Source: Thermoanaerobaculales bacterium | GTDB lineage: Bacteria; Acidobacteriota; Thermoanaerobaculia; Thermoanaerobaculales; Sulfomarinibacteraceae | Direction of reading: 5' to 3' | NCBI GenBank assembly: GCA_025456145.1 | Contig: JALOLD010000008.1 | Location: 1,265-65,264, forward strand | Length of the DNA: 64,000 bases | Shown: positions 1-64,000 of the stretch, piece after piece | Position numbering within the stretch: the first letter of the stretch is position 1 | Layout: each line of letters begins with the position of its first letter | Notes under the pieces: model-generated | The model's input: only the letters and a program-made list of their open reading frames with translations | The model's database searches: none | What the model was told of the DNA's origin: nothing | Made by a program: the position numbers and the translations under genes

Positions 1-5
1 TCGCC

Positions 6-878
6 GTGCTCGTGATGTGGATCGTCTACGGCGTCTCGTCGGGCAGCCGGCTGTCCGAGCTCGCCGGCCGGGTCGGCGCCTCGGGGCCGACCTGGCCGTG
101 GGCGATCCTCGGGATCGGCTGCGGACTGCTCGGGCTGCTCATCGTCTTCATCACCCACCAGCTCGCGAGCTCCCTCGCCGAGTACCGCTACGCGCGCAAG
201 CAGGAGGAGTTCGTCTCGACCATCACCCACGAGATGAAGTCGCCGCTGGCGGCCATCCGGCTCCATGCCCAGACCCTCGAGGAGGATCTCGAGCCGGAGG
301 AGCGCGCGCAATCGGTCGGCTACATCCTGAGGGAGTCCGAGCGCCTCGGAAAGCTCATCGACAACGTCCTCGAGAGCTCCCGGCTGGTGGCCCGTGCCCA
401 GCCCCTCGAGCTGGCGCCTGTCGCCCTGGCCCCGTTTCTCGACGCCTTCGTCGCCGAGGTCCGGCCGCGGATCGCCGAGAACGGGGTCGAGCTCGACTAC
501 CAGCGCGGGACGACCGCCCGGGTCGAGGGGACGGAGGACGGCCTCCGGCGGGTGCTCACCAACCTCGTCGACAACGCCCTGCGCTACTCGGCGAGGGGCG
601 GTCGCATCCGCCTGGTCGCCAGCGATGCCGGTGGTCTGGTCAGCCTCAGGGTCGAGGACGAGGGGCAGGGGATCCCGCGCTCGGAGCTCGGTCGGATCTT
701 CGAGAGGTTCTACCAGATCGGCCGCGACCGGGGGGCGAGCCCGGGCGCCGGCCTCGGTCTCTTCATCGTGTCCCAGCTCGTCGAGCAGATGCACGGCACG
801 GTCCGCGCCTCGTCGCACGACGACCGGCCCGGCGCGGTGTTCACCATCGAGCTGCCGGTCGCCGAGGAGGCGCCATGA
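6..878 (+). CDS. sensor histidine kinase (HisKA + HATPase_c); N-terminus possibly cut by window edge
   Basis: H-box ITHEMKSPLAAIRLH, N-box LVDNALRYS, G-boxes DEGQGIP and GLGLFIVSQLV. One TM helix lies upstream. The frame is open to the window start. The stop overlaps the next gene's ATG (ATGA, 875-878). Confidence 0.85.
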   Translation: MLVMWIVYGVSSGSRLSELAGRVGASGPTWPWAILGIGCGLLGLLIVFITHQLASSLAEYRYARKQEEFVSTITHEMKSPLAAIRLHAQTLEEDLEPEERAQSVGYILRESERLGKLIDNVLESSRLVARAQPLELAPVALAPFLDAFVAEVRPRIAENGVELDYQRGTTARVEGTEDGLRRVLTNLVDNALRYSARGGRIRLVASDAGGLVSLRVEDEGQGIPRSELGRIFERFYQIGRDRGASPGAGLGLFIVSQLVEQMHGTVRASSHDDRPGAVFTIELPVAEEAP

Positions 879-1591
879 GCGAGGGAACGGCGCGGATCCT
901 GCTGGTCGAGGACGAGGATGCGATCGCCCAGGGCCTGCTCCTCAATTTCCGGCGGAAGGGGTGGGCGCCATGCCTGGCGAGCGACGGCGACGAGGCGATC
1001 CGGCTCGCCGCGGACGGCGTGTTCGACCTCGTCGTGCTCGACATCCGGCTGCCGACGATCGACGGGTTCGAGGTCTGCCAGCGGCTGCGGGCGGCCGGCG
1101 ACCTGACGCCGATCCTCATGCTCACCGCGAGAAACCAGCCCGACGACGTGGTCTACGGCCTCAGGCTCGGCGCCGACGACTACGTGACCAAGCCCTTCGA
1201 CCTCGCCGAGCTCCTCGCCCGGGTCGAGGGTCTGCTCCGCCGTCGGGGCTGGTCGCGGACCCACCGCGACCCGACCCCGGAGAGCGGGGGAGAACGCTTC
1301 ACCTTCGGCGAGTTCTGGGTCGACTTCGGCAGCTGGCGAGCGATGACCCGGCAGGGCGAGGTCGAGCTCGCCCGCAAGGAGATCGCGGTGATGCGGGTCT
1401 TCGCCAACCGCCCAGGCCAGGTGGTGAGCCGTCGCGAGCTGCTCGCCGAGGTCTGGGGGCTGCCCGACCACCCCAACACCCGGGTCGTCGACAACGTCAT
1501 CCTGTCGCTGCGCAAGGCCTTCGAGGAGAGCTCCCTGCGACCGCGTCACATCCACAACGTGCGCGGGGTCGGCTACCGCTTCGAGGTCTGA
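875..1591 (+). CDS. OmpR-family response regulator (REC + winged-helix DNA binding)
   Basis: REC motifs ILLVEDEDA, DLVVLDIRLP, DDYVTKPF. C-terminal trans_reg_C motifs RVVDNVILSLRKA and VRGVGYRF. ATG at 875 is coupled to the kinase stop. Confidence 0.9.
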   Translation: MSEGTARILLVEDEDAIAQGLLLNFRRKGWAPCLASDGDEAIRLAADGVFDLVVLDIRLPTIDGFEVCQRLRAAGDLTPILMLTARNQPDDVVYGLRLGADDYVTKPFDLAELLARVEGLLRRRGWSRTHRDPTPESGGERFTFGEFWVDFGSWRAMTRQGEVELARKEIAVMRVFANRPGQVVSRRELLAEVWGLPDHPNTRVVDNVILSLRKAFEESSLRPRHIHNVRGVGYRFEV

Positions 1592-1776
1592 GCCGGGCGA
1601 CCCGCGCCGCCCGCCCTGAAGGCCCCGAATCGAGAGCGGGTCGCGCTTTCGACGCCGGACCCGACCCCGTCGGTCGCCGGGCACCCCCGGTTGACGCGTT
1701 CAGCCAGGGACGCGGCGCGCTCGTCCATGGCGACAAGGCGCCGGGTGACCGATCGTCATGGAGGGGAGGCTCTGCC

Positions 1777-4700
1777 ATGAAGCTCAAGCTCTCGTTGTGC
1801 GCAGTCGTCGTGCTCTCGATCGGTTTCTCGGTCCCGCTTGCCGCCCAGTGCGGCGACCCGGTCGGAGACTGGGGCTATGGTCCGACCACCGCCGCCGACG
1901 GCGAGGGGACGATCGCCGCCTACGGCAGCGGCCGGGTGCTGCAGGTGGCCCGACTCGCGGACCCGGCGGCGCCGGTGCCCATCGGCTCGCTGGCCATGCC
2001 GGGCGAGGTCGAGGACGTCGTGGTGACCGGGCCCTGGGCCTTCGTCGCGGCGTCGCTGGGCGGGCTGGTGGTCGTCGACCTGACCACTCCCGCTCGGCCC
2101 GAGATCGCGGCGGTGGTCGATACCTCAGGGTCGATGCGGAGCGTCGTCGTCACGGGGACCCGGGCCTTCGCGGTCGACAGTGTCGAGGGGCTGATCATCC
2201 TCGACGTCGCCGAGCCGGCCCTGCCGGAGCGGCTGGCGAGCCTGGAGCTCAGCGGGAGCCCGTGGGACGTCGCGGTGCACGGCACCCTCGCCTACGTCGC
2301 CGAGCAGTACACCGGGCTCCGGGTGATCGACATCGCCGACCCCGCCGACCCGGTGTTGGTCGCGACCCTCGAGGGTCTGGACCACCCGCGTCGGATCGCC
2401 GTCACCGAGGACGGGTCGATGGTGTACGTCACGAACTTCTTCGAGGGCTTCCACATCGTCGACGTGTCGGACCACCTCGCCCCGGAGGAGGTGGATCTGG
2501 TCGGGATCCAGGACTACACCCTCGATCTCGAGATCGACGGCGACTCCCTTTTCGTCGCCAACCGGGGCAACGGCCTGAGGGTCTACGACCTCGCCGACCC
2601 GGCGGCGCCGGTCGAGGTCGCCCGGGTGGACCAAGACGGCGAGTGCCAGAGCGTGTCGGTGCGGGACGGCCTCGCCTACCTCGGCAACTATGACGCCGGG
2701 CTTCGGGTCGTCGACGTGAGCGTGCCCGCGGACTCCGAGGAGGTCGGCTTTATCGACGGTCACCCCGAGTCGAAGGGCGTCGCCGTCCAGGGCGGTCTGG
2801 CCTATCTCCCGGGAGGCGGGCGGCAGACAATCGTCGACCTCGCCCGGCCCGACCAGCCGAGCGAGGTCTCGGTGACCGATGCTCCGGGCTACCTCCGCCG
2901 GGCGGTGGTCGACGATCGCTACATCTACGCGGCCGATGGGACCGGCGGGCTCCGGGTGATCGACATCGCCGATCCCGCGCATCCCGAGACCGTCGGCTTC
3001 GTCGACTCGCCGGACGCCATCGACGTGGTCAAGGAGGGCGACACGGTCTTCCTCGCGACCTACGACGACGGGGTGCGGGTGATCGACGTCTCGACCCCGA
3101 CCGCGCCGACCATCCTCGGCAGCCTGGAGGCTTTCCGCACCGACTTCATGGCCTACGCGGGGGGTGTGCTCTTCGTTCCCGAGTACAACGTCGGCGTCCA
3201 CCTCGTGGATGTCACCGACCCGGCGGCGCCGACCGAGGTCGGGCTGATCGATGGCATCAACCCGAACGGCCGACCCGAGGTCGCCGGGGACATCCTGTTC
3301 GTCACCGACACGGTGGCCGGCATCCGGGTCTACGACATCGCCAACCCGCGGGCCCCGGTCGAGATCGGGAGCATCGCGGAGCCCCGTTACGGGTTCGGGA
3401 TGGCGGCGATCGGCCATCTGCTCTTGGTCGCGACGATCTACGACGGCTACTTCGTCTACGACGTCTCGGACCCGACGGCGGCGGTCGAGGTGGCGGCGGG
3501 TCCGCTGGCCACGACGGCCGAGGGAGAGGTCAGCGCCGAGGGCACCCTGGCGCTGGTCGCCGAGGTCTACGGCGGAGCCGAGATCTTCGACCTCGGTCCC
3601 TGCCTCACCGAGCCTCCGGCGGCCGACTTCCTGTGGCGACCGACGAGCCCCGAGGCGGGCCGCGCCGTCCGGCTGACCGACACCTCGATCGGCGCCATCG
3701 CGACCTGGCAGTGGAGCTTCGGCGACGGCGGTTCGAGCAGCGAGCGGAACCCGAGCCACGTCTGGGCCGAGCCCGGCGACTACGAGGTCAGCCTGATGGT
3801 GACCGGGCCCTACGGCAGCCAGACCGCGGTCCGGACGGTCACGGTGGCGCCCCGGTCGGGGGGCGTCCCACCGATCACCGATCCCGGCGAGCACGTCTGG
3901 GTGATCGCCGCCGCCGCGCACGCCCGCGGGCTCGCCGAGACTCGGTGGGTGACCGATGTCGTCCTCCACAACCCGGGAGGCGACGCCGCCCAGGCCCACC
4001 TCTGGTTCATGAAGGCCGGTCAGGGCAACCTCGGCGCCGAGGGCGAGCCGGTGACGGTGGCGGCGGGAGGATCGCTGCTGATCGAGGACGTCGTGCTCGG
4101 GCTCTTCGGCCAGGACGAGACCTCGGGCGCCCTGCTGATCGGCGCCGACCAGCCGTTGTTGGTGACCTCTCGAACCTACAACGACGCGGCGTCGGGGACC
4201 TATGGTCAGTTCATTCCCGGTCGCGAGCTGGCGGGGGCGGTCGGCAGCGACGAGACGGTCCGTCTCGTCCAGCTCACCCGATCGGCGGACTTCCGGACCA
4301 ACCTCGGCGTCGCCAACCCGACCGGCGACACGGTCGTGGTCGATGTCGAGCTGGTCCGCGCCGACGGGGCCCCGCTCGCGACCCGAACGCTCACCGTCCC
4401 GGCCTACGGTCATCTCCAACGGACCGACATCTTCGGCGCCGATGTCGATGACGCATTGGCGGTGGTCAGCTCGGCGACGCCGGGGGCGGCCTACTTCCCA
4501 TACGCCTCGGTGGTCGACAACCGGACCGGCGACCCGATGATGGTCGAGCCGATCCCGCCTGGCGGCGAGCTGGTCGTCGCCGCCGCGGCCCACGTCGGCG
4601 GGCTGGAAGGCACCGACTGGCGGACCGATCTCGAGGTCTGCAACTTCGACCCCGACATCGCCGATCTCGAGGTCGCGATGCTGGTGAGCGACCAGGCGAA

Positions 4701-5265
4701 CACGTCGCCCGCGACGGCGTCGATGAGCCTTGCCGCCTCGAGCTGCGAGCGGGTGCCCGATGTCCTCGACGCGCTGTTCGACCACGAGGGGAGCGCCGCC
4801 CTCGAGCTGCGTTCCGCCAAGCATGAGATCGCCGTGTCGAGCCGGACCTACAACCGCACCACCACCGGCACCTACGGGCAGTTCCTGCCCGGGGCCGGCG
4901 AGCCCGCGGTGGTGACCGTGGGGCAGGAGGCGAGGCTCGTCCAGCTCGCCCAGTCCTCCGGGAACGACACCGGGTTCAGGACCAACATCGGCTTCGTCAA
5001 CCGGACCGCGGTTCCGATCCAGATCGAGGTCGACCTCCGATTCGGTACCGGGACGAGCCTCGGGACCCTGACCGTTCCCCTCGAACCGTACGAGCACCGT
5101 CAGCTCAACCGGATCTTCCGGCAGGTGACCTCGGGCGAGGTTGCCAACGGGTTCGCGGTGGTCAGCTCGACGAGCCCCGGCGCCGCCTTCGTCGCCTACG
5201 CCTCGGTGGTCGACAACGCCTCGGGGGACCCGGTCTTCATCCCGGCGGCCCAGCTGGAGGACTGA
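1777..5265 (+). CDS. secreted LVIVD-repeat beta-propeller protein with a PKD-like module and two paralogous uncharacterised C-terminal modules
   Basis: Signal peptide MKLKLSLCAVVVLSIGFSVPLAAQ. Many degenerate LVIVD repeats (GLVVVDLT, GLIILDVA, GLRVIDIAD, GFHIVDVSD, GLRVYDLAD, GLRVVDVS, GLRVIDIADP, GVRVIDVS, GIRVYDIAN). PKD-like WQWSFGDGGSS..NPSHVWAEPGDYEVSLMV. GGAGG-type RBS before ATG 1777. Confidence 0.8.
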   Translation: MKLKLSLCAVVVLSIGFSVPLAAQCGDPVGDWGYGPTTAADGEGTIAAYGSGRVLQVARLADPAAPVPIGSLAMPGEVEDVVVTGPWAFVAASLGGLVVVDLTTPARPEIAAVVDTSGSMRSVVVTGTRAFAVDSVEGLIILDVAEPALPERLASLELSGSPWDVAVHGTLAYVAEQYTGLRVIDIADPADPVLVATLEGLDHPRRIAVTEDGSMVYVTNFFEGFHIVDVSDHLAPEEVDLVGIQDYTLDLEIDGDSLFVANRGNGLRVYDLADPAAPVEVARVDQDGECQSVSVRDGLAYLGNYDAGLRVVDVSVPADSEEVGFIDGHPESKGVAVQGGLAYLPGGGRQTIVDLARPDQPSEVSVTDAPGYLRRAVVDDRYIYAADGTGGLRVIDIADPAHPETVGFVDSPDAIDVVKEGDTVFLATYDDGVRVIDVSTPTAPTILGSLEAFRTDFMAYAGGVLFVPEYNVGVHLVDVTDPAAPTEVGLIDGINPNGRPEVAGDILFVTDTVAGIRVYDIANPRAPVEIGSIAEPRYGFGMAAIGHLLLVATIYDGYFVYDVSDPTAAVEVAAGPLATTAEGEVSAEGTLALVAEVYGGAEIFDLGPCLTEPPAADFLWRPTSPEAGRAVRLTDTSIGAIATWQWSFGDGGSSSERNPSHVWAEPGDYEVSLMVTGPYGSQTAVRTVTVAPRSGGVPPITDPGEHVWVIAAAAHARGLAETRWVTDVVLHNPGGDAAQAHLWFMKAGQGNLGAEGEPVTVAAGGSLLIEDVVLGLFGQDETSGALLIGADQPLLVTSRTYNDAASGTYGQFIPGRELAGAVGSDETVRLVQLTRSADFRTNLGVANPTGDTVVVDVELVRADGAPLATRTLTVPAYGHLQRTDIFGADVDDALAVVSSATPGAAYFPYASVVDNRTGDPMMVEPIPPGGELVVAAAAHVGGLEGTDWRTDLEVCNFDPDIADLEVAMLVSDQANTSPATASMSLAASSCERVPDVLDALFDHEGSAALELRSAKHEIAVSSRTYNRTTTGTYGQFLPGAGEPAVVTVGQEARLVQLAQSSGNDTGFRTNIGFVNRTAVPIQIEVDLRFGTGTSLGTLTVPLEPYEHRQLNRIFRQVTSGEVANGFAVVSSTSPGAAFVAYASVVDNASGDPVFIPAAQLED

Positions 5266-5332
5266 GCCGCAAAGCGAGACCGCGTCGCGGCGTCGATCGG
5301 CAGGCGCCGCGGCGCGGGCTGCCTCGATCGGC

Positions 5333-8300
5333 TCAGCGCGGTCGCGAGATCCTCGCGGACAGCTCGTCGATCTCCCGCTGGATCAGCGGGTTGAGCCGGG
5401 AGGCCTGGTCGAGGCGGGTCCTCGCCGCCCGGAACAGCTCGTCGCGGCGGGCCGGGTCCGACTCGGCCTCGACGATCAGCAGCCCGGCATCGGTGACCAA
5501 CGCCGAGGCCAGCGAGGGGTTGCGGGCCAGGGCTTCGTAGACCAGGCGGCGGCCGCGTCGGACCTCGGCCGCAACCGGCTCGCCCCGGAGCAGCGCCGCC
5601 TCGGCCCGCCAGCGGGCGACCTCGGCCGCGCTCTGGTAGGCGATCGGGTTCTGCGGGTTGACCTCGAGCCCGCGCCGGGCCGCGCGCTCGGCGTCCCGGA
5701 GCTCGCGCTCGCCCGACCGGCCGTTGGCCATCGCCCAGCGGGCGGCGATGACCTCGGCCGCCACCAGCTCGGGGTAGGCGAAGGAGATGTTGGGGTTGAG
5801 CTCGAGGGCGCGGGCGAGGTCGGACCGTGCCGCCTGCACCGCGTCGGTCGGGTCGCGGCCGGCCTCGAGCTCGACCAGGGCGAGGGTGCGCCAGGCGAGG
5901 CCCCGGTTGGCGTGGGCGTAGTGGTAGTTCGGGTTGCGCTCGATCGCCCGGTCGAAGGAGGAGATCGCCCCGGCGAGGGTCGCGAAGGGCGACGCGCCGG
6001 TACGGTGCTCGAAGACCGCGGCGCGCCAGCGGGCGATCCCCGCGTTGTTGTGGGCGTTGGCATAGCGGGGCTCGAGCTCGGTCGCCCGCCGGAAGGCCTC
6101 GAGGGCGCGGTCGAGCGAGCTCCTCGGGTCGAGCCCGACGCTCATCTCGTACTTCGCGGTGCGCTCCCAGGCGTAGCCGAGGTCGTCGTATGACAGCACC
6201 GAGGTCGGGTCGAGATCGACCGCCCGCTGGAGGCTCTCGATGGCCCGGCGGAGCTCGGGCTGCGGGTCGAGCCCCCGGTCCTGCCGGTGCTGGGCGACGA
6301 CCACCAGGGTTCCCCCGAGCGTCGCATGGGCGACGGCGCTCTCGGGCTCGATCTCGATCGCGCGCTCGGCGGCCTGGATCGCGTTGTCGAGGTAGGGGAC
6401 CGGGTCCTCTCCGCGGTCGTTGGCGAGGTCGGCGCGCATCCAGTGGAGACGGGCGAGCCGTTCGTGGACGCCGGCACGGTTCGGGTCGATCGCCACCGCC
6501 CGGTCGCAGGCCGCGACCGCGCGGGCGAAGGCGCCCTCCGCGGTGACGCCCCGCCGGCCCTCGACCTCCATGACCAGCGTCCACCGGCCGCAGTCGCCCT
6601 CCTGGATCGCCGGGTCGGAGCGGGCGATGTCGGCGGCCGCCTCGTAGGCGGCGCCGGCGCGGGAGAACGCGGCCATTGCGCCGTCGTAGTCGCCCCCGAG
6701 GGCGAGCTCGGTACCCATCTCGAGGTGGATGTCGGCGCCGAGCTTGGCGGCCTCGTACAGCCACTCGGCGTTTCCGGCGGCCTGGTCGGCCTTGGCGAGC
6801 GCGGTCTCGAGGTCGCCGCCGTAGTAGGCGATGAGACCCTCGACATAGGCCGGCTCCTCGATCCCGAGACCGCTCGACCGGCGCAGCAGGGCGAGGGCCT
6901 CGTCGCGCAGCTCGCGTTCGATCTGGCTGACCCGGGCGGCGCGCAGCTCGGGGTCGGCGATGCGACGGGCGAGGCGGAGCTCGCGCTCGTAGAGCCGGCC
7001 GAGCACCAGACCGAGCGAGGACGCCACCCCCGGCGAGTCGTACCCGACGGCGAGGGCGAGGCGGAGGTGCTCCTCGGCCTCGTCGAGGTTCTCGAGGATC
7101 AGGTGGCCACGGCCGAGGGCGTAGTGGCCGGGGCCGAAGGCGATCTCGCCGCCCGCCGCCATCTCGTTGCGGATCGCGTCCATCCGGGCGAGGATCGACC
7201 GCCGCTCGGACGACCGGTCGTGGAGGGGCATCATCGCCGCCACCCGGGCCAGGCTCTCGATCTCCTTGGCCTGCCCGACGAAGTGCTCGGCGACCGTCGC
7301 CCGCCTGCGACCCTCGATCTCGGCGCGGATGCCGAGCGCCGCGAGGATGACCATGATCCCGGCCGCCGCCACCGCGACTGCGGTGAGCACCTTGTGCTTG
7401 CGGATCTTCTTGGAGACCTTGTAGAGCAGGCTCGCGCGACGCGCCTGGATCGGTTCGCCGGCGAGGAACCGCTCGAGGTCCTCGGCGACCTCGCGGGCGG
7501 TGGCATAGCGGCGATCCGGCTCCTTCTCGAGGCACTTGAGGATGATCGTCTCGAGATCGACCGGGACGTCGGCGTTGAGCCGGTGGGGCGGCTCCGGCTC
7601 GCGCTCGGTGACCCCGGTGATGATCTCGGGGTAGCCGCCCTCGTAGGGCGACTTGCCGGTGACGAACCAGTACAGGGTGGCGCCGACGCCGTACACATCG
7701 GTCCGCCAGTCGAGCTTGGAGGTCTCGCCGCGGACCTGCTCGGGGGCGCAGAAGGCCGGGGTCCCGAGCACCATCCCGGTCACCGTCAGGTCGTGGCCCT
7801 CGATGTCGCGGGCGATGCCGAAGTCGACGATGAACGGTCGCCAGCCCTCGTCCGGCTGGTGCTCGACGAGGATGTTGCCCGGCTTGATGTCGCGGTGGAT
7901 GAGCCCGGCGAGGTGGGCGGCGTGGAGGGCCTCGGCCACCGCCCGCATGATCTGGACCTTCTGGCCCAGCGACAGCAGGTCGGTGATCTGCTTGAGCGAG
8001 CCGCCAGCGACGTACTGCATCGCGATGTACGAGTGGCCCTGGACCTCGCCGACCTCATAGACCGGGCAGACGTTGTCGTGGTCGATCCTGGCCTGGGCCT
8101 GGGCCTCGCGGGTGAAGCGCTCGATCAGCTCCGGGTCGTCTCGCCGGAGAAACTTGAGGGCGACGTAGCGGCCGAGCCTCGGGTCGCGGGCCTTGAAGAC
8201 GTCGCCCATGCCGCCGCGACCGATGAACTCCTCGATCTCGTAGCGGTCCCAGTCGGTCACCGGGAAGCGCTCGAAGGGGTCGGCGCCGCCGGCGCCCGGC

Positions 8301-8605
8301 CGCACCGGCCGGGCCTTGTCGGCGGTCGTGTCGTCGACCACCATCCCGTCGGCGAGCTCCTGCGCCTCGGCCTCCTTGGCCAGCCGGGCGAGGGTGTCGT
8401 CGTCGATCAGCTCGGGGCTGATGAAGCCCCTCAGGGTCGGCTCCTGGAGCCCGTGATCGGCGAGCTGCCGGCGCACCTCGACGAGGGTCGAGTCGGCGGC
8501 GCCGGCGTCGATCAGCCCGCGTCCGACGGCGAGTCGGAGGACCCTCTCGGCGACCCGGGCCAGGGGCGGCCGGCGGTCGGGGCTGGGCTCGGCTCTGGAC
8601 ATCAT
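5333..8605 (-). CDS. Ser/Thr protein kinase with TM helix and long TPR-like C-terminal region
   Basis: Hanks motifs GRGGMGDVFKA, YVALKFL, HRDIKPGNIL, DFGIARD, GTPAFCAPE. TM helix VLTAVAVAAAGIMVILAALGI. About 600 aa of TPR-like helical repeats. Start set at ATGATG 8600-8605, because the longer ORF (to 9175) runs through the cyclophilin CDS in another frame. Confidence 0.85.
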   Translation of the reverse strand: MMSRAEPSPDRRPPLARVAERVLRLAVGRGLIDAGAADSTLVEVRRQLADHGLQEPTLRGFISPELIDDDTLARLAKEAEAQELADGMVVDDTTADKARPVRPGAGGADPFERFPVTDWDRYEIEEFIGRGGMGDVFKARDPRLGRYVALKFLRRDDPELIERFTREAQAQARIDHDNVCPVYEVGEVQGHSYIAMQYVAGGSLKQITDLLSLGQKVQIMRAVAEALHAAHLAGLIHRDIKPGNILVEHQPDEGWRPFIVDFGIARDIEGHDLTVTGMVLGTPAFCAPEQVRGETSKLDWRTDVYGVGATLYWFVTGKSPYEGGYPEIITGVTEREPEPPHRLNADVPVDLETIILKCLEKEPDRRYATAREVAEDLERFLAGEPIQARRASLLYKVSKKIRKHKVLTAVAVAAAGIMVILAALGIRAEIEGRRRATVAEHFVGQAKEIESLARVAAMMPLHDRSSERRSILARMDAIRNEMAAGGEIAFGPGHYALGRGHLILENLDEAEEHLRLALAVGYDSPGVASSLGLVLGRLYERELRLARRIADPELRAARVSQIERELRDEALALLRRSSGLGIEEPAYVEGLIAYYGGDLETALAKADQAAGNAEWLYEAAKLGADIHLEMGTELALGGDYDGAMAAFSRAGAAYEAAADIARSDPAIQEGDCGRWTLVMEVEGRRGVTAEGAFARAVAACDRAVAIDPNRAGVHERLARLHWMRADLANDRGEDPVPYLDNAIQAAERAIEIEPESAVAHATLGGTLVVVAQHRQDRGLDPQPELRRAIESLQRAVDLDPTSVLSYDDLGYAWERTAKYEMSVGLDPRSSLDRALEAFRRATELEPRYANAHNNAGIARWRAAVFEHRTGASPFATLAGAISSFDRAIERNPNYHYAHANRGLAWRTLALVELEAGRDPTDAVQAARSDLARALELNPNISFAYPELVAAEVIAARWAMANGRSGERELRDAERAARRGLEVNPQNPIAYQSAAEVARWRAEAALLRGEPVAAEVRRGRRLVYEALARNPSLASALVTDAGLLIVEAESDPARRDELFRAARTRLDQASRLNPLIQREIDELSARISRPR

Positions 8606-8682
8606 CCTCGCGAGCGATGATACAGCGGCGCCGCGCCCCGAGGTACGGCGGTCGATCGGTACACTCGCGCGGCTCGGGAGGG

Positions 8683-9402
8683 CTACTCGCCCTGGGCAGG
8701 GTCCTCGGCGACGAGGGTCGCGCGCACGATCGAGTCGAGCTCGGGGAAGTCGGCCTCGAGATAGGCGTTGCCCTCGGCGGCGATCCGCTGCTGGCTCGGG
8801 CCGCGGCCCCGCGGCGCGCCCTCGCCATAGCCCGAGTACAGGGCGTCGACCGCGTCCATCCCCGAGATCACCCTGCCGAAGGGCGCGAACGAGCCGTGGT
8901 CCTTGAGGTAGGAGTTGTCGGTGAAGTTGATGAAGAACTGGGTGGTCCGGGCATTGGGTGCGGCCGGCTGGGCGAAGGTCACCATGCCGCGCGCGTTGTC
9001 CTTGACGATCGGGTCGTCGGCGATCGTCGCCCGCGACCAGGCCCGCGACACCGCCGGGTCGGGGTTGAAGCCGCACTGGGCCATGAACCCGGGGATGACC
9101 CGGTAGAACACGGCGCCGTCGTAGAAGCCGATCTTCACCAGGTTGTAGAAGCGGTCGGCGCCGTTCGGCGCCCACTCGCGGTTGACCAGGATCACGATCT
9201 CGCCGGCGGTGGTCTCGAGCTTGACCCGGAAGGCGTCCGGGGCGCGCTCGGTGGCCAGCGAGGGGTCGAGGAGGGCGGGTTGGGAGGCCACGACGGCGGT
9301 GTCGCCGGCGTCGGTCTGTGCGGCGGCGGGTCCGCCCGAGGCGACGGCGAGCAGGAGGGTGGCGAGAAAGAGAAGACGTCGAGGCCTGAGGTCGTGGGTC
9401 AT
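8683..9402 (-). CDS. secreted cyclophilin-type peptidyl-prolyl cis-trans isomerase
   Basis: FYRVIPGFMAQCG, GMVTFAQ, TTQFFINF, FGRVISGMD. N-terminal signal peptide LLFLATLLLAVASGGPAAAQ. ATG at 9400-9402. Confidence 0.9.
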   Translation of the reverse strand: MTHDLRPRRLLFLATLLLAVASGGPAAAQTDAGDTAVVASQPALLDPSLATERAPDAFRVKLETTAGEIVILVNREWAPNGADRFYNLVKIGFYDGAVFYRVIPGFMAQCGFNPDPAVSRAWSRATIADDPIVKDNARGMVTFAQPAAPNARTTQFFINFTDNSYLKDHGSFAPFGRVISGMDAVDALYSGYGEGAPRGRGPSQQRIAAEGNAYLEADFPELDSIVRATLVAEDPAQGE

Positions 9403-9543
9403 CGGTTCTCCCTTCGGACTGCGGGTCGGTCGCGGGACGCCGCCTCGTCCGGCGGCTGGTCCACCGGAAGATCTTACAACGGAGAGGTCGGCAGGGGTCG
9501 AGGGTGCTCGTCGACCCGGGGGATTCCGTGCAACAATGACCCC

Positions 9544-10476
9544 GTGTCCCCCGACGATCGCCCGTCCCATCGCATCGTGACGACGATCCGCGTCCTCCTC
9601 GTCGAGGACGACCCCGGGCTGCGCGAGGGGCTCGTCGCCATCCTGACCGCTGCCGGGATGACCGTCGACCCGGCCGCCGACGGGGTCGAGGGCTGGCAGC
9701 TCCTCGAGACCGCGCCCGCCCCCCACGACGTGGTGGTGACGGACCGGCTGATGCCCCGTCTCGACGGCATGGGGCTGCTTCGCCGGATCAAGCAGCGGCG
9801 CGACCTCATTCTGCTCCCGGTGGTCATCCTGACCGTCGCCGCCCAGCCCCAGGAGATGGTCGAGGGCATCGACGCCGGCGCCTATGCCTACCTCACCAAG
9901 CCGGTCGACGCCGAGGTGCTCGTCTCGGTCATCCGCTCGGCGGCGGCCGACTGGCGGCACGTCCAGGAGCTCAACCGGCACATCCGCTCGGATGTCGAGA
10001 CCCTCGATCTGCTCCGGCGGGCGAGCTTCGACTACCGGTCGCCCGACCAGGCGATGGGCCTCGGCGCTCTCCTCGCCAAGGTCTGCCCCGACCCGGATCG
10101 GGTGGTCACCGGTCTGTCCGAGCTGCTGGTCAACGCTGTCGAGCACGGCAACCTCGAGATCGGCTATGACGAGAAGAGCCGGCTGCTGAGGTCGCAGACC
10201 TGGCAGAGCGAGGTCGAGCGCCGGCTGACCCTGCCCGCCTTTGCCGACCGCGTCGCGAGCATCGAGGTCGAGCGGACGGCCGACGGAGTCGTCTTCCGGA
10301 TCCGCGACCAGGGCCCCGGCTTCGAGCCCGCGCCCTATCTCGAGATCGACCCGTCGCGGATGCTCGACGCCCACGGCCGCGGCATCGCCCTGGCCCGGCT
10401 GCTCAGCTTCGACGACCTGCACTACGAGGACGGCGGCCGCGTCGCTGTCGCGACGGTCCGTCTCGGCGAAGAATGA
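9544..10476 (+). CDS. response-regulator receiver fused to an RsbW/SpoIIAB-like ATPase (HATPase_c_2) domain
   Basis: REC: IRVLLVEDDPGLREGL, DVVVTDRLMP, YAYLTKP. C-terminus: LLVNAVEHGNLEI, FRIRDQGPGF, HGRGIALAR. GTG 9544 (or GTG 9577) chosen as start. The upstream part of the ORF is antisense to the cyclophilin gene. Confidence 0.7.
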   Translation: MSPDDRPSHRIVTTIRVLLVEDDPGLREGLVAILTAAGMTVDPAADGVEGWQLLETAPAPHDVVVTDRLMPRLDGMGLLRRIKQRRDLILLPVVILTVAAQPQEMVEGIDAGAYAYLTKPVDAEVLVSVIRSAAADWRHVQELNRHIRSDVETLDLLRRASFDYRSPDQAMGLGALLAKVCPDPDRVVTGLSELLVNAVEHGNLEIGYDEKSRLLRSQTWQSEVERRLTLPAFADRVASIEVERTADGVVFRIRDQGPGFEPAPYLEIDPSRMLDAHGRGIALARLLSFDDLHYEDGGRVAVATVRLGEE

Positions 10477-10478
10477 GC

Positions 10479-10586
10479 GCGTCGCGACGTCACAACCACG
10501 AAGGCACGAAGGCACGAAGGCATCGCACACGAATCCTCGGAACCTCGTGAGTGCTTCGTGTCTTGGTGGTTGTGATGCTGCGACGC
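10479..10586. repeat. family-A palindromic element (copy A1), arms made of GAAGGCAC octamer repeats
   Basis: Left end GCGTCGCGACGTCACAACCAC(GAAGGCAC)x3 then GAAGGCATCGCACACGAA. Right end is the imperfect reverse complement (..GTGCTTCGTGTCTTGGTGGTTGTGATGCTGCGACGC). It fills the whole gap between two convergent stop codons (10476 and 10588). Confidence 0.85.
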
Positions 10587-10587
10587 C

Positions 10588-11613
10588 TCAACAGATCCGC
10601 GGGAGATCCGTACCGCTGAGCATGTCGAGGGGTCGGATGCTGCCGATCTCGGTCTCGAGGACCACCGGGATGTCGCCGTCGGCCGCTGTCTCGACCCGGG
10701 CGAAGACCGCCGCGTCACGGCCCTCCGGGTGATCCCGGAAGGCCTCGAGGGCGCGGTCGGCCTGCTCGCCCGGGACCCAGGCGAGGACCCGGCCCTCGCA
10801 GGCCAGCGCGAGCGGCTCGAGGCCCAGCACCTCGCACACCGCACGGACCTCCGGCCGGATCGGCAGGGTGGTCTCGGTGAGCACCATCCGCAGGCCGCTC
10901 CTGCCCGCGACCTCGTTGCACACGGTGAGCACGCCTCCCCGGGTCGGGTCGTGCATCGCGTGGATCTCGACCCCGGCGGCGAAGACCGACTCGATGAGGC
11001 CGGTCAGCGGCGCGCAGTCCGAGCGCAGGCCGGCGGCGTCGAGGCCGTGCCGGGCGGCCATGATCGTCGCGCCGTGGTCGCCGAGCGGTCCCGAGGCGAT
11101 GACGACGTCGCCGGGCGCGATCCGAGCGTCGGAGATCTCGCGGCCGGGCGGTACCACGCCGAGACCCGCGGTGACGGCGTAGATCCGGTCGCCCTTGCCG
11201 CGGGGTACCACCTTGGTGTCGCCGGCGACGATCTGGACCCCGGCCTCGGCGGCGGCGCGGGCGGCGCCGTCGGCGCACCGACGCAGCAGCTCGCCGTCGG
11301 CGCCCTCCTCGAGGATCAGACCCCAGGTCAGCCAGAGCGGGCGCGCTCCGGCGACCGAGAGGTCGTTGACCGTGCCGCAGACGCTGAGATAGCCGAGATC
11401 GCCCCCCGCGAAGACCGGCGGGTCGACGACGAAGCCGTCGGTGGTCAGCGCCGGGCGGCCCGGGGGCAGCTCGGGGAGCACCGCGGCATCGGTCAGGGTG
11501 GCGAGAAAGGGGTTGTCGAGCGCCGGGAGAAAGGTGCCGGCGACGAGCTCGTGGGTCAGCCGTCCCCCCGAGCCGTGGGCGAGCAGGAGGCGGTCCGGGG
11601 TGCGGCGCTTCAC
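10588..11613 (-). CDS. hypE: [NiFe] hydrogenase maturation protein HypE
   Basis: AIR-synthase-like HypE sequence ending in the conserved C-terminal ...GTDLPRIC. GTG start overlaps the hypD stop (GTGA). Confidence 0.9.
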   Translation of the reverse strand: MKRRTPDRLLLAHGSGGRLTHELVAGTFLPALDNPFLATLTDAAVLPELPPGRPALTTDGFVVDPPVFAGGDLGYLSVCGTVNDLSVAGARPLWLTWGLILEEGADGELLRRCADGAARAAAEAGVQIVAGDTKVVPRGKGDRIYAVTAGLGVVPPGREISDARIAPGDVVIASGPLGDHGATIMAARHGLDAAGLRSDCAPLTGLIESVFAAGVEIHAMHDPTRGGVLTVCNEVAGRSGLRMVLTETTLPIRPEVRAVCEVLGLEPLALACEGRVLAWVPGEQADRALEAFRDHPEGRDAAVFARVETAADGDIPVVLETEIGSIRPLDMLSGTDLPRIC

Positions 11614-12716
11614 CGGGTCACCCCGGTCAGCCGCTCGTGCCGGTACCAGGCCGCACAGGTGCCCTCGGCGGAGACCATGCAGGCGCCGACCGGCGTCGCG
11701 GGCTGGCAGGCGGTGGCGAAAAGAGGACATTCCGGCGGGTCGATGACCCCGCGCAGGACGTCGCCGCAGGCGCACCCGGCCGGCTCGTGGGGCGGCGGGA
11801 GCTCGACCGGGATGAGCGAGGCGTCGCGGTGGGCGAAGGCCGGGCGGAGCCCGAGGCCCGAGCCCGGGATCTCGCCGAAGCCCCGCCAGCTCGTCGCGAC
11901 CGGCTCGAAGAAGCGCTCGACGAGCCGCGCGGCGACCGGGTTTCCCGACGCCGAGACGACGCGACCGTAGAGGTTGGCGATCTCGGCCCGCCCCTCGCCG
12001 ACCTGGCGGAGCAGGTCCGCGACGCCCCGCATCACGTCGGCCGGAGCGAAGCCGACCACCGCACCCGGAACGCCGTGGTCCTCGGCGAGGAAGCGGAAGC
12101 ACTCCCACCCGGTGAGGACCGAGACGTGACCGGGGAGCAGGAAGCCGTCGACCTCGAGCTCGGCGTCCTCGACGAGGGCCCGCATCGGCGGCGGCATGAC
12201 CTTGTTGCCGGGGAGGATGAGGAAGTTGCCGACCCCGGTCTGCTCGGCCTCGGCAAGCGCCGCGGCGATGGTCGGCGCGGTGGTCTCGAAGCCGACGGCG
12301 AGGAAGACGATTCGGCGGGCCGGGTTGGCGCGCGCCCGCTCGAGGGCGTCGCGCGGCGAGTAGACGATCTCGATCGGCTTGCCCTCGGCGTGTGCCCGCT
12401 CGAGGCTCGAGAGGCTCGACGGCACCCGCATCAGATCGCCGAAGGTGCAGACCGTGACGTCGGAGAGATCGGCGAGAGCGAGCGCCCGGTCGAGGTAGTC
12501 GACGGGGGTGACGCAGACCGGACAGCCCGGCCCGGAGATCAACCGGACGCCGTCCGGGAGCATCCGGCGCAGCCCGGCAGCAGCGACCGCGTGGGTGTGG
12601 GTGCCGCAGACCTCCATCAGGGTGACCTTCCGGCCGACCGTCCGGGAGAGCTCGACGATCTCGCGGAGCAGCCCGGCGATCGCCTTGGGGTCGCGGAGCT
12701 CGCGCGCCTCGCTCAC
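11610..12716 (-). CDS. hypD: [NiFe] hydrogenase maturation protein HypD
   Basis: MEVCGTHTH, GPGCPVCVTP, GFETTAP motifs. 368 aa. GTG start overlaps the hypC stop. Confidence 0.9.
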   Translation of the reverse strand: MSEARELRDPKAIAGLLREIVELSRTVGRKVTLMEVCGTHTHAVAAAGLRRMLPDGVRLISGPGCPVCVTPVDYLDRALALADLSDVTVCTFGDLMRVPSSLSSLERAHAEGKPIEIVYSPRDALERARANPARRIVFLAVGFETTAPTIAAALAEAEQTGVGNFLILPGNKVMPPPMRALVEDAELEVDGFLLPGHVSVLTGWECFRFLAEDHGVPGAVVGFAPADVMRGVADLLRQVGEGRAEIANLYGRVVSASGNPVAARLVERFFEPVATSWRGFGEIPGSGLGLRPAFAHRDASLIPVELPPPHEPAGCACGDVLRGVIDPPECPLFATACQPATPVGACMVSAEGTCAAWYRHERLTGVTR

Positions 12717-12940
12717 AGGTCCGCCATGTTGTCGGCGTACTGACGGAGCAGGGCCAGCGTCTCGGCCGCCTCGTCGGCGTTGACCGCACCGATCGCGTAG
12801 CCGGCGTGGATGAGCACGTGCTCGCCGACCTCGGCCTCGGGCAGGAGCATCAACGAAACCGTCCGGCGGACGCCGTCCAGCTCGACGACGCCCTCGAGCT
12901 CGTTGCGTTCGGTCAGCAGCATCGGAATCGCAAGACACAT
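12713..12940 (-). CDS. hypC: [NiFe] hydrogenase assembly chaperone HypC
   Basis: Canonical N-terminus MCLAIP. 75 aa. Confidence 0.9.
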   Translation of the reverse strand: MCLAIPMLLTERNELEGVVELDGVRRTVSLMLLPEAEVGEHVLIHAGYAIGAVNADEAAETLALLRQYADNMADL

Positions 12941-13043
12941 GGGGGGCCCCCAGGAGCATCGATTCGGGCGCGTTGGGCGGCGGTCAGCCGGTGGCAACGC
13001 GGCAAGCCCAAGGATACAACGAGCCGGCCGATGGCGGCCGCAA

Positions 13044-13169
13044 TTGATGAATGATGAATGATGAAATCAACGCATGGTGCGTGGCGGCGTGCGCTCGGAA
13101 CCGGGCACGTCGCACGTGCCGGTTGAACAGACGCCACCAAGCCGCCCCTCATCATTCATCATTCAACAC
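13044..13169. repeat. family-B palindromic element (copy B1), arms made of TGATGAA heptamer repeats
   Basis: Left arm TTGATGAATGATGAATGATGAAA. Right arm CTCATCATTCATCATTCAACAC. Inner hairpin CCGGGCACGT-CGC-ACGTGCCGG. It lies between hypC and hypF and ends 1 nt from the hypF stop. Confidence 0.8.
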
Positions 13170-15488
13170 TCACTCCGTCATCTCCGGCTCGACCTGGCGC
13201 GCGAGCGAGACCGCGCCAAGCACGGCCTGGCCGTAGGAGAGCCCGCCATCGCCGGGGGGCAGGAGCCGCGGAACGAGGACCTCGAAGCCGGCGCGCTCGA
13301 GGTCGCGCCGGAGGTGCCGGAGAATCAACCGGTTGACCAGGCAGCCGCCGCCCAGGGCGACCGGCATGCCGGCGCGCGGCGCGACGCGTTCGGTGATCTC
13401 CGCGGCAAGCGCACAGAAGGTGCGGTGGAAGCCGGCCGCGACCGCGGGGGCGGGCTCTCCGCCGAGCAGCCGGCGAGCCGCGGCGGCGATCAGCGCCGGT
13501 CCCGGGAGCACGGCCTCGCCTCCGAGACCGACCTCGGGCCACCGCGCCTGCGGCTCGGTCGCCGCGGCCGCGAGGGCCTCGAGCCGGGCCGCCGCCTCTC
13601 CCTCCCAGCCGTTGCGGGCGGTCAGCCCGAGCAGGGCGCCCGCCGCCTCGAAGAGCCGGCCCGCGCCCGAGGCGCGCGGCCAGTCGGGGGAGGCGGCGAG
13701 CCCGGCGACCCGGTGCACGGCCTCTCCGTCAACCAGCCGGGCCAGACCGAGATCGGGTGCGAGGTCGCCGGCCCCCGCCGCGACCAGCGCCGCGATCGCC
13801 ACCCGCCAGGGCTCGCGGACCGCGGCCTCGCCGCCGACCAGGGCGACGGGCTCGAGGGAGGCGACACGGCGCCAGCCCAGCCGTCCGTCGACGGTCAGCC
13901 ACTCGCCGCCCCAGGCGGTCCCGTCGGGTCCCCACCCGGTGCCGTCGAGGGTGATCGCAAGGGCCCGATCGTCGCCCTCGGGGAAGCGGCCGTGCTCGCC
14001 GAGCACCGCCGCCGCATGGGCGAGGTGATGCTGGACCTCGAGCACCTCGGCGCCCCGCGAGGCGGCGATCTCGGCGGCCAGCCAGGTGCTCGGGTAGTCG
14101 GGGTGGGCGTCGGCGACGAGACGGGCCGGAGAGACCTGGAGAAAGTCCTCGAGGCCGCCGATGACCTCACGGTGGAAGGCCCGCGCCGCCACCGAGTCGA
14201 GATCGCCGATGTGCTGGCTCAGGAAGGCCTGCCCGTCGACCGCGATGCACGCCGTGACGAGGAGGTGGCCGCCGACTGCGAGGACGGGCTCGGGGGCGGC
14301 GACCGGCAGGGGGACCGGCTCGGGGACCCAGCCGCGCGCCCGGCGCACCATGACCGGCCCGTCGGGGGTCGAGCGCACCACCGAGTCGTCGACCCGGCGG
14401 ACGACGTCGCGGTCGTGGAGGAGGAAGCGGTCGGCGATCGCGCCGAGCCGGTCGACCGCCTCCCGGTTGCCGCGGCAGATCGGCTCCTCGGACAGGTTGG
14501 CCGAGGTCATGACGAGGGCCGGGACGTCGAGCTCGCGGAGCAGCTCGACGTGGAGGGGGGTGGTCGGGAGCATCACGCCGAGGTCGTCGAGACCGGGGGC
14601 GATGGCCGCGCAGACCGGCGCCGCCGGATGACGCGGTGCGAGCACCACCGGCGATTTCGGGGAGCCGAGGAGCTCCTCGTCGCGGTCCTCGAGGCGGACC
14701 AGCCGCCGGGCCGCCTCGAGGTCGCGGACCATCACCGCGAAGGGCTTGCCGGCGCGGTGCTTGCGCCGTCGCAGCTCGGCCACCGCGTCGTCGCGGTCGG
14801 CGCGGCAGGCGAGCTGGAAGCCGCCGAGGGCCTTGACCGCGACGATGCGGCCCGCCTCGAGGTCGGCGCGGACCGCGGCGATGGCGGCATCGCCATCCGT
14901 GCGGTTGCCGCCGTCGGCGTCCTGCAGCCACAGCGCCGGGCCGCAGGCCGGGCAGCACACCGGCTCGGCGTGAAAGCGGCGGTCCAAGGGATCGCCGTAC
15001 TCGCGCGCGCAGTCGGCGCACAGCTCGAAGCAGGCCATCGAGGTCGTGGCGCGGTCGTAGGGGAGGCTCCGGGTCAGGGAGAAGCGCGGGCCGCAGTTGG
15101 TGCAGGTGGTGAAGGGGTAGCGGTGACGCCGGTCGGCGGGGTCGGCGAGCTCGCGCCGGCAGTCGCCGCAGAGCGCCGCGTCGGGAGGGACGAGGGCGCC
15201 CGCCCGGGCGCCCTGCTCGGTCTCGGCGACCCGGAAGCCGGTGTCGCCGACGACCGGAATCTCGTCGACGTCGATCGCGTCGAGGCGGGCGAGGGGAGGG
15301 AGCTCGGCCTGCAGCCTGCGCACGAAGTCGGCGGCCGCCGCCTCGGCGCCCTCGACCTCGGCGGTCGCACCCTCGGGGTCGTTGCGGACCACGCCGGCAA
15401 GACCGAGCTCGCTCGCGAGACGGTAGACGGTGGGTCGGAACCCGACGCCCTGGACGGCCCCGCGGCACCGCACCCGGAGGCGGATCAC
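13170..15488 (-). CDS. hypF: carbamoyltransferase HypF
   Basis: Acylphosphatase-like N-terminus (VQGVGFRPTVYRLA), two CxxC-x18-CxxC zinc fingers (CGDCRREL..CTNCGPRF, CADCAREY..CPACGP), YrdC and Kae1-like domains. GTG 15488 overlaps the hypB stop (GTGA). An alternative ATG lies at 15533. Confidence 0.9.
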   Translation of the reverse strand: MIRLRVRCRGAVQGVGFRPTVYRLASELGLAGVVRNDPEGATAEVEGAEAAAADFVRRLQAELPPLARLDAIDVDEIPVVGDTGFRVAETEQGARAGALVPPDAALCGDCRRELADPADRRHRYPFTTCTNCGPRFSLTRSLPYDRATTSMACFELCADCAREYGDPLDRRFHAEPVCCPACGPALWLQDADGGNRTDGDAAIAAVRADLEAGRIVAVKALGGFQLACRADRDDAVAELRRRKHRAGKPFAVMVRDLEAARRLVRLEDRDEELLGSPKSPVVLAPRHPAAPVCAAIAPGLDDLGVMLPTTPLHVELLRELDVPALVMTSANLSEEPICRGNREAVDRLGAIADRFLLHDRDVVRRVDDSVVRSTPDGPVMVRRARGWVPEPVPLPVAAPEPVLAVGGHLLVTACIAVDGQAFLSQHIGDLDSVAARAFHREVIGGLEDFLQVSPARLVADAHPDYPSTWLAAEIAASRGAEVLEVQHHLAHAAAVLGEHGRFPEGDDRALAITLDGTGWGPDGTAWGGEWLTVDGRLGWRRVASLEPVALVGGEAAVREPWRVAIAALVAAGAGDLAPDLGLARLVDGEAVHRVAGLAASPDWPRASGAGRLFEAAGALLGLTARNGWEGEAAARLEALAAAATEPQARWPEVGLGGEAVLPGPALIAAAARRLLGGEPAPAVAAGFHRTFCALAAEITERVAPRAGMPVALGGGCLVNRLILRHLRRDLERAGFEVLVPRLLPPGDGGLSYGQAVLGAVSLARQVEPEMTE

Positions 15489-16153
15489 GGCCGGCGCTTG
15501 TCCTCGAGCCGGCTCGCCAGCAGCTCGCACCACTCGTCGACGCCCTCGCCGGTGGTCGACGAGACGACGAGGAGGGTCCCGCCCGGGTTGAGCGAGGCGA
15601 CATAGCCGCGGACCGCCTCGAGGTCGAAGGGAACGTACGGCAGCAGGTCGGCCTTGGTCACCACCGTGACCTCGGCCCGCGAGAAGATCGCCGGGTACTT
15701 GAAGGGCTTGTCGTCGCCCTCGGTGACCGACAGCAGGGCGACCTTGAAGTCCTCGCCGAGGTCGTAGGTGGTCGGGCAGATCAGGTTGCCGACGTTTTCG
15801 ATGAACAGGATGTCGGCCGGCATCAGGTCGGCGACCGAGAGGGCGCCGTCGATCTGGCGGGCGTCGAGATGGCAGGCGCCGCCGGTCAGCACCTGGTGGG
15901 CGGGCACCCCGAGGGCCCGGATCCGATCGGCGTCACGCTCGGTGGCGACATCCCCCTCGATGACCGAGATCCGGTAGCGGCCGGCGAACCGGCGGACGGT
16001 CGCCTCGAGGAGCGTCGTCTTGCCCGAGCCGGGGGACGAGATCAGGTTTGGTACGAGGGTTCCGCTCCCGGCAAACCGCTCGCGAAGCGCGTGGGCATGC
16101 TCCTCGCTGGCGGCGAGGGCCCGGCGTCGGATCGACACAATCTGGTTCTTCAT
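15485..16153 (-). CDS. hypB: hydrogenase nickel-incorporation GTPase HypB
   Basis: P-loop SSPGSGKTTLLE, ENVGNLICP, VVTKADL. Confidence 0.9.
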   Translation of the reverse strand: MKNQIVSIRRRALAASEEHAHALRERFAGSGTLVPNLISSPGSGKTTLLEATVRRFAGRYRISVIEGDVATERDADRIRALGVPAHQVLTGGACHLDARQIDGALSVADLMPADILFIENVGNLICPTTYDLGEDFKVALLSVTEGDDKPFKYPAIFSRAEVTVVTKADLLPYVPFDLEAVRGYVASLNPGGTLLVVSSTTGEGVDEWCELLASRLEDKRRP

Positions 16154-16157
16154 CGGT

Positions 16158-16288
16158 CCTCCGTGGGTGCCTCCGTGGGTGCCCCACCGGTGCCAGGAGA
16201 AACAAAGTTAACAATCTTCTCCCGCCGGTGCATTGGCTCCGAGGGGGACCGAACAGGGAAGGTCGTTAACTTTGTTTCTCCCGGCACC
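16158..16288. repeat. palindromic element with AT-rich core arms, inside the hypA-hypB spacer
   Basis: Tandem CTCCGTGGGTGC x2 (16158-16183). Then the 24-bp inverted repeat GGTGCCAGGAGAAACAAAGTTAAC (16189-16212) / GTTAACTTTGTTTCTCCCGGCACC (16265-16288), with 1 mismatch. Confidence 0.75.
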
Positions 16289-16297
16289 CCTCATGGT

Positions 16298-16663
16298 TCA
16301 TGGGCACCCTTCCTCATCCGTTTCGAAGCTGACCTCGATCACGTCGAGCTCGTCGCCGCCGCGGACCTCGAGCGGCGTGCCGCAGTCCGGGCAGATGCGC
16401 AGCCAGGAGCCCTCGGACCGGTCCTTGGCCTGGTTGCAGGCGGGGCAGCGCTGATCGGCGCGGCAGAAGTCGACGGTCAGCGCGGCTCCCTGATCGGGGG
16501 TGTCGGCGACCACCGCCTCCCAGCCGAAGACCAGGAGGTCGGGCTCGACCGCGGCGAGCTCGCCGACCGCGATGCGGACCTGCCGGAGCCGGCCGCCGCC
16601 GTGCTCGGCCACGGTGTCGCGGCAGGTCCGGTAGATCTCGATGGCGATGCCCATTTCATGCAT
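16298..16663 (-). CDS. hypA: hydrogenase nickel-insertion protein HypA
   Basis: N-terminus MHEMGIA, zinc site CPACN...CPDCG. 121 aa. Confidence 0.9.
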   Translation of the reverse strand: MHEMGIAIEIYRTCRDTVAEHGGGRLRQVRIAVGELAAVEPDLLVFGWEAVVADTPDQGAALTVDFCRADQRCPACNQAKDRSEGSWLRICPDCGTPLEVRGGDELDVIEVSFETDEEGCP

Positions 16664-16716
16664 CGGCCAAGTGTAGCCGATCACCGGCGGTCGGGGCGCG
16701 CTACAATACAACGCTG

Positions 16717-18252
16717 ATGGTGCTGCCGCGGCTGGTCATCACGGGGGCGTCCGGGTTCATCGGGAGGCGGCTTCTCGACGGTCTCAAGGACGACTTCGAA
16801 ATCGTCGCCCTGGCCCGGCGGTCGCAGGCCCGGTGCGGGGCGCCCGTCCACCCCAACCTCAGCTGGTTCCAGACCGACATCGGCGACCCCGCCTCGGTGG
16901 CGACGGCCTTCCGCTTCATCCGCGAGACCGGGGGCGCCGACTTCGTGATCCACCTCGCCGCGCACTACGACTTCACCGGCGAGGACCACCCGGAGTACTG
17001 GCGCACCAACGTCGAGGGCATGCGGCTGGTGCTCGAGGAGTGCCGGTCCCTCGACCTCGCCCGGTTCATCTTCGCGTCGTCGCTCGCCGCCTGTCGGTTT
17101 CCACCAAAGGGCCAGGTGCTCGACGAGACGAGCCTCCCGGACGGCGAGCATGTCTACGCCCGGTCCAAACGGTTCGGCGAGGAGCTGCTGGCCGAGGTCG
17201 AGGCGGAGGTGCCGTCGGTCATCGTGCGGTTCGCCGCGATCTTCTCGGACTGGTGCGAGTACGCCCCCTTCTACACCTTCATCGAGACCTGGCTGTCGCG
17301 GGGATGGAACTCGCGAATCCTCGGCGGGCGGGGGGAGTCGGCGGTGCCATACCTGCATGCCCGCGAGCTCGCACCCTTCATGCACCGTCTGATTCGCAAT
17401 CACCACCGCCTGGGTCGGCGCGAGGTCGTGATCGCGAGCCCCAACCACACCGTCAACCACCTCGAGCTCTTCAAGCTGGCGAACCGTTACGCCGGTCGAG
17501 GCGATGTCCGGCCGATCAAGGTGCCGGCGCCGCTCGCCAGGGTCGGCGTCTGGGGGCGCGATCTCGTCGGGCGACTGATCGGCGAGCGGCCGTTCGAACG
17601 TCCGTGGATGCTCGACTACCTGGACTGCGACCTCGCGGTCGACGCCAGCCGGACCCACGAGCTGATCGGTTGGCACCCGCGCGAGCGCCTCTTCATGAGC
17701 CGACGGATGGCCTTCGTGGTCGACCACCGGCGATCGGACCCGATCGAGTGGACGGCGCGAAACCAGGCAGCGCTCAAGACGGTCCACCTGCGTCCAAACC
17801 TGCGCATCCACCGGCTGCTCGAGCGCCACCAGGACCGGATCCGGGAACGGTTGATGGCCGCGCTGACCGAGGGCCCCGATGTCGCGGCGAAATTCCCGAC
17901 CGCTCGGGACACCAGCGCTCAGGTCCTCGAGTGGCGCTTTACCGTCGCCTTCCGCCACATCCTCAACTCGGTCCGCGCCCAGGACCGCGGGCTGTTCCTG
18001 GCCTACTGCGGCGACTACGCCAGCAAGCGGTTCAGGGACGGAGCGCCGGCCTCCGAGACGGTGGCCGTGCTCCGACTCGTCGGCGACACCTCGCTCAAGG
18101 TGATCAGCGCCGATCCAGAGGCGGTCGGCCTCGAGGACCCGCTCCACCTCTACCTCACGATGACCGTCGAGTTCGGCTGCGACCAGGTGCTCGAGGTCTA
18201 CGAGGATCTCAGCGGAGAGGTGATCCCGGACTCGCCCGAGGGCGCCGGCTGA
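16717..18252 (+). CDS. NAD-dependent epimerase/dehydratase (extended SDR) with about 190-aa uncharacterised C-terminal extension
   Basis: Rossmann motif ITGASGFIGRRL and a YxxxK-like YARSK. No recognisable motifs in the C-terminal third. TACAAT at 16702-16707 lies only 9 nt before the ATG, so the mRNA may be leaderless. Confidence 0.7.
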   Translation: MVLPRLVITGASGFIGRRLLDGLKDDFEIVALARRSQARCGAPVHPNLSWFQTDIGDPASVATAFRFIRETGGADFVIHLAAHYDFTGEDHPEYWRTNVEGMRLVLEECRSLDLARFIFASSLAACRFPPKGQVLDETSLPDGEHVYARSKRFGEELLAEVEAEVPSVIVRFAAIFSDWCEYAPFYTFIETWLSRGWNSRILGGRGESAVPYLHARELAPFMHRLIRNHHRLGRREVVIASPNHTVNHLELFKLANRYAGRGDVRPIKVPAPLARVGVWGRDLVGRLIGERPFERPWMLDYLDCDLAVDASRTHELIGWHPRERLFMSRRMAFVVDHRRSDPIEWTARNQAALKTVHLRPNLRIHRLLERHQDRIRERLMAALTEGPDVAAKFPTARDTSAQVLEWRFTVAFRHILNSVRAQDRGLFLAYCGDYASKRFRDGAPASETVAVLRLVGDTSLKVISADPEAVGLEDPLHLYLTMTVEFGCDQVLEVYEDLSGEVIPDSPEGAG

Positions 18253-18262
18253 GTCGCGAGAG

Positions 18263-18540
18263 GGCTACCCGGACCGTGCCTATCCGGATCGCTCAGGTTC
18301 TGACCGATCCCGATCCCGATCCCGATGCGACGTCCGGAAATCCGTCGCAACCACGAAGACACCAAGACACGAAGGCGAGCGCGAAGGAGCTGGTGACGCG
18401 GGCCTCCCGCCCGCAGCTCGGCCATCGACTGGATCGAGATGCCGACGGCCGGGGCGCGCGTGAGTCGGGATCGGGAACGGGATCGGGAACGAAAGCACCC
18501 CCACCCTGACTCAAGGGGATAGGTATAGTCCGGGCTAGCC
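18263..18540. repeat. composite three-layer palindromic element (includes a solo family-A arm)
   Basis: Outer IR GGCTACCCGGACCGTGCCTATCC (18263-18285) / GGATAGGTATAGTCCGGGCTAGCC (18517-18540). Middle arms (CCGATC)x3 at 18304-18327 versus GGGATCGGGAACGGGATCGGGAAC at 18467-18491. Internal CCGTCGCAACCACGAAGACACCAAGACACGAAGG at 18342-18375 is a family-A left arm. Confidence 0.75.
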
Positions 18541-18921
18541 GACCGGCGCCGGTGCCACCGCCACCGCCCGATGGACCCACCACACCACGAGGGCCATCAG
18601 CCCGTCGAGCACCCCAGACGTCCAGACCGCCCACGGGATCGGGTGGATGATCGTGGCGCTGATCAGAAAGACGAAGGCGGTGACCTTCGCGGTCATCAGC
18701 ACCGAGATGCCCCGGTAGCGGTGGTGCTCGAGCAGGTAGGCGGCGGCGAGGACGAAGTGGAAGACGCCGGCCTGATAGGCGAAGAAGACCGGGTCGATCC
18801 CCGGCCACCCGGCGAAGCGGAGCGTCCACTGGGGCGCGGCCATGAACATCGCGCCGACGATCACGCTGTGCAGCGAGATGAGGCTGATGAGCAGGCGTTC
18901 ATGGGTCATGGTCAGCTTCAT
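18535..18921 (-). CDS. small integral membrane protein, unknown function (4 predicted TM helices)
   Basis: Hydrophobic segments LISLISLHSVIVGAMFMAA, VFFAYQAGVFHFVLAAAYLL, VTAFVFLISATII, VLDGLMALVVWWV. No family recognised. Lies directly downstream of the hydrogenase protease. Confidence 0.5.
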   Translation of the reverse strand: MKLTMTHERLLISLISLHSVIVGAMFMAAPQWTLRFAGWPGIDPVFFAYQAGVFHFVLAAAYLLEHHRYRGISVLMTAKVTAFVFLISATIIHPIPWAVWTSGVLDGLMALVVWWVHRAVAVAPAPVG

Positions 18922-18952
18922 GCGGTCCTCGCCTTCGGGAAGTCCTCGGATA

Positions 18953-19480
18953 TCAGATCCACCATAGACCAGGGTCGAGGGGAGTCGGCCTGAGGGTCGG
19001 CCGCGCGTCGAGCCGCGAAAGCTCGCGGATCACGGCGTCGATCAGCGGCTCGATCGCCGCCTGGACCGGCTCGGAGAGCACCGTCCCCTGCTCGACCACC
19101 GCCGGGACGACCCCGAGCAGGACCATCTCCTCCGGGCTCGAGTCGGTGAGCTCGGTGGCCATCAGCGACTCCCGGAGCCCGGGCTGGTGTGGGGACAGCC
19201 GGGGCGGCGGCGCCGAGCCGATGATCTCCCGGTCGCGGTAGACCTTGAGGGTTCCCGGCGCGCCGCCGGAGGACACGGTGTCGAGCACGATCACCGACCG
19301 GGCGTGGCTGAGGTAGGGCAGGAAGTCGAGCCCCGGCGTTCCGCCGTCGATCAGCTCGACGTGGTCCGGGAACTCGTAGCGGCTCTCGAGGATCCTGATC
19401 GCGGTCGGCCCGAGCCCGTCGTCGCCCATGAGTACATTACCGATGCCGAGGATGCGGATGGGGGCGGGGACGTCGTTCAT
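18953..19480 (-). CDS. hybD: [NiFe] hydrogenase maturation endopeptidase (HybD/HyaD family)
   Basis: ILGIGNVLMGDDGLGP, IDGGTPGLD, and a conserved His region (LSPHQPG). Confidence 0.85.
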   Translation of the reverse strand: MNDVPAPIRILGIGNVLMGDDGLGPTAIRILESRYEFPDHVELIDGGTPGLDFLPYLSHARSVIVLDTVSSGGAPGTLKVYRDREIIGSAPPPRLSPHQPGLRESLMATELTDSSPEEMVLLGVVPAVVEQGTVLSEPVQAAIEPLIDAVIRELSRLDARPTLRPTPLDPGLWWI

Positions 19481-19506
19481 CGCGAGAGTATAGCGGAGCG
19501 GCGAGG

Positions 19507-19732
19507 GGTAAAGAAGTGAGAAGGTGAGAAGGTGAAAAGGTGAAAAGGATAGGAGGTCAGGTAGTTAGACGTGAGACGTGAGACGTAAGACGACGGACGA
19601 CCAGATCGTGGGAGCCAGACGTCTAACGTCTCACGTCTCACGTCTCACGTCCTTCGTCTTCCAGCGAGCGAAGCGAGCGCTGACCTTCTCACTTTCTGAC
19701 CTTCTCACCTTCTCACCCCCTCACTCTTCACC
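19507..19732. repeat. nested double palindrome: outer arms (GTGARAAG)n, inner arms (GACGTGA)n
   Basis: Outer left GTGAGAAGGTGAGAAGGTGAAAAGGTGAAAAGG (19517-19548) versus outer right CCTTCTCACTTTCTGACCTTCTCACCTTCTCAC (19684-19716). Inner left AGACGTGAGACGTGAGACGTAAGACG (19567-19592) versus inner right CGTCTAACGTCTCACGTCTCACGTCTCACGTC (19620-19651). Confidence 0.85.
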
Positions 19733-19766
19733 AAAAAACCGGGCCGGGGGACGCCCCCCGGCCCGG
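19733..19766 (-). terminator. Rho-independent terminator after the hydrogenase large-subunit gene
   Basis: On the minus strand: CCGGGCCGGGGG-loop-CCCCCGGCCCGG followed by TTTTTTGG, 24 nt after the hybC stop. Confidence 0.7.
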
Positions 19767-19789
19767 TGGTTGACGATCGCTCGATCGAC

Positions 19790-21490
19790 CTACAGCACCT
19801 TCACCGTCGCCTTGACCTTGCCCTCGGGGTCGAGGGTGTGGATGGCGCAGGCCAGGCACGGGTCGAAGCTGTGGATGGTCCGCAGCACCTCGAGGGGCTT
19901 CTCCTCGTCGGCGATCGGGTTGCCGATGAGCGATGCCTCGTAGGGGCCCATCTGACCTTCGGCGTCGCGCGGACCGGCGTTCCAGGTCGACGGGACGACG
20001 CACTGGTACTTCTGGATCTTGCCGTCCTCGATGACGCACCAGTGGGACAGCACGCCGCGGGGCGCCTCGTGGAAGCCGACGCCCTGGATGACACCGCGCG
20101 GGAACTCGAACGGAGTGGCGATCGCGGTGTCGCCGGTGGCGATGTTGTTGACCAGGAGGTCCCAGTGCTTGAGGGAGTGCTCGGCGATGACGGCGGCGCG
20201 GATCGCCCGGGCGGCATGGCGGCCGATCGTCGAGTGGAGGATGCCGGGTCCGAGCTTGGTGCCGGCGACCTTCGATGCGGTGTCGAGGGCGGCGGTCGCC
20301 CACTTGGCGGTCGTCGCATCGCCCTGGGCGAAGGCCACGAGCACCTGGGCGAGCGGTCCGACCTGCATCGGCTTGCCCTGGAAGCGCGGCGCCTTGACCC
20401 ACGAGTAGCGCCCCTCGGCGTCGAAGCCGGTGTAGGCGGGGACGGTGTCCTCCTCCCACGGGTGGAGCTGCCAGTCGCCGTCGTACCAGGAGCGGGCGAT
20501 GCTCTCGGCGACGTTGTCCTTGAAGTACGGGTCGTTGAAGCCGGTGATCGGCTTGACGCTGCCGAGATCGGCGTTGAAGATCGTGCCGCCGGGCATGTCG
20601 AAGGTGGTGCCGGCGGTGTCGAGCGGCAGCTCGGGGACCGCCAGGTAGTTGGTGACCCCGGCGCCGTAGCCCGTCCAGTCGGCGTACATTGCACCGATCG
20701 CGCAGACGTCGGGCACATAAACCTGCTCGACGAAGGTCTTGACCTCCTCGAGGAGGCTCTTGACCTGGAAGAGCCTGACCATGTTGAGCGTGGCCTGGTT
20801 GTCGAGGTTGATGGCGTTCATCACGCCGCCGACCGTGACGTTCTGGATGTTCGGCGTCTTCGATCCGAGGACCGCGACCGCCTGCAGCGCCTTCTTCTGG
20901 TACTCGAGGGCCTGGAGGTAGTGGGCGACCGCGAGCAGGTTGACGTCGGGCGAGAGCTTCATCGCCGGGTGGCCCCAGTAACCGTTGGTGAAGATGCCGA
21001 GCTGGCCGGCGGCGACGAAGCTGGCGACCTTCTCCTTGACGGCGGTCAGGGCCTTGACGCTGTTGCCCGGCCAGGGCGACAGCGACTCGGCGAGCTTCGA
21101 GGCGCGCTCGGGGCTGCCGCTCAGGGCCGATACGACATCGACCCAGTCGAGGGCCGAGAGGTGGTAGAAGTGGACGATGTGGTCGTGCAGAGCGTGCGCG
21201 GCGATGATCAGGTTCCGGATGAGCTGGGCGTTCATCGGGACCTGGATGCCGAGCGCGTTCTCGACCGAACGGACCGACGCGATGGCGTGGACCGTGGTGC
21301 ACACGCCGCAGATGCGCTGGGTGAACGCCCAGGCATCGCGTGGGTCGCGGCCTTCGAGAATCTTCTCGATACCGCGCCACATCTGACCCGAGGACCAGGA
21401 GTTCTGGACCTCTCCGCGGTCGACCTCGACATCGATCCGCAGATGCCCTTCGATCCGCGTGATCGGGTCGACAGTGATCATCTTGGCCAT
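19790..21490 (-). CDS. hybC: [NiFe] hydrogenase large subunit (group 1, uptake type)
   Basis: N-terminal RIEGH and QRICGVCTTVH. C-terminal DPCLACAIH followed by the protease-cleaved tail. Gene order matches hybOABCD. Confidence 0.92.
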   Translation of the reverse strand: MAKMITVDPITRIEGHLRIDVEVDRGEVQNSWSSGQMWRGIEKILEGRDPRDAWAFTQRICGVCTTVHAIASVRSVENALGIQVPMNAQLIRNLIIAAHALHDHIVHFYHLSALDWVDVVSALSGSPERASKLAESLSPWPGNSVKALTAVKEKVASFVAAGQLGIFTNGYWGHPAMKLSPDVNLLAVAHYLQALEYQKKALQAVAVLGSKTPNIQNVTVGGVMNAINLDNQATLNMVRLFQVKSLLEEVKTFVEQVYVPDVCAIGAMYADWTGYGAGVTNYLAVPELPLDTAGTTFDMPGGTIFNADLGSVKPITGFNDPYFKDNVAESIARSWYDGDWQLHPWEEDTVPAYTGFDAEGRYSWVKAPRFQGKPMQVGPLAQVLVAFAQGDATTAKWATAALDTASKVAGTKLGPGILHSTIGRHAARAIRAAVIAEHSLKHWDLLVNNIATGDTAIATPFEFPRGVIQGVGFHEAPRGVLSHWCVIEDGKIQKYQCVVPSTWNAGPRDAEGQMGPYEASLIGNPIADEEKPLEVLRTIHSFDPCLACAIHTLDPEGKVKATVKVL

Positions 21491-21503
21491 CTGAGACCCC
21501 CTT

Positions 21504-22709
21504 TTAGCGAGCCGACGCCTCGGCGGGAGCGCCGCTGAGGATCGGGTAACGTGTCACGATGAAGTAGTACAGCGAGATCTCGAGAGCGATCACCCCGAAG
21601 GTGATGAAGACCTCGAGGAAGGACGGGAAGTAGGACTGCCCCGGCGCCGGTTGGAAGGCGGTGATGTAGGTGTTGAAGCGGTACATGCTGCCGGCGAGCA
21701 TGAGCAGGATCGAAGCCCTGAGCATGTTGGAGAAGTTACTTCGTCGCTGCTTGCTGGCCAAAATGAGCAGCGCGATCGCGAACAGCGCGATCTCGCCCCA
21801 GAACACCAGGCTCAGCCAACCCGATGTGAACATCAGCCCGGTCTTGCCGCTGATGATCAGATCGCCGAGCCGGAGCACGAGATAGAGGCTGACCACGACG
21901 ACCATCGCCCCGGACAGGGAGATGAGCATCGAGGTTTCCTTCTCGCGTTTGAAGAGGTTCGACGAAAGCGACGACTCCCACACGACCACCGAGTACCCCA
22001 TGCCAACGCAGGAGATGAGGAACAGCAGCGGGATCCACGGTGTGAACCACAGACCGTGCAGCTTGTGACCCGCGAGGAGCATCAGGGTGCCGAGCGAGCT
22101 CTGGTGCATGGTCGGCAGGAGCACGCCGAGGGCGATGATCCAGATCAGCGCCTTGTCGTAGAACTTGAGCCCGGCGGTGGCGAAGCCGACGAGGGCCGAG
22201 CTCTTCGAGGTGGCCTTCCACTTCTCGAGGAAGGCCGGGCCGAGCTCGATCCAGAGCACTCCGACATAGGCCATGACGCAGAGGGCCACCTCGAGCAGTG
22301 CCGAGTCCCAGTTGTAGCGGAAGGAGTCCGGGAAGCCACCGATCGGGATCCGCCAGATATGCCACCAGCGGCCGACGTCGAGGATGATCGCCAGAGCGGC
22401 CATCGAGTAGCCGAGGGCGCTGGTCAGCAGCGCCGGCCGGACGAGCGGATGGTAATGGCCCTTGTTGAGGATGTAGCACAGGATGGCGATCGCATAGCCG
22501 CCGCACGCGAGGGCGGTGCCGGTGACCACGTCAAAGGCGATCCAGACGCCCCACGGGTAGTAGTCGGTGAGACCGGAGACCACCCCGATGCCGTAGATGA
22601 ACCGAAAGAGGAGGACGACGGCCCAGACCCCGAGAAAGATCGCCATGAAGGTGACGAACCTCTTGTTGAGGGGGCCGCCCACCGGTTGCGCGTGGCTGTG
22701 ACTGGCCAT
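21504..22709 (-). CDS. hybB: NrfD/HybB-like integral membrane quinone-interacting subunit
   Basis: About 10 hydrophobic helices, 401 aa. Positioned between the FeS and large-subunit genes as in hyb operons. Start overlaps the hybA stop (TAATG). Confidence 0.8.
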   Translation of the reverse strand: MASHSHAQPVGGPLNKRFVTFMAIFLGVWAVVLLFRFIYGIGVVSGLTDYYPWGVWIAFDVVTGTALACGGYAIAILCYILNKGHYHPLVRPALLTSALGYSMAALAIILDVGRWWHIWRIPIGGFPDSFRYNWDSALLEVALCVMAYVGVLWIELGPAFLEKWKATSKSSALVGFATAGLKFYDKALIWIIALGVLLPTMHQSSLGTLMLLAGHKLHGLWFTPWIPLLFLISCVGMGYSVVVWESSLSSNLFKREKETSMLISLSGAMVVVVSLYLVLRLGDLIISGKTGLMFTSGWLSLVFWGEIALFAIALLILASKQRRSNFSNMLRASILLMLAGSMYRFNTYITAFQPAPGQSYFPSFLEVFITFGVIALEISLYYFIVTRYPILSGAPAEASAR

Positions 22710-23596
22710 TACCCCTCCTCCTTCTTGCTTTGCCGGCTGTTCCGCCAGATGACCAGACCCAGGATGCCGTACAGGGCGACGGGTGCGATGAAGCCGCGGT
22801 AGATCCCGTGCTGGATCTCACGCGCCTGCTTCGCGATGCCCTCATCGCCGAGGGTCGGCAGCCCGAGCTTGGCGAAGCTGAGGTCGGCGAGGTAGAGGAC
22901 CTGGGTGCCGCCGCCGTCGGTGAGGCCGAAGATCTTGGGCTCGCCGTCGGGACCCCAGTAGCGCTCGGGGCGCTCGGCGATGCGACGCTTGGCGTCTTCG
23001 ACCAGATCGGTGTACTTGCCGAAGATCACCGCCTCCTTCGGGCAGGCCTGGCAGCAGCCCGGCATCGCGCCCTCGCGCAGCGTGCCGGTGTCCGGGTCGT
23101 GGATGATGTGGTTGCACAGCTCGCACTTGACGATCTTCGGCACCCCGGTGTCCCACTGGAACTTCGGGATGTTGTAGGGGCAGGCGACCTGGCAGTAGCG
23201 GCACCCGATGCAACGCTCCGGGTCCCAGGTGACGATCCCGTACTCGCGCTTCTTGAAGGCGCCGATCATGCAGGCGTTGGCGCAACCGGGGTCGATGCAG
23301 TGCATGCACTGCGACTTCATGTACGAAGACTCGTCCTCGCCTTCGTAGATGCGGATGATGTTCTTGGTGTAGCCGTCGAGATCGCGTGGTGGGTTGTACC
23401 GGTTCCCCGGCAGGTTGTTGGCGGTCTTGCAGGCGGTGACACAGGCTTGGCAGCCGATGCAGCGGGTCGCGTCGTAGAGCATGCCGACCGCATCCGGCGG
23501 CGCCTCGGCGTACTTCTCCGAGGCCTCCACCGGGGCCACTGCTCCGGCGCCTGCGACTGCAAGGCCCTTCAGCAGCGTTCTCCGATCGATGCTCAT
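22709..23596 (-). CDS. hybA: Tat-exported 4x[4Fe-4S] ferredoxin-type subunit (HybA-like)
   Basis: Tat motif SIDRRTLLKG. Cys clusters CIGCQACVTAC, CMHCIDPGCANAC, CIGCRYCQVACP, CELC...CCQACP. C-terminal TM anchor. ATG 23596 lies 1 nt after the small-subunit stop, preceded by GGAGGG. Confidence 0.85.
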   Translation of the reverse strand: MSIDRRTLLKGLAVAGAGAVAPVEASEKYAEAPPDAVGMLYDATRCIGCQACVTACKTANNLPGNRYNPPRDLDGYTKNIIRIYEGEDESSYMKSQCMHCIDPGCANACMIGAFKKREYGIVTWDPERCIGCRYCQVACPYNIPKFQWDTGVPKIVKCELCNHIIHDPDTGTLREGAMPGCCQACPKEAVIFGKYTDLVEDAKRRIAERPERYWGPDGEPKIFGLTDGGGTQVLYLADLSFAKLGLPTLGDEGIAKQAREIQHGIYRGFIAPVALYGILGLVIWRNSRQSKKEEG

Positions 23597-23597
23597 C

Positions 23598-24698
23598 TCA
23601 GCCCTCCGTTTCCCCCTCACCGAGCTTCTTCGATGCCATCAGCGCCCCGCCGACGGCGGCGCCGGTGGCGAGGCCGACGACCCCCGCCCAGCCGGGCGTG
23701 ATCGGCCCGCGCTGATCGGCCGCGTGGATCGGCGGCACGTAGTTCGCCGGTAGTGCGGCCTGGGCGAAGAGCGGCTTGGTGAAGCCGACGCCCTTGGTGG
23801 TGCAGCCGAAGCACGGCGCGCCGATGCCGATCGGCCACGCATCCGGAACCTCGTTGAAGTGGAGGGTGGAGCAGTTGGCGTAGGTTTCCGGTCCCTTGCA
23901 GCCGAGGGCGAACAGGCAGTAGCCGAGGTTGTGGCCCTCGTCCCCGAACTGGCGCGCGAAGCGGCCGGCGTCGAAGTGGGCGCGACGCGGGCAGTGCTCG
24001 TGGATCGTACGGCCGTAGGCGAACAGCGGACGGCCCTCGTCGTCGAGCGCCGGCAGCGTTCCCATCGTCGCGAACTGGAGCACCACGCCGAGGAAGTTGT
24101 AGGGGTTCGAGGGGCAGCCCGGAAGGTTGACGATCGTCTTGTCGGGGAGGATCTCGTGGGCGCCAACCGCCCCGGTCGGGTTCGGGTCGGCGGACGGAAT
24201 GCCGCCCCACGAGGCGCACGAGCCGATCGCGATGATCGCAGCGGCGTTGCCGCCGACCTCCTTGAGGATGTCGATCGCGGTACGGCCGCCGATCTGGCAG
24301 TAGACCCCGTCGTCCTTGGTCGGGATCGCGCCCTCGACGACGCAGACGTAGCCGCCGCGCTCGACCGCGGCGTGCAGCGCGTCCTCGATCTGGTGGCCGG
24401 CCGCCGCGAACAGGGTCTCGTGGTAGTCCAGCGAGACCATGTCGAGGATCAGGGTCGCGATGCTCGGATGCGATGTCCGGAGCAGCGACTCGGTGCAGCC
24501 GGTGCACTCCTGGAAATGAAGCCACACCACCGAAGGCTTCAGGCCCGCCTCCGCCGCTTGCGCCCACTTGACCCCGGTCGCTGCCGGGAGTCCGAGGGCC
24601 GCGGCGGCCATCATGCAGACCTTGACGAAGTCCCGTCGATCCACGCCCTCTTCGGGCAGATCAACGGGCAGGTCGAACAACTCTTCCCTCCTACCCAT
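23598..24698 (-). CDS. hybO: [NiFe] hydrogenase small subunit, Tat signal and C-terminal TM anchor
   Basis: Tat motif DRRDFVKVC. WLHFQECTGCTES, GSCASWGG, CPSNP, HCPRRAHF, CLFALGCKGP, GAPCFGC. ATG 24698 is preceded by AAGGAGG (5-nt spacer). Confidence 0.9.
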   Translation of the reverse strand: MGRREELFDLPVDLPEEGVDRRDFVKVCMMAAAALGLPAATGVKWAQAAEAGLKPSVVWLHFQECTGCTESLLRTSHPSIATLILDMVSLDYHETLFAAAGHQIEDALHAAVERGGYVCVVEGAIPTKDDGVYCQIGGRTAIDILKEVGGNAAAIIAIGSCASWGGIPSADPNPTGAVGAHEILPDKTIVNLPGCPSNPYNFLGVVLQFATMGTLPALDDEGRPLFAYGRTIHEHCPRRAHFDAGRFARQFGDEGHNLGYCLFALGCKGPETYANCSTLHFNEVPDAWPIGIGAPCFGCTTKGVGFTKPLFAQAALPANYVPPIHAADQRGPITPGWAGVVGLATGAAVGGALMASKKLGEGETEG

Positions 24699-24756
24699 CT
24701 TCGCCTCCTTTAATCGAACGGCCATGAAGAAGAACTGACCCCAACAAGTCCGACCT

Positions 24757-24786
24757 AGGATAGGGACATCCGGCGAGAAATGTCAA
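24757..24786 (-). promoter_or_regulatory. candidate sigma70-type promoter for the hydrogenase operon
   Basis: Minus strand reads TTGACA (24786-24781), an 18-nt spacer, then TATCCT (24762-24757). Lies in the most AT-rich stretch of the window, about 55 nt upstream of the hybO ATG. Confidence 0.45.
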
Positions 24787-24876
24787 TAAATATGCCTGAA
24801 GTCCTAATGAATCTCAGAATCGGCCAAGGTTGTGAATGCGATTCAATCTTATTTGCTTTCATCCCGCCGGCGCTCC

Positions 24877-24914
24877 TGTGAATCAGTTCACATTGCCGCG
24901 TTCTTTGGTACAAT
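24877..24914 (+). promoter_or_regulatory. candidate hppA promoter with overlapping CRP/FNR-type palindrome
   Basis: TGTGAATCAGTTCACA (24877-24892) is a perfect TGTGA-N6-TCACA. Its right half supplies a -35 TTCACA, followed by a 16-nt spacer and -10 TACAAT (24909-24914). Confidence 0.5.
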
Positions 24915-25017
24915 CCCCGGGTCGGGGAGGGGGCGAGCGGCCCGATTCCGGGTGGCACGTCCGGGCCCCATTCAACGCGGTGCCGGAACGACTCTGGGGG
25001 AGAAGGAGGAGGACATC

Positions 25018-27231
25018 GTGGAACCTATGCACTTCATCTATCTGACACCGGCGGTGGCCGTCATCGCCCTGATCTTCGCCTACATGCGGGCGGCGTGGAT
25101 CAACCGCCAGGACGCGGGGACCGACCGCATGAAGCTGATCGGGGGCTGGATCGCCCAGGGAGCGATGGCCTTCCTCGGTCGCGAGTATCGGGTCCTCGCG
25201 ATCTTCGTCGTGGCGGCCGCGATCCTGCTCGGGGTCTCGAACCACTTCGTCGCGGAGGACACCAACGCATTCATCGCCCTGTCCTTCGTCCTCGGCGCGT
25301 TCTGTTCGGCGCTCGCCGGTTACTTCGGGATGAAGACGGCGACCGCGGCGAACACCCGCACCGCCTCGGCCGCCCGCCTCGGCCTCAACGACGCCCTTCA
25401 GGTGGCCTTCAAGGGTGGATCGGTGATGGGGTTGTCGGTGGTCGGGCTGGCGCTGGTCGGCCTCAGCCTGCTGTTCATCGGCTACACGCGGATGTACCCG
25501 GACTCTCTGACCCAGACCGGCGCGATGAACCTCGTGCTGAACATCCTCTCGGGCTTCTCGCTCGGCGCGTCCTCGATCGCGCTGTTCGCGCGCGTCGGCG
25601 GCGGAATCTACACCAAGGCCGCCGACGTCGGCGCCGACCTGGTCGGTAAGGTCGAGGCCGGGATCCCCGAGGACCATCCGCTCAACCCGGCGACGATCGC
25701 GGACAACGTCGGCGATAACGTCGGCGACGTGGCAGGTATGGGCGCGGACCTCTTCGAGTCCTACATCGGGGCCGTCGTCTCGGCGATGATCCTGGGCGTG
25801 GCGTGGCACGGCGGGCTCGAGGCGCTCGTGCCCGGCTCCGGCATGGACGCCGTGTACCTGCCCCTGGTGATCGCGGTCGTCGGGCTCGTCGCCTCGTTCC
25901 TCGGCTTTTTCATGGTGCGGACCAAGGAAGGCGGCAACCCGCAGGCCGGTCTCAACCGCGGGACATTCGGCGCCGGCATCCTGATGGTGGTCGGTGTCGT
26001 TTTTGCGGTCAAGTGGGCCATCCCGGCCGGTGAGGTGACCGTCGTCAACATGCTGGGCGGCGCCGAGACGGTGTACCAGTGGTGGGGCATCCTGATCGCC
26101 GTGGTCGCCGGGCTCGTGGCCGGCATCGGCGTCGGCGTGATCACCGAGTTCTACACCGCCACCTTCAAGTCGCCGGTGGGGACCATCGTCGAGGCGTCGA
26201 AGACCGGGCCGGCGACGACGGTCATCCAGGGCATCGCGGTCGGGATGAACTCGACCACCCTGCCGATCCTCGTGATCAGCGCTGCGATCCTCATCGCATA
26301 CGAGTTCGCCGGGCTGTACGGCATCGCGCTCTCGGCGGTCGGCATGCTGAGCACGCTCGCGATCCAGCTGGCGACCGACGCCTACGGACCGATCGCCGAC
26401 AACGCCGGCGGTGTCGCCGAGATGTCCCGGCTCGGCCGCGACATCCGCGCCCGGACCGATAAGCTTGACGCGGTCGGCAACACCACCGCGGCGATCGGCA
26501 AGGGCTTCGCGATCGGCTCGGCGGCCCTGACCGCTCTGGCGCTGACCGCGGCCTACCTGACCAAGATGCAGGGCAAGGTGGACATGGACGCGGCCAACCC
26601 GTACGTTCTCGTCGGGCTCCTCCTCGGCTGCATGCTGCCCTTCCGCTTCTCGGCGATGGCGATGGTTGCGGTCGGCAAAGCGGCGCAGGACATGATCCAG
26701 GAGGTCCGCCGTCAATTCCGGGACATCCCGGAGCTGCGGCCGGCCCTCGAGGCCGCGCAGCGGGCGGAGCACGAGGAGCGCGAGCCGAGCGAGCAGGAAG
26801 CGGCCATCATCCGGGCCGCCGACGGCAAGGCCGAGTACACCCAGTGCATCGACATCGCCACCGCGGCGGCGATCAAGAAGATGATCGTGCCCGGCCTGAT
26901 GGCGGTGCTCGCGCCGGTCCTGATCGGTCTGTACTCGGTCGACATGCTGGGTGGGCTTCTTGTCGGCGTCACCATCTCCGGCGTCTGCATGGCGATCTTC
27001 CAGGCCAATGCCGGCGGCGCCTGGGACAACTCGAAGAAACAGGTCAAGGAGCAGGGCCACAAGGTCTGGGGCGACGCCTATGACCAGATGCACAAGGCCA
27101 CGGTCACCGGCGACACGGTCGGCGACCCCTTCAAGGACACCTCGGGCCCGTCCCTCAACATTCTCATCAAGCTCATCAGCGTGGTCGCGATGATCATCGC
27201 GCCCATCCTGTACGCCATTCACTTCGGCTAG
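25018..27231 (+). CDS. hppA: membrane-bound ion-translocating pyrophosphatase (K+-dependent subfamily signature)
   Basis: [72 protein letters not shown] 25018 is preceded by GGAGGAGG. An alternative ATG lies at 25027. Confidence 0.92.
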
Positions 27232-27255
27232 GATCGTCCTTCAATCGACCTCGAC

Positions 27256-27281
27256 GCCGGGCCTTTGGGCCCGGCGTTTTT
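27256..27281 (+). terminator. Rho-independent terminator of hppA
   Basis: GCCGGGCC-TTTG-GGCCCGGC followed by GTTTTT, 25 nt after the hppA stop. Confidence 0.75.
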
Positions 27282-27287
27282 CGTCTC

Positions 27288-27347
27288 CCGCGTCCGAGTC
27301 CGCGTCCGCGTCCGCGTCCGAATCCGCCTCCGAATCCGCCCCCGACG
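27288..27347. repeat. hexamer-phased array (CCGNNT)x10: outer-left arm of the cassette
   Basis: CCGCGT CCGAGT CCGCGT CCGCGT CCGCGT CCGAAT CCGCCT CCGAAT CCGCCC CCGACG. This is the reverse complement of the array at 30305-30340. Confidence 0.8.
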
Positions 27348-27382
27348 AGGCCGACCCACCGCCGCCGACTTCGTCGGCGGCT

Positions 27383-27566
27383 CTAGCCCGGACTATTCAT
27401 GAGCTATCTGCTGCGGCCAACGATGCATCCGCGTCAGCCGCGTTTTCTCACCTCGGGGTGCTCGACGTACCGTCAAGTACGCCTCCGCGCCCCGAGGTGA
27501 GAAAACGCGACTGCCATCGGCGCCTCGTTGCCCTCGCGACGAAACCTCATGAATAGTCCGGGCTAG
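27383..27566. repeat. 184-bp palindromic element with two nested perfect inverted repeats
   Basis: 21-bp perfect IR CTAGCCCGGACTATTCATGAG (27383-27403) / CTCATGAATAGTCCGGGCTAG (27546-27566). 20-bp perfect IR 27439-27458 / 27490-27509 (CGCGTTTTCTCACCTCGGGG). The terminus motif TAGCCCGGACTAT is shared with the 18263-18540 element. Confidence 0.85.
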
Positions 27567-27745
27567 CGTCTCCGTCCACGGAGGCCATCGAGCGCGGCGC
27601 TCGCTGTCGTCCGCGGCCGAAGCCGCGCCGCGGCTGGCGCCGCGCCAGTGGGTCTCGCGCGACTAGTCGGTACGGGGTACATCCGAAGCTCATCGGCGCT
27701 CGGCCCGCCCCCACCCCTCCACCCACCCGCCCTCAGAAATCCGCA

Positions 27746-27892
27746 CGGGGTCGGACCCCGTCACGGATTTCTGAAGGGATGAGAGCTCAGGACTCGTGCT
27801 TCGACGGCACTGAACGATTCGGCGCGTGTCCTTCCAGAGCAAGGTCTTCGGGCGGGGTCGGACCCCGTCACGGATTTCTGAAGGGATGAGAG
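27746..27892. repeat. two 40-bp direct repeats (107-bp period); the first is embedded in a 42-bp hairpin
   Basis: CGGGGTCGGACCCCGTCACGGATTTCTGAAGGGATGAGAG occurs at 27746-27785 and 27853-27892. Copy 1 is preceded by TCAGAAATCCGCA, which pairs with CACGGATTTCTGA. Confidence 0.7.
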
Positions 27893-27922
27893 TCCAGGGC
27901 GTGCGACTCGGTATGACCATCA

Positions 27923-27946
27923 AGACGTCTAGAAGAGGGGTATAAT
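27923..27946 (+). promoter_or_regulatory. candidate toxin-antitoxin promoter/operator
   Basis: Perfect -10 TATAAT (27941-27946), 24 nt before the antitoxin ATG. Palindromes AGACGTCT (27923-27930) and TCTAGA (27928-27933) sit where a -35/operator would lie. Confidence 0.4.
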
Positions 27947-27970
27947 CATGACGGCTTCTGGGGGTGGAGG

Positions 27971-28222
27971 ATGCGGCCGACAAACACCAAGAAGGTCACG
28001 ATCTCGATGCCGCGCGGACTCATCCTGTTCGCAGATCAGATGGCCGACGCGCTCGGGCTGACCCGGAGCGGGTTCATTGCCGCGACCCTCGAAAGGGCGC
28101 GAGAGAACGAGCTTGAACGGCTGGGCGCCGAGGGCTACAGGTTCTACTCAGAGGAATCGAGGGAGTTCGCCGCTGCAAGCGAGGCCGCGGTGGCGGAGGC
28201 GATGGAAGATGACTATCGCTAG
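27971..28222 (+). CDS. ribbon-helix-helix (CopG/MazE-like) antitoxin
   Basis: 83 aa. N-terminal KKVTISMPRGLILFADQMA fits an RHH beta-strand plus helix. Acidic C-terminus. Overlaps the toxin start by 14 nt. Confidence 0.75.
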   Translation: MRPTNTKKVTISMPRGLILFADQMADALGLTRSGFIAATLERARENELERLGAEGYRFYSEESREFAAASEAAVAEAMEDDYR

Positions 28223-28586
28223 GGGCGAGATCCACTGGGTCGAGTTCGATCCCGTCAAGGGCAGCGAGCAGGACGGACTTCGCCCAGCCCTCGTGATACA
28301 GAACGATGTCGGCAACCGGTTCAGCCCGACGACGGTCGTGGCGGCGATCACGAGGACGCTTCCCCCGAAGCCCTACCCGTTTGTCGTCCTCATCGAGCCT
28401 GAGGAGAGCGGTCTGCCCGACCGCTCCGTCGTCAACTGCTCCCAGGTGGCGACGATCCAGTCGACGGGAGCGGCGTCGCGATTCCGACCGCCTCCCGGCG
28501 AGTCGGATCTCCGGCCGATCGGCATGCTCGGCGACGCCACGATGGAGCGGGTCGCGGCGGCTCTGCGGTACAACCTGGGGATCTGA
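28209..28586 (+). CDS. mazF: MazF/PemK-family endoribonuclease toxin
   Basis: RGEIHWVEFDPVKGSEQDGLRPALVIQND, PTTVVAAITR, VVNCSQVATI: typical PemK fold motifs. Confidence 0.85.
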   Translation: MTIARGEIHWVEFDPVKGSEQDGLRPALVIQNDVGNRFSPTTVVAAITRTLPPKPYPFVVLIEPEESGLPDRSVVNCSQVATIQSTGAASRFRPPPGESDLRPIGMLGDATMERVAAALRYNLGI

Positions 28587-28674
28587 GCAGGGGCAAGGGC
28601 AAGGGCGACATCCGTCGCAGTGGCAGAAGCAGAGGCAGCACCAGCGGCAGAGACGGGGACAGGTGCCGTGGCCG
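28587..28674. repeat. hexamer-phased array (GCANNG-like, about 15 units): inner-left arm
   Basis: GCAGGG GCAAGG GCAAGG GCGACA TCCGTC GCAGTG GCAGAA GCAGAG GCAGCA CCAGCG GCAGAG ... It fills the entire mazF-methyltransferase gap. GCAGTG is the reverse complement of the CACTGC unit at 30107-30304. Confidence 0.7.
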
Positions 28675-29547
28675 CTATTGACGCCGTCGCCGTCCGGTCA
28701 GATCGTGGACGGCGCCATCCTCGTCGAGGTAGTAGGGGACTTCGGGGTCAAATGGCGTGTCGTGGATCCGGCCGTCGAGCCTCCGGTACTTGGCGGCCAG
28801 ATCGTTGCGGACCGCCGTCGCGCGGACGAACCCTCCACCGGGTCTGGAGATCGCCGAGTCGACCCGGAGCTCGGCCTCTTCTAGGGCCGTCTGGAGCGCG
28901 CGCATGTTCGGTGCGAAGCAGTTGGTGAAGTCGCCGTTGAGGCTGGCCCCCGGATAGGCCTGCCAGAGCGGGATGTCGATGAGCGCTGGATTGAGCGCCT
29001 CGAGGGTCGTCACCGCACCGTCCGGGAGGACGACGTGCTCGTCGATGAGAAACGTCGCCACGTACAGCTCGGCGCCGGGTTTCATGACCGAGCGGATCGA
29101 ATCGAGGGCGGCGAGCGGTTTTCGGAGGTGGTAGAGAACGCCGAGGAAGAGCACTCGGTCGAATCGGCCGTGCGTTTCCGGATCGAGGTTGTAGACGATG
29201 TCGACCAGATAGGCGGCATCGCTGCCCAAGATCTCGGCGGCAGTGGCAAACCCCGTTGCCGTCGCCTCGACGAAGTCCATCGCGGTGACCTCGGCGCCGC
29301 GTCGTTCGAGCTCGAACGTGAAGTACCCGTCCGAGCAGCCGATGTCGAGGGCTCGCACACCGTGAAGTCGTGCCGGCAACCCGAGCTCGTCGAGGAGCGG
29401 CATCTTCTGCCGATTGGAGTCGTCACCCGGGGTGATGACTCCCGGAGCGAGCTCGATCTCGTGCCACCAGCGGCCGCGGGCGGCGATCCGCCGCCGGATC
29501 TCCTCGGGGTCGGTGATTCGCGGGGGGTACGGCATGGCTTCGAACAC
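28675..29547 (-). CDS. class I SAM-dependent methyltransferase (DUF1698/Methyltransf_9-like N-terminal WxHxIEL motif)
   Basis: WWHEIELAPGVITPG, then the SAM motif I VRALDIGCSDGYFTFEL, and an acidic residue after beta-2 (VTAMDF). Confidence 0.8.
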   Translation of the reverse strand: MFEAMPYPPRITDPEEIRRRIAARGRWWHEIELAPGVITPGDDSNRQKMPLLDELGLPARLHGVRALDIGCSDGYFTFELERRGAEVTAMDFVEATATGFATAAEILGSDAAYLVDIVYNLDPETHGRFDRVLFLGVLYHLRKPLAALDSIRSVMKPGAELYVATFLIDEHVVLPDGAVTTLEALNPALIDIPLWQAYPGASLNGDFTNCFAPNMRALQTALEEAELRVDSAISRPGGGFVRATAVRNDLAAKYRRLDGRIHDTPFDPEVPYYLDEDGAVHDLTGRRRRQ

Positions 29548-29572
29548 GCATACGGTCGCAGGCGGGCCGGTG

Positions 29573-29941
29573 TCACTGACGCATCATTCGCCAGGTCATG
29601 GCACGGACCTCGTCGAAGAGGGCCAGGGCGGACGATGCTCGGTTCGTCGTCACAGCTCCCGCTCCAATGAGAAGTCGAAGATGTGTGTCGACCTCCTTCG
29701 CGGATCCGTACGCGATGCGGTAGTGGTGCACGCGATCCCGGCCGGACCGCCCGGCGCCTTCGGCGAGGTTTGCCGCCACCGAGGATGCCGACCGGATCAC
29801 CTGATCCGCCAGACTCTTGAGCGGCGCGGGCACCTTGACAACCACCGCGTTCGCGATGGCTGCGGCCTCCACGGCCTTCGAGTGGGCGATGAAGCTGCTG
29901 GTTGGTTGCGGTCCGCGCATGGTCACCTCCGGGTGGTTCAT
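29573..29941 (-). CDS. four-helix-bundle protein (23S rRNA intervening-sequence protein family)
   Basis: LADQVIRSASSVAANLAEGAGR...RVHHYRIAYGSAKEVDTHLRL is the family signature. Start is uncertain: ATG 29941 chosen, while the ORF extends to 30007 through the hairpin. Confidence 0.7.
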   Translation of the reverse strand: MNHPEVTMRGPQPTSSFIAHSKAVEAAAIANAVVVKVPAPLKSLADQVIRSASSVAANLAEGAGRSGRDRVHHYRIAYGSAKEVDTHLRLLIGAGAVTTNRASSALALFDEVRAMTWRMMRQ

Positions 29942-29952
29942 GCCCTCCCCCC

Positions 29953-30034
29953 AGCCGATGAGCCGAACGCGGTCAAGGGGTCGCCCGCCGCGGGCGATGC
30001 ACTTCACCCCTTGACCGCGTTCGGCTCATCGGCT
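29953..30034. repeat. 28/29-bp perfect inverted repeat (long hairpin) at the 5' end of the four-helix-bundle gene
   Basis: AGCCGATGAGCCGAACGCGGTCAAGGGG (29953-29980) / CCCCTTGACCGCGTTCGGCTCATCGGCT (30007-30034), with about a 26-nt loop. Confidence 0.85.
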
Positions 30035-30106
30035 ACTCGTGTCGTCGGAACCACCCGGAGTGACCACGCGTGGCCGCGACCACGGCAACTCCGTCCCGAT
30101 CACCGG

Positions 30107-30304
30107 CACTGTTGCTGCCCCTGGCGCTCTTGCTGTCACTGTCTCTGCTACTGCCACTGCCACTGCCACTGCCACTGCTACTGCCACTGCCACTGCCACT
30201 GTCTCTTTCACTGTCTCTGCTACTGCCACTGCCACTGCCACTGCCACTGTCTCTGTCACTGTCTCTGCCACTGTCACTGCCGCTGATGCTGTCTGTGTCT
30301 CTGC
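30107..30304. repeat. hexamer-phased array (33 units, CACTGC/CTCTGC/TACTGC/CACTGT): inner-right arm
   Basis: Uninterrupted 6-nt phase for 198 bp. Reverse complement of the 28587-28674 array. Confidence 0.85.
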
Positions 30305-30340
30305 GTTCGGACTCGGACGCGGACGCGGACGCGGACGCGG
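30305..30340. repeat. hexamer-phased array GTTCGG ACTCGG (ACGCGG)x4: outer-right arm
   Basis: In phase with the preceding array. ACGCGG and ACTCGG are the exact reverse complements of CCGCGT and CCGAGT at 27288-27347. Confidence 0.8.
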
Positions 30341-30364
30341 GTTTTTCGTACCGGCAAGCCGGCA

Positions 30365-30393
30365 CAAAAAAGCCCCCCGGTTTCCCGGGGGGT
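30365..30393 (-). terminator. Rho-independent terminator of the apr-qmo-sat operon
   Basis: Minus strand: CCCCCCGG-GAAA-CCGGGGGG followed by CTTTTTTG, about 37 nt after the sat stop. Confidence 0.75.
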
Positions 30394-30429
30394 GAAACGG
30401 CTTGCGCCGATTTGATGAGAGTCAGATGC

Positions 30430-31695
30430 TCACTTCTTCACGTTGCCGGTGGCGGCGCCGTGGAGCTTGACCTCGACCTTCTCCTCGAGGTTGTCGTAGT
30501 ACTCCTTGAGGACCGCGATCACCTCGGGCTTCGAGAACTCGGCCGGGACCGGCTTGCCCTCGCTCATGAGCTTGCGCAGCAGGGTGCCGGAGAGGAGGAG
30601 TCGGGAGCCGCCCTGGTACTTGCCGTTGTCGTCGATCACGGCCTTGGACTCGTGCGGGCAGGTCTTCATCGAGGCCATCGTGCCGCAGTCGTAGCAGTAG
30701 AAGGTCCAGTCCATGCACAGAGGCTTGAGCTGGAGCGCGTCGGACGGGATCTCGAGGAAGATCTTCTGGGCGTCGAACGGCCCGTAGTAGTCACCGACGC
30801 CGGCATGGTCGCGGCCGACGATGAGGTGCGAGCAGCCGTAGTTCTGGCGGAAGACGGCGTGGAGCAGAGCCTCGCGCGGCCCGGCATAGCGCATGTCGAG
30901 GGGGTAGCCGGCCATCGCCACGCGTTCCTTGCGGAAGTACTTGTCGACTAACGCGTTGATCGCCTTGACCCGGACGTCGGCCGGGATGTCACCGGGCTTG
31001 AGCTTGCCGACGAGCTGGTGGATGTAGACTCCGTCACAGACCTCGATGGCGACCCACGCCAGGTAAGCGTGCGAGCCGTGCATCGGGTTGCGGAGCTGGA
31101 GGGCGGCGACAGTCGACCAACCCCGCTCCTCGAACATCTTGCGCGATTCGGCCGGGCGCTGGTAGAGACCCTCGAACTGCTTGGGGAAGTACGACTCGGA
31201 CAGGACCTTCACCGGGCCGGCGAGGTTGACGTCCTTCTGCTCCATGACCATCTTGACGCCGGGATGCTCGACGTCGGTCGTCTTGTAGACCTTCTGACAC
31301 TCGTGCGCCTTGTCGATGGTGTACTTCTCGGTCACCGTCATGGTCGCCATGAACTCGTCGTGCTCGGGGTCGTAAAGCGCGACTTCCTCACCGATCTTGA
31401 TCGAGTCGGCGAGCGCCTTGTCGGCGGAGAGGGTGATCGGGATGGGCCAGAACAACCCGTTCTTCGAGGGCATCTTCATCTCGTCGACGACGCCCTTCCA
31501 GTCGGCTTTGCCCATGAAGCCTTCGAGCGGGGTGAAGCCGCCGATGCCGAGCATGATGAGGTCGCCGGTCTCGCGGCTGGTCAGCGGCACCTTCTTCAGC
31601 TTCTTCGCCTTGTCGAGCTCCTTGGCGCGCGCCGGGCCTTCGAGGAGCAGTGGTTTCAGGGTCGGACTTCCATGCGGGGGAACGAGCTGACTCAT
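30430..31695 (-). CDS. sat: sulfate adenylyltransferase (ATP sulfurylase), dissimilatory-type length
   Basis: [35 protein letters not shown]. 421 aa, no APS-kinase domain. Confidence 0.92.
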
Positions 31696-31764
31696 CGAGC
31701 TGCCTCCTTTTTCTTCTGACGCCGTAGACCCCTCGGGATCGCCGGCCTGTTCTTGATCTTCAGG

Positions 31765-32949
31765 TCAGGTGCTGGTCATCCGCTGGTGAACCATGGCCAG
31801 CGAGCGGTAGAAGATGTGAGCGAACTTGGAGTAGGGCAGGGTGAGGAACAGACTGAGCACCACTCCCAGGTGAATCACGTACACCGCGAACCCGACGGAC
31901 GGGTCGGCGACGAGGTAGCGGGAGAACTCGGTGAGCACACCGGTGGCGATCACCGACAGGACCAACCACAGGAAGAAGCGGTCGAAGGCCGTGGTCTGAC
32001 CGACGAGCTTGTCCCCCTTCTTGAGGCGGTTCGCGAAGAGCATGATGCCGCCCACCACGAGGAGGACCGCCGAGATGTTCGCCAGCCACTTGTTCCAGTG
32101 GGTGATGGGTACCGGGTAGCCGATGTCCTCGAAGAACGGCAGGGCGAAGAACCACGAGAACGGCGGGGTGTCCGCGTACAGGAACACGACCGCGAAGCCC
32201 GAGGCGACGGCCGCGCCGACGAAGCCCCACATCACCATGAAGTGCCCCCAGCGGCGGCTCGGTACGCCGCGCTCGCAGCTCGCGAACTTCCGGTGCAGCG
32301 CGATGTCGGTGACGACGCCGATGAGCGAGCCGACAAAGCTCCCTCGTCGCGTTTGGCGGTCGCCCATCATCTTCCAGAACCTGCTTCCGGAGACCAAGAG
32401 CACCAGGCAGACGAAGCCGACGGCGGCGAAGTTGACGGCGTAGATGAGCGAGTGCGGGACCAGAGCGTCGTAGAAGTACTGACCCATGGTCGGCCCGGGT
32501 TGCAGGCCGTGGTGGGTCTCGACCTCGCCGAAGCCGGTGGTGATCCCGATCAACGCCGCCCAGAAGAGAATCGGTCCGAGGACGAGGAGCGGCCAGGTTT
32601 TGCGGACGTTGCCGACGAGCGAGCCGAGGGCTCCCGGGAAGGCGAGCTTCTCGACGACCATCGCCCGCAGCGAGGCCATGATGTCGCCCGGGGCGACATC
32701 GCGCGGGCAGCGGACCGAGCAGTCGTTGCACTGATGACAGAGCCAGACCGCCGGGTCGCCCATGAGCTGGTCGAACAGACCCCACTGGGCGAGCAGGATC
32801 TGACGACGCGGGAACGGAGCGTCGGCCGGGGCGAGCTCGCAGACGCTCGAGCAGGTCGCGCACTGGTAGCACTTGGCCGCGTTCTCGCCGCCGCGCTCGA
32901 AGAACTCGGCCCGGAGGTCGGTCGACTCGACGATGGGGATCGATGCCAT
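31765..32949 (-). CDS. qmoC: QmoC (HdrC-like 2x[4Fe-4S] domain fused to HdrE-like heme-b membrane domain)
   Basis: CYQCATCSSVC and CHQCNDCSVRCP, followed by about 6 TM helices. Sits directly after qmoB. Confidence 0.88.
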   Translation of the reverse strand: MASIPIVESTDLRAEFFERGGENAAKCYQCATCSSVCELAPADAPFPRRQILLAQWGLFDQLMGDPAVWLCHQCNDCSVRCPRDVAPGDIMASLRAMVVEKLAFPGALGSLVGNVRKTWPLLVLGPILFWAALIGITTGFGEVETHHGLQPGPTMGQYFYDALVPHSLIYAVNFAAVGFVCLVLLVSGSRFWKMMGDRQTRRGSFVGSLIGVVTDIALHRKFASCERGVPSRRWGHFMVMWGFVGAAVASGFAVVFLYADTPPFSWFFALPFFEDIGYPVPITHWNKWLANISAVLLVVGGIMLFANRLKKGDKLVGQTTAFDRFFLWLVLSVIATGVLTEFSRYLVADPSVGFAVYVIHLGVVLSLFLTLPYSKFAHIFYRSLAMVHQRMTST

Positions 32950-32964
32950 GCTGCCGCCCCCTTC

Positions 32965-35226
32965 CTAGAAGCCCTTGAGCGGGTTGGGCCCCATCGCCTC
33001 GAGCTCGGCGGAGAACTCGTCGAGCACCCGGGGGACCCTGTCGAACTCGTCGTGCGACAGCTCGACCACCTTGATCCGCTCGGGCTCGAGGGCGAGCCGC
33101 TGCAGCGTCTCACCGACGTTTCCGAGGCGGGTGTTGGCGAGCTCGGAGCCGCGCACGTAGTGGCACTGGTAGTCGTCGCCGTACTTGCAGCCGACCAGGA
33201 TGACCCCGTCGACCCCGGCCGACAGCGCCTCGGCGATCCAGACGATGTTGGTCGAGCCGAGGCAGCGGATCGGGATGATCCGGGTCCACGGGTTCCAGGT
33301 CGCGCCGTTGGCCGCCGCGGCCTCGAGGGCGGGCACCGCGTCGTTCTCGCACATCAGCGCGAGGATGCGGGGCTTCTCCTCGTAGTCCTCGGGGATCGAC
33401 ATCGACTTGATCATCTCGGCAACCATGTGGACCGAGTAGTCCTGGAAGCTGATGATCCGCTCCGGGCAGGCGCCCATGCAGATGCCGCAGCGCCGACAGC
33501 GCAGCGGGTTGAACTCCGGCGTGCCCTTCTTGTCCTCGTTGAGCGTCCCGAACGGGCACTCCTCGGTGCAGCGCTTGCACTGGGTGCAGCGCTGGAGGAA
33601 GAAGTCGGGGTAGGCGGTGTCGCCAGCGCGCGGGTGGACCGCCTCGCCGCGCTTCGCCATCTCGATGCACTGGACGGCCTTCATCGCGGCGCCGAGGCCG
33701 TCCTCGGCGGCCTGGGCCGAGTCCATCGGCGCGTGCACCGTGCCGGCGGCGTAGATGCCGGTGCGCCGGGTCTCGTAGGGGAAGCAGATGAAGTGCGAGT
33801 CGGGGAAGCCGTACTTCAGGGTCGGCAGGTCCGGACCCTGGCGGTAGCCGAGGTGGAGGATCTCGGTGCCGTCGTGGTGCTTGAGCTCGTCGGCCCGCTT
33901 GGCCGACGTCGCGCGGACCTGCGAGCTCTCCGAGTGCTCGGCCTGGTGGCGCGAGTCGATGAGCTCGCGGATCAGCTCGCCGTCGGCGGACTGGGGAACC
34001 ATGCCGACCGCCAGCACGACCAGGTCGGCCTGGATCTGGACCCGGTCGCCGAGCAGGCTGTTGGAGAGGTGGATCGAGAGCTTGCCGTTGGCCTCGATCT
34101 TGTCGACGTCGCCGCGGGTCATCATCATCTCGGCGGTCTTCTGGACCCCGACGAAGAAGTGCTCCATGTGACCCGGCGCGCGGATGTCGCGGTAGATCAC
34201 CGCGCTCTCGATCGACGGCTCGAGCTTCTTGACCTCGGCGACCTGGCGCAGGGTGTTGACGCAGCACTCGGACGAGCAGTAGCGGAGGTGGTTGTCGTCG
34301 CGCGATCCGGCGCACTGGATGAAGGCGATCCGGTGCGGCTTCTTGCCGTCCGAGGGGCGGACGATGGCGCCGGCGGAGAGCATCGCCTCGAAGTCCTGCG
34401 AGGTCACGATGTCGGCGGAGGTGCCATAGCCGAGGTGGCCCAGGTTCTTCGCGTCGTAGGGCTTGGCGCCGGTCGCCTGGACGATCGCACCGATCGTCAT
34501 CTCGGCCGCCTCGGGCCCGCTCAGCGTGAGCTTGAACTGGCCGGGCTGGCCGGTGATCTTGGCGATCGTGGTGTCGGTGTAGACCCGGATCCGGTCGTCG
34601 GCCTTCACCTCGGCGATGAGGCCGGGCACCGGGTTCGGGATCGGCGCGTCGTAGGGCGGCTCCTCGGGCGGAATCGACACCTGGTGGGCGAGCTGACCGC
34701 CGAGCTCCGAGGCCTCCTCGACGAGGAGGACCGGCTTGCCGAGCCGGGCCGCGGTCAGGGCGGCCTCGAGACCGGCCCGTCCCGAGCCGACGACCAGCAC
34801 GGTGTCGGCGATCTCCTCGTGCAGGGGCACGATCTGCTTCATCCCGTTGAGCCGGGCCAGACCCATCCGGACGAGGTCCTGGGCGAGCATGGTCGTGTCC
34901 TCGGCGGTCTGGCCCTCGCCGTCGGCTGGGTGCGACCAGGTGCAGTGCTCGCGGATGGCGGTGCGGAAGACCGCGGGCACCTCCGACGACAGCGGCGCGA
35001 ACTCCCGGGTCTTGGCGCGATCGGAGCAGGCGGCGAGGAGGATGCCGTTGAGGCCGTGCTCGCTCACCGCGCCACGGATGGCGGCGAGACCCTCGGGCGC
35101 GCACAGACAGCCATGGGTGAGGGTCGCGGCGCACCCCTTCTCGGTGGCCGCTCCGATCACCTCGTCGACGGCGAGAGCGTCGCCGATGCCGCAACCGGTG
35201 CACAGAAAGACTCCAAGCTTGTCCAT
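32965..35226 (-). CDS. qmoB: QmoB (HdrA-like flavoprotein with ferredoxin and MvhD-like C-terminal domains)
   Basis: FAD motif VLVVGSGRAGLEAAL. CTQCKRCTEECP and CRRCGICMGACP. C-terminal MvhD-like CENDA...RCLG. ATG 35226 shares 1 nt with the qmoA stop (TGATG). Confidence 0.9.
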   Translation of the reverse strand: MDKLGVFLCTGCGIGDALAVDEVIGAATEKGCAATLTHGCLCAPEGLAAIRGAVSEHGLNGILLAACSDRAKTREFAPLSSEVPAVFRTAIREHCTWSHPADGEGQTAEDTTMLAQDLVRMGLARLNGMKQIVPLHEEIADTVLVVGSGRAGLEAALTAARLGKPVLLVEEASELGGQLAHQVSIPPEEPPYDAPIPNPVPGLIAEVKADDRIRVYTDTTIAKITGQPGQFKLTLSGPEAAEMTIGAIVQATGAKPYDAKNLGHLGYGTSADIVTSQDFEAMLSAGAIVRPSDGKKPHRIAFIQCAGSRDDNHLRYCSSECCVNTLRQVAEVKKLEPSIESAVIYRDIRAPGHMEHFFVGVQKTAEMMMTRGDVDKIEANGKLSIHLSNSLLGDRVQIQADLVVLAVGMVPQSADGELIRELIDSRHQAEHSESSQVRATSAKRADELKHHDGTEILHLGYRQGPDLPTLKYGFPDSHFICFPYETRRTGIYAAGTVHAPMDSAQAAEDGLGAAMKAVQCIEMAKRGEAVHPRAGDTAYPDFFLQRCTQCKRCTEECPFGTLNEDKKGTPEFNPLRCRRCGICMGACPERIISFQDYSVHMVAEMIKSMSIPEDYEEKPRILALMCENDAVPALEAAAANGATWNPWTRIIPIRCLGSTNIVWIAEALSAGVDGVILVGCKYGDDYQCHYVRGSELANTRLGNVGETLQRLALEPERIKVVELSHDEFDRVPRVLDEFSAELEAMGPNPLKGF

Positions 35227-36482
35227 CACGACCTCCCACCGGCAGCGATGACCGCGCGGGCGGCGGCCCCTGTCGCGTCACGAACCGATGCGGCGACGTC
35301 CTCGGGACGACGGGCGACCCCGGCGACGGTGACCGCCGAGGAGAGGTCGTCGAGCACGAAGCCCTCGTCGTCCTTGCGGGTGAAGATCGCCAGGTCGTCG
35401 TCGACGGCGTTGGGCACCATCCCGGTGGCGAGCACCACGAGATCGGCCTCGGCCTCGATGAGCCGGACGTTCTCGACGTCCTCGACGTGGAGCTTGACCG
35501 ACCCGCCGTTCCTCTCGATCCGGCCGACCTTCCCCTTGACCAGCTTGACGCCGTCGAGGGCCGCGACCTTGAGGAGGAAGTCCTCGTTGCGGCCCGGGGT
35601 GCGGCGGTCGATGTAGTACATCGTCACCTCGGCCTCGGGCAGCTGCTCCTTGACATAGGTCGCCTGCTTGAGCGAGGCGAGGCAGCAGATTCCCGAGCAG
35701 TAGTTGAGGTGGTTGACGTCGCGCGACCCGGCGCACTGGACGAAGGCGACCCGCTTGGGAGGCTGGCCCGACGAGGGGCAGAGGATCTTGCCGCCGGTCG
35801 GACCGTTCGCCGAGGCCAGGCGCTCCATGTGGACGTTGGCGATCACGTCGTCGATCCTGCCGCCGCCGAGCTCCTCGAGGTTCTCGATGGGGTAGGGACG
35901 CCAGCCGGTCGCGACGACGACCGCGCCGACCTCGATGGTCACGCTGGTCGCGACCGCCGACGGGTCGACGGCGTTGACCGGGCAGGCCTCGGCGATGCGC
36001 TTCGCCTCGGCGTCGCCCACCGCCTCGCGGTCGAAGACATAGCGCTTCGGCCAGGCGTTGAGGTGGGGGAGGCGGATCGCCTTGACGGTGCAGAGGCCGA
36101 GGTTGTGCGGGTCGGGGACCGTGGTCTCGCAGGCCGCCTCACAGTCGCCGCAGGCGGTGCACGCGGCGGTGACGTAGGCCGGCGCGGTGGTGATCGTCAC
36201 CTTCCAGCCGGCGCCGATCTTCTCCGCCGCTGTGATCTTCGACGAGGTCAGGACGCGGATCCGCGGGTTGCGCTCGAGCCGGCGGGTGTTGATCTCCATG
36301 CCGCAGGACGGCGGGCACAGCTTGGGGAAGTAGTTGTTGATGCGCAGCACCCGGCCGCCGATGGAGGGAGACTCCTCCACCAGGACGACCTCGGAGCCCA
36401 TCTCGGCGGCTTCGAGAGCTGCGGTGACGCCCGCGATGCCGGCGCCGATCACGAGCAGGGGGGAGGTCTTGTTCTCGCTCAT
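35226..36482 (-). CDS. qmoA: QmoA (HdrA-like flavoprotein)
   Basis: LLVIGAGIAGVTAALEAAEMG, CTACGDCEAAC, FVQCAGSRD. 418 aa. ATG overlaps the stop of the upstream Cys-cluster gene (ATGA). Confidence 0.9.
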   Translation of the reverse strand: MSENKTSPLLVIGAGIAGVTAALEAAEMGSEVVLVEESPSIGGRVLRINNYFPKLCPPSCGMEINTRRLERNPRIRVLTSSKITAAEKIGAGWKVTITTAPAYVTAACTACGDCEAACETTVPDPHNLGLCTVKAIRLPHLNAWPKRYVFDREAVGDAEAKRIAEACPVNAVDPSAVATSVTIEVGAVVVATGWRPYPIENLEELGGGRIDDVIANVHMERLASANGPTGGKILCPSSGQPPKRVAFVQCAGSRDVNHLNYCSGICCLASLKQATYVKEQLPEAEVTMYYIDRRTPGRNEDFLLKVAALDGVKLVKGKVGRIERNGGSVKLHVEDVENVRLIEAEADLVVLATGMVPNAVDDDLAIFTRKDDEGFVLDDLSSAVTVAGVARRPEDVAASVRDATGAAARAVIAAGGRS

Positions 36483-37285
36483 TGAACACTCCGTTCGGCC
36501 GCGCCCTCGCGCACCTTCATCGTCGGCTCCTTGAACAGGGCGAAACGGAGCCAGCGGAAGGCGAACCGGAGGAGCGCCACGTCGTTGGTCTTGATGTCGG
36601 CGACCAGGTCGTCGTCGAGCTCGAATCGCTCGAGAAAGGTCGACTCGAACACGAACTCGCGGAAGCTGTCGAGGTCGTAGCAGGCGGTGTAGAGCATGTG
36701 CATCCGCTTGGGGTCGAGCTGGCGCCCGCCGATGAACCAGGGGTGGCTGACCAGCTCGCGGAAGCCGGCCTCGATCTCGTCCCTCTCGACCAGGCGCTGA
36801 TCGGCGCGCCACCTCTCGGCGGTCCAGGCGACCGCGTCGGGCTGAAGCCGCCCCTGGCAGTGGTCGTCCTCGAACACGAAGAAGATCGGCTCGGGCTCGA
36901 CCCCGGCGCGGGCCGGCGGGATCGCCATGCCGAGCGGGTACATCCGGCAGGCCCACGGTCGATCCTGGTAGACGGTGCAGCCCTCCTCGCCGACGAACGG
37001 GCATTTCTTCCCCTCGTCGTCGCGCATCTTCAGAAGCACCACCGGAAGCTGGAGGTCCTTGGTGATCGGGTTGCCGGTGTAGGTGTCGAGGAAGAGCCGG
37101 GTGTGCAGCCCGGTGCGGCGCGCGAGCTGGAGCACGTCGAGAGGCGTCAGGATGATGTTGACGTCGGCGCAGCACTGGTTGAAGCAGGGGACCCCGGGGT
37201 GGCAGGTGAACTCGAAGCTCTCGTCGGCGGCGAGCTGGCGCTTGCCGGCGAGGTAGGCCGGGAGGTGGATCTCGGGATCGCTCAT
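36479..37285 (-). CDS. YkgJ/UPF0153-type cysteine-cluster (zinc- or iron-chelating) protein
   Basis: FTCHPGVPCFNQCCAD and KCPFVGEEGCTVYQDRPWACRMYP (the family hallmark), plus DDHCQG. 268 aa. ATGA overlaps at both ends. Confidence 0.75.
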   Translation of the reverse strand: MSDPEIHLPAYLAGKRQLAADESFEFTCHPGVPCFNQCCADVNIILTPLDVLQLARRTGLHTRLFLDTYTGNPITKDLQLPVVLLKMRDDEGKKCPFVGEEGCTVYQDRPWACRMYPLGMAIPPARAGVEPEPIFFVFEDDHCQGRLQPDAVAWTAERWRADQRLVERDEIEAGFRELVSHPWFIGGRQLDPKRMHMLYTACYDLDSFREFVFESTFLERFELDDDLVADIKTNDVALLRFAFRWLRFALFKEPTMKVREGAAERSVQ

Positions 37286-37590
37286 CGGAGAGCTCCCGGG
37301 TCGCTGCCGCAGCCGGTCACGACCGCCTCGATGATCCGGTCCTTGAGCGCGTCGACCGACCACACGGGGAGCGGCGTGGGCTTGCCGTTGACCGGGTCGA
37401 CCCGGTAGCGGTAGGACGCCTTGACCGCGAAGTTGGTCTCCATGTGCTCCCAGCCACGGAGGAAGTACGGGCACTCGTCGTTGAAGCAGGCGAGCTGGAA
37501 CTCCGACTGCCACCCGGTGTTGTCGGGCAGCTCGAAGGGTTGGAGATCGTGGTTGCAGTGGGGACAGACGAAACGGTTTTCTTGAGTCAT
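37282..37590 (-). CDS. small zinc-ribbon-like protein, unknown function
   Basis: 102 aa. Cys knuckles CPHC and CFNDEC. No family recognised. Coding is supported by the coupled ATGA overlap with the next gene and by its position in the operon. Confidence 0.6.
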   Translation of the reverse strand: MTQENRFVCPHCNHDLQPFELPDNTGWQSEFQLACFNDECPYFLRGWEHMETNFAVKASYRYRVDPVNGKPTPLPVWSVDALKDRIIEAVVTGCGSDPGALR

Positions 37591-37725
37591 CAAATCGGTA
37601 GCCTCGTGATCTCCCGGGGAAAGCCGGCGGAGGATCCGCGGTCGGCTCTTGAGAGCCCGTTCGACCTGCCGCGATCACGGTCTCGGCGACTCTCATGGGC
37701 GCTGTCGGCGAGGTCGTGGCGCGGG

Positions 37726-37741
37726 TGATCCGGCCGGATCA
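37726..37741. promoter_or_regulatory. 16-bp perfect palindrome between the aprA terminator and the qmo sub-operon
   Basis: TGATCCGGCCGGATCA is self-complementary over all 16 positions. It lies 14 nt downstream (minus-strand sense) of the terminator's T-tract. Confidence 0.4.
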
Positions 37742-37755
37742 TGCCCTCAGGGATC

Positions 37756-37793
37756 GAGAAAAGCGGCCCCGGACGCCGGAGCGTCCGGGGCCG
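37756..37793 (-). terminator. intra-operon Rho-independent terminator/attenuator after aprA
   Basis: Minus strand: CGGCCCCGGACGC-TCCG-GCGTCCGGGGCCG (13-bp stem) followed by CTTTTCTCG. Begins 15 nt after the aprA stop. Confidence 0.7.
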
Positions 37794-37807
37794 TGATGGT
37801 CACCGGA

Positions 37808-39685
37808 TCACTTCATCGGGAGGATGTCTCTCTTGAGCATCGTCCACTCTTCGGTCTCCGGGTGCATGGTGCAGTTGACGAAGCACAGCCACTTGTCGTT
37901 GTCGAGCTTGGGGAAGTCGGCGCGGAAGTAGTAGCCGGGCCAACGGGTCTCTTCGCGGTACAGGATGGTCCGGACGTGGGCCTCGGCCTGGTAGGTCCGG
38001 TGGTAGTTCTCCCAGCACCGCATGAGCTCGTGAAGGTCCTTGGCGCCGAGGTACTTCGAGTCCTCCTTGAGCATCCCGAGGAGCTCGAGACCGCGCTCGC
38101 AGAGGGCCTTCGAGGTGGTGAACTGGGCGCCCACGCCGCCCGCGTACTCGTCCATGATCTTCTGCAGCCGGAACATGTACATTTTGGGAAGGATGTAATG
38201 CGGGTTGACGTCGATCTGCGAGGTGAAGTCCTTGTGCTCGGCAAACGTGTCGAGCGGCTTCAGGGTCGCGGCCTTGAGCGCCTCGATGGTGGCGTTGTCG
38301 ACCGTCGGCATCGCCGGCTTCTCCTTGACGAGGTAGCGGATCGCGGCCTTGGCGGCGATCCGGCCCTCGGCGTGGGAGCCCGAGGAGAACTTGTGCGACG
38401 AGGCGCCGGTGGCGTCGCCGGCGGCGAACAGCCCCTTGACGGTCGTCATGCACTCGTATCCCCAGAAGTACGCCGGCGGCGCGAGGTCCTCGGGACCGCT
38501 CACCCAGGCGCCCGAGGCGCCAGAGTGCGAGCCGATGAAGTAGGGCTCGGCGGCCGCGATCTCGGACGACTTCTCTTCGGGCTGGACGTCGGAGGCCGCC
38601 CACAGGATGGCCTGCGAGATCGTCATGTCGAGGAAGTCTTCCCAGGCCTCGCTCTCGAGCTCCTTCATCTTCGCCTTGTAGGCCTTGGGGTCGTCCTTGT
38701 AGGCGTCGGCGATCTTCTGGATCGCTTCCTCGGTCCGCATGTAGATCGGGCCCTTGCCCTGCATCACGTCGAGCATGCCGAGGTAGTTGCGGAGGTTGGC
38801 CGGGATCGGCTTGACCAGACCGTAGGGCTTCCAGTTCTGGAGCTCGTCCTTGCGCTCGACCATGTACTCGCCGCCGAAGGCGTTGGTCGCGCGGGACTTG
38901 AAGAGCAGGAACCAGGCGCCGACCGGGCCGTAGGCATCCTTGAACCGGACCGGGATGAAGCGCACTTCCTGGCAGGTCATCTCGGCGCCGGCCTTCAGGG
39001 TGAAGTAGGCCGACGAGCCGGAGTTCCACGGCGGGTACCAGGCGCGGCCGAGGCCCTCGCCCGAGGAGCGCGGCTTGAACACGTGGACGGCGCCGCCCAT
39101 GGCGCAGAAGATCGCCCGGGCCTTGAAGATGTAGAACTTCTCTTCGCGGACCGAGAAGCCGTAGGCGCCGATGCACTGGTCGCCCTTCATGATCGGGCCG
39201 ACGATGAAGACGCGCTCGTAGATGTTCTCGGTGCCCAGGTGGTTCTTGGCGGCCTCGGCCACCACGACCTTGTAGGACTCACCGTTGATCATGAGCTGCC
39301 AGCGGCCCTCGTGGACGTAGCCGCCGTCCTCGGTCTTCCAGATCGGCAGGCCCCACTTCTCGAAGAGGTGGACCGACGAGTCGACGTGACGGGCGATGTT
39401 GGCGACGAGGTCCTCGCGGGCGACGCCCATGAGGTCCTGCTTGACGTAGTTGACGTAGTCCGCGACGGTGTTCTGCCCGTCCTTCAGACCGACGTACTGG
39501 TTGATCGCAGACAGACCCATGGCGACCGCGCCGGAGCGGTCGACCGCGGCCTTGTCGACGAGGGTGACTTTCAAGCCGTGCTTCTTGGCCCAGTAGGCCG
39601 CTTCGACGGCCGCGCCGCAGGAGGCCATGCCGCCGCCGAGGATGAGAAGATCGGTCTCGACCTGGACAGTTTCGAATTTTGCCAT
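37808..39685 (-). CDS. aprA: adenylylsulfate (APS) reductase alpha subunit
   Basis: FAD motif DLLILGGGMASCGAAVEAAYW, plus the fumarate-reductase-like fold and length (625 aa). ATG 39685 is preceded by GGGAGGGGA. Directly follows aprB. Confidence 0.93.
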   Translation of the reverse strand: MAKFETVQVETDLLILGGGMASCGAAVEAAYWAKKHGLKVTLVDKAAVDRSGAVAMGLSAINQYVGLKDGQNTVADYVNYVKQDLMGVAREDLVANIARHVDSSVHLFEKWGLPIWKTEDGGYVHEGRWQLMINGESYKVVVAEAAKNHLGTENIYERVFIVGPIMKGDQCIGAYGFSVREEKFYIFKARAIFCAMGGAVHVFKPRSSGEGLGRAWYPPWNSGSSAYFTLKAGAEMTCQEVRFIPVRFKDAYGPVGAWFLLFKSRATNAFGGEYMVERKDELQNWKPYGLVKPIPANLRNYLGMLDVMQGKGPIYMRTEEAIQKIADAYKDDPKAYKAKMKELESEAWEDFLDMTISQAILWAASDVQPEEKSSEIAAAEPYFIGSHSGASGAWVSGPEDLAPPAYFWGYECMTTVKGLFAAGDATGASSHKFSSGSHAEGRIAAKAAIRYLVKEKPAMPTVDNATIEALKAATLKPLDTFAEHKDFTSQIDVNPHYILPKMYMFRLQKIMDEYAGGVGAQFTTSKALCERGLELLGMLKEDSKYLGAKDLHELMRCWENYHRTYQAEAHVRTILYREETRWPGYYFRADFPKLDNDKWLCFVNCTMHPETEEWTMLKRDILPMK

Positions 39686-39695
39686 GTTCCCCTCC

Positions 39696-40127
39696 CTACT
39701 TCGTCCACACAGCGCAGCCCAGGGAGTCGGGCTCGGTGTAGAGAACCGGGCCGTCGAGGCTCGGATCGGTGTTGAAGCCACCGAGCGGGTCCGCCTGGCC
39801 CTCAGCCGTCGTCCGGATGGGGAACTTGAACCGCTTCACCTGACCACTGCGGAACTTGACCGTCCACATGATCGAGTCGGTGGAGCGCAGCGGCACCACG
39901 GACGCGCCCATCGGCACGAAGTCCGCATAACCGCGGACGTCGACCGCCTGCGTCGGGCAGATCTTGACGCAGTTGTAGCACTCCCAGCACATCTCCGGCT
40001 CACGGTTGTAGGCCTTCATCTTCTCCTTGTCGAGAACCATGAGGTCATTGGGACAGATGTACTGGCAGGCGGTCTTGTCGAGCGCCTTACACCCGTCGCA
40101 CTTCTCCACGTTCACAAAACTCGGCAT
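39696..40127 (-). CDS. aprB: adenylylsulfate (APS) reductase beta subunit
   Basis: CDGCKALDKTACQYICP and CWECYNCVKICP clusters, with the typical long C-terminal tail. ATG 40127 has AGGAGG 8 nt upstream. Confidence 0.92.
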   Translation of the reverse strand: MPSFVNVEKCDGCKALDKTACQYICPNDLMVLDKEKMKAYNREPEMCWECYNCVKICPTQAVDVRGYADFVPMGASVVPLRSTDSIMWTVKFRSGQVKRFKFPIRTTAEGQADPLGGFNTDPSLDGPVLYTEPDSLGCAVWTK

Positions 40128-40470
40128 GTACACATCCTCCTTTCGAGCTTGGGTTGTCTTGCGTGACGACCGAGTTCATATACCCTCATCGTCTGCGCCT
40201 CGTAGCAAGTCTTGTGCCCGTGTTCACAAAGACCGGTCGAGAGGGCTTCTCAGAATCGTCGAAGTTGTTGGGGTGCAGCGCTTTCGACGAGGCGCAACCG
40301 ACGGGGGTCCGGGCGGCGGGCTCGCCGGTCGCGGACCGGTCACTGGACCCGGGTGCGATCTGCCGGTGAGCCCGGCGAGCGGGCGAGCTTGAACGCCTAT
40401 CGCGCTGTGTCGTCGAAGTGTCTGGACTGACGAAACTTAGATAGGTCGGGGGGGATTCGACGAGGGTGTC

Positions 40471-40484
40471 GTGAAAATTTTCAC
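40471..40484. promoter_or_regulatory. perfect 14-bp palindrome GTGAAAATTTTCAC (GTGA-N6-TCAC) upstream of aprB
   Basis: Self-complementary and AT-rich, in a 70% GC context. Lies 344 nt upstream of the aprB ATG. Same core as the site at 24877-24892. Confidence 0.4.
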
Positions 40485-40750
40485 TTGATTGATTTCGGGG
40501 AGGTTGCGCCGCTTGACCGGAGGATGCTGTTACCAACTCGTGACGGCCGCCGGCGGCTCCGATCCAAGTCCAGTGCTTGGTGAACTTCGCCGACGTTACA
40601 GCCGAGTGACCGGCTCGCCCTGTCGACCACCCCACGCTCCCGGCCCGACCTTCGAACCGACCGATCCTCGACCGGATTAAGGCTCGAAGGTCGCGCCAGA
40701 TGTCTCTCACACGCTTCAACTTGTGCCCAGCGCACCCGGGGTGGCCGTAG

Positions 40751-41599
<849 letters not shown>

Positions 41600-41670
41600 G
41601 CGTTCGCTGTCAGTCGCCGGCACGACGCGCCGGATCGGGGCCTCAGGGACCGGTCGCTGCCGGTCTCCCG

Positions 41671-43788
41671 TCAGGCGCCCTCGAGCATCCGCCGAAGCGC
41701 CTCCGGATCGGTGGTCGGGACGCCGCACGCGAAGTCACGGCAGGCAAAGGCCGTGGCCCGGCCGTCCGCTGACCGGTGCCCGGCGGTGAACGGCGCGAGC
41801 TCGCGCACCCGGTCGCCCTCCGATCCCGGCGGGACGAGCAGGACCGCTCCCTGCGGCCGGTAGGCGGAGCGGATGACCTCGAGCATCGCGCGGGTGTCGT
41901 CGGCATCGGGATCCCCGACGACCACCACCTCGAGGGAGGGCGCGCAGGCGAGCTGGAAGGCGTCCGCCAGGTGGCCGTGGGCGGAGGCGCTCCGCGCGGT
42001 GTCGGCGGCGAAGGCGGCGAACAGGCGAGCCGCCCGATCCGACAGGTCGGCGCGGCCGCTGAGCCGTGCGAGGCGTACCAGGTTCATCGCCGCCACCGAG
42101 TTGCCCGAGGGGATCGCGCCGTCGTAGACCTCCTTCTGTCGGACCAGCAGGACCTCGCTGTCCGCGGCGGCCGAGAAGTAGCCGCCGTGCGCGGAGTCCC
42201 AGAAGAGCCGGTCGGTCTCGGCCTGGAGATCGAGGGCGAGCTCGAGGAAGGCGGGGTCGAGGGTCGAGTCGTACAGCTCGATTGCGCCCCAGGCGAGGAA
42301 GGCGTGGTCGTCGAGAAAGGCCGGCACGGCGAGCTCGCCGGCTCGCCAGCGGTGGTGGAGCCGGCCCCGGCGGTCGCGCATCGAGCCGAGCACGAAGGCG
42401 AGCGAGCGGCGCGCCGCCTCGACGTACGACGGCTCGTCGAAGACCCGGCCGGCCCGGGCCAGCGCGGCGATCATCAGGCCGTTCCAGTCGGCCAGCACCT
42501 TGTCGTCCTTGAGGGGGTGGACCCGGGTGACGCGGTATGAGAAGAGCCGCGAGCGGGTCTCGGCGAGACGGTCGTGACGGTGCTCGGGCGTCCCGCCGAG
42601 CCGGGCGGCGGCGGCATCGCCGAGCTCGGTGCGGTGCGGGATGTTGGCGCCGGTTCGTCGCCCGCTCGCCTCGTCGGCGAAGTTCCCCTCGGGGGTGAGG
42701 TTCCAGATCGCGCCGACGAGAGCGGCGTCCTCCGGTCCGACGACCCGGGCGACCTCGTCGGCGGTCCAGACGTAGAACCGTCCCTCCTCGCCCTCGCTGT
42801 CGGCGTCCTCGGCGGAGAAGAAGGCCCCGTCGGGCGAGGTCATGTCGCGCCGGACATAGGTGGCGACCTCGTCGACGATCCGCCGGTGAGCGGCCGAGCG
42901 GCCGCCGGCGAGATGGGCCTCGGTGGCGGCTAGCACGAGCATCGCCTGGTCGTAGAGCATCTTCTCGAAGTGTGGAACGAGCCACTCGGCGTCGGTCGAG
43001 TAACGGTGGAGGCCGAAGCCGATCTGGTCGAAGATCCCGCCCCGGTGCATCGCCTCGAGGGTACGCTCGGCCATCTCGAGGGCCCGCGGCTGGCCCGCCA
43101 GCCGGGCGTAGCGCGAGAGGAAGATCAGGTTGTGGCTCGATGGGAACTTGGGCGCGCCGCCAAAGCCGCCGTGCGTCCGGTCGAAGCGAGCCTCGAGCTC
43201 CCGGTAGGCCCGGTCGGGAAGCGTGGGGTCGGGATCGGCGGCGGCGCGAGGCTCCGCGATCTCGCCCAGCCGGGCCGTGATCTGCTCGGCCGAGGCGAGG
43301 ATCGGATCGCGTTCGTTCCGCCAGAGCTGGCCGACCCGCGGGATGAGATCGAGCATCCCGATTCGGCCGAAACGGCTCTCCCGGGGGAGGTAGGTGGCGG
43401 CGAAGAAGGGCTTCGTGTCGGGGGTCATGACGATCGTCAGGGGCCAGCCGCCGGAGCCGGTCAGCATCTGGCAGACGGTCATGTAGACCTGGTCGATGTC
43501 GGGCCGCTCCTCGCGGTCGACCTTGACGTTGACGAAGGTCTCGTTCATCAGCGCGGCCACGATCGGGTCCTCGAACGACTCGTGCTCCATGACGTGGCAC
43601 CAGTGGCAGGTCGCGTAGCCGATGGAGAGGAAGATCGGCCTGTCCTCTTCCCGGGCCTTCTCGAACGCCTCCTCGCCCCACGGGTACCAGTCGACCGGGT
43701 TGCCGGCGTGCTGGAGCAGGTAGGGGCTCTTTTCGCCGGCGAGGCGGTTCGCTCTCGGAGGGGATCCGGTATCGGGTGGGTGGCTCAT
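41671..43788 (-). CDS. thioredoxin-domain protein of the YyaL/DUF255 (SSP411-like) family
   Basis: [36 protein letters not shown], followed by an (alpha/alpha)6-like domain. Confidence 0.85.
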
Positions 43789-44162
43789 GGCGGCTCCAAG
43801 CTTCGGTCGGACGGGAGAGGTCTCGTACCCTGTCACAACTGGTTCCCTCGGGTGTCACATTCCGCGGGTCGGACCAACCAGCGGAGGGTGCGCCGCTCCG
43901 GTATGATCGTCGGGTCGGGTAGACCCTGCCGGCCGGTGCGCGGTCGCGGTCGCATCGTGGTGGTCGCGCCGGCCTCCGGCCTTCGGGCGCCTGCGCCGTT
44001 GGAGAGGACGATCGTTGAGGTGGTTTCGGTTGCCGCGGTCTTCGTCGTGCTCATGAGCATGCTCCGGCTCGGCCGGCCGGCCGTCCGTCCCGTCAACGAC
44101 GATGCCGAGCCGGGGCTCGTCCTCGAGATGGCCGCAACCGTGGGCTCCTGACGGAGCGGGCG

Positions 44163-45317
44163 ATGAAGATCGTCGTCGCCCCTGACAGCTTCAAGGGGAG
44201 CATGAGGTCGGATGAGGCCGGGGAGATCATCGCCGCCGGCCTGCGGGAGGGCCTGCCCGGCGCCGAGATCGTCGTCATCCCGATGGCCGACGGAGGCGAG
44301 GGCACGACCGACGCGGTGGTCCGGGCGACCGGTGGGAGGCTCAGGCCGGTGTCGGTCACGGGACCGCTCGGAGCTCCGGCGACGGCAGCCTACGGTGTCC
44401 TCCCGGACGGTCGGACGGCGGTCATGGAGATGGCCTCGGCGAGCGGGATCGAGCTGGTTCCCGCCGGCGCGCTCGACCCGATGCGGGCCTCGACCGTCGG
44501 TACCGGCGAGCTCCTCCGCGCGGCGATGGACGCCGGGGTGCGGGACATCATCATCGGCATCGGGGGCAGCGCCACCGTCGACGGTGGGATCGGGATGGCC
44601 CAGGCGCTGGGCTTCCGCCTGCTGACCGCCCGGGGCGAGCTGGTCGGGTCCGGCGGTGGCGCCCTGGCGAGCATCGCCCGCGTCGAAACCTCCGGCGTGG
44701 TCCCGGCCCTCGCGGAGAGCCGGATCAGGGTCGCCTGCGATGTCACCAACCCGCTGCTCGGAGAGCGCGGCGCGGCTCGGGTCTTCGGTCCCCAGAAGGG
44801 CGCGAGCCCGGCGATGGTCGAGGAGCTCGAGACCGGTCTCGCTCACCTCGCCGAGGTCTGGAAGAGGCAGGGCATGCTCGACTCGGTGAGGAGGCCCGGC
44901 GACGGGGCGGCCGGCGGTCTCGGCGCCGCCCTCCGCGCCTTCTGCGGCGCCGAGATGGCATCCGGCGCGGAGCTCGTCGCCGAGATCACCGGCTTCGACC
45001 GGGAGATCGCCGACGCCGATCTGCTCGTCACCGGAGAAGGCCGGACCGACGACCAGACCGCCGACGGCAAGCTCTGCGTGGTGCTGGCCCGCAAGGCGCG
45101 CGAGCAGGGTGCGAGGACGATCCTGATCTCGGGCTCGCTGCACGGCGAGAGCGGTACCGTCGAGAGGTTGTTCGACGCGGTCTTCGCGGCGGTGCGGGAG
45201 GTGTGCACCCTGGAGGAGGCGCTGGCGGGAGCCCGGATCAACCTGGCGCGGATCGCGAGGAGCGTCGGCCGGGTGCTCGCCGTCGGCGCCCGAGGAGGGG
45301 AGGATGGACCTGCGTGA
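44163..45317 (+). CDS. glxK: glycerate kinase
   Basis: MKIVVAPDSFKGS, PMADGGEGT, LVITGEGRTDDQT-like (LLVTGEGRTDDQTADGK). Confidence 0.85.
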   Translation: MKIVVAPDSFKGSMRSDEAGEIIAAGLREGLPGAEIVVIPMADGGEGTTDAVVRATGGRLRPVSVTGPLGAPATAAYGVLPDGRTAVMEMASASGIELVPAGALDPMRASTVGTGELLRAAMDAGVRDIIIGIGGSATVDGGIGMAQALGFRLLTARGELVGSGGGALASIARVETSGVVPALAESRIRVACDVTNPLLGERGAARVFGPQKGASPAMVEELETGLAHLAEVWKRQGMLDSVRRPGDGAAGGLGAALRAFCGAEMASGAELVAEITGFDREIADADLLVTGEGRTDDQTADGKLCVVLARKAREQGARTILISGSLHGESGTVERLFDAVFAAVREVCTLEEALAGARINLARIARSVGRVLAVGARGGEDGPA

Positions 45318-46524
45318 GACCCTGATCGGCCTCGTCGAGGCGCGACCCCAGGGGCGCGACCGGGTGAGGCTCGACCTGGGCGACCGGTCCCTCGAGCGTA
45401 CCGGACGGACCCCCGGCGAGGTGATGGACGCCGCCTTCTGGGCGGTGCTCCAGGAGGGGTGGCGGTCGGGCTTCGGCGCCGACGCCGACCACCTCAAGAC
45501 GCCCGCCGACGTCGACCGGATGGCCGCTGCCGGCTTCACGATGTTCACCATCGACCCCGGGGACCACGTGGTCGACGCCGCCGACCACATGGGTCCGGAC
45601 GAGCTCGAGGGCGCGTTCGAGGCGGTCCCGTGGGAGGGGCTCGAGACGACGAGGGGAGAAGCTCTCGATCGCTACCAGAGCCGGCAGCTCGACGTCGCCG
45701 CCGAGCTGCGCCTCGCGCCCGACGGGGAGGACGTGCGCCGGGCCTGGGTGAAGTACGGCGCGGCCCTCGCCCACGCCGTCGTCATGTACCGGCATATCGC
45801 CTCCACCATGGGCGATCGCCGCTTCGAGGTCGAGGTCTCGGTGGACGAGACCGCCTCGGTGACCTCGGCCTTCGAGCACTATCTGGTCGCCTCCGAGCTG
45901 AAGCGGCTCGGGGTCGCGTTGGTGGGTCTCGCGCCGCGCTTCGTGGCGGACTTCGAGAAGGGGGTCGACTTCCGTGGCGACCTCGGCGTGTTCCAACGGA
46001 CCTATCTCGAGCACCTGTCCATCGCGGAGGCGCTCGGCCCCTACAAGATCAGCATCCACTCGGGCAGCGACAAGTTCTCGGTCTACCGGGAGATCGGGCT
46101 CATCGGCCGGGGCAGGGTCCATGTCAAGACAGCGGGGACCAGCGATCTCGAGGCGCTACGGACGGTGGCCCTCTGCGAGCCCGGGCTGTTTCGCGAGATT
46201 CTCGACTTCTCACGCTCGATCTACGAGCGCGAGCGGCGGACCTACCACGAGTCGGCCAGGCTCGAGAGGGTCCCCGCTCCGGCCACCGTGGCCGACCCGT
46301 CGCTGCCCGATCTGCTCGACGACGACGACGCGCGCCAGGTCCTGCACGTGACCTTCCGCCGGGTCCTCGCCGAGACCGGGTCGGACGGCAAGCCGCTTTT
46401 CAAGAACCGGATCATGGACCGCCTCGACGCCGACGAGGAGACCCACGAGCGCCACCTGGTCCGCCACTTCCGGCGTCACCTCGAGGCCTTCGGGGTGATC
46501 GGCGACCCGTGCAGGGGCTCGTGA
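45304..46524 (+). CDS. TIM-barrel-like sugar-acid enzyme, possibly UxaE (tagaturonate/fructuronate epimerase) family
   Basis: FGADADHLKT and KISIHSGSDKFS resemble my recollection of that family. Glycerate kinase and a carboxylate-type transporter are neighbours. The assignment is tentative. Confidence 0.45.
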   Translation: MDLRETLIGLVEARPQGRDRVRLDLGDRSLERTGRTPGEVMDAAFWAVLQEGWRSGFGADADHLKTPADVDRMAAAGFTMFTIDPGDHVVDAADHMGPDELEGAFEAVPWEGLETTRGEALDRYQSRQLDVAAELRLAPDGEDVRRAWVKYGAALAHAVVMYRHIASTMGDRRFEVEVSVDETASVTSAFEHYLVASELKRLGVALVGLAPRFVADFEKGVDFRGDLGVFQRTYLEHLSIAEALGPYKISIHSGSDKFSVYREIGLIGRGRVHVKTAGTSDLEALRTVALCEPGLFREILDFSRSIYERERRTYHESARLERVPAPATVADPSLPDLLDDDDARQVLHVTFRRVLAETGSDGKPLFKNRIMDRLDADEETHERHLVRHFRRHLEAFGVIGDPCRGS

Positions 46525-48008
46525 GCTACGACGACCAGCCATCCCCGGCGAGCCAGCGCGGCGCCCGGGTCGGCCGCTGGCTCGGCCCGGCCAGCTTCGT
46601 CGCCCTGTGGCTCGCGCCGGCAGGAAGCCTCGACGGGGAGCCAAAACGGCTGCTCGCGGCGGTCGTGTGGATGGCGGTCTGGTGGGTCACCGAGGCGGTC
46701 CCGCTCGCGGCGACCTCGTTGCTGCCGCTGGTGCTCTTTCCGCTGCTTGACCTGCGCGCAGTGGGGGAGGTCGCCCCCAACTACTCCAACCACATGGTCT
46801 TCCTCTTCCTCGGCGGCTTCGTCCTGGCGCTGGCGGTGGAGCGCTCCGGGCTCCACCGGAGGATCGCACTGGCCGTGCTGGGGGCGGTGGGGTCGTCGCC
46901 GAGACGGCTCGTCTGGGGTTTTCTCCTGACGACCGCGATGCTCTCGATGTGGCTGTCGAACACCGCCACCGCCCTGATGATGCTCCCCATCGCCGGGGCG
47001 GTCACCCGCCGCGTCGACACGCCGGGTGCCGCAGCCCGGGTCTTTCTCGCCGTCGCCTACGGGGCCTCGATCGGCGGGATCGGCACCCTGGTCGGCACGC
47101 CGCCGAACCTGGTCCTGGCCGGGATGGCGCCGAGCCTGGTCCCCGGGATCACGCCGATCAGCTTCGGGGGCTGGATGCTCTTCGGCGTGCCGCTGGTGCT
47201 CGTCTTCCTACCGATCGTCGGGCTGATCCTCGGCCGCGGTCTGGGGCGGGGGGGCGGGGTCGCGGCCGGTTTCGACGAGGAACGGCGCGCTCTCGGTCCG
47301 GTCACCGCCCACGAGCGCCGGGTCGCCGTCCTGTTCTCGCTCACCGCCCTGGCCTGGGTCACTCGGGCCGGTCTCGACTTCGGATCGGTCTCGATTCCGG
47401 GATGGAGCCAGCTCCTCGTCCGGTGGGACCTGCTCTCCGACGCCGCGCTGGTGACCGACGCGGTCCCCGCGATCGCCGCCGCGGTGCTCGCGACCCTGCT
47501 GCCCGCGGGGACCGGCGACCGGCGGCCCCTGCTCCTCTGGAGCGAGATCGAGGCCGGCGTGCCCTGGGGGGTGCTACTGCTCTTCGGCGGTGGCTTCGCG
47601 ATCGCCGACGGGGTTCGGGCCGCCGCCCTCGATACCTGGCTCGCCGAGAGCCTGTCCGGGCTCGCCGTGCTGCCGCTGCCGCTCGTCGTGCTGACAATCT
47701 GTCTGATCACGACGAGCGCCACCGAGCTCACCTCGAACACCGCCACCGCGACCCTGCTCATGCCGGTGATGGCCGCGCTCGCCACGGTCCTCGGCGTCCA
47801 CCCCTACCTGACGATGGTACCGGCCGTCGTCTCCGCCTCCTGCGCCTTCATGCTGCCGGTCGCGACTCCGCCCAACGCCATCGTCATCGGCTCGGGCGCA
47901 GTGAGTATCAAGGACCTCGTCCGCGAAGGCCTCTGGCTCAATCTCGTCGGCGTAATCGTCACCACCGTCCTCGTGCTCACCCTCGGACGGCTCGTGTTGC
48001 CGATGTAA
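46521..48008 (+). CDS. DASS/SLC13-family anion:sodium symporter (di/tricarboxylate or sulfate)
   Basis: WWVTEAVPLAATSLLPLVLFPL, SNTATALMMLP and a second SNTATATLLMP hairpin motif. About 12 TM helices. GTG start overlaps the upstream stop. Confidence 0.8.
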   Translation: MSYDDQPSPASQRGARVGRWLGPASFVALWLAPAGSLDGEPKRLLAAVVWMAVWWVTEAVPLAATSLLPLVLFPLLDLRAVGEVAPNYSNHMVFLFLGGFVLALAVERSGLHRRIALAVLGAVGSSPRRLVWGFLLTTAMLSMWLSNTATALMMLPIAGAVTRRVDTPGAAARVFLAVAYGASIGGIGTLVGTPPNLVLAGMAPSLVPGITPISFGGWMLFGVPLVLVFLPIVGLILGRGLGRGGGVAAGFDEERRALGPVTAHERRVAVLFSLTALAWVTRAGLDFGSVSIPGWSQLLVRWDLLSDAALVTDAVPAIAAAVLATLLPAGTGDRRPLLLWSEIEAGVPWGVLLLFGGGFAIADGVRAAALDTWLAESLSGLAVLPLPLVVLTICLITTSATELTSNTATATLLMPVMAALATVLGVHPYLTMVPAVVSASCAFMLPVATPPNAIVIGSGAVSIKDLVREGLWLNLVGVIVTTVLVLTLGRLVLPM

Positions 48009-48025
48009 TCGGTCGACGAAGAACA

Positions 48026-48175
48026 CGTCGCAACCACCAAGACACGAAGTCACAAAGGCATCGCACACGAAGGGTTCGAATCCTCATCACAGCGATCGCG
48101 GTTGCCCGCAGTCGCCTGATGATCATCCGGTTCTTCGTGATTTCTTCGTGTCTTCGTGTCTTGGTGGTTGCGACG
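48026..48175. repeat. family-A palindromic element (copy A3) with 24-bp perfect terminal inverted repeats
   Basis: CGTCGCAACCACCAAGACACGAAG (48026-48049) / CTTCGTGTCTTGGTGGTTGCGACG (48152-48175). Internal GGCATCGCACACGAAGG is shared with A1 and A4. Lies between the convergent DASS and pepP stops. Confidence 0.9.
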
Positions 48176-48178
48176 GCT

Positions 48179-49567
48179 TCAGTCGTTCGAATCGCGACAC
48201 GCGGCCTCGACCTCGTCGATGGTCTTGGGGATGCCCGGGCCGAGCACCCGGGCGCCGTCCGCGGTGATCAGCAGGTCATCCTCGATGCGGATGCCGCCGA
48301 AGCCCTTGTACCCCTCGATGGCGTCATAGTCGATGAACTCGGCGTGCCGGTTCTCGGCGCGCCACTGGTCGATGAGGGCCGGTATGAAGTAGATCCCGGG
48401 CTCGACGGTGATCACGAAGCCCGGCTCGAGCTGCCTCGTCATGCGCAGGAAGCCGAGCCCGAACTGGCTCGACCGCTGCTCGCCCTCGGGGTAGCCGACG
48501 ATGTCACCGAGGTCCTCCATGTCGTGGACGTCGAGGCCCATCATGTGGCCGATGCCGTGCGGGAAGAAGAGGGCGTGGGCGCCGGCCGCCACGGCGTCAT
48601 CCGGGTTGCCCTTCATGAGCCCGAGGTCGGTGAGGCCGCCGGCGATGGTGCGCGCGGCGAGCAGGTGCATCTGCTTGTTGTCGTGCGCCGGCGAGGCTGC
48701 GTTGATCACCGCCATCTGCGCGGCGAGCACGATCTCGTAGATGCGGCGCTGGCGATCCGAGAAACGGCCGTTCACCGGGAAGGTCCGGGTGATGTCCGAG
48801 GCGTAGAAGAGGGGCGACTCGGCGCCCGAGTCGACGAGCATCAGGTCGCCGTCGGCCAGGGTGTTGTCACAGCTGTGGTTGTGGAGGACCTCGCCGCGGA
48901 CGGTGACGATCGGGGTGAAGGCCTCCCGGCGGCCGAGCTCGAGGGCCCTCGCCTGCATGAGCCCGGCGACCTCGTACTCGGCCCGTCCCGGACGCGCCGC
49001 GCCCATCGCCACCCGGTACATCTCGGCGGTGACGGCGAGGGCGTCCTCGATCTCGGCGACCTCGTCGCGGCTCTTGATCAGCCGCTGGGCGCAGACCGCC
49101 CGGACGAGCTCGGCGGACACGCCGCCGTCGACGGCCCGGGGATCGCCGCCGAGCAGCTCGGCGAGCTGGAAGCGCCGCTCGGCGCGGTAGGGGGGGAGGT
49201 AGTGGACCCGGACCCCGGCCCCGGCCAGCTCGCGGAGATCCGGGCCGAGCTCGGCGACGGCCCGGTGCTCGGCGAAGCCGCCGGCGGCGGCGTGGTCTCC
49301 GACGTGGGGCCGGGGGCCGTGCCAGACGAGGTCGTCGGGATCGTGGGGCCGCCCGTACAGCGTGTCGCGTCCGTCGGGGGCGATGAGTGCGGCCATCCCG
49401 GTCTCGGAGATCCCGGCGTAGTACAGGAAGTGGGAGTCCTGCCGGAACGGGTAGGCGTTGTCGACGTAGTTCTTCGGCGCGTCGTTGTTGCCCAGGATCA
49501 GGATCGCGCCGCCATCGACGGCGGCCCGGAGCTGCGCGCGCCGCGCGCGGTAAACACCAGCGTTCAT
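48179..49567 (-). CDS. pepP: Xaa-Pro aminopeptidase (M24B)
   Basis: N-terminal creatinase-like domain (FRQDSHFLYYAG). Metal ligands in DSGAE..YASDITRT, HGIGHMMGLDVH, VEPGIY, IRIEDD. Confidence 0.85.
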   Translation of the reverse strand: MNAGVYRARRAQLRAAVDGGAILILGNNDAPKNYVDNAYPFRQDSHFLYYAGISETGMAALIAPDGRDTLYGRPHDPDDLVWHGPRPHVGDHAAAGGFAEHRAVAELGPDLRELAGAGVRVHYLPPYRAERRFQLAELLGGDPRAVDGGVSAELVRAVCAQRLIKSRDEVAEIEDALAVTAEMYRVAMGAARPGRAEYEVAGLMQARALELGRREAFTPIVTVRGEVLHNHSCDNTLADGDLMLVDSGAESPLFYASDITRTFPVNGRFSDRQRRIYEIVLAAQMAVINAASPAHDNKQMHLLAARTIAGGLTDLGLMKGNPDDAVAAGAHALFFPHGIGHMMGLDVHDMEDLGDIVGYPEGEQRSSQFGLGFLRMTRQLEPGFVITVEPGIYFIPALIDQWRAENRHAEFIDYDAIEGYKGFGGIRIEDDLLITADGARVLGPGIPKTIDEVEAACRDSND

Positions 49568-49610
49568 CGTGGCCTCCAATCCGCCCGGTCATTATGGCAG
49601 GGCGCGCCCT

Positions 49611-49762
49611 CGTCACAACCACGAAGGCACGAAGGCACGAAGACATCGCACACCAAGAGGTCGGTATCGGATCTCGAGGACCGCGGCACGCCGGGGTCCT
49701 AGAAAGCCGAAGCCGGCTCGTGGCGATCGTATCGAGTCGTGGTGTCGTGGTGGGTGCGACGG
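49611..49762. repeat. family-A palindromic element (copy A4), degenerate right arm
   Basis: CGTCACAACCAC(GAAGGCAC)x2 GAAGACATCGCACACC on the left. GTCGTGGTGTCGTGGTGGGTGCGACGG on the right. Confidence 0.75.
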
Positions 49763-49831
49763 TGCGATGAACGAAAACGCCCGGGGGGTGAGACCCGGGC
49801 GTGAGACGTACTGTTGACCGTCGACGGTCGG

Positions 49832-50797
49832 CTAGCCTCCGGCGGCGGCCTCGAGCTCGTCGAGCTTGTCCGGGTTGGAGGTGGCGATCTCGACGAGCGC
49901 CTTGGGGATGTTGCTCTGCCCGCACATGGCGGCGATCTCGGCGGGGTCGCTGGAGAACTCCATGATCTCGCGGATCGCCTCGATGTGAGCGAGCATCTCG
50001 GCGGGCGGGATGTCCTCGATTTTCGGCCCCTCGGCGGCCGCCTTCTTGGCCGCCGCGGCCTCGGCGGCGAGCCGCTCCTTCTCGCGCAGCTCCTCCTCCA
50101 TGGCCTTTTTGGCCGCGTCGATGGTGGCCTGGGCGATACCGGCGATCGCGACGATCGACTCGGCGGAGACTTCCTTGTTGATGAGGTGCTTGACTCTCTC
50201 GAGATCGTCCTTGCCCTCGACCTCCTTGAGCAGGCCCCTGACCCGCTCGGTCTCGGCGAGCTCGGCGGCGATCGCCGCCTTGACCCCGTCGAGCTTCGCC
50301 TGGTCGATGCCGAGTCGGGCGAGGATGACGCTCTCGGCGACCCTCTCTCCGATCAGGTATCGAATGCCCTTGTCGCCGCCGAGCTCGCCGGCCTTCGCGA
50401 CCATCAGGTCGAGACGGACGCCCTCGATGATGTCGCGCAGATCGCCGCGCCGGTCGAGGTCCTTGACCTCGGGGAAGTCGGCGCCGACCCGGTGGGCAAA
50501 GGCGATGGTCGCCTGGATCGGGTTCGCGACGTCGTCGAGGGTGAGCGCCTCGACCGCGGCGGTGTAGTCGGTCAGGAAGGGCCGGCCGACCTTCTGCCGC
50601 ATCACCGCGGCTCGCCGGAGCAGCATCATGTTGGCGGCGTGGTGCGAGACGTTGTAGCCCTCCTGGTCGAGGGCCGCGGCGATCCGGTGCACCGTCGTCT
50701 CCCTGGCCCGGTCGTCGAAGTCGGCCGATCCGAGCTCGGCGATCTTGCCCTCGATCGCGAGCCACAACGGCGTGCTGCCTGCTGCTGCGCTGGTCAT
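49832..50797 (-). CDS. hypothetical acidic, all-helical protein with central coiled-coil-like A/E/K segment
   Basis: 321 aa. ATG 50797 has GGGAGGAG 5 nt upstream. No recognisable motifs. Lies 99 nt downstream of lhr on the same strand. Confidence 0.6.
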   Translation of the reverse strand: MTSAAAGSTPLWLAIEGKIAELGSADFDDRARETTVHRIAAALDQEGYNVSHHAANMMLLRRAAVMRQKVGRPFLTDYTAAVEALTLDDVANPIQATIAFAHRVGADFPEVKDLDRRGDLRDIIEGVRLDLMVAKAGELGGDKGIRYLIGERVAESVILARLGIDQAKLDGVKAAIAAELAETERVRGLLKEVEGKDDLERVKHLINKEVSAESIVAIAGIAQATIDAAKKAMEEELREKERLAAEAAAAKKAAAEGPKIEDIPPAEMLAHIEAIREIMEFSSDPAEIAAMCGQSNIPKALVEIATSNPDKLDELEAAAGG

Positions 50798-50896
50798 CGG
50801 TGCTCCTCCCATCGGCGTGGTGCGCCGGCCGATCGGGGCCGGCGTCGTCGGGTGGGAAGAATAGCGCAGATTCCGAACCGGGGACGAGCCCGCGTC

Positions 50897-53800
50897 TCAG
50901 TACTTTCGCGCGAGCCGGAGCGAGCTCGGCTGACGGGTGACGTGGAAGCGGCGGGCGAGCACCTCGCGGTAGGGGCTCGCGGGCGCCGGCTCGCCGTTGA
51001 TCGTCTCGATGTCGATCCGTGACATCGGTCTCGCCCGGCGACCGAGCCGGACCGCGAGAAAGTCGAGATAGCCGGCGAGGCCCGGGTCGTCGGGCGGCGG
51101 AGCGATCGTGAGCTCGGCGCCGCGCCGGACCGACACGATGACCAGCCGGCGGCCGTGGAAAACGAGGTGGTTGCCCGGGACCCGTCTCGGAAGGTCCCAG
51201 GGGGCGCCCTCGAGGCCAAGCCCGCAGGGCGAGGCCGGGTCGATGGCGTTGACCCACCAGACGAGGTCCTCGTCGAGGCCCTCGCGCAGCCGGCGGACCG
51301 CCTCGTGGCTGGCGAACTGGAGGCCGTCGACGCCCTCGATGAACCGACCCGCGACGATCTCCCCGGCGAGCTCGAGCAGGCGGAGGGCTCGGAAGAGGCG
51401 AGACCAGCGCAGCTCGGACGGCTCGCGCTCGAGCAGAGCTCGAAAGACGATCCCGTAGCGGTCGAGCACCACCCGCGCCCGGTCGAGGGCCTCGTCCTGG
51501 CGCTGGAGGATGTCGTCGTCATCGCCGTCGCCGATCTCGGGGAGGGCGAACCAGGCGCCGGTGAAGGGGCGATCGCGCCGCCAGCGGTCGAGACCGGCCC
51601 GGCGGCCCCGTCCTCGGGTCACGGTCGCCGACCCCGGCGGCGACGCCGCGAAGCCGGCGGCGAGACCGCTGCGCAGCGCGTCGAAGGTGTCGGACGAGAC
51701 CTCGCCGGCCCACGCGGCCCGCCACAGCCGCCGGGTGAGCCGGCCGCTGTCCAGCCCGGAGCCGCGGACCAGCTCGTCGAAGGTAAAGCGCCCGGCCGGG
51801 TAGGGCAGGATCGCGGCGGCGGGCGTCCCGTCGTCCGGCGCCTCCGGCGCGATGCGGAGGGCGCCGAGCTCGGTCTCGAGGGCGAACATGACCTTGCCGT
51901 TCCCCGCGCCGACCCAGCGCAGGTCGCTGGTCCCGAGCAGGCCGTCGAGCCACTCCGGGTGATAGGGATCGAGGCGGGCCGGGAAGATCTCGGTCTCCCA
52001 CAGCTCGACCGGGAGGGGCAGGCCGAAGAGCCGTTCGAGGGCCTGCTCGAGGTCCTCGGGCGCCGCGTCCCGGGCGCCGAGGCCCTGGTGTCCGGCGAGC
52101 AGCAACGGCAGCGCGCGGGCGTCGACCGGCTCGAGCTCGGGACGGGCCTCGGAGCGCGCCCGGCGGAGCAGCCGCTCGAGGTTCTCACGGTCGCAGACCT
52201 GCGGCCCCCCGACCCCCTCGACGAGCTCGCCGACGACGACCTCCTGCGCCGCCTCGAGCTCGCCGATGGCCATCTCGAGGTCGGGAGGCTCGAGACCCAG
52301 GCAACGGCCCACCCAGGCCGGGTCGACCGGGGGGTAGAAGCGCAGCCACTCGCCGAGCAACGAGGCGAGCTCGCCGAGCCCGGCTGGCTGGTCGGTATCG
52401 TCGGTCTCGCTGGCGACGACCCTCTGTCGAGCCTGCTCGATGGCCTCGGCGGGAGGGTCGGCGCCGGTGATCGGCCGCAGGTCCCGGTCGGTCAGCTCGC
52501 GACCGAGGGCGCGGGCCACCCTGGCGAGGCCCTCGACCGGGCAGACGACGGCCCTGTCCCGGCCGACGCCGACGATCACGACGCGGTGCGCGACGGAGGC
52601 CGCCGACTCGCTCGCCGGCGCCCGGTGATCGCGGTCGATCGCTTCGAGCAGGGCCCGCCACTCGTCGAGCGGGATGAGCACCCGCTCCTTGAGCCACTCG
52701 AGCAGCTCGTCCGGGCCACGGGGAGACCAGCCCGGCGCGAGCCGTTGCAGCCGTTCGCCGAGCTCGGCCGCCAAGCCGGCGGGAATCCGCGGTCGGAGGT
52801 GCTCGGCGAGGGCGATCTCGCGGACCAGGTCCGCCCGGGCCCCCGAGCCGACCGTCGGCGTGTCGTCCTCGTACATCAGCTGGTTGGTCTGCTTCCAGGC
52901 GACCTGCGCCGAGAACGGCGACGGTGTCTCGGTGGCGACGTGGCGCACGACCGCCCGGCCGTCCGCGACCTCGTCGAGACGCCGGCGGAGGACGTCGAGC
53001 TCGAACTCGTCGCGCAGGCAGGTCCGCCAGGCCTCGAGCACGATCGGGAAGTCGTCGTGCCGGCGCACCGCCTCGAGCAGCTCCTTCGACCGCTGGCGGC
53101 TGACCCACAGGGGCACCCGTTTGCCCGGCGCCGCCCGGGGCAGCAGGAGGGCGCGGCCCGCGGCCTCGCGGAAGCGGGCGCCGAAGAAGCCCGAGCGCTC
53201 GAGACCCGACCGGAGGAGGTCGTCGAGGCGCTCGACCGCAACCAGCTCGAAGGGGTCGCCGACGTCGATCGTCGCGGGGTGGACGAGGACCACGCAGTCG
53301 GCGGAGTGGGCGATCTCGGGACGTGCCCCGTAGCGGGCCTCCCAGGCGGCGGAGAGGGCGATCGCGAAGGGCCGGTTGACCCGGCCGCCCCACAGGGTGT
53401 GGAGGACCAGCTGTCGGTAGTCGCCGCGACCGGCGGGGGGAGAGGTGTGCTCGACGATCACGCGGTGACGGTGGGGGAGACAGCCCGTCGCCTCGCGCTG
53501 GGCTCTGAGATGGCGGACCAGCTCGGCAGCCGCCGCGGCGTCGAGCCGATACGAGCGGCGGAGCTCGGCCGCCAGCTCGGGCTCGCCGAGCCGGGCGTCG
53601 ACCGCCTCGAGGAGCTCGGCCATCCGCTCGGCGACGAAGCTCGAGCGGTCGAGCTCCTCGGCCCGCCAGAACGGGGCCATCGCCGATCTCGCCGGGGTCG
53701 GGGTGACGAAGACGTCGTTGTGGGTGATCCGTTCGACCCGCCAGGTCTGGACGCCGAGGGTGAAGGTGTCGCCGACCGAGCGCTCCCAGACGAACTCCTC

Positions 53801-55390
53801 GTCGAGCTCGCCGAGGGGCGCCCCGCTGCCCTCGATCCTCAGCCGGTGGTAGCCGCGATCGGGGATCGTCCCGCCCGCCAGGAAGAGCGAGCGCGCGGCC
53901 CCGGGCCGTGCACGGACGACGCCGTCCACCCCGTCGATGCTCACCATCGGGCGCAGGCTGCGGATCCGGCTCGAGGCGTAGCGGCCGGCAAGCATCTCGA
54001 GGACCAGGTCGAAGTGGCGGCGGGGCAGCCGGTGATAGGGGTCGGCGCGGCGGATCGAGGCGTAGAGCTCGTCGGCCGTCCGGTCGCCCGCCACGACCAT
54101 CGACAGCAGGACCTGGGCGAGCACGTCAAGGGCGTCGGTCACCGGCTCGATCGCCTCGATCTCGCCGTCGACCGCCGCGCGGGCGACCACCGCGGCCTCG
54201 AGGAGGTCGCGCCCGAGCAGCGGCATCAGCCGGGCGCGGCTGGTCTCGCCGACCCGGTGGCCGGCCCGCCCGACCCGCTGCAGCGTCGAGACGACCGATG
54301 GCGGGGTCTGGACGAGAACCACCTCGTCGATGGCGCCGATGTCGATGCCGAGCTCGAGGGAGCTGGTGGCGACGATCGCCCGGAGCTCGCCGCGCTTGAG
54401 GCGGGTCTCGACCTCGGTCCGGATCTCTCGCGACAGCGCGCCGTGGTGCGAGTAGGCGATCCGCTCGGGGCCGGCCTCGTTGATGAAGCGGGCGACCTTC
54501 TCGACCGAGCGCCGCGCGTTGCCGAAGACCAGGGTCGACCGGTTGCCGGCGATCGTCCGTCGCAGCTCGGCGCCGAGGGTGGTCCAGAAGGCGTCGGGCT
54601 CACGCCGGTCCTCCGAGGGCCGGGCGGCCGGTAGGACGACCTCGAGGTCGATGGCCTTGATCGCCTTACTGACCACCACCGAGACCGGACGCGGGCGGTA
54701 CTCGGGGTCGGTCGTGCCGTCGGCCGGGGCCCAGCCGCCGACCCAGGCGGCGATTTGCTCGCGCGGCCGGACGGTGGCCGACAGGGCGATGCGCTGGATC
54801 TCGCCGACCAGCTCGGACAACCGCTCCACCGCGGTGATCAGGTGGACCCCGCGCTTCGACCCGGCGACCGCGTGGACCTCGTCGAGGATGACGCAGCGCA
54901 GCCCGGAGAGGAGGCGACGGCCGCCGATCGAGGCGAGCAGGATGTTGAGCGACTCCGGGGTCGTGACGAGGATCTCGGGCGGCGAGCGCAGCATCCGGCG
55001 CCGGTCGTCGGCCGGCGTGTCGCCGGTCCGGCTTTCGACGCGAACCCGCGGGACCTCGGCGCCACGTCCGGCGAGCTCGGAGGAGATCGCGGTCAACGGC
55101 TCGGTCAGGTTGCGCCGGATGTCGGTGCCGAGGGCCTTGAGGGGCGACACGTAGAGCACGCGGACGCCGCCGGTCTCCCAGGCGCCGGTGAGCAGACGGT
55201 CGATCGCGCAGAGGAAGGCGGCGAAGGTCTTGCCGCTGCCGGTCGGGGCGCAGAGCAGGACGTGATCGCCGGCAGCGATGTGAGGCCACGCCGCGGTCTG
55301 GATCTCGGTCGGCGTGCCGATCGACCGTGAGAACCACTCGGCGATGGGCGCCGAGAAGGCTCGGAGGGAGGGATCGGGCGAGGAGGTCAT
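50897..55390 (-). CDS. lhr: Lhr-family large ATP-dependent helicase (long form with C-terminal extension)
   Basis: APTGSGKT, DEVH, SATV, HHGALS, and the RVGRAGH motif VI. About 1497 aa, as in long Lhr proteins. Confidence 0.88.
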   Translation of the reverse strand: MTSSPDPSLRAFSAPIAEWFSRSIGTPTEIQTAAWPHIAAGDHVLLCAPTGSGKTFAAFLCAIDRLLTGAWETGGVRVLYVSPLKALGTDIRRNLTEPLTAISSELAGRGAEVPRVRVESRTGDTPADDRRRMLRSPPEILVTTPESLNILLASIGGRRLLSGLRCVILDEVHAVAGSKRGVHLITAVERLSELVGEIQRIALSATVRPREQIAAWVGGWAPADGTTDPEYRPRPVSVVVSKAIKAIDLEVVLPAARPSEDRREPDAFWTTLGAELRRTIAGNRSTLVFGNARRSVEKVARFINEAGPERIAYSHHGALSREIRTEVETRLKRGELRAIVATSSLELGIDIGAIDEVVLVQTPPSVVSTLQRVGRAGHRVGETSRARLMPLLGRDLLEAAVVARAAVDGEIEAIEPVTDALDVLAQVLLSMVVAGDRTADELYASIRRADPYHRLPRRHFDLVLEMLAGRYASSRIRSLRPMVSIDGVDGVVRARPGAARSLFLAGGTIPDRGYHRLRIEGSGAPLGELDEEFVWERSVGDTFTLGVQTWRVERITHNDVFVTPTPARSAMAPFWRAEELDRSSFVAERMAELLEAVDARLGEPELAAELRRSYRLDAAAAAELVRHLRAQREATGCLPHRHRVIVEHTSPPAGRGDYRQLVLHTLWGGRVNRPFAIALSAAWEARYGARPEIAHSADCVVLVHPATIDVGDPFELVAVERLDDLLRSGLERSGFFGARFREAAGRALLLPRAAPGKRVPLWVSRQRSKELLEAVRRHDDFPIVLEAWRTCLRDEFELDVLRRRLDEVADGRAVVRHVATETPSPFSAQVAWKQTNQLMYEDDTPTVGSGARADLVREIALAEHLRPRIPAGLAAELGERLQRLAPGWSPRGPDELLEWLKERVLIPLDEWRALLEAIDRDHRAPASESAASVAHRVVIVGVGRDRAVVCPVEGLARVARALGRELTDRDLRPITGADPPAEAIEQARQRVVASETDDTDQPAGLGELASLLGEWLRFYPPVDPAWVGRCLGLEPPDLEMAIGELEAAQEVVVGELVEGVGGPQVCDRENLERLLRRARSEARPELEPVDARALPLLLAGHQGLGARDAAPEDLEQALERLFGLPLPVELWETEIFPARLDPYHPEWLDGLLGTSDLRWVGAGNGKVMFALETELGALRIAPEAPDDGTPAAAILPYPAGRFTFDELVRGSGLDSGRLTRRLWRAAWAGEVSSDTFDALRSGLAAGFAASPPGSATVTRGRGRRAGLDRWRRDRPFTGAWFALPEIGDGDDDDILQRQDEALDRARVVLDRYGIVFRALLEREPSELRWSRLFRALRLLELAGEIVAGRFIEGVDGLQFASHEAVRRLREGLDEDLVWWVNAIDPASPCGLGLEGAPWDLPRRVPGNHLVFHGRRLVIVSVRRGAELTIAPPPDDPGLAGYLDFLAVRLGRRARPMSRIDIETINGEPAPASPYREVLARRFHVTRQPSSLRLARKY

Positions 55391-55417
55391 CGGGACCGTT
55401 GGAGGCGGTGAGTCAAG

Positions 55418-55518
55418 ATCGTCGATTGTGAATGGTGCGGGGTGAACGATGCCACGGCCGGGCTCTCGACGCATCCTCCGGCCGATGGCGACGTCGATTC
55501 ATCATTCATCATTCAGCG
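55418..55518. repeat. family-B element (copy B2), left arm degenerate
   Basis: The right arm GATTCATCATTCATCATTCAGCG is identical in core to B1. The left arm TGTGAATGGTGCGGGGTGAACGATG is decayed. Lies between the lhr start and the upstream gene's stop. Confidence 0.6.
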
Positions 55519-55525
55519 TCGGTCC

Positions 55526-55948
55526 TCACCAGTCGGGCCAGGCCTTGCGCAGCCAGGTGCGGACGACGGCGTCGCGCTGCTCGAGCAGCTCCGGAGTTGC
55601 GGTCTCGATCGCCCGCGCTTCGATCTCCCACCTCCTGAAGTAGGCGGCGATGGCGAGGATGACGACCGCCGGGACGACGACGAAGAGCACGTCGGTGGGA
55701 TAGAGGACCTCGGCCACGATCCCGGCGACGACGATGACGACCGGTGCGGACAGCAGGACGATCTGGATCAGCGCCGCTCGCATCTGATCCGCGACCAGCG
55801 CCTTGAACCTGAACAGATCGAGGTCCGAGGCCAGCCGCTGTTTGGCTAGGACGAAACGTCGCAGACGGAGGCCGAACCAGAAGGAGTTGAGGGCCGCTGT
55901 GGTCGCGAAGCCCAGCGCGGCGGCGATGAGGGCTGTCCGGAGATCCAT
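55526..55948 (-). CDS. small membrane protein, unknown function
   Basis: 140 aa with 3 hydrophobic helices (ALIAAALGFATTAALNSFWF, IQIVLLSAPVVIVVAGIVAEVL, VLFVVVPAVVILAIAAYF). No family recognised. Confidence 0.55.
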   Translation of the reverse strand: MDLRTALIAAALGFATTAALNSFWFGLRLRRFVLAKQRLASDLDLFRFKALVADQMRAALIQIVLLSAPVVIVVAGIVAEVLYPTDVLFVVVPAVVILAIAAYFRRWEIEARAIETATPELLEQRDAVVRTWLRKAWPDW

Positions 55949-56047
55949 GGTGGGAGTATATCGGTACCCCGGCCGGACGGCCCCGTGGCTGCGGCCGGAC
56001 CGCGCCGGGCGCGGGGAGAGGTGGGGGACGGCGCCCCCTCTACCTCC

Positions 56048-58447
56048 TCAGCCGAAGAACTCGCGTACCGCCGCTGCCGGGTCGGGGTGGACGAGCGACT
56101 GTGGGTCCTCGTCGTCGAGCCACTCCTCGGGGAGCAGGCGGGCGTATCGGGGGTCGAGGAAGCGGCGGCCGACCAGGGTGATGACGCCGCGGTCGGTGTC
56201 GGAACGGATCAGCCTCCCCGCCGCCTGGACGACCCGGGTCATCCCCGGGATCAGGTAGGCATAGCCGAAGCCGTGGCCGTAGGTCTCCTGGTAGTAGGCC
56301 TTGAGGAGCTCGCGCTCGAGGTTGAACTGGGGCAGGCCCGGCGACACGACCACGACCTGCGAGAGCATCCGCCCGGGGTAGTCGACCCCTTCGGCAAAGA
56401 CCCCGCCGAGCACCGCGAGGACGATGTGGGGCCGGCCGTTGCCGAGGGCCTCGATGACGGTGCGCTGGTCGGCGTCGCTGCTCGACGGTCGCTGGGCGAG
56501 CACCGTATGGCCGGTCGCCGGCAGCCGGTCGTGGATCGCCTCGAGGAAGGCGTAGCTCGGGAACAGCGCGAGGACGTTGGCGTGGGGGTGGGCGAGCCGG
56601 CCGATCCACGATGCGATCCGGTCGTAGTGGGCGCTGCGCCGACGCCAGGTGGTGTCGACGTCGTCGATCACCTGGACCAGACGGTTCTCGGACGGGAACG
56701 GGGAACGGATATAGCACGAGTCGGTCCGGTGGGGGTCGAAGCCGAGCAGCTCGCGGTAGAAGTCGAAGGGCTCGAGGGTCGCCGACATCGCGACGACCCC
56801 CGCCGACTCCTCGAGGATCTCGCCGACGAAGCGCGAGGCGTCGAGGCAGTAGATCCGAAGGGTGCGGCCGCCGAGGTCATCCCGTCGGGCGAGGTGGACG
56901 AACTCCTCGCCGCCGAGCGACAGCACCCGGTGGAAGTGGGTCAGGGCGAAGAACAGGTCGAGGACCGGGTCGTCGGCGATCCACAGCTCGTGCTCGCGTT
57001 TGTAGAGGAAGTAGGAGAGCATCGCTCCGTCGAAGGCGATCCGCAGATCCGAGGTCGCCCGTTCGTCGAACCGGGTCTGCGCCTCGCCGGGGCGGTCGTC
57101 GTCGAAGGCCCCGTCGACCGTCGCGACGACCAGCCCGCCGAGCTCGCGGACCAGGGCGGCGAGGGTGTCGAACACGGCGTTCGAGCGTGAGCCCAGGTAC
57201 TCGAGGGCCCGGTCGACCTGCTCCGAGGCGAGGGCTGGCGAGTAGTACTCGCGGCTCCGGTCGACCAGGTTGTGGGCCTCGTCGATCACCAGCACGGCGT
57301 TGCGCAGCGCCCCCTCGTTGAGGACCGCCCCGAGACCGATGACCGGGTCGAAGACATAGTTGTAGTCGCAGACCACGAGGTCGACGTGGGGCAGCAGGTC
57401 GAGGCTGACCTCGAAGGGGCAGACCTCGTGGTTGCGGGCCGCGTCGAAGAGCTCGTCGGGGTCCTGGTGGTCGCTGTCGCCGAGCAGGCTCTCGACGAGC
57501 TGGCTGCGGACCAGCTTGAGGCCGTAGTCCTTGGCGTAGGGGCAGTACTCCTCGTGGCAGATCATCTCGGTGTTGGCGCACATCTTGCCCTTGGCCCGGA
57601 GCTGGAGGCTGCGGAACAGCCCGTCCTGCATGGCGCGGACGGTGTCGACCGCGATCCGTTGCTGGAGGGTCTTGGCGGTGAGGAAGAACAGCCGGTGACC
57701 CTGGGCCAGCGCGGAGCGGAGCGCCGGGTGGAGCACCGCGGCGGTCTTGCCGCTGCCGGTCGGCGCGCGGAGCAGCAGGTGGCGGTTGGCGCCGATCGCG
57801 TCGCTCACCCGCTCGACGATCCCGGCCTGGGCGGGTCTCATCTCGGGGTGGGGGAAGGGCACGAGGTCGGCGGCGGCGCGCAGCTCCGCGAGCCTCGCCA
57901 GCCGGCGCTGCTCGCGGGCGACGAGCCGGTGGAGCTGGCGCCTGAGCCAGCCCCGGACCTCGTCGGCCGACCACTCGACCTCCTCGACGAGCTCCTCGGT
58001 CGTGACGATGTCGACGAGGATCAGCCTGAGGGCGGGAGGCGGGCCCTCGCCGGCGAGCATCAAGGCGTAGAGCGAGGCCTGGCGGCGGAACCGGTCGAGG
58101 CGCTCCTCGACATAGAGCTGGTGGAGGTCGACGGCGAAGTGGAGGGTCTTGATCTCGTCGACCCGAAGGGCTCGCCCATCGGGGTCGAAGACCACCCCGT
58201 CGGCACGGCCGACGAGCCGAAGGGTCCAGCCGTCGATCGCGAGCTCGGACTCGACCGGGACCTCCGCGCGAAAGCCGGGATCGGCCGTCTGGAGGTCCTC
58301 CTGGACCCGCCGGTGGAGCTCGGCGCCGATCCACAGCCGCGACAGACCGGTGCCCGACAACCCGATGGCCCGGCCGGTCTCCTCGCCGAGCAGCTCGCCG
58401 ACGCCCGCCGTGACGAGCCGGCGTTCGAGGTCGATGGTCAGGGTCAT
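56048..58447 (-). CDS. DinG/XPD(Rad3)-family FeS helicase with N-terminal PD-(D/E)XK nuclease-like domain
   Basis: N-terminus GRADGV...VDEIKT (a D..E.K nuclease motif). Helicase motifs APTGSGKT and VIDEAHNL. A 4-Cys FeS insert CANTEMICHEEYCPYAKDY. C-terminal helicase_C_2 motifs (GVFAEGVDYPG). Confidence 0.85.
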   Translation of the reverse strand: MTLTIDLERRLVTAGVGELLGEETGRAIGLSGTGLSRLWIGAELHRRVQEDLQTADPGFRAEVPVESELAIDGWTLRLVGRADGVVFDPDGRALRVDEIKTLHFAVDLHQLYVEERLDRFRRQASLYALMLAGEGPPPALRLILVDIVTTEELVEEVEWSADEVRGWLRRQLHRLVAREQRRLARLAELRAAADLVPFPHPEMRPAQAGIVERVSDAIGANRHLLLRAPTGSGKTAAVLHPALRSALAQGHRLFFLTAKTLQQRIAVDTVRAMQDGLFRSLQLRAKGKMCANTEMICHEEYCPYAKDYGLKLVRSQLVESLLGDSDHQDPDELFDAARNHEVCPFEVSLDLLPHVDLVVCDYNYVFDPVIGLGAVLNEGALRNAVLVIDEAHNLVDRSREYYSPALASEQVDRALEYLGSRSNAVFDTLAALVRELGGLVVATVDGAFDDDRPGEAQTRFDERATSDLRIAFDGAMLSYFLYKREHELWIADDPVLDLFFALTHFHRVLSLGGEEFVHLARRDDLGGRTLRIYCLDASRFVGEILEESAGVVAMSATLEPFDFYRELLGFDPHRTDSCYIRSPFPSENRLVQVIDDVDTTWRRRSAHYDRIASWIGRLAHPHANVLALFPSYAFLEAIHDRLPATGHTVLAQRPSSSDADQRTVIEALGNGRPHIVLAVLGGVFAEGVDYPGRMLSQVVVVSPGLPQFNLERELLKAYYQETYGHGFGYAYLIPGMTRVVQAAGRLIRSDTDRGVITLVGRRFLDPRYARLLPEEWLDDEDPQSLVHPDPAAAVREFFG

Positions 58448-59172
58448 TCAGACCGACGTCGCCGCACCAGGTAGGCGATCAGCACCACTGCCACCGCGCC
58501 GGCCGCGACGAAGAAGGGGAGACCGGGCCAGCGATCGCGCAGGCGGGGCCGGTAGGCGATCTCGGGGTCGATGACGACGCTGTCGACGACGGCGTCGAAG
58601 GTCGCACGGTCGGCCTCGATCCGGCGGGTCCGATCGACCCAACGGAGGATGACCAGACCGCGCTCGGTGAGGAAGGCCGCGGTGAGGACCCGCACCGGTC
58701 CGCGGACCTTGAGGTCGAGGGCGTGCTCGAGGCGCAGGCACATCCGCGCCCGATCGAACCCGACCTGCTCGAGCGTGACGCCCAGGACGAGGGGGGGCAG
58801 GGCGTTCGGCACGGCCCGGCCGGCGCGATCCCGCAGCTCGGCCAGCGAGCGGTCTCCGAGGAAGCTGGCGTAGCTCAGCCTTCCCCCTTCGACGATCTGG
58901 ACGAGCAGGTGGGGAAGCCACGGGTCGGCGCCGCGATCCACCGGACGGTAGCCGTGCTGGAAGACCTCGACCGAGCGGCCGTCGGTGATCTCGGCGACCC
59001 ACATCGAGAGCTCCTCGAGACGGTCGGGGGGGATCTCCTCCCAGCCCGCGGGGAGGGTCATCGAGGCGAGGCCGCCGTACAGGGCGGTGACCCGGTCCGG
59101 GGGTGTGGCGTCGGAAAGCGCCGCCGCGCCGACGACCGTGGCGATCGCGAGAGTGACGGTCAGCCTCGACAC
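58444..59172 (-). CDS. hypothetical exported protein with C-terminal TM anchor
   Basis: Signal peptide MSRLTVTLAIATVVGAAALSDA. C-terminal helix LPFFVAAGAVAVVLIAYLV followed by RRRRSE. Its stop overlaps the helicase ATG (ATGA). Confidence 0.6.
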   Translation of the reverse strand: MSRLTVTLAIATVVGAAALSDATPPDRVTALYGGLASMTLPAGWEEIPPDRLEELSMWVAEITDGRSVEVFQHGYRPVDRGADPWLPHLLVQIVEGGRLSYASFLGDRSLAELRDRAGRAVPNALPPLVLGVTLEQVGFDRARMCLRLEHALDLKVRGPVRVLTAAFLTERGLVILRWVDRTRRIEADRATFDAVVDSVVIDPEIAYRPRLRDRWPGLPFFVAAGAVAVVLIAYLVRRRRSE

Positions 59173-59252
59173 GCCATCACCCTAGCACCACTGCCGGTGT
59201 TTGGCATGGTCTGAAATCTGCTATCTTCAACATCAGGAGTGGAATCAGGACG

Positions 59253-61106
59253 ATGACGGACGATCTCAGGGGTGTTGGCGATCGCGGAGCGGGAGACGGC
59301 GATCTCATCGAGCTCGACCTCAACTTCGAGAGCATGAGGCGGTTCCAGGCGGAGTTCTCGCCGAACCTCTCGGCTGACGGTCTGTTCATCGACACCGGCG
59401 AGCCTCTCCCGCCGGGCGCGGTCGTCCGCTTCCGGGTCATCCTGCCGGAAGGCTTCGTGCTCCTCGAGGGCACCGCGGTGGTCGAGTGGAACCGCCAGGC
59501 CGACGCGGTCACCGACGGCCCACCGGGCATGGCCCTGAGGTTCGTCACCCTGTCGCCGCAGAACCAGGAGCTGGTCGAGCAGCTCGTTCAGGACCACCTC
59601 GACGCGGGCGGGGTTCCGTTCAACCTCGACGTCCGTCCGGCGCCGGCGGACTTTCCGACCGACGCGCTCGAGGGCGCTCCCGACAGCGGCGTCGACAATC
59701 TCGACGAGGGCTACCGCCTGACCATCCGGAGGGCCGGGATCGGCGACGACGCCGAGGCGCTGCGCGCCCTCGCCGCGGCGATGCCGACCGAGATCGTCCA
59801 CACGCCCCCGTCCGATTCCGGCGAAGGCCAGGAGGCGGCGGAACCGCACGGCTTCGAGATCCTGACCGCGCCGCGCTGGACCGAGGTCGAGCCTCCGGCC
59901 GTAGACGGAGAGGTGCAGCCTGGCGAGGCCGAGGCCGGTGGCCCGGACCAACCCCTCATCGCCGAGCCGGTGGCCGTCGGGATCGGCGACCCGCCCGAGC
60001 TCGACTGGGCGGACGACGAGCCCTCCAGCGCCGTCCGCCGGGCCGTCGAGGTCGAGCCGCCCGCCGCGGAGATGTTCCCGCCTCCGGTCTGGAGACCGTC
60101 CGCCCCCGGGTGGGCGCCTCGGAGCGCCGCCGGCGCCGAACCGCCGTCGCCACACTCCGGATCCGCACACTCCGACGTGCTGCCGACCCCGGTGGAGTTC
60201 GACGGCGGTCCCGAGGTCATCGGCGAGATCGGCGGCGAGCTTGGCAGCCCCGCCTTCGACGTCAGCCTGCCCGAGCCCGACGACGGTGCGGACTCGACCC
60301 CGGTGATGCCCGACGAGGGGCGCGACGAGATCACGGTGCCCGAGGACGACGACCGGAGCCCCGATGGGCGGAGGCGACGTTGGCCATGGGCGGTGGCGGC
60401 GCTCTTCCTGGTCGCCCTGGCGGGCGGGCTGCTCTGGCCCGGGATCCGGGATCGGCTCGAGCCCAGGACGCCCCCGCCGTCGACGATTCCGGCGAGCGCG
60501 GCCGCGAACCCGGACGACGTCGCGCCGACCGTCGCCACCGAGCCGGTTGAGGTCGCCGATCAGGCAACCGGAGGAGCGCCCGCCACGACCGGCGAGAGCG
60601 CCCCAGGGGGCGAGTTGACGGATCTCGAAGCGGGCGAGAGCCGGCCGGAGGTTTCCTCCGGCGAGCCCGCGGAGGAGCCGCAGGGTTCTGACGCGGAGAC
60701 CGGCGAGGCGCCGGCTGAGACCGCGGCCCCGCCGGCCGAGCCCCCGACCCCGGCGCCGGCGATGCCGCCGGCCGACGCCATCGTCTCGATCGAGGTGACC
60801 GCCGGGTCGGGCGGCGCGATCGTCGAGATCCGCGGCAACGGCAGCCTCGGGGACGGCGCGGTTTCGGTCGAGCCCTTGACCTCGCCGCCGCGGCTCCTGG
60901 TCCGGCTTCGCGGGATCGCCTCGCCGTACCGGCCGTACACGCTGGGCTCGACCGCACCCGAGGTGTCGGGGCTGAGGATCGGCCACCACGCCGAGCGACG
61001 GCCGCCCGAGCTCTGGGTGGTGGTCGACCTGGCGGACGCCGGGGCCGTGGCCCGCACCATCGACATCGGCGGGGACCGGGTCCGTCTCGACATCGGCCGA
61101 CCCTGA
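59253..61106 (+). CDS. PilZ-like (TIGR02266-type) N-terminal domain, long P/A/E-rich linker with one TM helix, C-terminal AMIN-like domain
   Basis: FSPNLSADGLFIDTGEPLPPGAVVRFRVILP...GMALRFV (PilZ-like). TM WPWAVAALFLVALAGGLLW. C-terminus IVSIEV...PPRLLVRLRGI...VSGLRIGHH...LWVVVDL (AMIN-like). Confidence 0.65.
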   Translation: MTDDLRGVGDRGAGDGDLIELDLNFESMRRFQAEFSPNLSADGLFIDTGEPLPPGAVVRFRVILPEGFVLLEGTAVVEWNRQADAVTDGPPGMALRFVTLSPQNQELVEQLVQDHLDAGGVPFNLDVRPAPADFPTDALEGAPDSGVDNLDEGYRLTIRRAGIGDDAEALRALAAAMPTEIVHTPPSDSGEGQEAAEPHGFEILTAPRWTEVEPPAVDGEVQPGEAEAGGPDQPLIAEPVAVGIGDPPELDWADDEPSSAVRRAVEVEPPAAEMFPPPVWRPSAPGWAPRSAAGAEPPSPHSGSAHSDVLPTPVEFDGGPEVIGEIGGELGSPAFDVSLPEPDDGADSTPVMPDEGRDEITVPEDDDRSPDGRRRRWPWAVAALFLVALAGGLLWPGIRDRLEPRTPPPSTIPASAAANPDDVAPTVATEPVEVADQATGGAPATTGESAPGGELTDLEAGESRPEVSSGEPAEEPQGSDAETGEAPAETAAPPAEPPTPAPAMPPADAIVSIEVTAGSGGAIVEIRGNGSLGDGAVSVEPLTSPPRLLVRLRGIASPYRPYTLGSTAPEVSGLRIGHHAERRPPELWVVVDLADAGAVARTIDIGGDRVRLDIGRP

Positions 61107-61122
61107 TCCGGTTGGCGCGCTC

Positions 61123-61968
61123 ATGGGCCTCGGCCTCTGCTTCTTCGCGTCGGACCTGCACGGACGGGAGGAGCGGTACGACGCCCTCTTCGGGGCGATC
61201 CGCCGAGAGCGGCCCGCGGCGGTCCTGCTCGGGGGCGATCTGCTGCCGCACCGGTGGACCAGGTCGGGGGGCGGTCTCGCAGCCCTCGGCGATGGCGCCC
61301 GAAGGCTGCGCCGGGAGCTCGGCGAGGGTGCGCCGCGGATCCTGCTGATCCTCGGCAACGACGACGAGCGGGCGGCCGAGCCCGACGTGGTCGCCGGGGC
61401 GGGCGAGGGGCTGTGGGAGTACGTCCACTCTCGGGTCGTACCGCTCGGCGACCACCGGCTCGTCGGCTACTCCTTCGTCCCGCCGACGCCCTTCCTGCTC
61501 AAGGACTGGGAGCGGTACGACGTGGCCCGCTTCGTCGACCCCGGCTGCGTCCCTCCCGACGAGGGCTATCGCTCGGTGGAGGTCGACCACGCCGAGATCG
61601 TCGACCGGACGATCGCGGGCGATCTCGCCGAGCTGACGGAGGGGCTCGACGGCGACCGGCTGGTGCTGCTCGCCCACTCGCCGCCCTACCGCACGGCTCT
61701 CGACCGGGCCGCCCTCGACGGCCGGATGGTCGACGGCGCCCCCCTCGACCCGCACGTCGGCTCGATCGCGATCCGCCGGTTCATCGAGGATCGCCAGCCG
61801 GTGCTGACGCTGCACGGCCACATCCACGAGTCGGCGCGGATCACCGGCGCCTGGCGCGACAGGATCGGCCGGACCCACTGCCTGAGCGCCGCCCACGACG
61901 GTCCCGGGCTGGCCCTGGTCCGGTTCGACCTCGACGACCTCGATGGCGCGACCCGCGAGCTGGTGTGA
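61123..61968 (+). CDS. calcineurin-like metallophosphoesterase
   Basis: FFASDLHG, LLGGDL, ILGNDD, LAHSPP, TLHGHIHES. Confidence 0.8.
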   Translation: MGLGLCFFASDLHGREERYDALFGAIRRERPAAVLLGGDLLPHRWTRSGGGLAALGDGARRLRRELGEGAPRILLILGNDDERAAEPDVVAGAGEGLWEYVHSRVVPLGDHRLVGYSFVPPTPFLLKDWERYDVARFVDPGCVPPDEGYRSVEVDHAEIVDRTIAGDLAELTEGLDGDRLVLLAHSPPYRTALDRAALDGRMVDGAPLDPHVGSIAIRRFIEDRQPVLTLHGHIHESARITGAWRDRIGRTHCLSAAHDGPGLALVRFDLDDLDGATRELV

Positions 61969-62001
61969 CGCCTGACGGCGGGGCGCGTCCGGTGACGGCC
62001 T

Positions 62002-64000
62002 TCAGGGCTTGCCGCCGATCGCCAGCTCCATCGCCGGGTCGGTGACCGCCCCGATTTTCGCCGCATAGCTCGTCCGCTCGGCGACGTCTTCGTCGGTCAC
62101 GTAGTGGACGTCGAGCAGCGAGCCGGTGGCGTACCCGGTGCGCTGGTAGTTGAGCTCACCGAGGCACAGGCTCCAGCCCTCGAACCAGGTCGCGAGCTCG
62201 CGGCGGCGGCCCTCGTCGCCGTCGACGTGGACCACCAGATCGATGTCGCTCGACGGCCCGGCGGTGGCGTTCTTGGTGCTGCCGATGAGATAGAGCGCCC
62301 TGACCCCGAACCTCTCTGCGTCGATCTCGGCGGCGATCCGTTCGGCCATCCGGAGCCGCCAGCGCCAGAAGGTGTCGCTGCGACCGGCCGGCCGACCGAC
62401 CGGCTGGCTCTGGCCCCGACCGCGCTCCTCCTCGGGGTTGGCGAGGAAGGCGATGGCCTCGTCGAGGTCCGAGTTCAGGAGCACGCGGAGGACGCGGCCG
62501 CCGCCCGCCTGGCCGATGTCGACGACCCGGACGACGTCGGCGAGCCGTTCGAGCTCGGGCAGGAGCCCGCCGAACAGGTTGTGCGAGCGGTGGAGCAGCC
62601 TCTCGTTGAGCAGGCTGTCGTCGTCCGGGTAGAGGGGCAGGTAGCGGATCGACGACTCGACGAGGTCCTGGAAGAAGTGGGTGCCGAAGCTCAGATCGGG
62701 CACGTAGTTGCCGACCGTGCGCGCGACCTCGACGAGCATCGCGGTGTTGTTGATGTCGGAGTAGGTGACGTTGACGCCGAGCTTGATGTCGCCCCGGCTG
62801 CCCCACCGGCCGGGGCCGATCAGGATGAACCGGCGCTTCGGCAGCAGCTTGTTGAGCAACCCCACCGCCCGTCCGACCGCGAGCATGTCGCTGCGCTCCG
62901 TGAGCCGGCCATAGGCCTCAGGGTCGACGTAGACGACGTGCGTGATGTCCGGAACCCAGCCGTTGGACACGAAGCGCCGGGCGGTGAAGAGCACGTCCTC
63001 CTCGGGGACGTCCTTGGGGATCGGCGCCGGAGCGTCATCGGCGGCGAAGCTCTGCGGCCGGCACTGCAGCAGGTAGAGGTCGCGCCCGTCGAAGGCGAAC
63101 TCGATGTCGACCGGCGTGCCGAGCTTCGCCTCGAGCAGATTGAGCATCTTCGCGACCCGGGCGACGAAGGGCGTCGAGGTGACGAGACCGCCGAAGTCGG
63201 CGACCAGCTCGTCGCGCTCGGGGTCGACCATGAGGGGAACGGGCCGCCGAATGGTGTCGTCCTTGACGACCGAGAACACCTGCTCGAACGCCGGGTATGC
63301 CGTCCCGACCTCCCGCAGCAGGGCACCGATCTCGAGGCTCTCGAACCGGTTGGTCTCGAGGTTGATGACGTCGATCTTGCGCGGCGCGTAGCGCACCACC
63401 TCGTCGATGGTGGTGTTGACCCGCAGCCCCGGCTGGCCGGGAACGACCAGGATCGGGTAGTCGTCGGCGATCCGGTCGACCGCCCGGGTCCCGAGCCCGG
63501 GGACCAGCCGGAGGAGACCGTCCGACCGCCGGATGCGCGGCGACCAGCGCAGCTCGTTGCTCGAGAAGGCGACCCCGGCGGCGGCGGGCAGGAAGAACCG
63601 GCCGACCCGGGCGCCGACCACCTCCTGGACGAGGATCGCCATCTCCTCGTGAAAGTCGATCAGTCCGCGCTCGCGCCGGTAGGCGATGGGATCGGGCCCG
63701 AAGACCGAGGCGTAGACCTCGGCGATCGCGTCGAGCAGCGCGCCCATGCGCTGGTTCTTGTTCCCCTGGTTCGCCAGGAAGAGGCTCTTGTACTTGCCCG
63801 AGAACGCGCTGCCGAGGCGGTCCTCGAGAAGGCTCGACGAGCGGACGATGAGCGGGTTGTCGCCGACCTCGTCCATCAGGACCGACGCGGCCTTGACGGT
63901 CTCGCGCGGGAAGCGCGAGTTCTTGAACAGGTGGATGATGTTCGGGTACTCCTGGCGGACCTGGGCGATCTCGCGGTACTTCTGGTGAAGGACCTCGTCG
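62002..64000 (-). CDS. PEP/pyruvate-binding (PPDK N-terminal ATP-grasp) domain protein fused to a C-terminal Pol-beta-type nucleotidyltransferase domain; 5' end outside window
   Basis: LIVRSSSLLEDRLGSAFSGKYKS and MAILVQE (PPDK_N). C-terminus LYLIGSTKNATAGPSSDIDLVVHVDGDE (the GS..D.D NTase motif). The frame stays open from 63876 to the window end. Confidence 0.75.
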   Translation of the reverse strand, partial: DEVLHQKYREIAQVRQEYPNIIHLFKNSRFPRETVKAASVLMDEVGDNPLIVRSSSLLEDRLGSAFSGKYKSLFLANQGNKNQRMGALLDAIAEVYASVFGPDPIAYRRERGLIDFHEEMAILVQEVVGARVGRFFLPAAAGVAFSSNELRWSPRIRRSDGLLRLVPGLGTRAVDRIADDYPILVVPGQPGLRVNTTIDEVVRYAPRKIDVINLETNRFESLEIGALLREVGTAYPAFEQVFSVVKDDTIRRPVPLMVDPERDELVADFGGLVTSTPFVARVAKMLNLLEAKLGTPVDIEFAFDGRDLYLLQCRPQSFAADDAPAPIPKDVPEEDVLFTARRFVSNGWVPDITHVVYVDPEAYGRLTERSDMLAVGRAVGLLNKLLPKRRFILIGPGRWGSRGDIKLGVNVTYSDINNTAMLVEVARTVGNYVPDLSFGTHFFQDLVESSIRYLPLYPDDDSLLNERLLHRSHNLFGGLLPELERLADVVRVVDIGQAGGGRVLRVLLNSDLDEAIAFLANPEEERGRGQSQPVGRPAGRSDTFWRWRLRMAERIAAEIDAERFGVRALYLIGSTKNATAGPSSDIDLVVHVDGDEGRRRELATWFEGWSLCLGELNYQRTGYATGSLLDVHYVTDEDVAERTSYAAKIGAVTDPAMELAIGGKP

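Follow-up and report, generated by a model that had tools for sequence, protein, structure and literature searches.

The window, the whole 64-kb stretch of DNA that was analysed, belongs to a Thermoanaerobaculales MAG (Acidobacteriota). It harbors long intergenic hairpins in which both arms are built from short tandem repeats, with unit sequences that are unrelated among elements. The features are listed below, with the strand where one applies.

10479-10586: Family A hairpin, copy 1, occupying the whole spacer that separates hypE (stop 10588) from a convergent response-regulator/kinase-like gene (stop 10476).
13044-13169: Family B hairpin flush with the hypF stop codon (13170); (TGATGAA)3 pairs with (TTCATCA)2.4.
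16158-16288: hairpin of the hypA/hypB spacer, with a 31-nt inverted repeat (16189-16219 / 16258-16288).
18263-18540: composite element; its outer termini are related to GCTAGCCCGGACTAT, its arms are (CCGATC)3.8 / (TCGGGA)4, and it encloses a solo arm of Family A.
18342-18386, plus strand: Family A solo arm without partner arm, nested in 18263-18540.
19507-19732: two-layer hairpin, hoxH to hycI; the outer arms are (GTGARAAG)n, the inner ones (GACGTGA)n.
27288-27345, plus strand: (CCGCGT/CCGAGT)n array following the H+-PPase terminator; its inverted partner, 30308-30340, is about 3 kb distant.
27383-27566: strong, long two-tier hairpin whose arms are not tandem repeats.
28617-28660, plus strand: (GCAGWGGCAG)n array, inverted partner of 30133-30300.
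29573-30007, minus strand: 23S_rRNA_IVP gene (profile family PF05635, Avd-like four-helix bundle).
29953-30034, minus strand: hairpin with a perfect 29-bp stem, just upstream of the IVP coding sequence; structure-conserved family.
30133-30300, plus strand: array upstream of the IVP gene, consisting of about 25 hexamers, (CTGCCA/CTGTCT)n.
30308-30340, plus strand: (CGGACG)5.5 array, inverted partner of 27288-27345.
48026-48175: Family A hairpin, copy 3, between convergent Na/sulfate symporter and M24 aminopeptidase genes.
49611-49762: Family A hairpin, copy 4, right arm degenerate, between a GC terminator (~49776-49806) and the M24 peptidase start.
55418-55518: Family B hairpin between orf140 and lhr, right arm clear, left arm degenerate.

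Every one of the ten or more intergenic elements located by the sequence-only reading is present, and they fold much better than shuffled sequences (z from -6 to -13; -6.1, -13.2 and -13.2 for 18263-18540, 19507-19732 and 27383-27566, respectively). Strict complementary tandem-array pairs, no more than 400 nt apart, number four in the window, versus a mean of 0.06 and a maximum of 1 in 100 dinucleotide-preserving shuffles. All of the elements are intergenic and almost fill their spacers, and they often abut or overlap stop codons. The tandem-arm architecture proposed as common to them holds for most, but is lacking in 27383-27566 and only loosely followed by 16158-16288. On one flank of the latter lies a 12-nt tandem unit, (CCTCCGTGGGTG)2.2, a duplication of the hypB Shine-Dalgarno region; its other flank has a doublet of heptamers overlapping the stop codon of hypA. 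Arrays besides the hypB one overlap stop codons.

Several sequences recur within the 64 kb. The Family A core CAACCACSAAGRCACSAAG occurs six times in the window, versus 0.01 expected, and marks three hairpins (10479-10586, 48026-48175 and 49611-49762) plus the solo arm at 18342-18386. Family A is thus found four times and Family B twice, as are the GCTAGCCCGGACTAT termini, which are common to 27383-27566 and 18263-18540, a link absent from the earlier reading. The elements share terminal inverted repeats, small size and multiple copies with MITEs. No target-site duplication is visible at Family A copies 1, 3 and 4, and no transposase, reverse transcriptase, integrase or RAYT (IS200/IS605-like Y1 TnpA) gene was found among the window ORFs.

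The elements measure 100-280 nt, are less GC-rich than the genome and contain no T-runs, and were rejected as intrinsic (Rho-independent) terminators. Canonical terminators, separate from the elements, adjoin two of them (19740-19770 and ~49776-49806), with 19507-19732 sitting just past the former, a conserved GC terminator. Integron attC sites were also rejected, as the termini GTCGCAAC…GTTGCGAC are unlike the RYYYAAC…GTTRRRY core and the window encodes no integrase. A search of Rfam at gathering thresholds gave no matches; those obtained at E up to 1 were miRNA hairpin models only and were attributed to chance.

A cassette carrying the 23S_rRNA_IVP gene separates the H+-PPase gene from the ATP sulfurylase gene. 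Its arrays form inverted partners 1.5-3 kb apart (27288-27345/30308-30340 and 28617-28660/30133-30300). A (CGGACG)n array adjoins the PPase gene in two relatives (L113 and L114), and a period-6/12 array is found at the position of 30133-30300 in 49 of 50 related IVP loci. The IVP gene has what appears to be a divergent start codon reading into the array, and its true start is likely the ATG at 29944. The hairpin at 29953-30034 shows compensatory changes in 17 of its 26 pairs across 40 loci. The 23S rRNA intervening sequences of Coxiella and Leptospira contain an S23p/IVP ORF, terminal inverted repeats and a variable tandem array directly upstream (PMC4990558). The cassette resembles them in its IVP/S23p ORF, bracketing inverted repeats and upstream short tandem repeats, but is located outside an rRNA gene (not in helix 25 or helix 45 of 23S; there is no rRNA in the window) and differs in its long arrays of period 6 or 12 and its conserved covarying hairpin.

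We compared the element sites with seven orthologous loci from relatives, as the sequence-only reading had recommended. Turnover is rapid: the same site can be empty, contain a plain terminator, harbor an unrelated unit, or keep the element but with a different unit on both arms. Occupants of four spacers were compared among relatives with a HoxH identity of 90% or more. From hoxH to hycI, the window has GTGAGAAG+GACGTGA, L115 and L116 have GGAAGTTA/GGAGGTCA units, L113 has (GGTATTA)3 / (TAATACC)6, and L114 has no element. The spacer from orf130 to the epimerase gene exists in five unrelated states, two of which are about 50 nt long and empty. Between hypA and hypB, an element is found in the window only; the genes overlap in L113, and the spacer is 41 nt in L114 and 26 nt in L116. 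Between hypE and the response-regulator gene (copy 1), L113 has an orthologous Family A copy and L116 a plain GC palindrome. The site of copy 4 (49611-49762) contains only a plain terminator in L123. In the L113 and L116 orthologues of 13044-13169 the units have drifted and the cores differ, and the site of 55418-55518 harbors TTGAGAA, TGATGAA and TTATGAA variants in L122-L124.

Both arms of orthologous elements changed in concert (CACSAAGR versus CGCSAAGR; TGATGAA, TTATGAA or TTGAGAA). In alignments of near-palindromes, the element interior aligns better to the reverse complement of its orthologue while the flanks hold their orientation. The centre of the L113 copy corresponds to that of the window's copy plus 75 nt; this insert terminates with the adjacent CCGAGGATTC repeated in inverted orientation. 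No target-site duplication distinguishes filled from empty orthologous sites. Since close relatives carry different units at the same site and the units of both arms change together, these alignments fit the earlier proposal of many families produced by one mechanism.

Family A, in the near-identical form AACCAC(NAAGRCAC)n…GTGGTT, extends over at least 12 phyla and over genomes with 33-74% GC, its AACCAC…GTGGTT termini and 8-nt unit being kept throughout. The assertion that the families lack shared sequence therefore fails for Family A. Loci from at least 12 phyla that had been picked for Family A alone also contain about 34 other hairpins of the tandem-arm type, whose unrelated units measure 6-9 nt (7 or 8 in most cases), which indicates that the design is general. 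Left and right arms may differ in copy number (3 versus 6.6, 9.3 versus 6.3, and 9.9 versus 4.6), and solo arms, non-nested arm orders and direct-orientation array pairs all occur. The 103 ORFs that flank elements in other phyla match 148 Pfam families, none of them matched by more than two ORFs, and show no enrichment of any gene family in the neighbourhood.

The elements have about an even chance of being non-coding foldback repeats of a REP-, MITE- or STRR-like kind, located in gene 3' spacers and generated and remodelled by DNA-level processes. Replication slippage would produce tandem arrays of 6-9-nt units in intergenic DNA, and the existence of solo arrays is consistent with this step. 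Fold-back or template-switch synthesis would then invert a copy of the array or of adjacent sequence, giving a palindrome whose arms could expand and contract independently. Exchange between arms would carry a new unit variant to both of them and could flip the interior, and fresh material entering at the centre would create nested layers. If unit sequences drift fast, one process may thus yield many apparent families with one architecture. The host would tolerate the elements because spacers of convergent genes, stretches past terminators and gaps separating cistrons are places where a hairpin does no harm or is mildly useful. If they resemble REP elements and STRR hairpins in this respect, their roles there could include blocking 3' exonucleases, offering an RNase III site or backing up a terminator. 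The vocabulary of Family A, (CTGCCA)n and (CGGACG)n arrays recurs in an unrelated MAG (L038), which argues against this model. In-situ slippage by itself is insufficient to explain Family A termini and units conserved across phyla at 33-74% GC; dispersal or a shared sequence-specific constraint is needed. Some versions, Family A foremost, may also disperse within and between genomes by a putative trans-acting route.

Mobility could have a larger part if the elements were MITE-like or foldback transposons, with terminal inverted repeats made of arrays of transposase-binding units, mobilised in trans by an enzyme encoded elsewhere and nested through insertion of new copies into the centres of old ones. 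This is somewhat unlikely. The multi-copy families of the window, the Family A termini conserved across phyla, the presence/absence polymorphism at orthologous sites, and the solo arms and non-nested orders all agree with it, as does the conservation of CAC and AAG next to variable positions that do not covary, a pattern expected of protein-binding sites. However, target-site duplication is visible at no copy, and a transposase is found neither in the window nor beside 60 elements in other phyla. None of the 25 Pfam families listed, out of the 148 matched by flanking ORFs in other phyla, is a transposase, and no RAYT gene was found among these 103 ORFs. An autonomous insertion sequence with matching ends was not detected in 1.1 Mb of loci, phages or plasmids, and Family A is absent from phages and plasmids. 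The concerted drift of orthologous units suggests evolution in situ, and one array duplicates local native sequence.

Selection could instead act on functional RNA or single-stranded DNA structures, such as terminators, mRNA stabilisers, RNase III sites or hairpins melted by, for example, cold-shock proteins, with tandem units favoured because they let the arms pair in slipped registers or let proteins bind periodically. In favour of this, the elements fold very stably and are placed like the cyanobacterial hupS-hupL STRR hairpins, at the 3' ends of genes and, in the hyp operon, between cistrons. Convergent and co-directional contexts account for 27 of 33 cases in other phyla, the Family A site in L116 is occupied by a plain terminator palindrome, and orthologous elements carry the same unit variant on both arms. 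Within Family A, CAC and AAG are conserved in sequence, and the variable unit positions show no register-specific covariation between arms: in register, the R position matches in 27 of 63 comparisons versus 29.6 expected by chance, and the N position in 77 of 130 versus 50.9. This contrasts with the IVP-associated hairpin, which does covary. Mismatches show no G·U bias (68 of G·U type versus 74 of A·C type), elements lie downstream of a separate canonical terminator in two co-directional cases, and the sites of close relatives can be empty; there is no Rfam match. With neither in-register covariation nor G·U excess, and with elements replaced by plain terminators or nothing, selection on one RNA structure as the driver, which the sequence-only reading had also raised, is not supported by these comparisons, and we consider structural selection improbable overall. 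The elements could also be scars of healed double-strand breaks: a polymerase of a telomerase-like or template-guided kind would add repeats to the two 3' ends, rejoining would leave the arrays inverted, and re-breakage at the hairpin tip would give inner layers. This would suit the 6-9-nt units, the independent copy numbers and variant composition of each arm, the variable centres and the unit vocabulary common to distant genomes, but is very unlikely. Neither a candidate enzyme nor a template was found, a large number of different templates would have to exist, one array is of local origin, and solo arrays and direct-orientation pairs exist.

The foldback-repeat reading leaves room for a broader proposal, which we regard as unlikely, that tandem-arm hairpins are a pan-bacterial class of elements generated by one conserved machinery. 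This could be an enzyme or nucleic-acid-binding protein acting in trans, whose recognition of short periodic units such as CACNAAG would account for Family A termini and unit being kept at 33-74% GC in at least 12 phyla. Alternatively, a universal fold-back/slippage pathway could build and grow palindromes from their centres. The Avd-like IVP genes would then be a candidate autonomous or helper component, as they are nearly always found beside long short-unit arrays and a covarying hairpin.

REP/BIME sequences are dispersed intergenic palindromes that occur in many copies at gene 3' ends and between cistrons, and are tolerated or used as mRNA 3' hairpins. The related REPINs have been reviewed (PMC3116915). 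The elements resemble REP, BIME and REPIN sequences in dispersal and position. REP families, however, have species-specific sequences without tandem units and are tied to RAYT, whereas the elements have arms of 6-9-nt unit arrays and an architecture common to unrelated units. As the sequence-only reading held, this goes beyond the classical REP/BIME case, where a family is a sequence. Assignment to REP/BIME as one imperfect 20-40-nt palindrome specific to a species or genus was rejected, given the differing units and the spread of Family A over at least 12 phyla. The STRR1-3 repeats have their own unit sequences and are hosted by heterocystous cyanobacteria. Like the elements, they are intergenic tandem heptamers with hairpin potential in hydrogenase operons (hupS-hupL), but their units and hosts differ from the 6-9-nt units and the Thermoanaerobaculales host of the elements, and they are usually treated as direct arrays. 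STRR heptamers are reported to form hairpins, e.g. between hupS and hupL (PMC2670836), and STRR have reportedly been found in the RNase P RNA gene as well (Vioque 1997). In the literature, no account was found for STRR of a cross-phylum hairpin class, concentric layers or orthologous-site turnover.

Galileo/Foldback elements are small and non-autonomous, with inverted ends of short tandem repeats (PMC3573991). MITEs and Foldback/Galileo elements share nesting and presence/absence polymorphism with our elements, which differ in their bacterial hosts, in units that evolve in concert in situ, and in that no target-site duplication, autonomous partner or transposase was found. TAACTGA heptamer arrays of Beggiatoaceae, Cyanobacteria and Bacteroidetes, for which "no mechanism [was] evident", number 169 direct and one inverted, and the corresponding spacers of relatives are shorter and lack repeats (MacGregor 2015; PMC4679880). 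They too are a specific short intergenic unit common to distant phyla, but are nearly all direct, upstream of start codons and not paired into hairpins. Whether the design had been described, a point the sequence-only reading left undecided, can thus be answered in part: neither Rfam nor the searchable literature contains Family A, STRR and TAACTGA arrays are partial precedents, and the tandem-arm hairpin is apparently undescribed outside the STRR repeats. Finally, among TGATGAA-type heptamer arrays inspected by eye, 11 of 12 co-directional cases share the order of the arms with respect to the upstream gene. The slippage/fold-back model does not predict the strand-specific origin or role at which this hints.

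Exact look-ups of two proteins of the window (GC content of about 70%) identify a Thermoanaerobaculales MAG of the Acidobacteriota, GCA_025490995.1, and an actinobacterial origin, as the GC content might suggest, was rejected. The window carries ordinary housekeeping genes, including the structural genes and hyp maturation cluster of a [NiFe]-hydrogenase, an H+-pyrophosphatase (H+-PPase), an adenylate kinase, Lhr and DinG-like helicases, and two-component systems. None of its ORFs matched a transposase, integrase, reverse transcriptase or RAYT. At 30430-40133, genes for dissimilatory sulfur metabolism (sat, aprBA, qmo/hdr-like genes and adenylate kinase) form a module that lies beside the [NiFe]-hydrogenase cluster and the H+-PPase gene. 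The sequence-only reading had described a set of intergenic palindromes whose arms are short tandem repeats of differing unit sequence, and every coordinate in its list was confirmed in the window. Family A hairpins, of the form AACCAC(NAAGRCAC)n…GTGGTT, lie at 10479-10586, 48026-48175 and 49611-49762, with a solo arm at 18342-18386, and Family B hairpins, built of (TGATGAA)n and (TTCATCA)n, at 13044-13169 and 55418-55518. Six copies of the Family A core are present where 0.01 would be expected, and the three elements that were folded whole gave z-scores of -6.1, -13.2 and -13.2. Using a TRF-based detector, four pairs of complementary tandem arrays no more than 400 nt apart were found; 100 shuffles that preserved dinucleotides gave a mean of 0.06 and a maximum of 1. 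These four strict pairs do not include the three Family A hairpins, as their arms are too degenerate to pass the pair test. Degenerate arms are also observed on the right of 49611-49762 and on the left of 55418-55518.

Two elements depart from this design. The element at 27383-27566 is indeed a strong hairpin, but its arms contain no tandem repeats, and that at 16158-16288 follows the tandem-arm rule only loosely. Elements 18263-18540 and 27383-27566 share the termini GCTAGCCCGGACTAT and thus form one family; no further copy of this terminus was found in 1.1 Mb of fetched loci, including those of close relatives. The elements occupy their spacers almost wholly. Gaps of 2 nt and 1 nt separate the first Family A copy from the stop codons on either side, and the first Family B copy abuts the hypF stop with zero gap. 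At 16158-16288, flanking sequence repeats the hypB Shine-Dalgarno region and overlaps with the hypA stop codon. In two co-directional spacers (hoxH→hycI and orf321→M24 peptidase), a separate canonical GC hairpin with a T-run directly precedes the element, and ordinary GC-rich hairpins are present in other spacers of the window.

We scanned the Family A core through a 596 Gb genome collection, for which the rough chance expectation is about 35 matches in total. This search revealed at least 111 loci. About eight hits (L011, L036, L043, L044, L076, L100, L102 and L110) are false positives that correspond to a conserved coding sequence of Solirubrobacterales (…EPVPGETNHEGTK…), and the remaining listed hits continue into more CACNAAGR units. 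A complementary arm is found within 400 nt for 50 of the 115 listed matches, with a median span of 86 nt. AAC or CAC immediately precedes the first CAC unit in 48 of the 76 arms that lay outside the selection of the search pattern, so the AACCAC…GTGGTT termini characterize the family. Two or three copies within 8 kb are present at several loci. Among the listed matches, the hosts include Acidobacteriota, Chloroflexota, Planctomycetota, Verrucomicrobiota, Myxococcota, Pseudomonadota, Bacteroidota (a Chryseobacterium of 33% GC), Bacillota, Actinomycetota (Bifidobacteriaceae MAGs), Lentisphaerota, WOR-3, KSB1 and Binataceae. Complete genomes with Family A include those of Holophaga foetida DSM 6591, Botrimarina colliarenosi, Marichromatium gracile and Methylobacter tundripaludum. 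The family is not restricted to one lineage, and its presence across phyla raises the sharp question of horizontal spread or a shared sequence-specific constraint. PLSDB plasmids contain no Family A, and the five matches in IMG/VR, about the number expected by chance, include no hairpin. Rfam gave no match at gathering thresholds and, at E values up to 1, only chance matches to miRNA hairpin models. No paper containing Family A strings was found in the searchable full-text literature, and the literature on foldback, tandem and inverted repeats offers partial precedents only. Standard repeat and RNA annotation thus misses this class, which has no Rfam match, no matching IS element in the 1.1 Mb of fetched loci, phages or plasmids, and a sequence absent from the searchable literature.

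The at least 111 Family A loci (about 0.85 Mb), chosen only for Family A, were re-scanned by TRF pairing. This yielded 61 tandem-arm hairpins, with periods of 6 (2 hairpins), 7 (21), 8 (29) and 9 nt (9). About 34 of them have units unrelated to Family A, for example AAATCCG, CAGTAAT, GACGATG, GATTGCG, CGGAATG, GGGCTCC, CGCAGAGG and CACAGAGA. Thus, the design rule proposed for the window is general, and the hairpin finding is both real and broader than could be known from the window itself. Nested layers of differing units were seen repeatedly, as in loci L033 and L034. In L019, the arm unit of a (CGATCC)4.5/(TCGGGA)4.5 hairpin is identical to that at 18304/18465 of the window. A single spacer of L038, an unrelated MAG in which ATP sulfurylase is 35% identical and located elsewhere, has the vocabulary of the window: a (CGCAGAGG)n hairpin and (CTGMCA)n and (CGGACG)n arrays together with a Family A arm. 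No neighboring gene is enriched: 148 Pfam families were found in 103 ORFs beside 60 elements, each no more than twice, and the 25 families listed for these ORFs include no mobility gene. The IVP gene (PF05635) found in the window was rejected as a usual neighbor of Family A, as phmmer and tblastn revealed no convincing homolog in the at least 111 loci. Family A hairpins with two callable neighbors lie in 12 convergent, 9 + 6 co-directional and 6 divergent spacers, and the direction of the purine-rich arm relative to the genes (9 vs 6) is not significant.

Orthologous sites were compared in close relatives recovered through HoxH (at least 90% identical; L113-L116) or through the M24 peptidase (79-82% identical; L122-L124).

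States of orthologous intergenic sites in the window and its relatives.
hoxH→hycI: one conserved GC terminator is kept by all genomes compared; it is followed by (GTGAGAAG)n and (GACGTGA)n in the window, by a homologous element of GGAAGTTA/GGAGGTCA units in L115 and L116, by (GGTATTA)3…(TAATACC)6 in L113, and by sequence without tandem arms in L114.
orf130→epimerase (convergent): five unrelated states, two of them empty, of about 50 nt each.
hypA→hypB: a 131-nt element in the window only; hypA and hypB overlap in L113.
hypF→hypC: a Family B-like element in all three genomes with the region recovered.
orf140→lhr: a Family B-like element in all four genomes with the region recovered.
hypF→hypC and orf140→lhr: heptamers vary by genome (TGATGAA, TTATGAA or TTGAGAA), with broadly matching arms; cores differ and spacers range from 125 to 339 nt.
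M24 peptidase→next gene: Family A in the window; CGCSAAGR on both arms of an element with that architecture in L122; a heptamer element in L123.
hypE→RR: occupied by Family A in two cases (window and L113) and by a plain GC palindrome in L116.

These sites constitute a natural system for the origin, growth, flipping and turnover of palindromes in bacterial chromosomes. Copy number is frequently unequal between arms, and a non-nested arm order exists (A-B-C-centre-C'-A'-B' in L122). The interiors of two elements fit the reverse complement of their ortholog better than its direct strand (79.5 vs 61, and 129 vs 75.5), and their outer flanks keep the original orientation. The centre of the L113 Family A element equals that of the window plus 75 nt, and the end of this insert is an inverted copy of the adjacent CCGAGGATTC. 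Of 12 co-directional cases with TGATGAA-type arrays, 11 (judged by eye) share the arm that comes first when read from the upstream gene. Some arrays overlap a stop codon or ribosome-binding site and can thereby alter gene ends. A (GTTATGA)n array (12811-12848) contains the final codons and stop of L113 orf130, the L116 hypF stop lies inside an (AATTATG)n array (8945-8968), and the window hypA stop lies inside a CCATGAR doublet (16290-16300). Heptamers with TGA or TAA provide stop codons in all three frames. Directly within the tandem arms, many elements of the window, L113, L116 and L122-L124 have the innermost stem CCATCGCA…TGCGATGG, at times itself tandemly repeated. CATCGCA…TGCGATG was rejected as a shared inner stem: it recurs in many elements of this clade, but the 7-mer shows no overall enrichment (9 copies in the window against 6.5 expected).

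The pairing between arms was examined for Family A (50 hairpins). At the variable N of CACNAAGR, the two arms match in 77 of 130 cases against 50.9 by chance, and at R in 27 of 63 against 29.6. Mismatches of the G·U type number 68 on one strand and 74 for the other. The potential to pair is thus explained by a conserved unit copied in inverted orientation rather than by compensatory evolution. The evidence fits DNA-level generation, in which slippage, inverted duplication and exchange between arms would produce the elements, and it fits arrays of protein-binding sites as well. At gene 3' ends, the elements might in addition have a mild role as RNA, which has been proposed for REP elements and STRR hairpins (PMC2670836). 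Selection of one RNA fold appears unlikely given the covariation and mismatch counts and the fact that elements are dispensable and replaceable at orthologous sites. We infer, rather than demonstrate, how the elements form. They are best filed among dispersed intergenic palindromes and STRR repeats, from which they are distinguished by a cross-phylum sequence family and by rapid turnover at orthologous sites. If this is true, a single fast-evolving foldback class would account for much of the unexplained intergenic DNA in Acidobacteriota, Planctomycetota, Chloroflexota, Verrucomicrobiota and other phyla.

The hexamer arrays of the cassette in the window belong to an IVP-linked element.

Features of the cassette.
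27232-30430: variable interval between the convergent H+-PPase and sat genes.
27.28-30.34 kb: insert in this interval, bracketed by inverted hexamer arrays.
27383-27566: hairpin inside the cassette.
27746-27791 and 27853-27898: 46-nt direct repeat, 96% identical, copies 107 nt apart, upstream of the toxin-antitoxin pair; the first copy makes a small hairpin with sequence upstream.
27971-28222: HicB/RHH-like antitoxin, half of a mazEF-like pair.
28209-28586: MazF/PemK toxin, half of the mazEF-like pair.
28675-29547, minus strand: methyltransferase gene.
29573-30007, minus strand: PF05635 IVP (Avd-like) gene.
30133-30340: hexamer arrays upstream of the IVP gene.

The subset of cassette genes differs among relatives (L113-L115). 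A metagenome scan with the window IVP protein gave 240 relatives, and 80 IVP contigs (L125-L204) were examined. A period-6/12 array is present upstream of the IVP gene in 49 of the 50 loci with more than 150 nt upstream and ends a median of 66 nt before the start, against a background of 0.095 arrays per 300 nt. Forty-two of the 80 contigs stop within 200 nt upstream of the gene, at the position of the array, indicating that metagenome assemblies are broken by these elements. To our knowledge, the function of PF05635 is known only within diversity-generating retroelements, and the link to the arrays provides a concrete handle on this widespread family. A hairpin of about 85 nt, located between array and IVP start (29953-30034 of the window, minus strand), has the form UAGCCG…GUCAAGGG-loop-CCCUUGAC…CGGCU. 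Its structure is conserved, with compensatory double changes in 17 of its 26 pairs across 40 loci. It has no counterpart in Rfam and could be either an RNA element or a site in single-stranded DNA.

Beside the array, on the strand opposite the IVP gene, a conserved GGAG…ATG (CCCGGAGTGACC-ATG), corresponding to a ribosome-binding site and start codon, reads into the hexamer array (L125-L183). The predicted translation would consist of dipeptide repeats that differ by locus (RS, RP, LP or EP). In the window (about 30050-30300, plus strand), the ATG of this divergent start is replaced by ACG, and a GTG is found at 30070. The hexamer arrays linked to IVP may be coding, and combining them uncritically with the 7-8-nt hairpins is not advisable. 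The Coxiella 23S IVS is similar to the cassette in that an S23p ORF is paired with variable tandem heptamers (PMC4990558). Finally, an 894-nt spacer of the relative L124 (2471-3364) contains a possible remnant of a truncated IVP gene surrounded by (CTGYCG)n hexamer arrays; the remnant gave a weak tblastn match (E = 0.23) and has some local DNA similarity to the 3' end of the window IVP gene. If real, this remnant would suggest that the IVP gene and the arrays move together.

Follow-up and report, generated by a model that had tools for sequence, protein, structure and literature searches.

The closest described systems to the arrangement reported here are the ORF-bearing intervening sequences of 23S rRNA genes and the paired inverted repeat arrays of Xanthomonas. 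In Coxiella, the 23S intervening sequence contains two to three tandem copies of GACAGAT upstream of its ORF, in a tract that varies between strains, and possesses a 28-bp terminal stem that is cut by RNase III (PMC4990558). Intervening sequences of this type (S23p; Coxiella, Leptospira and others; PMC4990558) share the PF05635/TIGR02436 four-helix-bundle family with a gene unit of the locus described below. The Xanthomonas arrays consist of heptamer repeats (GGGAATC) paired in inverted orientation (PMC4692102). Short tandem repeats have also been described close to gene starts, with heptamer repeats of Haemophilus accompanied by a 5’-UTR element targeted by RNase III (PMC12721329) and TAACTGA repeats of Beggiatoaceae ending beside start codons (PMC4679880).

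The locus examined here is a 3.06-kb block between hppA and sat, within a 64-kb stretch of DNA that is referred to as the window. The best explanation identified for this block, to which we assign a probability of roughly 0.55, is that of a clade-conserved pocket of accessory genes with repeat arrays of two origins, rather than one mobile cassette. The pocket is wedged between the convergent hppA and sat terminators; it is old and shared with related Acidobacteriota. Its features are as follows.

27253..27278, + strand: intrinsic terminator hairpin of hppA, with a T-tail running into the 9-mer GTTTTTCGT
27276..27284, + strand: left copy of the 9-nt direct repeat GTTTTTCGT, also the hppA terminator tail
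27288..27347, + strand: outer-left array, (CCGNNT) about 10 times, core (CCGCGT)
27383..27566, no strand: palindromic element of 184 nt with perfect 21-nt ends CTAGCCCGGACTATTCATGAG, within which assemblies break or differ
27746-27791 and 27853-27898, + strand: 46-nt repeat containing a hairpin, present twice ahead of the mazE-like gene
27971..28222, + strand: antitoxin-like ORF, 83 aa, with a weak HicB-like/RHH match, overlapping the toxin gene start
28209..28586, + strand: PemK/MazF-family toxin, 125 aa (PF02452, E 2e-25)
28587..28674, + strand: inner-left array of degenerate hexamers (GCANNG), a copy, inverted and diverged, of part of the four-helix-bundle unit’s 5’ repeat tract
28675..29535, - strand: class I SAM methyltransferase, 286 aa, DUF1698/CmoB-like and TIGR04290-like
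29573..29941, - strand: four-helix-bundle gene, S23p/Avd-like (PF05635/TIGR02436)
29913..30075, - strand: two-tier leader hairpin of the four-helix-bundle gene (consensus structure)
30107..30304, - strand: inner-right array, CACTGC-like on the + strand, about 33 units; variable 5’ tandem-repeat tract of the four-helix-bundle unit
30305..30340, + strand: outer-right array, GTTCGG ACTCGG (ACGCGG)x4
30341..30349, + strand: right copy of GTTTTTCGT, abutting the outer-right array
30373..30392, - strand: intrinsic terminator of sat, a terminator-like hairpin

The accessory cargo listed in a preliminary description of this DNA, namely the palindromic element, duplicated hairpin, mazEF-like pair, methyltransferase and four-helix-bundle gene, was confirmed, and terminator-like hairpins were found for hppA (27253-27278, +) and sat (30392-30373, -) as it had stated. 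The antitoxin-like ORF overlaps the start of the toxin gene by 14 nt, and the two are 65-75% and 78-86% identical, respectively, to their counterparts in relatives, where the toxin occupies the same locus. A PemK/MazF domain with a small, overlapping antitoxin-like gene upstream, conserved as a pair, is in keeping with a type II toxin-antitoxin system (mazEF/pemIK). The duplicated 46-nt hairpin repeat is conserved in the strain-level contigs L153 and L154. No transposase or recombinase was found in the block, its four ORFs being those of the antitoxin-like protein, MazF, the methyltransferase and the four-helix-bundle protein. By eye, the junction repeats are unlike the attC recombination sites of integron cassettes, with one being a perfect 29-nt stem and the others 250-nt multi-hairpin elements.

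Both inverted array pairs proved to be real. Comparison of each array to the whole 64-kb window using blastn showed its reverse-complement partner to be the unique top match (E of 1.6e-9 for the outer pair and 2e-8 for the inner pair, with runner-up matches at E of at least 0.03), and (CCGCGT)3, with two mismatches allowed, occurred once forward and once in reverse. The outer arms (27287-27322 and 30306-30341) are 94% complementary over 36 nt, with a duplex energy of about -75 kcal/mol compared to -33 +/- 4 in shuffles. The inner arms, between which the methyltransferase is also enclosed, are complementary at 75% over 59 nt or 67% over 88 nt, with a duplex energy of -107 to -111 kcal/mol compared to -70 +/- 6 in shuffles. 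Tandem Repeats Finder identified a CCGCGT-type repeat of period 6/12 at 27288-27339/45 (outer-left), CGGACG x5.5 with 96% matches at 30308-30340 (outer-right), CTGCCA x25.5 with 82% matches and a 36-nt higher-order periodicity at 30133-30304 (inner-right), and degenerate repeats at 28587-28606 and 28617-28651 (inner-left). The inner-left array had been given as (GCANNG)x15; the array itself stands, but the copy count is generous because a clear period-6 signal is confined to approximately 28614-28652. No second copy of the arrays or the cargo was found in the window.

Misassembly of low-complexity sequence, or chance similarity, is scarcely credible as the source of the arrays or their pairing. 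Contigs of other assemblies do stop at palindromes (L083 at ~27440, L084 at ~30041), L082 shows an 11-nt difference within the palindromic element, and the array length of L153 differs from that of the window. Against this, the arrangement, seen in L081-L085 and in the strain-level contigs L153 and L154, is identical in five assemblies and in two independent Logan runs; homologous arrays are present in relatives from other samples, and the pairing has E values of about 1e-8 to 1e-9. The block is therefore no artefact, a case that the preliminary description had named as one that would undo it, while exact copy numbers are uncertain.

The two array pairs differ in origin, with the large inner array being part of the four-helix-bundle gene unit, which counts against the single-cassette reading. 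The outer (CCGCGT)n/(ACGCGG)n arrays are repeats of the pocket edges, and the large (CACTGC)n array is the variable-number 5’ tract of the PF05635 unit. The inner-left array matches this tract beyond the repeats, including at non-repetitive junction bases GGGGACAGGTGCCGTGG, as a diverged, inverted copy of part of it.

The four-helix-bundle protein scored 59.4 bits with PF05635 (cut-off 33.8) and 62.9 bits with TIGR02436 (cut-off 24), along with a weak match to PDB entry 2gsc. The real start of its gene is likely the second ATG at 29920, which is preceded by GGAGG. Within the leader, 30050-30075 pairs with the Shine-Dalgarno/start region (29913-29941) as an outer stem, inside which lies a perfect palindrome (29953-30034) whose arms are 29 nt each. 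The consensus structure has 48 pairs with compensatory changes in 15 of them, and the hairpin is inverted in strain L153. The unit consists of a variable-number array followed by a hairpin leader, predicted to sequester the Shine-Dalgarno sequence and start codon, and then the ORF.

This unit recurs in five other unrelated genomic contexts, with one contig binned to another phylum; across array, leader and ORF it is 84% identical at the nucleotide level to a Methylomirabilota-binned contig of unrelated context. Its architecture is repeated in L157, L158, L161 and L167 with other neighbours and other array units, and in L165, whose upstream flank and array differ. Array copy number and unit vary between samples encoding an identical protein, and the inner-right array is ~198 nt in the window as against ~80 nt in strain L153, these copy-number differences being those of short-read assemblies, which can collapse repeats. 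Such arrays may grow and shrink by slippage. In the other units the arrays are unpaired, with no inverted partner. The unit is apparently selfish, and it is the only piece of the block shown in unrelated places. A diversity-generating retroelement (Avd) was considered and rejected, as no reverse transcriptase was found among the block ORFs or beside the other copies of the unit.

The comparison with relatives covered roughly 1.7 Mb. The true close relatives (L087, L088 and L089) are fully syntenic with the window, with identities of 87-90% for qmoB, 87-91% for hynS and 79-86% for hppA. In these, and in the short contigs L090-L093, the methyltransferase (74-80%) and mazEF (70-86%) were found within the sat-hppA gap. 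L141 possesses mazEF along with a methyltransferase fragment that is more divergent (63% over the portion present), and in L095 sat is followed by the methyltransferase. The order is methyltransferase then mazFE in L087, L089 and L092, and mazFE then methyltransferase in L088 and L141. The more distant L035 and L003 differ, but their flanks are not alignable. Neither an empty site nor a second copy of the block was found among the close relatives or in the approximately 1.7 Mb of related sequence. The methyltransferase and mazEF are old residents of the gap and are found there in all close relatives.

The preliminary description had proposed one cassette-forming or mobilisable 3-kb structure, with an alignment of syntenic hppA-sat regions as a check. 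This is not supported: all close relatives have the cargo in place, and neither an empty site nor a second copy came to light. The proposal fails on two of the refuting conditions set out with it, in that L089 carries the methyltransferase and mazEF essentially without hexamer arrays, and such arrays stand unpaired upstream of four-helix-bundle genes in other genomes. In L087, L088, L094 and L095 the same two array units do not bracket genes but directly precede the start of the methyltransferase. L087 and L095 show both arms, which form a compact nested hairpin, [CCGCGN][GCAGNG]-250-nt repeat element-[CNCTGC][CGGACG], with the element in the loop whole in L087 and partial in L095. L088 has (CGGACG)n three times in one orientation, with one copy joining the hppA terminator in a junction orthologous to that of the window. 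A shorter counterpart, CCGCGA CCGCGA, is found in relatives at the position of the outer-right array. Every relative has a counterpart of the outer unit beside its sat terminator hairpin, as does L088 beside its hppA terminator, and in relatives the unit also recurs at internal gene junctions. In the window lineage, local rearrangement may have separated the arms of such a hairpin to distances of 1.5 and 3 kb, and the repeated junction elements could supply homology for rearrangements such as the swap in gene order. Under the pocket reading, the four-helix-bundle unit either entered the window lineage or disappeared from the relatives, and the reading must also accommodate the unique GTTTTTCGT around the outer arrays, which resembles a target-site duplication.

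This 9-mer makes conceivable an ancient transposon-like origin, a weakened form of the original proposal, in which the pocket began as an element with inverted (CCGCGT)n-type termini inserted between the convergent terminators, generating a 9-bp target duplication, and has since become immobile and internally rearranged. We consider such an origin unlikely. GTTTTTCGT occurs only twice in the 64 kb (0.07 expected by chance), in direct orientation at the edges of the outer arrays, whose 36-nt termini are those of 94% complementarity, and the flanks, when joined, yield a compact double terminator that would make a plausible empty site. The cargo is of accessory type with a lower third-position GC (0.80-0.83 vs 0.90-0.96), and its order is swapped among relatives. 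However, the left copy is separated from its array by 3 nt (CTC) while the right directly adjoins, and both copies are T-runs of terminator or hairpin structures, the right one forming the 5’ arm of a small hairpin (30341-30371) with T-run/A-run flanks. Another terminator, at about 49790, is followed by the similar tail GTTTTCGT, so that perhaps no more than about 4 of the 9 bases call for an explanation. The exact repeat is absent from relatives, in all the closest of which the site is occupied, and the inverted units of L087 and L095 enclose no genes. Terminal inverted repeats are present as in a DNA transposon or MITE, with arms built of tandem hexamers in place of a unique recognition sequence; this class is disfavoured by the lack of other copies or empty sites (window and close relatives) and of an identifiable transposase or recombinase in the block.

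A role at the RNA level was also weighed. Strong expression of sat or hppA would yield read-through transcripts in which array arms pair, the inner arms enclosing the message of the four-helix-bundle and methyltransferase genes and the outer arms the whole pocket, with RNase III cutting the stems so that accessory transcripts are separated or tuned. The predicted duplexes are far more stable than the shuffled controls, the Coxiella intervening sequence combines the same gene family and strain-variable upstream repeats with an RNase III-cut stem (PMC4990558), and in three of four informative compact elements folding is more favourable, by 8-12 kcal/mol, for the strand co-directional with the upstream gene. 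As the explanation of the block this is nevertheless quite improbable, given that arm positions are not conserved in relatives, other four-helix-bundle units lack an inverted array partner, the inner pair is only 67-75% complementary and duplex energies are similar for both strands. Under the pocket reading, the arms may still form long stems in read-through RNA, which RNase III could possibly cut as it does those of 23S rRNA intervening sequences.

Compared to S23p intervening sequences, the block shares variable tandem short repeats directly upstream of the ORF (GACAGAT in Coxiella, GACAGT/GCAGTG-type here) and a presumed selfish character, together with, less clearly, inverted sequences on both sides of the ORF that may pair as a long stem. 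It differs in that its unit lies between sat and the methyltransferase and not in an rRNA gene, its array is up to 33 units long, its leader is conserved and predicted to sequester the ribosome-binding site, and its inverted partner lies beyond a second gene and is missing from other unit copies. An intervening sequence proper was rejected, there being no insertion in helix 25 or 45 of a 23S rRNA gene; neither rRNA nor any other Rfam family was matched in the window.

With the Xanthomonas arrays (PMC4692102), the likeness is one of intergenic tandem arrays with 6-9-nt units, in convergent stem-loop-forming pairs on opposite strands, which differ in length from one relative to another but retain their type of pairing. 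Close pairs of this kind are found in the compact elements of the window and of relatives, whereas the arms of the block are 1.5-3 kb apart with genes between. Furthermore, Xanthomonas has one unit genome-wide, while here nearly every locus has its own and arrays are nested.

Similar to REP/BIME and MITEs, the elements are extragenic, mostly just past gene 3’ ends and terminators, hairpin-forming, repeated from one gene junction to the next and linked to local rearrangement; the relatives’ 250-nt element and the CACGAAGG family of the window are multi-copy. In contrast, the CCGCGT and CACTGC arrays lack dispersed consensus copies and have microsatellite-like arms, with no RAYT or transposase seen and no clear target duplication beyond the ambiguous 9-mer. 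SSR contingency loci with structured 5’ UTRs likewise have a short-repeat tract of variable number immediately before a start codon or structured leader, and in relatives (CGGACG)n stops 1-3 nt before the methyltransferase ATG; the units here differ in being 6-13 nt and in varying between copies. By this analogy, the block’s repeat tracts may have a regulatory effect.

In these genomes, compact hairpins of inverted short repeats are common, with units specific to the locus. The window contains such pairs at 13045-13165, 18304-18491 and 19512-19729, bearing out the likeness of design to cargo-less palindromic elements noted earlier. The arms of compact pairs are usually 10-270 nt apart, and in the window and 80 loci the sat-hppA block is the sole case at kb scale. 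Units by locus include CCGCGT, CACTGC, AGACGTG, AGAAGGTG, CCGATC and TGATGAA, and the CACGAAGG type is the only one that is dispersed.

The paired arrays, terminators and genes of the hppA-sat gap set out in the preliminary description were confirmed using Tandem Repeats Finder, searches of each array against the window and gene family assignment. The inner-left array was likewise found to be present, but is far more degenerate than the fifteen units (x15) counted for it. The arrays (as delimited by Tandem Repeats Finder) and terminator-like hairpins are listed by window position.

27253-27278, terminator-like hairpin of hppA
27288-27345, outer-left array, CCGCGT-type hexamers
28587-28651, inner-left array, weaker and degenerate
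30133-30304, inner-right array, CTGCCA x25.5 with a 36-nt higher-order period
30308-30340, outer-right array, CGGACG x5.5
30392-30373, terminator-like hairpin of sat

The outer arms (27287-27322 and 30306-30341) were found to be 94% complementary over 36 nt, and the inner arms to match over 59 nt (75%) or 88 nt (67%). When each array was searched against the whole window, its partner was the single top match (E 1.6e-9 for the outer pair and 2e-8 for the inner pair), with all other matches having an E value of 0.03 or worse; the outer unit has one forward and one reverse occurrence in the 64 kb. The cargo of the gap consists of a PemK/MazF toxin gene overlapped by an 83-aa antitoxin-like ORF (mazEF), a class I SAM methyltransferase and a PF05635/TIGR02436 four-helix-bundle gene. 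For the methyltransferase, an exact look-up of the 290-aa start variant was without match and the 286-aa form was used instead. This arrangement is not an artefact, as the hppA-sat region was identical or near-identical in five other assemblies and 95-97% identical to two independent Logan contigs.

Relatives picked by Sat similarity were misleading (hppA adjoins sat in only 2 of 80), because the sat of the window appears to be a xenolog. The true close syntenic relatives, loci L087, L088 and L089, share with the window qmoB (87-90%), hydrogenase subunits (87-92%) and hppA (79-86%). Their sat is only 41-44% identical to that of the window (30430-31695). The window gene instead shares 92% identity with its counterpart in a more distant lineage, for which qmoB stands at 72-77% (compared: L001/L028). 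Sat thus appears to have been replaced in place; homology to L089 is still present from approximately 15 nt past the sat stop codon, terminator included. Locus L003 is more distant and still has sat beside hppA; its gap is filled by a different 312-aa ORF flanked by GCTGYC-type arrays (11590-11660, 12830-12900) that are in direct and not inverted orientation.

The methyltransferase (74-80%) and mazEF (70-86%) were found between sat and hppA in all close relatives, and the four-helix-bundle gene was absent from this gap in all of them. The order is sat-methyltransferase-mazFE-hppA in L087, L089 and L092 and sat-mazFE-methyltransferase-hppA in L088 and L141, with the same gene orientations in both. 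The array units of the window also occur in relatives, but in another arrangement. In L087 and L095, two adjoining units (CCGCGA CCGCGA) and a GCAGNG array come after the sat terminator hairpins. Next is a multi-hairpin repeat element of 250 nt, of which L095 has only part, and last are (CTGTCN)n and (CGGACG)2.5. The latter finish 1-3 nt before the methyltransferase ATG in L087, and an extra (CGGCCA)n array lies between (CGGACG)2.5 and this ATG in L095; the arrangement in these two loci is a compact nested hairpin with the methyltransferase gene outside it. Locus L094, of which the right arm alone was examined, possesses (CACTGC)3 and (CGGACG)2.5 approximately 50 nt upstream of the methyltransferase start. 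L088 holds the 250-nt element in three copies, each followed by a (CGGACG)n array, with all three arrays in a single orientation; the array adjoining the hppA terminator marks a junction orthologous to that of the window.

The preliminary description had proposed a single mobilisable 3-kb cassette. The same genes were found together with 250-nt elements, essentially without hexamer arrays, in L089, and a search for inverted partners of the arrays that precede other four-helix-bundle units found none; both outcomes answer to conditions that the preliminary description had named as refuting its proposal. With the cargo resident in close relatives and arrays that do not consistently bracket genes, a currently mobilisable cassette of this size is not supported, and the earlier interpretation is upheld in part; inverted repeats around accessory genes alone do not prove a mobile cassette. 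These comparisons point to a rearranged, long-lived pocket with repeat arms that have become separated. Array length variation would come from slippage and rearrangement of the pocket from recombination between junction repeats, with ordinary homologous recombination between the three direct junction-repeat copies of L088 sufficing for the swap in gene order. Long RNA stems may form in read-through transcripts, with predicted energies (approximately -75 and -107 to -111 kcal/mol) far below those of shuffled controls. As a test of RNA function, folding strand asymmetry was suggestive in three of four compact elements and showed no difference for the long-range pairs.

The 9-nt repeat GTTTTTCGT speaks in favour of an ancient transposon-like origin of the pocket: its only two copies in the window (27276-27284 and 30341-30349; 0.07 expected by chance) are in direct orientation and border the outer arrays on their outward sides. 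Both copies, however, are T-tails of hairpin structures, one of them sits 3 nt off the array edge, a similar tail follows another terminator (~49790) and the exact repeat is not shared by relatives, so that it was given modest weight. We consider such an origin unlikely, even though the joined flanks of the outer arrays make a tidy double-terminator site, and favour the long-lived, rearranged pocket.

In several loci, hexamer arrays upstream of the methyltransferase were observed to stop between a few nt and approximately 40 nt short of its start codon, at the following positions.

L087, 5986-5999
L088, 5984-5998
L092, 754-802
L095, 740-781
L118, 5947-5961
L123, 1910-1924
L143, 5944-5961

Start-proximal arrays ((CGTCGA)n) were seen even in distant methyltransferase homologs (64-74% identity) without sat, hppA or mazF matches nearby, and the arrays near this start may be a regulatory or contingency feature.

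The paired arrays had also been likened in design to cargo-less palindromic elements. This was borne out, as further compact hairpins with tandem-repeat arms, each with its own unit, were identified in the window of this Acidobacteriota MAG lineage.

10494-10575, 18350-18375, 48030-48170 and 49617-49760, dispersed CACGAAGG-type hairpin family
13045-13165, (TGATGAA)n/(TCATCAT)n hairpin
18304-18491, (CCGATC)n/(GATCGG)n hairpin
19512-19729, nested (AGAAGGTG)n(AGACGTG)n...(ACGTCTC)n(ACCTTCTC)n element

Of the 99 short-period arrays counted in the window and 80 further loci related to it, 27 have an inverted partner in their own locus and 13 a direct one. Array-partner spacing is 10-270 nt nearly everywhere, and the hppA-sat locus holds the sole kb-scale pair. 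A second gene-enclosing pair in locus L026 (arrays 959 nt apart) was rejected, being really two compact hairpins in successive gaps. The element at 19512-19729 is a compact nested palindrome with an 8-mer outer and a 7-mer inner unit that adjoins a terminator, and its strand co-oriented with the upstream gene folds better by 12 kcal/mol. The dispersed family is made of CACGAAGG/CACGAAGA octamers (ACAACCACGAAGGCACGAAGG...), lies mostly just past gene 3' ends and is REP-like. Paired inverted heptamer arrays have already been described in Xanthomonas, with one unit used throughout the genome (PMC4692102), whereas the units in the window are locus-specific. Intergenic hairpins with locus-specific, sometimes nested, tandem-repeat arms appear undescribed in Acidobacteriota, no description of repeat-armed palindromes from them having been found in the literature searched (coverage incomplete).

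The large inner-right array was assigned to the four-helix-bundle gene, with which it forms a unit. Close homologs of the encoded protein, at or above 65% identity, number more than 3,000. Outside the source population, the top match (88%) comes from a contig assigned by binning to Methylomirabilota, where the gene is flanked by ldh and a protease gene. This copy shows 84% nucleotide identity to the window over 618 nt; the match starts within a (GCAGTG/GCAGCG)n array, crosses the leader and stops at the ORF's 3' end. The gene is followed by a second, direct (GCAGTG)n array. Further copies of the unit were identified beside other genes.

L157, neighbours trpE and mfd
L158, neighbours an efflux-related gene and an epimerase gene
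L161, neighbours ABC transporter genes
L165, variant of L161 with the same downstream genes and a different upstream flank and array
L167, neighbours hemA and sdh

All copies have one order: first a tandem array, its repeat 6, 12 or 13 nt long and different in each copy, next a segment complementary to the Shine-Dalgarno/start region of the ORF (GGAGGTGACCATG), then a palindrome with 27-29-nt arms (TAGCCG.TGA...GTCAAGGG / CCCTTGAC...TCA.CGGCT) and last the ORF. The leader consensus (RNAalifold, six leaders) has 48 pairs, and compensatory double changes occur at 15 of these. The tract is hypervariable: for one identical protein it holds, depending on the sample, a 13-mer in two or three copies, additional hexamers or an unrelated (CCGGAG)19, and the array of strain L153 is approximately 120 nt shorter than that of the window. 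As the match between the inner-left array and this tract reaches past the repetitive part, through GGGGAC(A/C)GGTGC...CGTGG, the inner-left array is read as a diverged inverted partial duplicate of the tract.

The tract of L165 (1-240) is wholly different, with (CCGGAG)x19, (CCCGTT)n and (CTCTCC)n upstream of a gene whose product is identical to that of L161-L166; its CCGGAG unit shows complementarity to a portion of the anti-Shine-Dalgarno arm. The leader hairpin of approximately 180 nt (window 29903-30082) was found to be inverted in L153 (297-475; minus-strand match of 96.7% in a strain 95% identical), other family members having the orientation of the window. Because the arms fall short of the k-mer length used in assembly, this is probably a real inversion polymorphism. 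A reading of the arrays as coding repeats, or as an upstream ORF, was rejected, the frame to the conserved TAG at the palindrome base being open only in the window and L155 and closed in L157, L158, L161 and L167. Phage carriage of the leader was also rejected: the 24 leader-motif matches in viral contigs are close to a rough chance estimate, and none lies beside a four-helix-bundle gene.

In relatives, the sat-hppA pocket carries the multi-hairpin element of approximately 250 nt at each of its gene junctions (L088 4275-4537, 5420-5690 and 6944-7173). It also occurs in L087, L089, L092, L095, L141, L157, L158 and L167, always in one orientation; it was not found in the window and had no significant Rfam match. 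As it lies directly downstream of the four-helix-bundle gene, in the same orientation, in L157, L158 and L167, the array-plus-element structures in the pockets of relatives could be gene-less derivatives of four-helix-bundle units. No Rfam family was matched in the window at gathering thresholds, and candidate RNA families in relatives were only spurious sub-threshold microRNA-type matches on a repeat hairpin and one repeat-element copy.

The closest described thing to the four-helix-bundle unit is the ORF-bearing 23S rRNA intervening sequence. In Coxiella, its S23p ORF is preceded by two to three tandem GACAGAT heptamers that vary between strains, and its ends make a stem of 28 bp that RNase III cleaves (PMC4990558). 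The gene family and the variable upstream repeat tract are common to both, and in this one locus of the window flanking complementary arms that could pair are seen as well. Unlike these intervening sequences, the unit of the window lies outside rRNA genes and is therefore not a member of their class. PF05635 also includes Avd of diversity-generating retroelements (PMC10053308); unlike in those, no reverse transcriptase adjoins the four-helix-bundle gene of the window. The whole comprises extragenic repeat palindromes and an intervening-sequence-like four-helix-bundle unit, both akin to known kinds. The conserved cis-architecture at solitary four-helix-bundle genes (tract, ribosome-binding-site-sequestering leader and ORF) appears undescribed, no account of solitary PF05635 units of array-leader-ORF type having been found in the literature searched (coverage incomplete). 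It ties very abundant 'hypothetical' genes to 23S rRNA intervening sequences, gives a handle on how the family spreads and whether repeat number tunes expression and, with the apparent mobility of the unit, is the most interesting lead.

A broader joint reading, to which we assign a probability of roughly one in five, is that genes of this PF05635 (S23p/Avd-like) subfamily form the core of a class of small selfish units, so far undescribed, that reside outside rRNA genes. Such a unit would consist of a hypervariable 5' microsatellite tract, a leader hairpin and the ORF, with the covarying hairpin sequestering the ribosome-binding site and being able to invert between strains; one clade would add the 250-nt multi-hairpin element as a 3' module. 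Deletion derivatives (array and 3' module) would seed nested short-repeat palindromes at Acidobacteriota gene junctions. The arrays could arise as a by-product when the unit is copied or inserted, and the sat-hppA pocket would serve these units as both graveyard and recombination field.

Third-position GC of the pocket genes (28077-30007) is 0.80-0.83 versus 0.90-0.96 in flanking core genes, despite the long-term residency of the methyltransferase and mazEF. The gap also holds a palindromic element of 184 nt (27383-27566) with perfect 21-nt ends; one assembly lacks 11 nt of it (27439-27449), and another contig stops there (L082, L083).

Follow-up and report, generated by a model that had tools for sequence, protein, structure and literature searches.

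Of all steps in dissimilatory sulfate reduction, the delivery of electrons to APS reductase is understood least. In the canonical (sat-)aprBA-qmoABC cluster of Desulfovibrio, Archaeoglobus and green sulfur bacteria, the gap between aprA and qmoA is purely non-coding, and an aprA-qmoA junction without an insert was reported for green sulfur bacteria (PMC6338057) and for sulfate-reducing bacteria in general (PMC3333476). Purified QmoABC and AprAB bind to each other, but electron transfer from Qmo to Apr was not reconstituted and a missing third partner has been postulated since 2012 (PMC3333476). The Desulfovibrio QmoABC complex, which stems from a lineage without the insert, consisted of three subunits as purified, and according to the authors of that study no gene for a partner is co-localized with the cluster (PMC3333476).

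The window (the whole stretch of DNA analyzed, 64,000 nucleotides) shares all seven core genes, and their order, with this cluster. A hairpin follows aprA in both cases, and the sizes and domains of the Qmo proteins match those of the canonical cluster. By contrast, two conserved and coupled genes, here termed ZR and CxC, lie between aprA and qmoA. According to the ORF calls and the sequence, the order on the minus strand is aprB, aprA, hairpin, ZR, CxC, qmoA, qmoB, qmoC and sat. The genes for the beta (aprB, 39696..40127; TIGR02060, 216 bits, and PF12139) and alpha subunit of APS reductase (aprA, 37808..39685; TIGR02061, 891 bits) are followed by a GC-rich hairpin with a T-tract in the aprA-ZR spacer (37764..37793). 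ZR (37282..37590) encodes a soluble, acidic zinc-ribbon protein of 102 aa (CPHC...CFNDEC). CxC (36479..37285) encodes a soluble, acidic cysteine-cluster protein of the PF03692 (YkgJ) family with 268 aa, whose translated ORF contains ...KCPFVGEEGCTVYQDRPWACRMYP... The products of qmoA (35226..36482), an HdrA-like flavoprotein, and of qmoB (32965..35226), an HdrA-like protein with 4Fe-4S and MvhD/FlpD domains, matched HdrA-type models. The membrane subunit gene qmoC (31765..32949; NF038018, 374 bits, cut-off 300) and the ATP sulfurylase gene sat (30430..31695; NF003166, 496 bits) were identified, like aprA and aprB, by NCBIfam scores over the curated cut-offs. A terminator-like hairpin 3' of sat (30373..30392) marks the end of the operon, while a sigma-70 promoter scan of the operon region found none.

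The stop codon of ZR and the start codon of CxC share an ATGA (37285-37282), as do the stop of CxC and the start of qmoA (36482-36479); the TGA of qmoA and the ATG of qmoB have one base in common (35226). A sequence-only reading of this DNA had described the same gene order and the ATGA, ATGA and TGATG overlaps, all of which were confirmed, and had concluded that the genes are co-translated and, more conjecturally, held in fixed stoichiometry with QmoA. Translational coupling is kept in approximately 80% of the loci, the overlap being conserved at the ZR/CxC junction in 65 of 84 loci, at CxC/qmoA in 68 of 83 and at qmoA/qmoB in 56 of 79. In the related loci, aprA and ZR are always spaced and never overlap (median 69 nt), and the spacer harbors the conserved hairpin. 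In the window, the hairpin (37793-37764) has a 13-bp stem with 12 G-C pairs, followed by CTTTTCTC, and the stem was kept in all 68 related aprA-ZR spacers examined (median MFE -38 kcal/mol, z -4.6). It resembles a partial terminator or an element stabilizing the mRNA at its 3' end. ZR, CxC, qmoA and qmoB form a translationally coupled block, which the hairpin parts from the far more strongly expressed aprBA.

The pair is not wholly new, three earlier papers having named it without analysis. Thermonerobacter thiotrophicus (Kapabacteria; Thiel et al. 2019) possesses the same two families at the same site after aprA, and 'two conserved hypothetical genes' in the order sat-aprBA-hyp-hyp-qmoC were mentioned in PMC6338057. 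Kapabacteria differ from the window in that qmoC directly follows CxC and qmoAB are located elsewhere. For the acidobacterial MAG CO124, the list of sulfate-reduction pathway proteins gave the pair as 'conserved hypothetical proteins' (Dyksma & Pester 2023, PMC10564751), and the grey syntenic genes in Fig. 2 of PMC6018796 probably include it as well. The initial designation of the two proteins as previously undescribed has thus to be narrowed: they had already been named as conserved hypothetical (PMC6338057, PMC10564751), but were not assigned a role there. The accompanying statement that neither family has a described role in the pathway holds within the literature searched. The qmo operon of D. 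vulgaris also has an extra gene, DVU0851, but this is a different one; it reportedly has no homologs outside Desulfovibrio (PMC3125180).

Homologs of both ORFs were found in the hundreds. CxC is located between aprA and qmoA in all 80 of the best species-representative genome loci with a CxC relative and, as far as the contigs reach, between aprA (plus ZR) and qmoA in 82 of 82 related loci, which are labelled Acidobacteriota, Myxococcota, NC10, Planctomycetota and others. At about 42% identity, two loci (L087 and L088) still retain the order aprBA-ZR-CxC-qmoABC, and for CxC relatives with 31-48% identity, eight out of ten informative contexts are linked to apr or qmo genes. Distant relatives occur in the arrangements aprA-ZR-CxC, CxC-CxC-qmoA, qmoAB-hdrD-...-CxC-CxC and sat-aprBA-ZR-CxC-qmoC, or divergent from aprB. 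In the Kapabacteria, where the pair is encoded with aprBA and qmoC, ZR and CxC are 40% and 43% identical to the window proteins (L089). At least ten Desulfobacterales-type contigs carry CxC paralogs directly upstream of aprB; these genes are divergent, lie upstream of an otherwise canonical aprBA-qmoABC cluster and have an SDR enzyme alongside. In five Desulfobacterales-type contigs that were checked directly, the aprA-qmoA gap is non-coding. In one locus (L043) a 4.6-kb insertion parts the pair, ZR remaining with aprA and CxC with qmoA, and in two others (L080 and L081) CxC is kept and ZR is absent. Two distant CxC relatives were detected in unrelated contexts. One distant relative, P0399, is a genuine radical-SAM fusion in a non-sulfur context. 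Among the long CxC relatives, P0318 and P0326 were considered as Rosetta-stone fusions and set aside, as they look mis-called or frameshifted. The linkage of CxC relatives to apr or qmo genes persists over very deep divergence and through several gene arrangements, and the operon type aprBA / hairpin / ZR-CxC-qmoABC(-sat) is widespread, with the pair present in numerous uncultured species.

Both ZR and CxC are real conserved genes under purifying selection. Their dN/dS ratios against close relatives (0.10-0.32 for ZR, 0.12-0.27 for CxC) resemble those of QmoA. CxC co-evolves with QmoA, and more tightly than AprA with AprB, while ZR tracks AprA. The partial correlation of CxC and QmoA (0.75) is the highest of all pairs in the operon, compared to 0.59 for AprA-AprB, 0.40 for ZR-AprA and -0.12 for CxC-AprA, values that can be inflated by the shared clade history and the shared recombination history of adjacent genes. 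The co-evolution signal is greatest among distant pairs. For MAG CO124, expression can be read from published metatranscriptomes (PMC10564751, Supplementary Data 2). In the oxic replicates, the RPKM values of CxC and ZR were 0 throughout, whereas under anoxic conditions 6.6-9.0 (padj 6e-10) and 2.0-5.4 (padj 3e-3) were reached, levels that fall between those of aprBA (approximately 57) and qmoABC (1-3). The sequence-only reading had proposed to look for enrichment of homologs beside apr and qmo genes and for transcription of the two ORFs. The homologs turned out to be overwhelmingly adjacent, which does not refute the proposed association, and in this related acidobacterium sulfate-reducing conditions switch on the transcription of both genes along with that of apr and qmo (PMC10564751).

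CxC matches PF03692 with 35.4 bits (cut-off 23) over residues 33-118, and the domain is present in all CxC homologs listed. PF03692 is a very large and functionally heterogeneous family, whose matches comprise 1556 clusters at 50% identity (E <= 1e-3). Nine cysteines are invariant among close homologs (alignment A1; mean column identity 74%), including C28, C34, C38, C39, C95, C103, C113 and C143. The corresponding eight cysteines are invariant in relatives with 30-43% identity (alignment A3), in which conserved polar residues other than cysteine (D, Y, R, R) flank the motif. For the AF2 model of CxC (pLDDT 78), neither Foldseek (E <= 0.001) nor a sequence profile search revealed a neighbor in the PDB. 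A search of CxC and 27 relatives against NCBIfam gave no family at E <= 10, one chance hit apart. The only characterized protein found with this kind of cysteine-rich motif is FliB of Salmonella, a [4Fe-4S]- and SAM-dependent flagellin lysine N-methyltransferase, in which an N-terminal CX4CX3CC binds the [4Fe-4S] cluster and whose cysteine-rich motif was related to PF03692 by the authors (PMC8598068). ZR has four cysteines, C9, C12, C35 and C40 (CX2CX22CX4C), which are invariant in 23 homologs and exhibit exactly the spacing of the Ogr/Delta finger. Its score against the corresponding model PF04606 (19.2 bits) is below the cut-off of 26.3, while 21 of the 23 homologs matched this model at E <= 0.1 (best 4e-6). 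The ZR model (pLDDT 80) has no Foldseek neighbor at E <= 0.001 in the PDB or in the viral predicted structures of BFVD; a profile search of PDB sequences gave no match and no NCBIfam model was hit.

Because of their adjacency, co-induction, conserved coupling and the co-evolution of CxC with QmoA, ZR and CxC can be functionally associated with Apr-Qmo, and to this extent the earlier proposal of accessory or assembly components is well supported. We tentatively favor the reading that both proteins serve the electron-transfer module of APS reductase and Qmo as dedicated accessories, and assign it a probability of roughly 0.45. As is the case for genes of Qmo subunits, ZR and CxC are encoded in the qmo block and coupled to qmo genes. 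CxC is probably an Fe-S protein that docks on QmoA, the Qmo subunit which others showed to contact AprAB. Its CX5CX3CC resembles the cluster-binding CX4CX3CC of FliB, and the eight invariant cysteines of the soluble protein are predicted to ligate Fe-S clusters, either one or two. Once docked, CxC might either prolong the electron route between the flavin of QmoA and AprB or let in another donor, one of low potential. ZR may act as a small zinc-ribbon adaptor on the AprA side.

Some observations speak against parts of this picture. QmoABC purified from Desulfovibrio has three subunits, and the operons of Desulfovibrio and Chlorobi lack the insert; for CxC to be essential to electron transfer, these organisms would have to encode it elsewhere or use a substitute. 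The separation of the pair from qmoAB in the Kapabacteria and the loss of ZR in L080 and L081 do not readily fit accessory proteins either. Regarding the role of CxC as an electron carrier, FliB, the basis of the cofactor argument, is an enzyme, the radical-SAM fusion was found in a distant relative, and the conserved polar residues near the motif would also suit a substrate-binding enzyme.

The main rival explanation makes CxC an enzyme of maturation or modification, i.e. a FliB-like [4Fe-4S] protein which modifies Apr or Qmo post-translationally (for instance by forming the mono-, di- and trimethyl-lysines of AprA and AprB) or aids cofactor insertion, with ZR as adaptor or specificity factor. 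FliB and CxC share an N-terminal CXnCX3CC and eight cysteines, conserved in the former and invariant in the latter, and neither resembles a solved fold. Moreover, methyl-lysines have been reported for D. vulgaris AprA (lysine of ...GAWFLLFK) and AprB (lysine of ...IMWTVKFR), and MetK and AhcY co-purify with AprA (PMC3125180). The candidate lysines are conserved in the window (...GAWFLLFK... and ...SIMWTVKFR...) and in 53/53 (AprA) and 52/53 (AprB) related loci, which is a necessary condition only. The radical-SAM fusion P0399 and the Desulfobacterales-type loci, in which CxC paralogs and the SDR enzyme are encoded beside the operon and not inside, also agree with an enzyme. On the other hand, the similarity to FliB, as far as NCBIfam models show, appears confined to the cysteine-rich motif, and neither CxC nor the 27 relatives matched an NCBIfam model. 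FliB is a large membrane-associated oligomer of 401 aa with flagellin as substrate and a wholly different genomic context, and P0399 comes from a non-sulfur context. It would also be unusual for a maturase to be conserved like QmoA and to exceed qmoABC in transcript level, as seen in MAG CO124. Finally, QmoA is the protein with which CxC covaries, whereas AprA and AprB, for which methylation is known, show no such covariation with it. A modifying enzyme is on the whole rather unlikely. If CxC were such a FliB-like enzyme, it would account for the lysine methylation of AprA and AprB.

It is also conceivable that the pair is regulatory, ZR being an Ogr/Delta-type zinc-finger activator or a DsrD-like allosteric effector of AprBA and CxC a redox or Fe-S sensor which tunes the expression or activity of qmo. 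The exact Ogr/Delta spacing and the PF04606 matches of the ZR homologs are in line with this, and the pair is situated directly 3' of the conserved hairpin, a partial-terminator-like structure at which expression could be controlled by read-through. There is a precedent in DsrD, a small protein described as an operon-encoded allosteric activator (PMC8794893). Like ZR, DsrD is small, soluble and encoded within a core sulfate-reduction operon (dsrAB), and its function was long obscure, DNA binding once being suspected; unlike ZR, it is a winged-helix protein without a zinc site, and its allosteric role has been demonstrated. Regulation is nevertheless improbable. The window ZR stays below the Pfam cut-off, its model has no Foldseek match among viral predicted structures or the PDB, and some lineages lost ZR but retained CxC. 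It is rare for a regulator to be translationally coupled midway in a block of structural genes or to retain 60-80% identity between phyla, as the ZR homologs do, and the covariation of CxC with QmoA is unexpected for a sensor. That the two genes are mere passengers, unrelated to sulfur metabolism and carried along by an operon that spreads as one unit, would be compatible with the huge and heterogeneous PF03692 family and with the two distant relatives in unrelated contexts, but is highly improbable given that the association outlives rearrangements (Kapabacteria, QmoAB-HdrD clusters, divergent Desulfobacterales) and persists to about 31% identity, and that purifying selection, conserved coupling and co-induction point to a function in the pathway.

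Within the accessory-protein reading, a more far-reaching version can be formulated, which we regard as doubtful. The working Qmo complex of most uncultured sulfate/sulfite-cycling lineages would be QmoABC plus CxC (plus ZR) rather than QmoABC. CxC would be the 'third partner' at the QmoA-AprB junction, where it would complete the electron path or open it to another donor of low potential, making APS reduction driven by menaquinol feasible through confurcation, and the Desulfobacterales would use the paralogs just upstream of aprB. Clonable partner candidates are now at hand for much of the diversity of sulfate reducers: two conserved proteins that are co-localized, coupled to qmoA, co-induced and, in the case of CxC, co-evolving with QmoA. 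The Desulfobacterales are an order with cultured members; should such strains possess the paralogs beside aprB, genetic tests would come within reach. Whether CxC acts as a partner or as an enzyme, the textbook gene set 'sat, aprBA, qmoABC', by which genomes are scored for sulfate respiration, is incomplete for these lineages.

In QmoAB-HdrBC/HdrD systems, QmoC is replaced by HdrB/HdrD subunits with CCG domains. Like CxC, these are soluble, cysteine-rich proteins with an adjacent Cys-Cys pair, encoded beside QmoAB-type flavoproteins. By contrast, CxC has no match to the CCG domain (PF02754), and neither CxC nor ZR matched any Hdr-type family. In one locus (L085), the genes of two CxC proteins directly adjoin that of an HdrD-like protein with a CCG domain; the two kinds of protein are therefore not interchangeable.

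The operon was re-derived from open reading frames and sequence in the window, which has a G+C content of about 70%. All of its genes lie on the minus strand: aprB (39696-40127), aprA (37808-39685), the gene of a 102-aa zinc-ribbon-like protein (ZR, 37282-37590), the gene of a 268-aa Cys-cluster protein of the PF03692/YkgJ type (CxC, 36479-37285), qmoA (35226-36482), qmoB (32965-35226), qmoC (31765-32949) and sat (30430-31695). AprB, AprA, QmoC and Sat score above the curated cut-offs of their NCBIfam equivalogs; QmoA and QmoB are HdrA-like, the latter with an MvhD/FlpD domain. The gene order and the placement of ZR and CxC between aprA and qmoA, as proposed by the sequence-only reading, were thereby confirmed, as were the overlaps ATGA (ZR/CxC and CxC/qmoA) and TGATG (qmoA/qmoB). 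Upstream, genes for adenylate kinase and a DUF255 thioredoxin-like protein flank the operon (40856-43836), a pair seen again 5′ of aprB in two related loci (L001, L002). Downstream (19790-27231), an H+-pyrophosphatase and a [NiFe] hydrogenase anchored in the membrane (large and small subunits plus Fer4_11 and NrfD proteins) are encoded. These neighbours are consistent with energy metabolism by sulfate respiration. A class I SAM-dependent methyltransferase gene (Methyltransf_23/11; 28675-29547, minus strand) lies just past the sat terminator. Since L001 has an SLT/LysM protein gene at this position, the neighbourhood is not kept there.

When one genome per GTDB species was scanned, at least 585 stretches encoding a CxC relative emerged, and the best 80 loci (59-84% identity, all from MAGs) were analyzed. 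Most are labelled Acidobacteriota, 15 Myxococcota or 'delta', two each NC10 and Planctomycetota, one each Acidithiobacillales, Pseudomonadota and Fibrobacteraceae, and a few just 'bacterium'. When the eight proteins of the window were mapped to these loci and two more contigs, aprA was located upstream and qmoA downstream of CxC in every mapped locus, as far as the contig reaches, and 49 loci showed the complete order aprB-aprA-ZR-CxC-qmoA-qmoB-qmoC-sat. The aprA-ZR junctions (n=73) never overlap and have a median spacer of 69 nt, but overlaps occur at 65/84 ZR-CxC, 68/83 CxC-qmoA and 56/79 qmoA-qmoB junctions, so that the four genes ZR-CxC-qmoA-qmoB form a block whose translational coupling is conserved. 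Two MAG loci (L080, 8750-9000; L081, 1540-1790) lack ZR and retain CxC directly after aprA; some lineages can thus do without ZR. In another locus (L077), sat is placed between CxC and qmoA. The sat gene at the operon end exists in two forms at the same position (L001-L082), with either 75-96% or only 40-46% identity to Sat of the window, which suggests that a non-orthologous or highly diverged copy has taken its place inside otherwise collinear operons.

To relate the two proteins to particular partners, pairwise distance matrices of all seven proteins complete in 53 loci were correlated after the mean of the other proteins had been regressed out (partial r). The strongest covarying pair of the operon was CxC-QmoA (partial r 0.75, raw r 0.89), ahead of AprA-AprB, a known tight heterodimer (0.59, raw 0.81), and the QmoA signal was found in each half of CxC (0.67 and 0.68). 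ZR covaried with AprA (0.40, raw 0.71), CxC did not (-0.12, raw 0.62). Gene adjacency by itself is not the source of the high values because the adjacent pairs ZR-CxC (0.06, raw 0.60), QmoA-QmoB (0.31, raw 0.75) and QmoB-QmoC (0.11, raw 0.56) all gave low ones. The CxC-QmoA signal is greatest among distant pairs; a few clade-level events may therefore dominate it, which makes the permutation p-value (p <= 0.0003) optimistic. A Polyangia-labelled MAG locus (L043) agrees with the covariation: a 4.6-kb insertion of unrelated genes (4364-9001; among them small hypotheticals, a thioredoxin-like and an FGE-like protein) parts the two genes, leaving ZR by aprA and CxC by qmoA. Kapabacteria partly contradict it, since there ZR and CxC pair with aprBA-qmoC and qmoAB lies elsewhere.

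Expression of both genes is documented for a relative. In the metatranscriptomes of the related acidobacterial MAG CO124 (Supplementary Data 2 of Dyksma & Pester 2023, PMC10564751), RPKM values of CxC (1368) and ZR (1369) were 0 in four oxic replicates and rose under anoxic, sulfate-reducing conditions to 6.6-9.0 (padj 6e-10) and 2.0-5.4 (padj 3e-3), respectively. Under the same anoxic conditions, aprA and aprB reached about 57 (0-4.8 oxic), qmoA about 1.1 and qmoB and qmoC about 2.7 (all three 0 oxic). The step down 3′ of aprA agrees with the position of a conserved hairpin, which probably sets the approximately 10-50-fold mRNA drop from aprBA to the downstream genes. In the window it lies directly 3′ of aprA (37793-37764, minus strand) and has a 13-bp stem, 12 pairs of which are G-C, followed by a T-rich tail; a second terminator-like hairpin of the operon is situated 3′ of sat. 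The same 12-13-bp GC stem was detected in all 68 aprA-ZR spacers examined (L001-L088; median MFE -38 kcal/mol, z -4.6), with compensatory changes such as CCCCGGGCGC/GCGCCCGGGG to CCCCAGGCGC/GCGCCTGGGG. Its consensus across phyla is GGCCCCrGGCGC-tetraloop-GCGCCyGGGGCC, often followed by a T-run. Canonical Desulfobacterales-type loci possess an analogous hairpin and T-run 3′ of aprA (CCTCCAGGTGTC-GMAA-GACACCTGGAGG-TTTTT).

The two genes are real, and synteny, coupling, co-induction and covariation together support a strong functional association. The proposal of the sequence-only reading that ZR and CxC are candidate accessory or assembly subunits of an Apr-Qmo complex is thereby partly supported. 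That they are undescribed is only partly true. An operon variant with two extra genes was already reported by Thiel et al., the locus tags of aprA and qmoA in Hausmann et al. leave room for two or three intervening genes, and expression of both genes was tabulated by Dyksma & Pester (PMC10564751). In the searchable literature, including a large study of synteny (Neukirchen et al. 2023) and a 2023 review on SRM diversity, they are neither analyzed nor named. The operon can be seen as an Apr-Qmo module plus two putative dedicated components and is not categorically new. New are the breadth of distribution, the conserved coupling to qmoA, the covariation with QmoA, the reach to distant paralogues beside QmoAB-HdrD modules and in Desulfobacterales-type loci and the tie to the literature on FliB and Apr methylation. 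The genes themselves have been observed before; every mechanistic statement on them is an inference.

CxC of the window, 100% identical to a protein annotated in a Thermoanaerobaculales MAG (Acidobacteriota), matched PF03692 and no other Pfam or NCBIfam family. Nine cysteines are invariant in 23 homologues of 67-91% identity (C28-X5-C34-X3-C38-C39, C95, C103, C113, C143, C202), and eight of them also among relatives 30-43% identical to each other. ZR has four invariant cysteines in Ogr/Delta spacing (CX2CX22CX4C); it falls below the Pfam cut-off for PF04606, to which 21 of 23 ZR relatives match weakly. Both proteins are acidic and soluble and have no transmembrane segment. Their AlphaFold2 models are reasonably confident (pLDDT 78 for CxC, 80 for ZR), yet had no structural neighbour in the PDB, nor had the ZR model one in a viral structure library, and a sequence search of solved structures yielded no relative of either protein. 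Compared with six close loci, dN/dS was 0.12-0.27 for CxC and 0.10-0.32 for ZR (QmoA 0.20-0.25, AprA 0.12-0.14).

Sulfate reduction requires QmoABC, which binds AprAB chiefly via QmoA. Attempts to reconstitute electron flow from menaquinol analogues to APS were unsuccessful, which led to the proposal of a third partner and of electron confurcation, with no co-localised partner genes according to the authors (PMC3333476). ZR and CxC touch directly on this long-standing open question and yield testable candidates. In the preferred reading, with a probability of about 0.45, CxC would be one of the soluble Fe-S proteins, translated in a fixed relation to QmoA and docking on it, where it would either lengthen the electron path towards AprB or give a second donor its entry; ZR would be a Zn-ribbon adaptor at the AprA side. 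The main rival, which we regard as rather unlikely, is a modifying or maturation enzyme similar to FliB, the flagellin lysine N-methyltransferase of Salmonella. FliB is the only biochemically characterized protein found with such a Cys-rich motif; its CX4CX3CC holds a [4Fe-4S] cluster required for SAM-dependent methylation, and its authors tie the motif to PF03692 (PMC8598068). Mono-, di- and trimethyl-lysine occur at conserved sites of D. vulgaris AprA and AprB (PMC3125180), and these sites (AprA …GAWFLLFK, AprB …MWTVKFR) are kept in the window and in 53/53 and 52/53 related loci. CxC could therefore be such an enzyme. On the other hand, NCBIfam searches showed no similarity between CxC and FliB apart from the motif, CxC covaries with QmoA and not with AprA or AprB, and in MAG CO124 CxC transcripts are more abundant than those of qmoABC. 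A regulatory role of ZR fits the data poorly and is improbable; that ZR and CxC are passengers fits poorly too and is hardly credible.

When 1.84 billion cluster representatives were searched exhaustively with CxC, 1556 clusters matched at E <= 1e-3. The 138 that also matched at E <= 1e-30 are mostly proteins of 240-290 aa, with 31-48% identity along their entire length. Eleven of these relatives were inspected for genomic context; ten were informative and eight linked to apr/qmo. The arrangements were aprA-ZR-CxC (P0284), CxC-CxC-qmoA in a low-GC organism (P0290), qmoA-qmoB-hdrD(CCG)-86-aa Cys protein-CxC-CxC with no apr gene within 8 kb (P0291), sat-aprBA-ZR-CxC-qmoABC (L087), aprBA-ZR-CxC-qmoABC (L088), sat-aprBA-ZR-CxC-qmoC-dsrAB (L089, Kapabacteria), a gene oriented divergently to aprB where aprBA-qmoABC is otherwise canonical (P0430) and one with aprB 4.6 kb away (P0412). 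Hence, the apr/qmo link of the long-form CxC subfamily survives several independent rearrangements. The two remaining relatives, P0353 and P0399, lie in unrelated contexts. P0399 (L090, 2942-5014; L091) is a 690-aa fusion protein in which a radical-SAM domain at the N-terminus precedes a complete domain of the CxC type (35% identity), beside GmrSD_N and NT5C genes and no sulfur genes. A cluster of the P0291 type (L085, 2104-8792; L086) encodes, in this order, QmoA-like, QmoB-like and HdrD-like (Fer4 and CCG) proteins, an 86-aa Cys-rich protein and two CxC paralogues in tandem (231 and 263 aa), with apr genes absent within 8 kb; CxC proteins therefore accompany QmoAB-HdrD-type modules too.

The link extends to classical deltaproteobacterial sulfate reducers. 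AprA beside P0430 belongs to a cluster at 90% identity in which the members with names come from Desulfobacterales/Desulfobacteraceae MAGs. Metagenomes scanned with the second CxC of this locus gave 41 loci, at least ten of which show [219-aa Cys protein-CxC2] / [SDR-CxC1] followed by aprB-aprA-qmoA-qmoB. On at least ten of these Desulfobacterales-type contigs (L092, 7001-10032; L093-L129), a conserved divergent cluster lies directly upstream of aprB of a canonical aprBA-qmoABC, the 219-aa YkgJ-like Cys protein and CxC2 on one strand and the SDR-family dehydrogenase and CxC1 on the other; the aprA-qmoA gap contains only a hairpin and non-coding DNA. In three such loci (L110, L116, L117), ZR-like genes (35-39% identity) are situated beside further CxC paralogues away from aprA, a hint that both families travel jointly even outside the operon.
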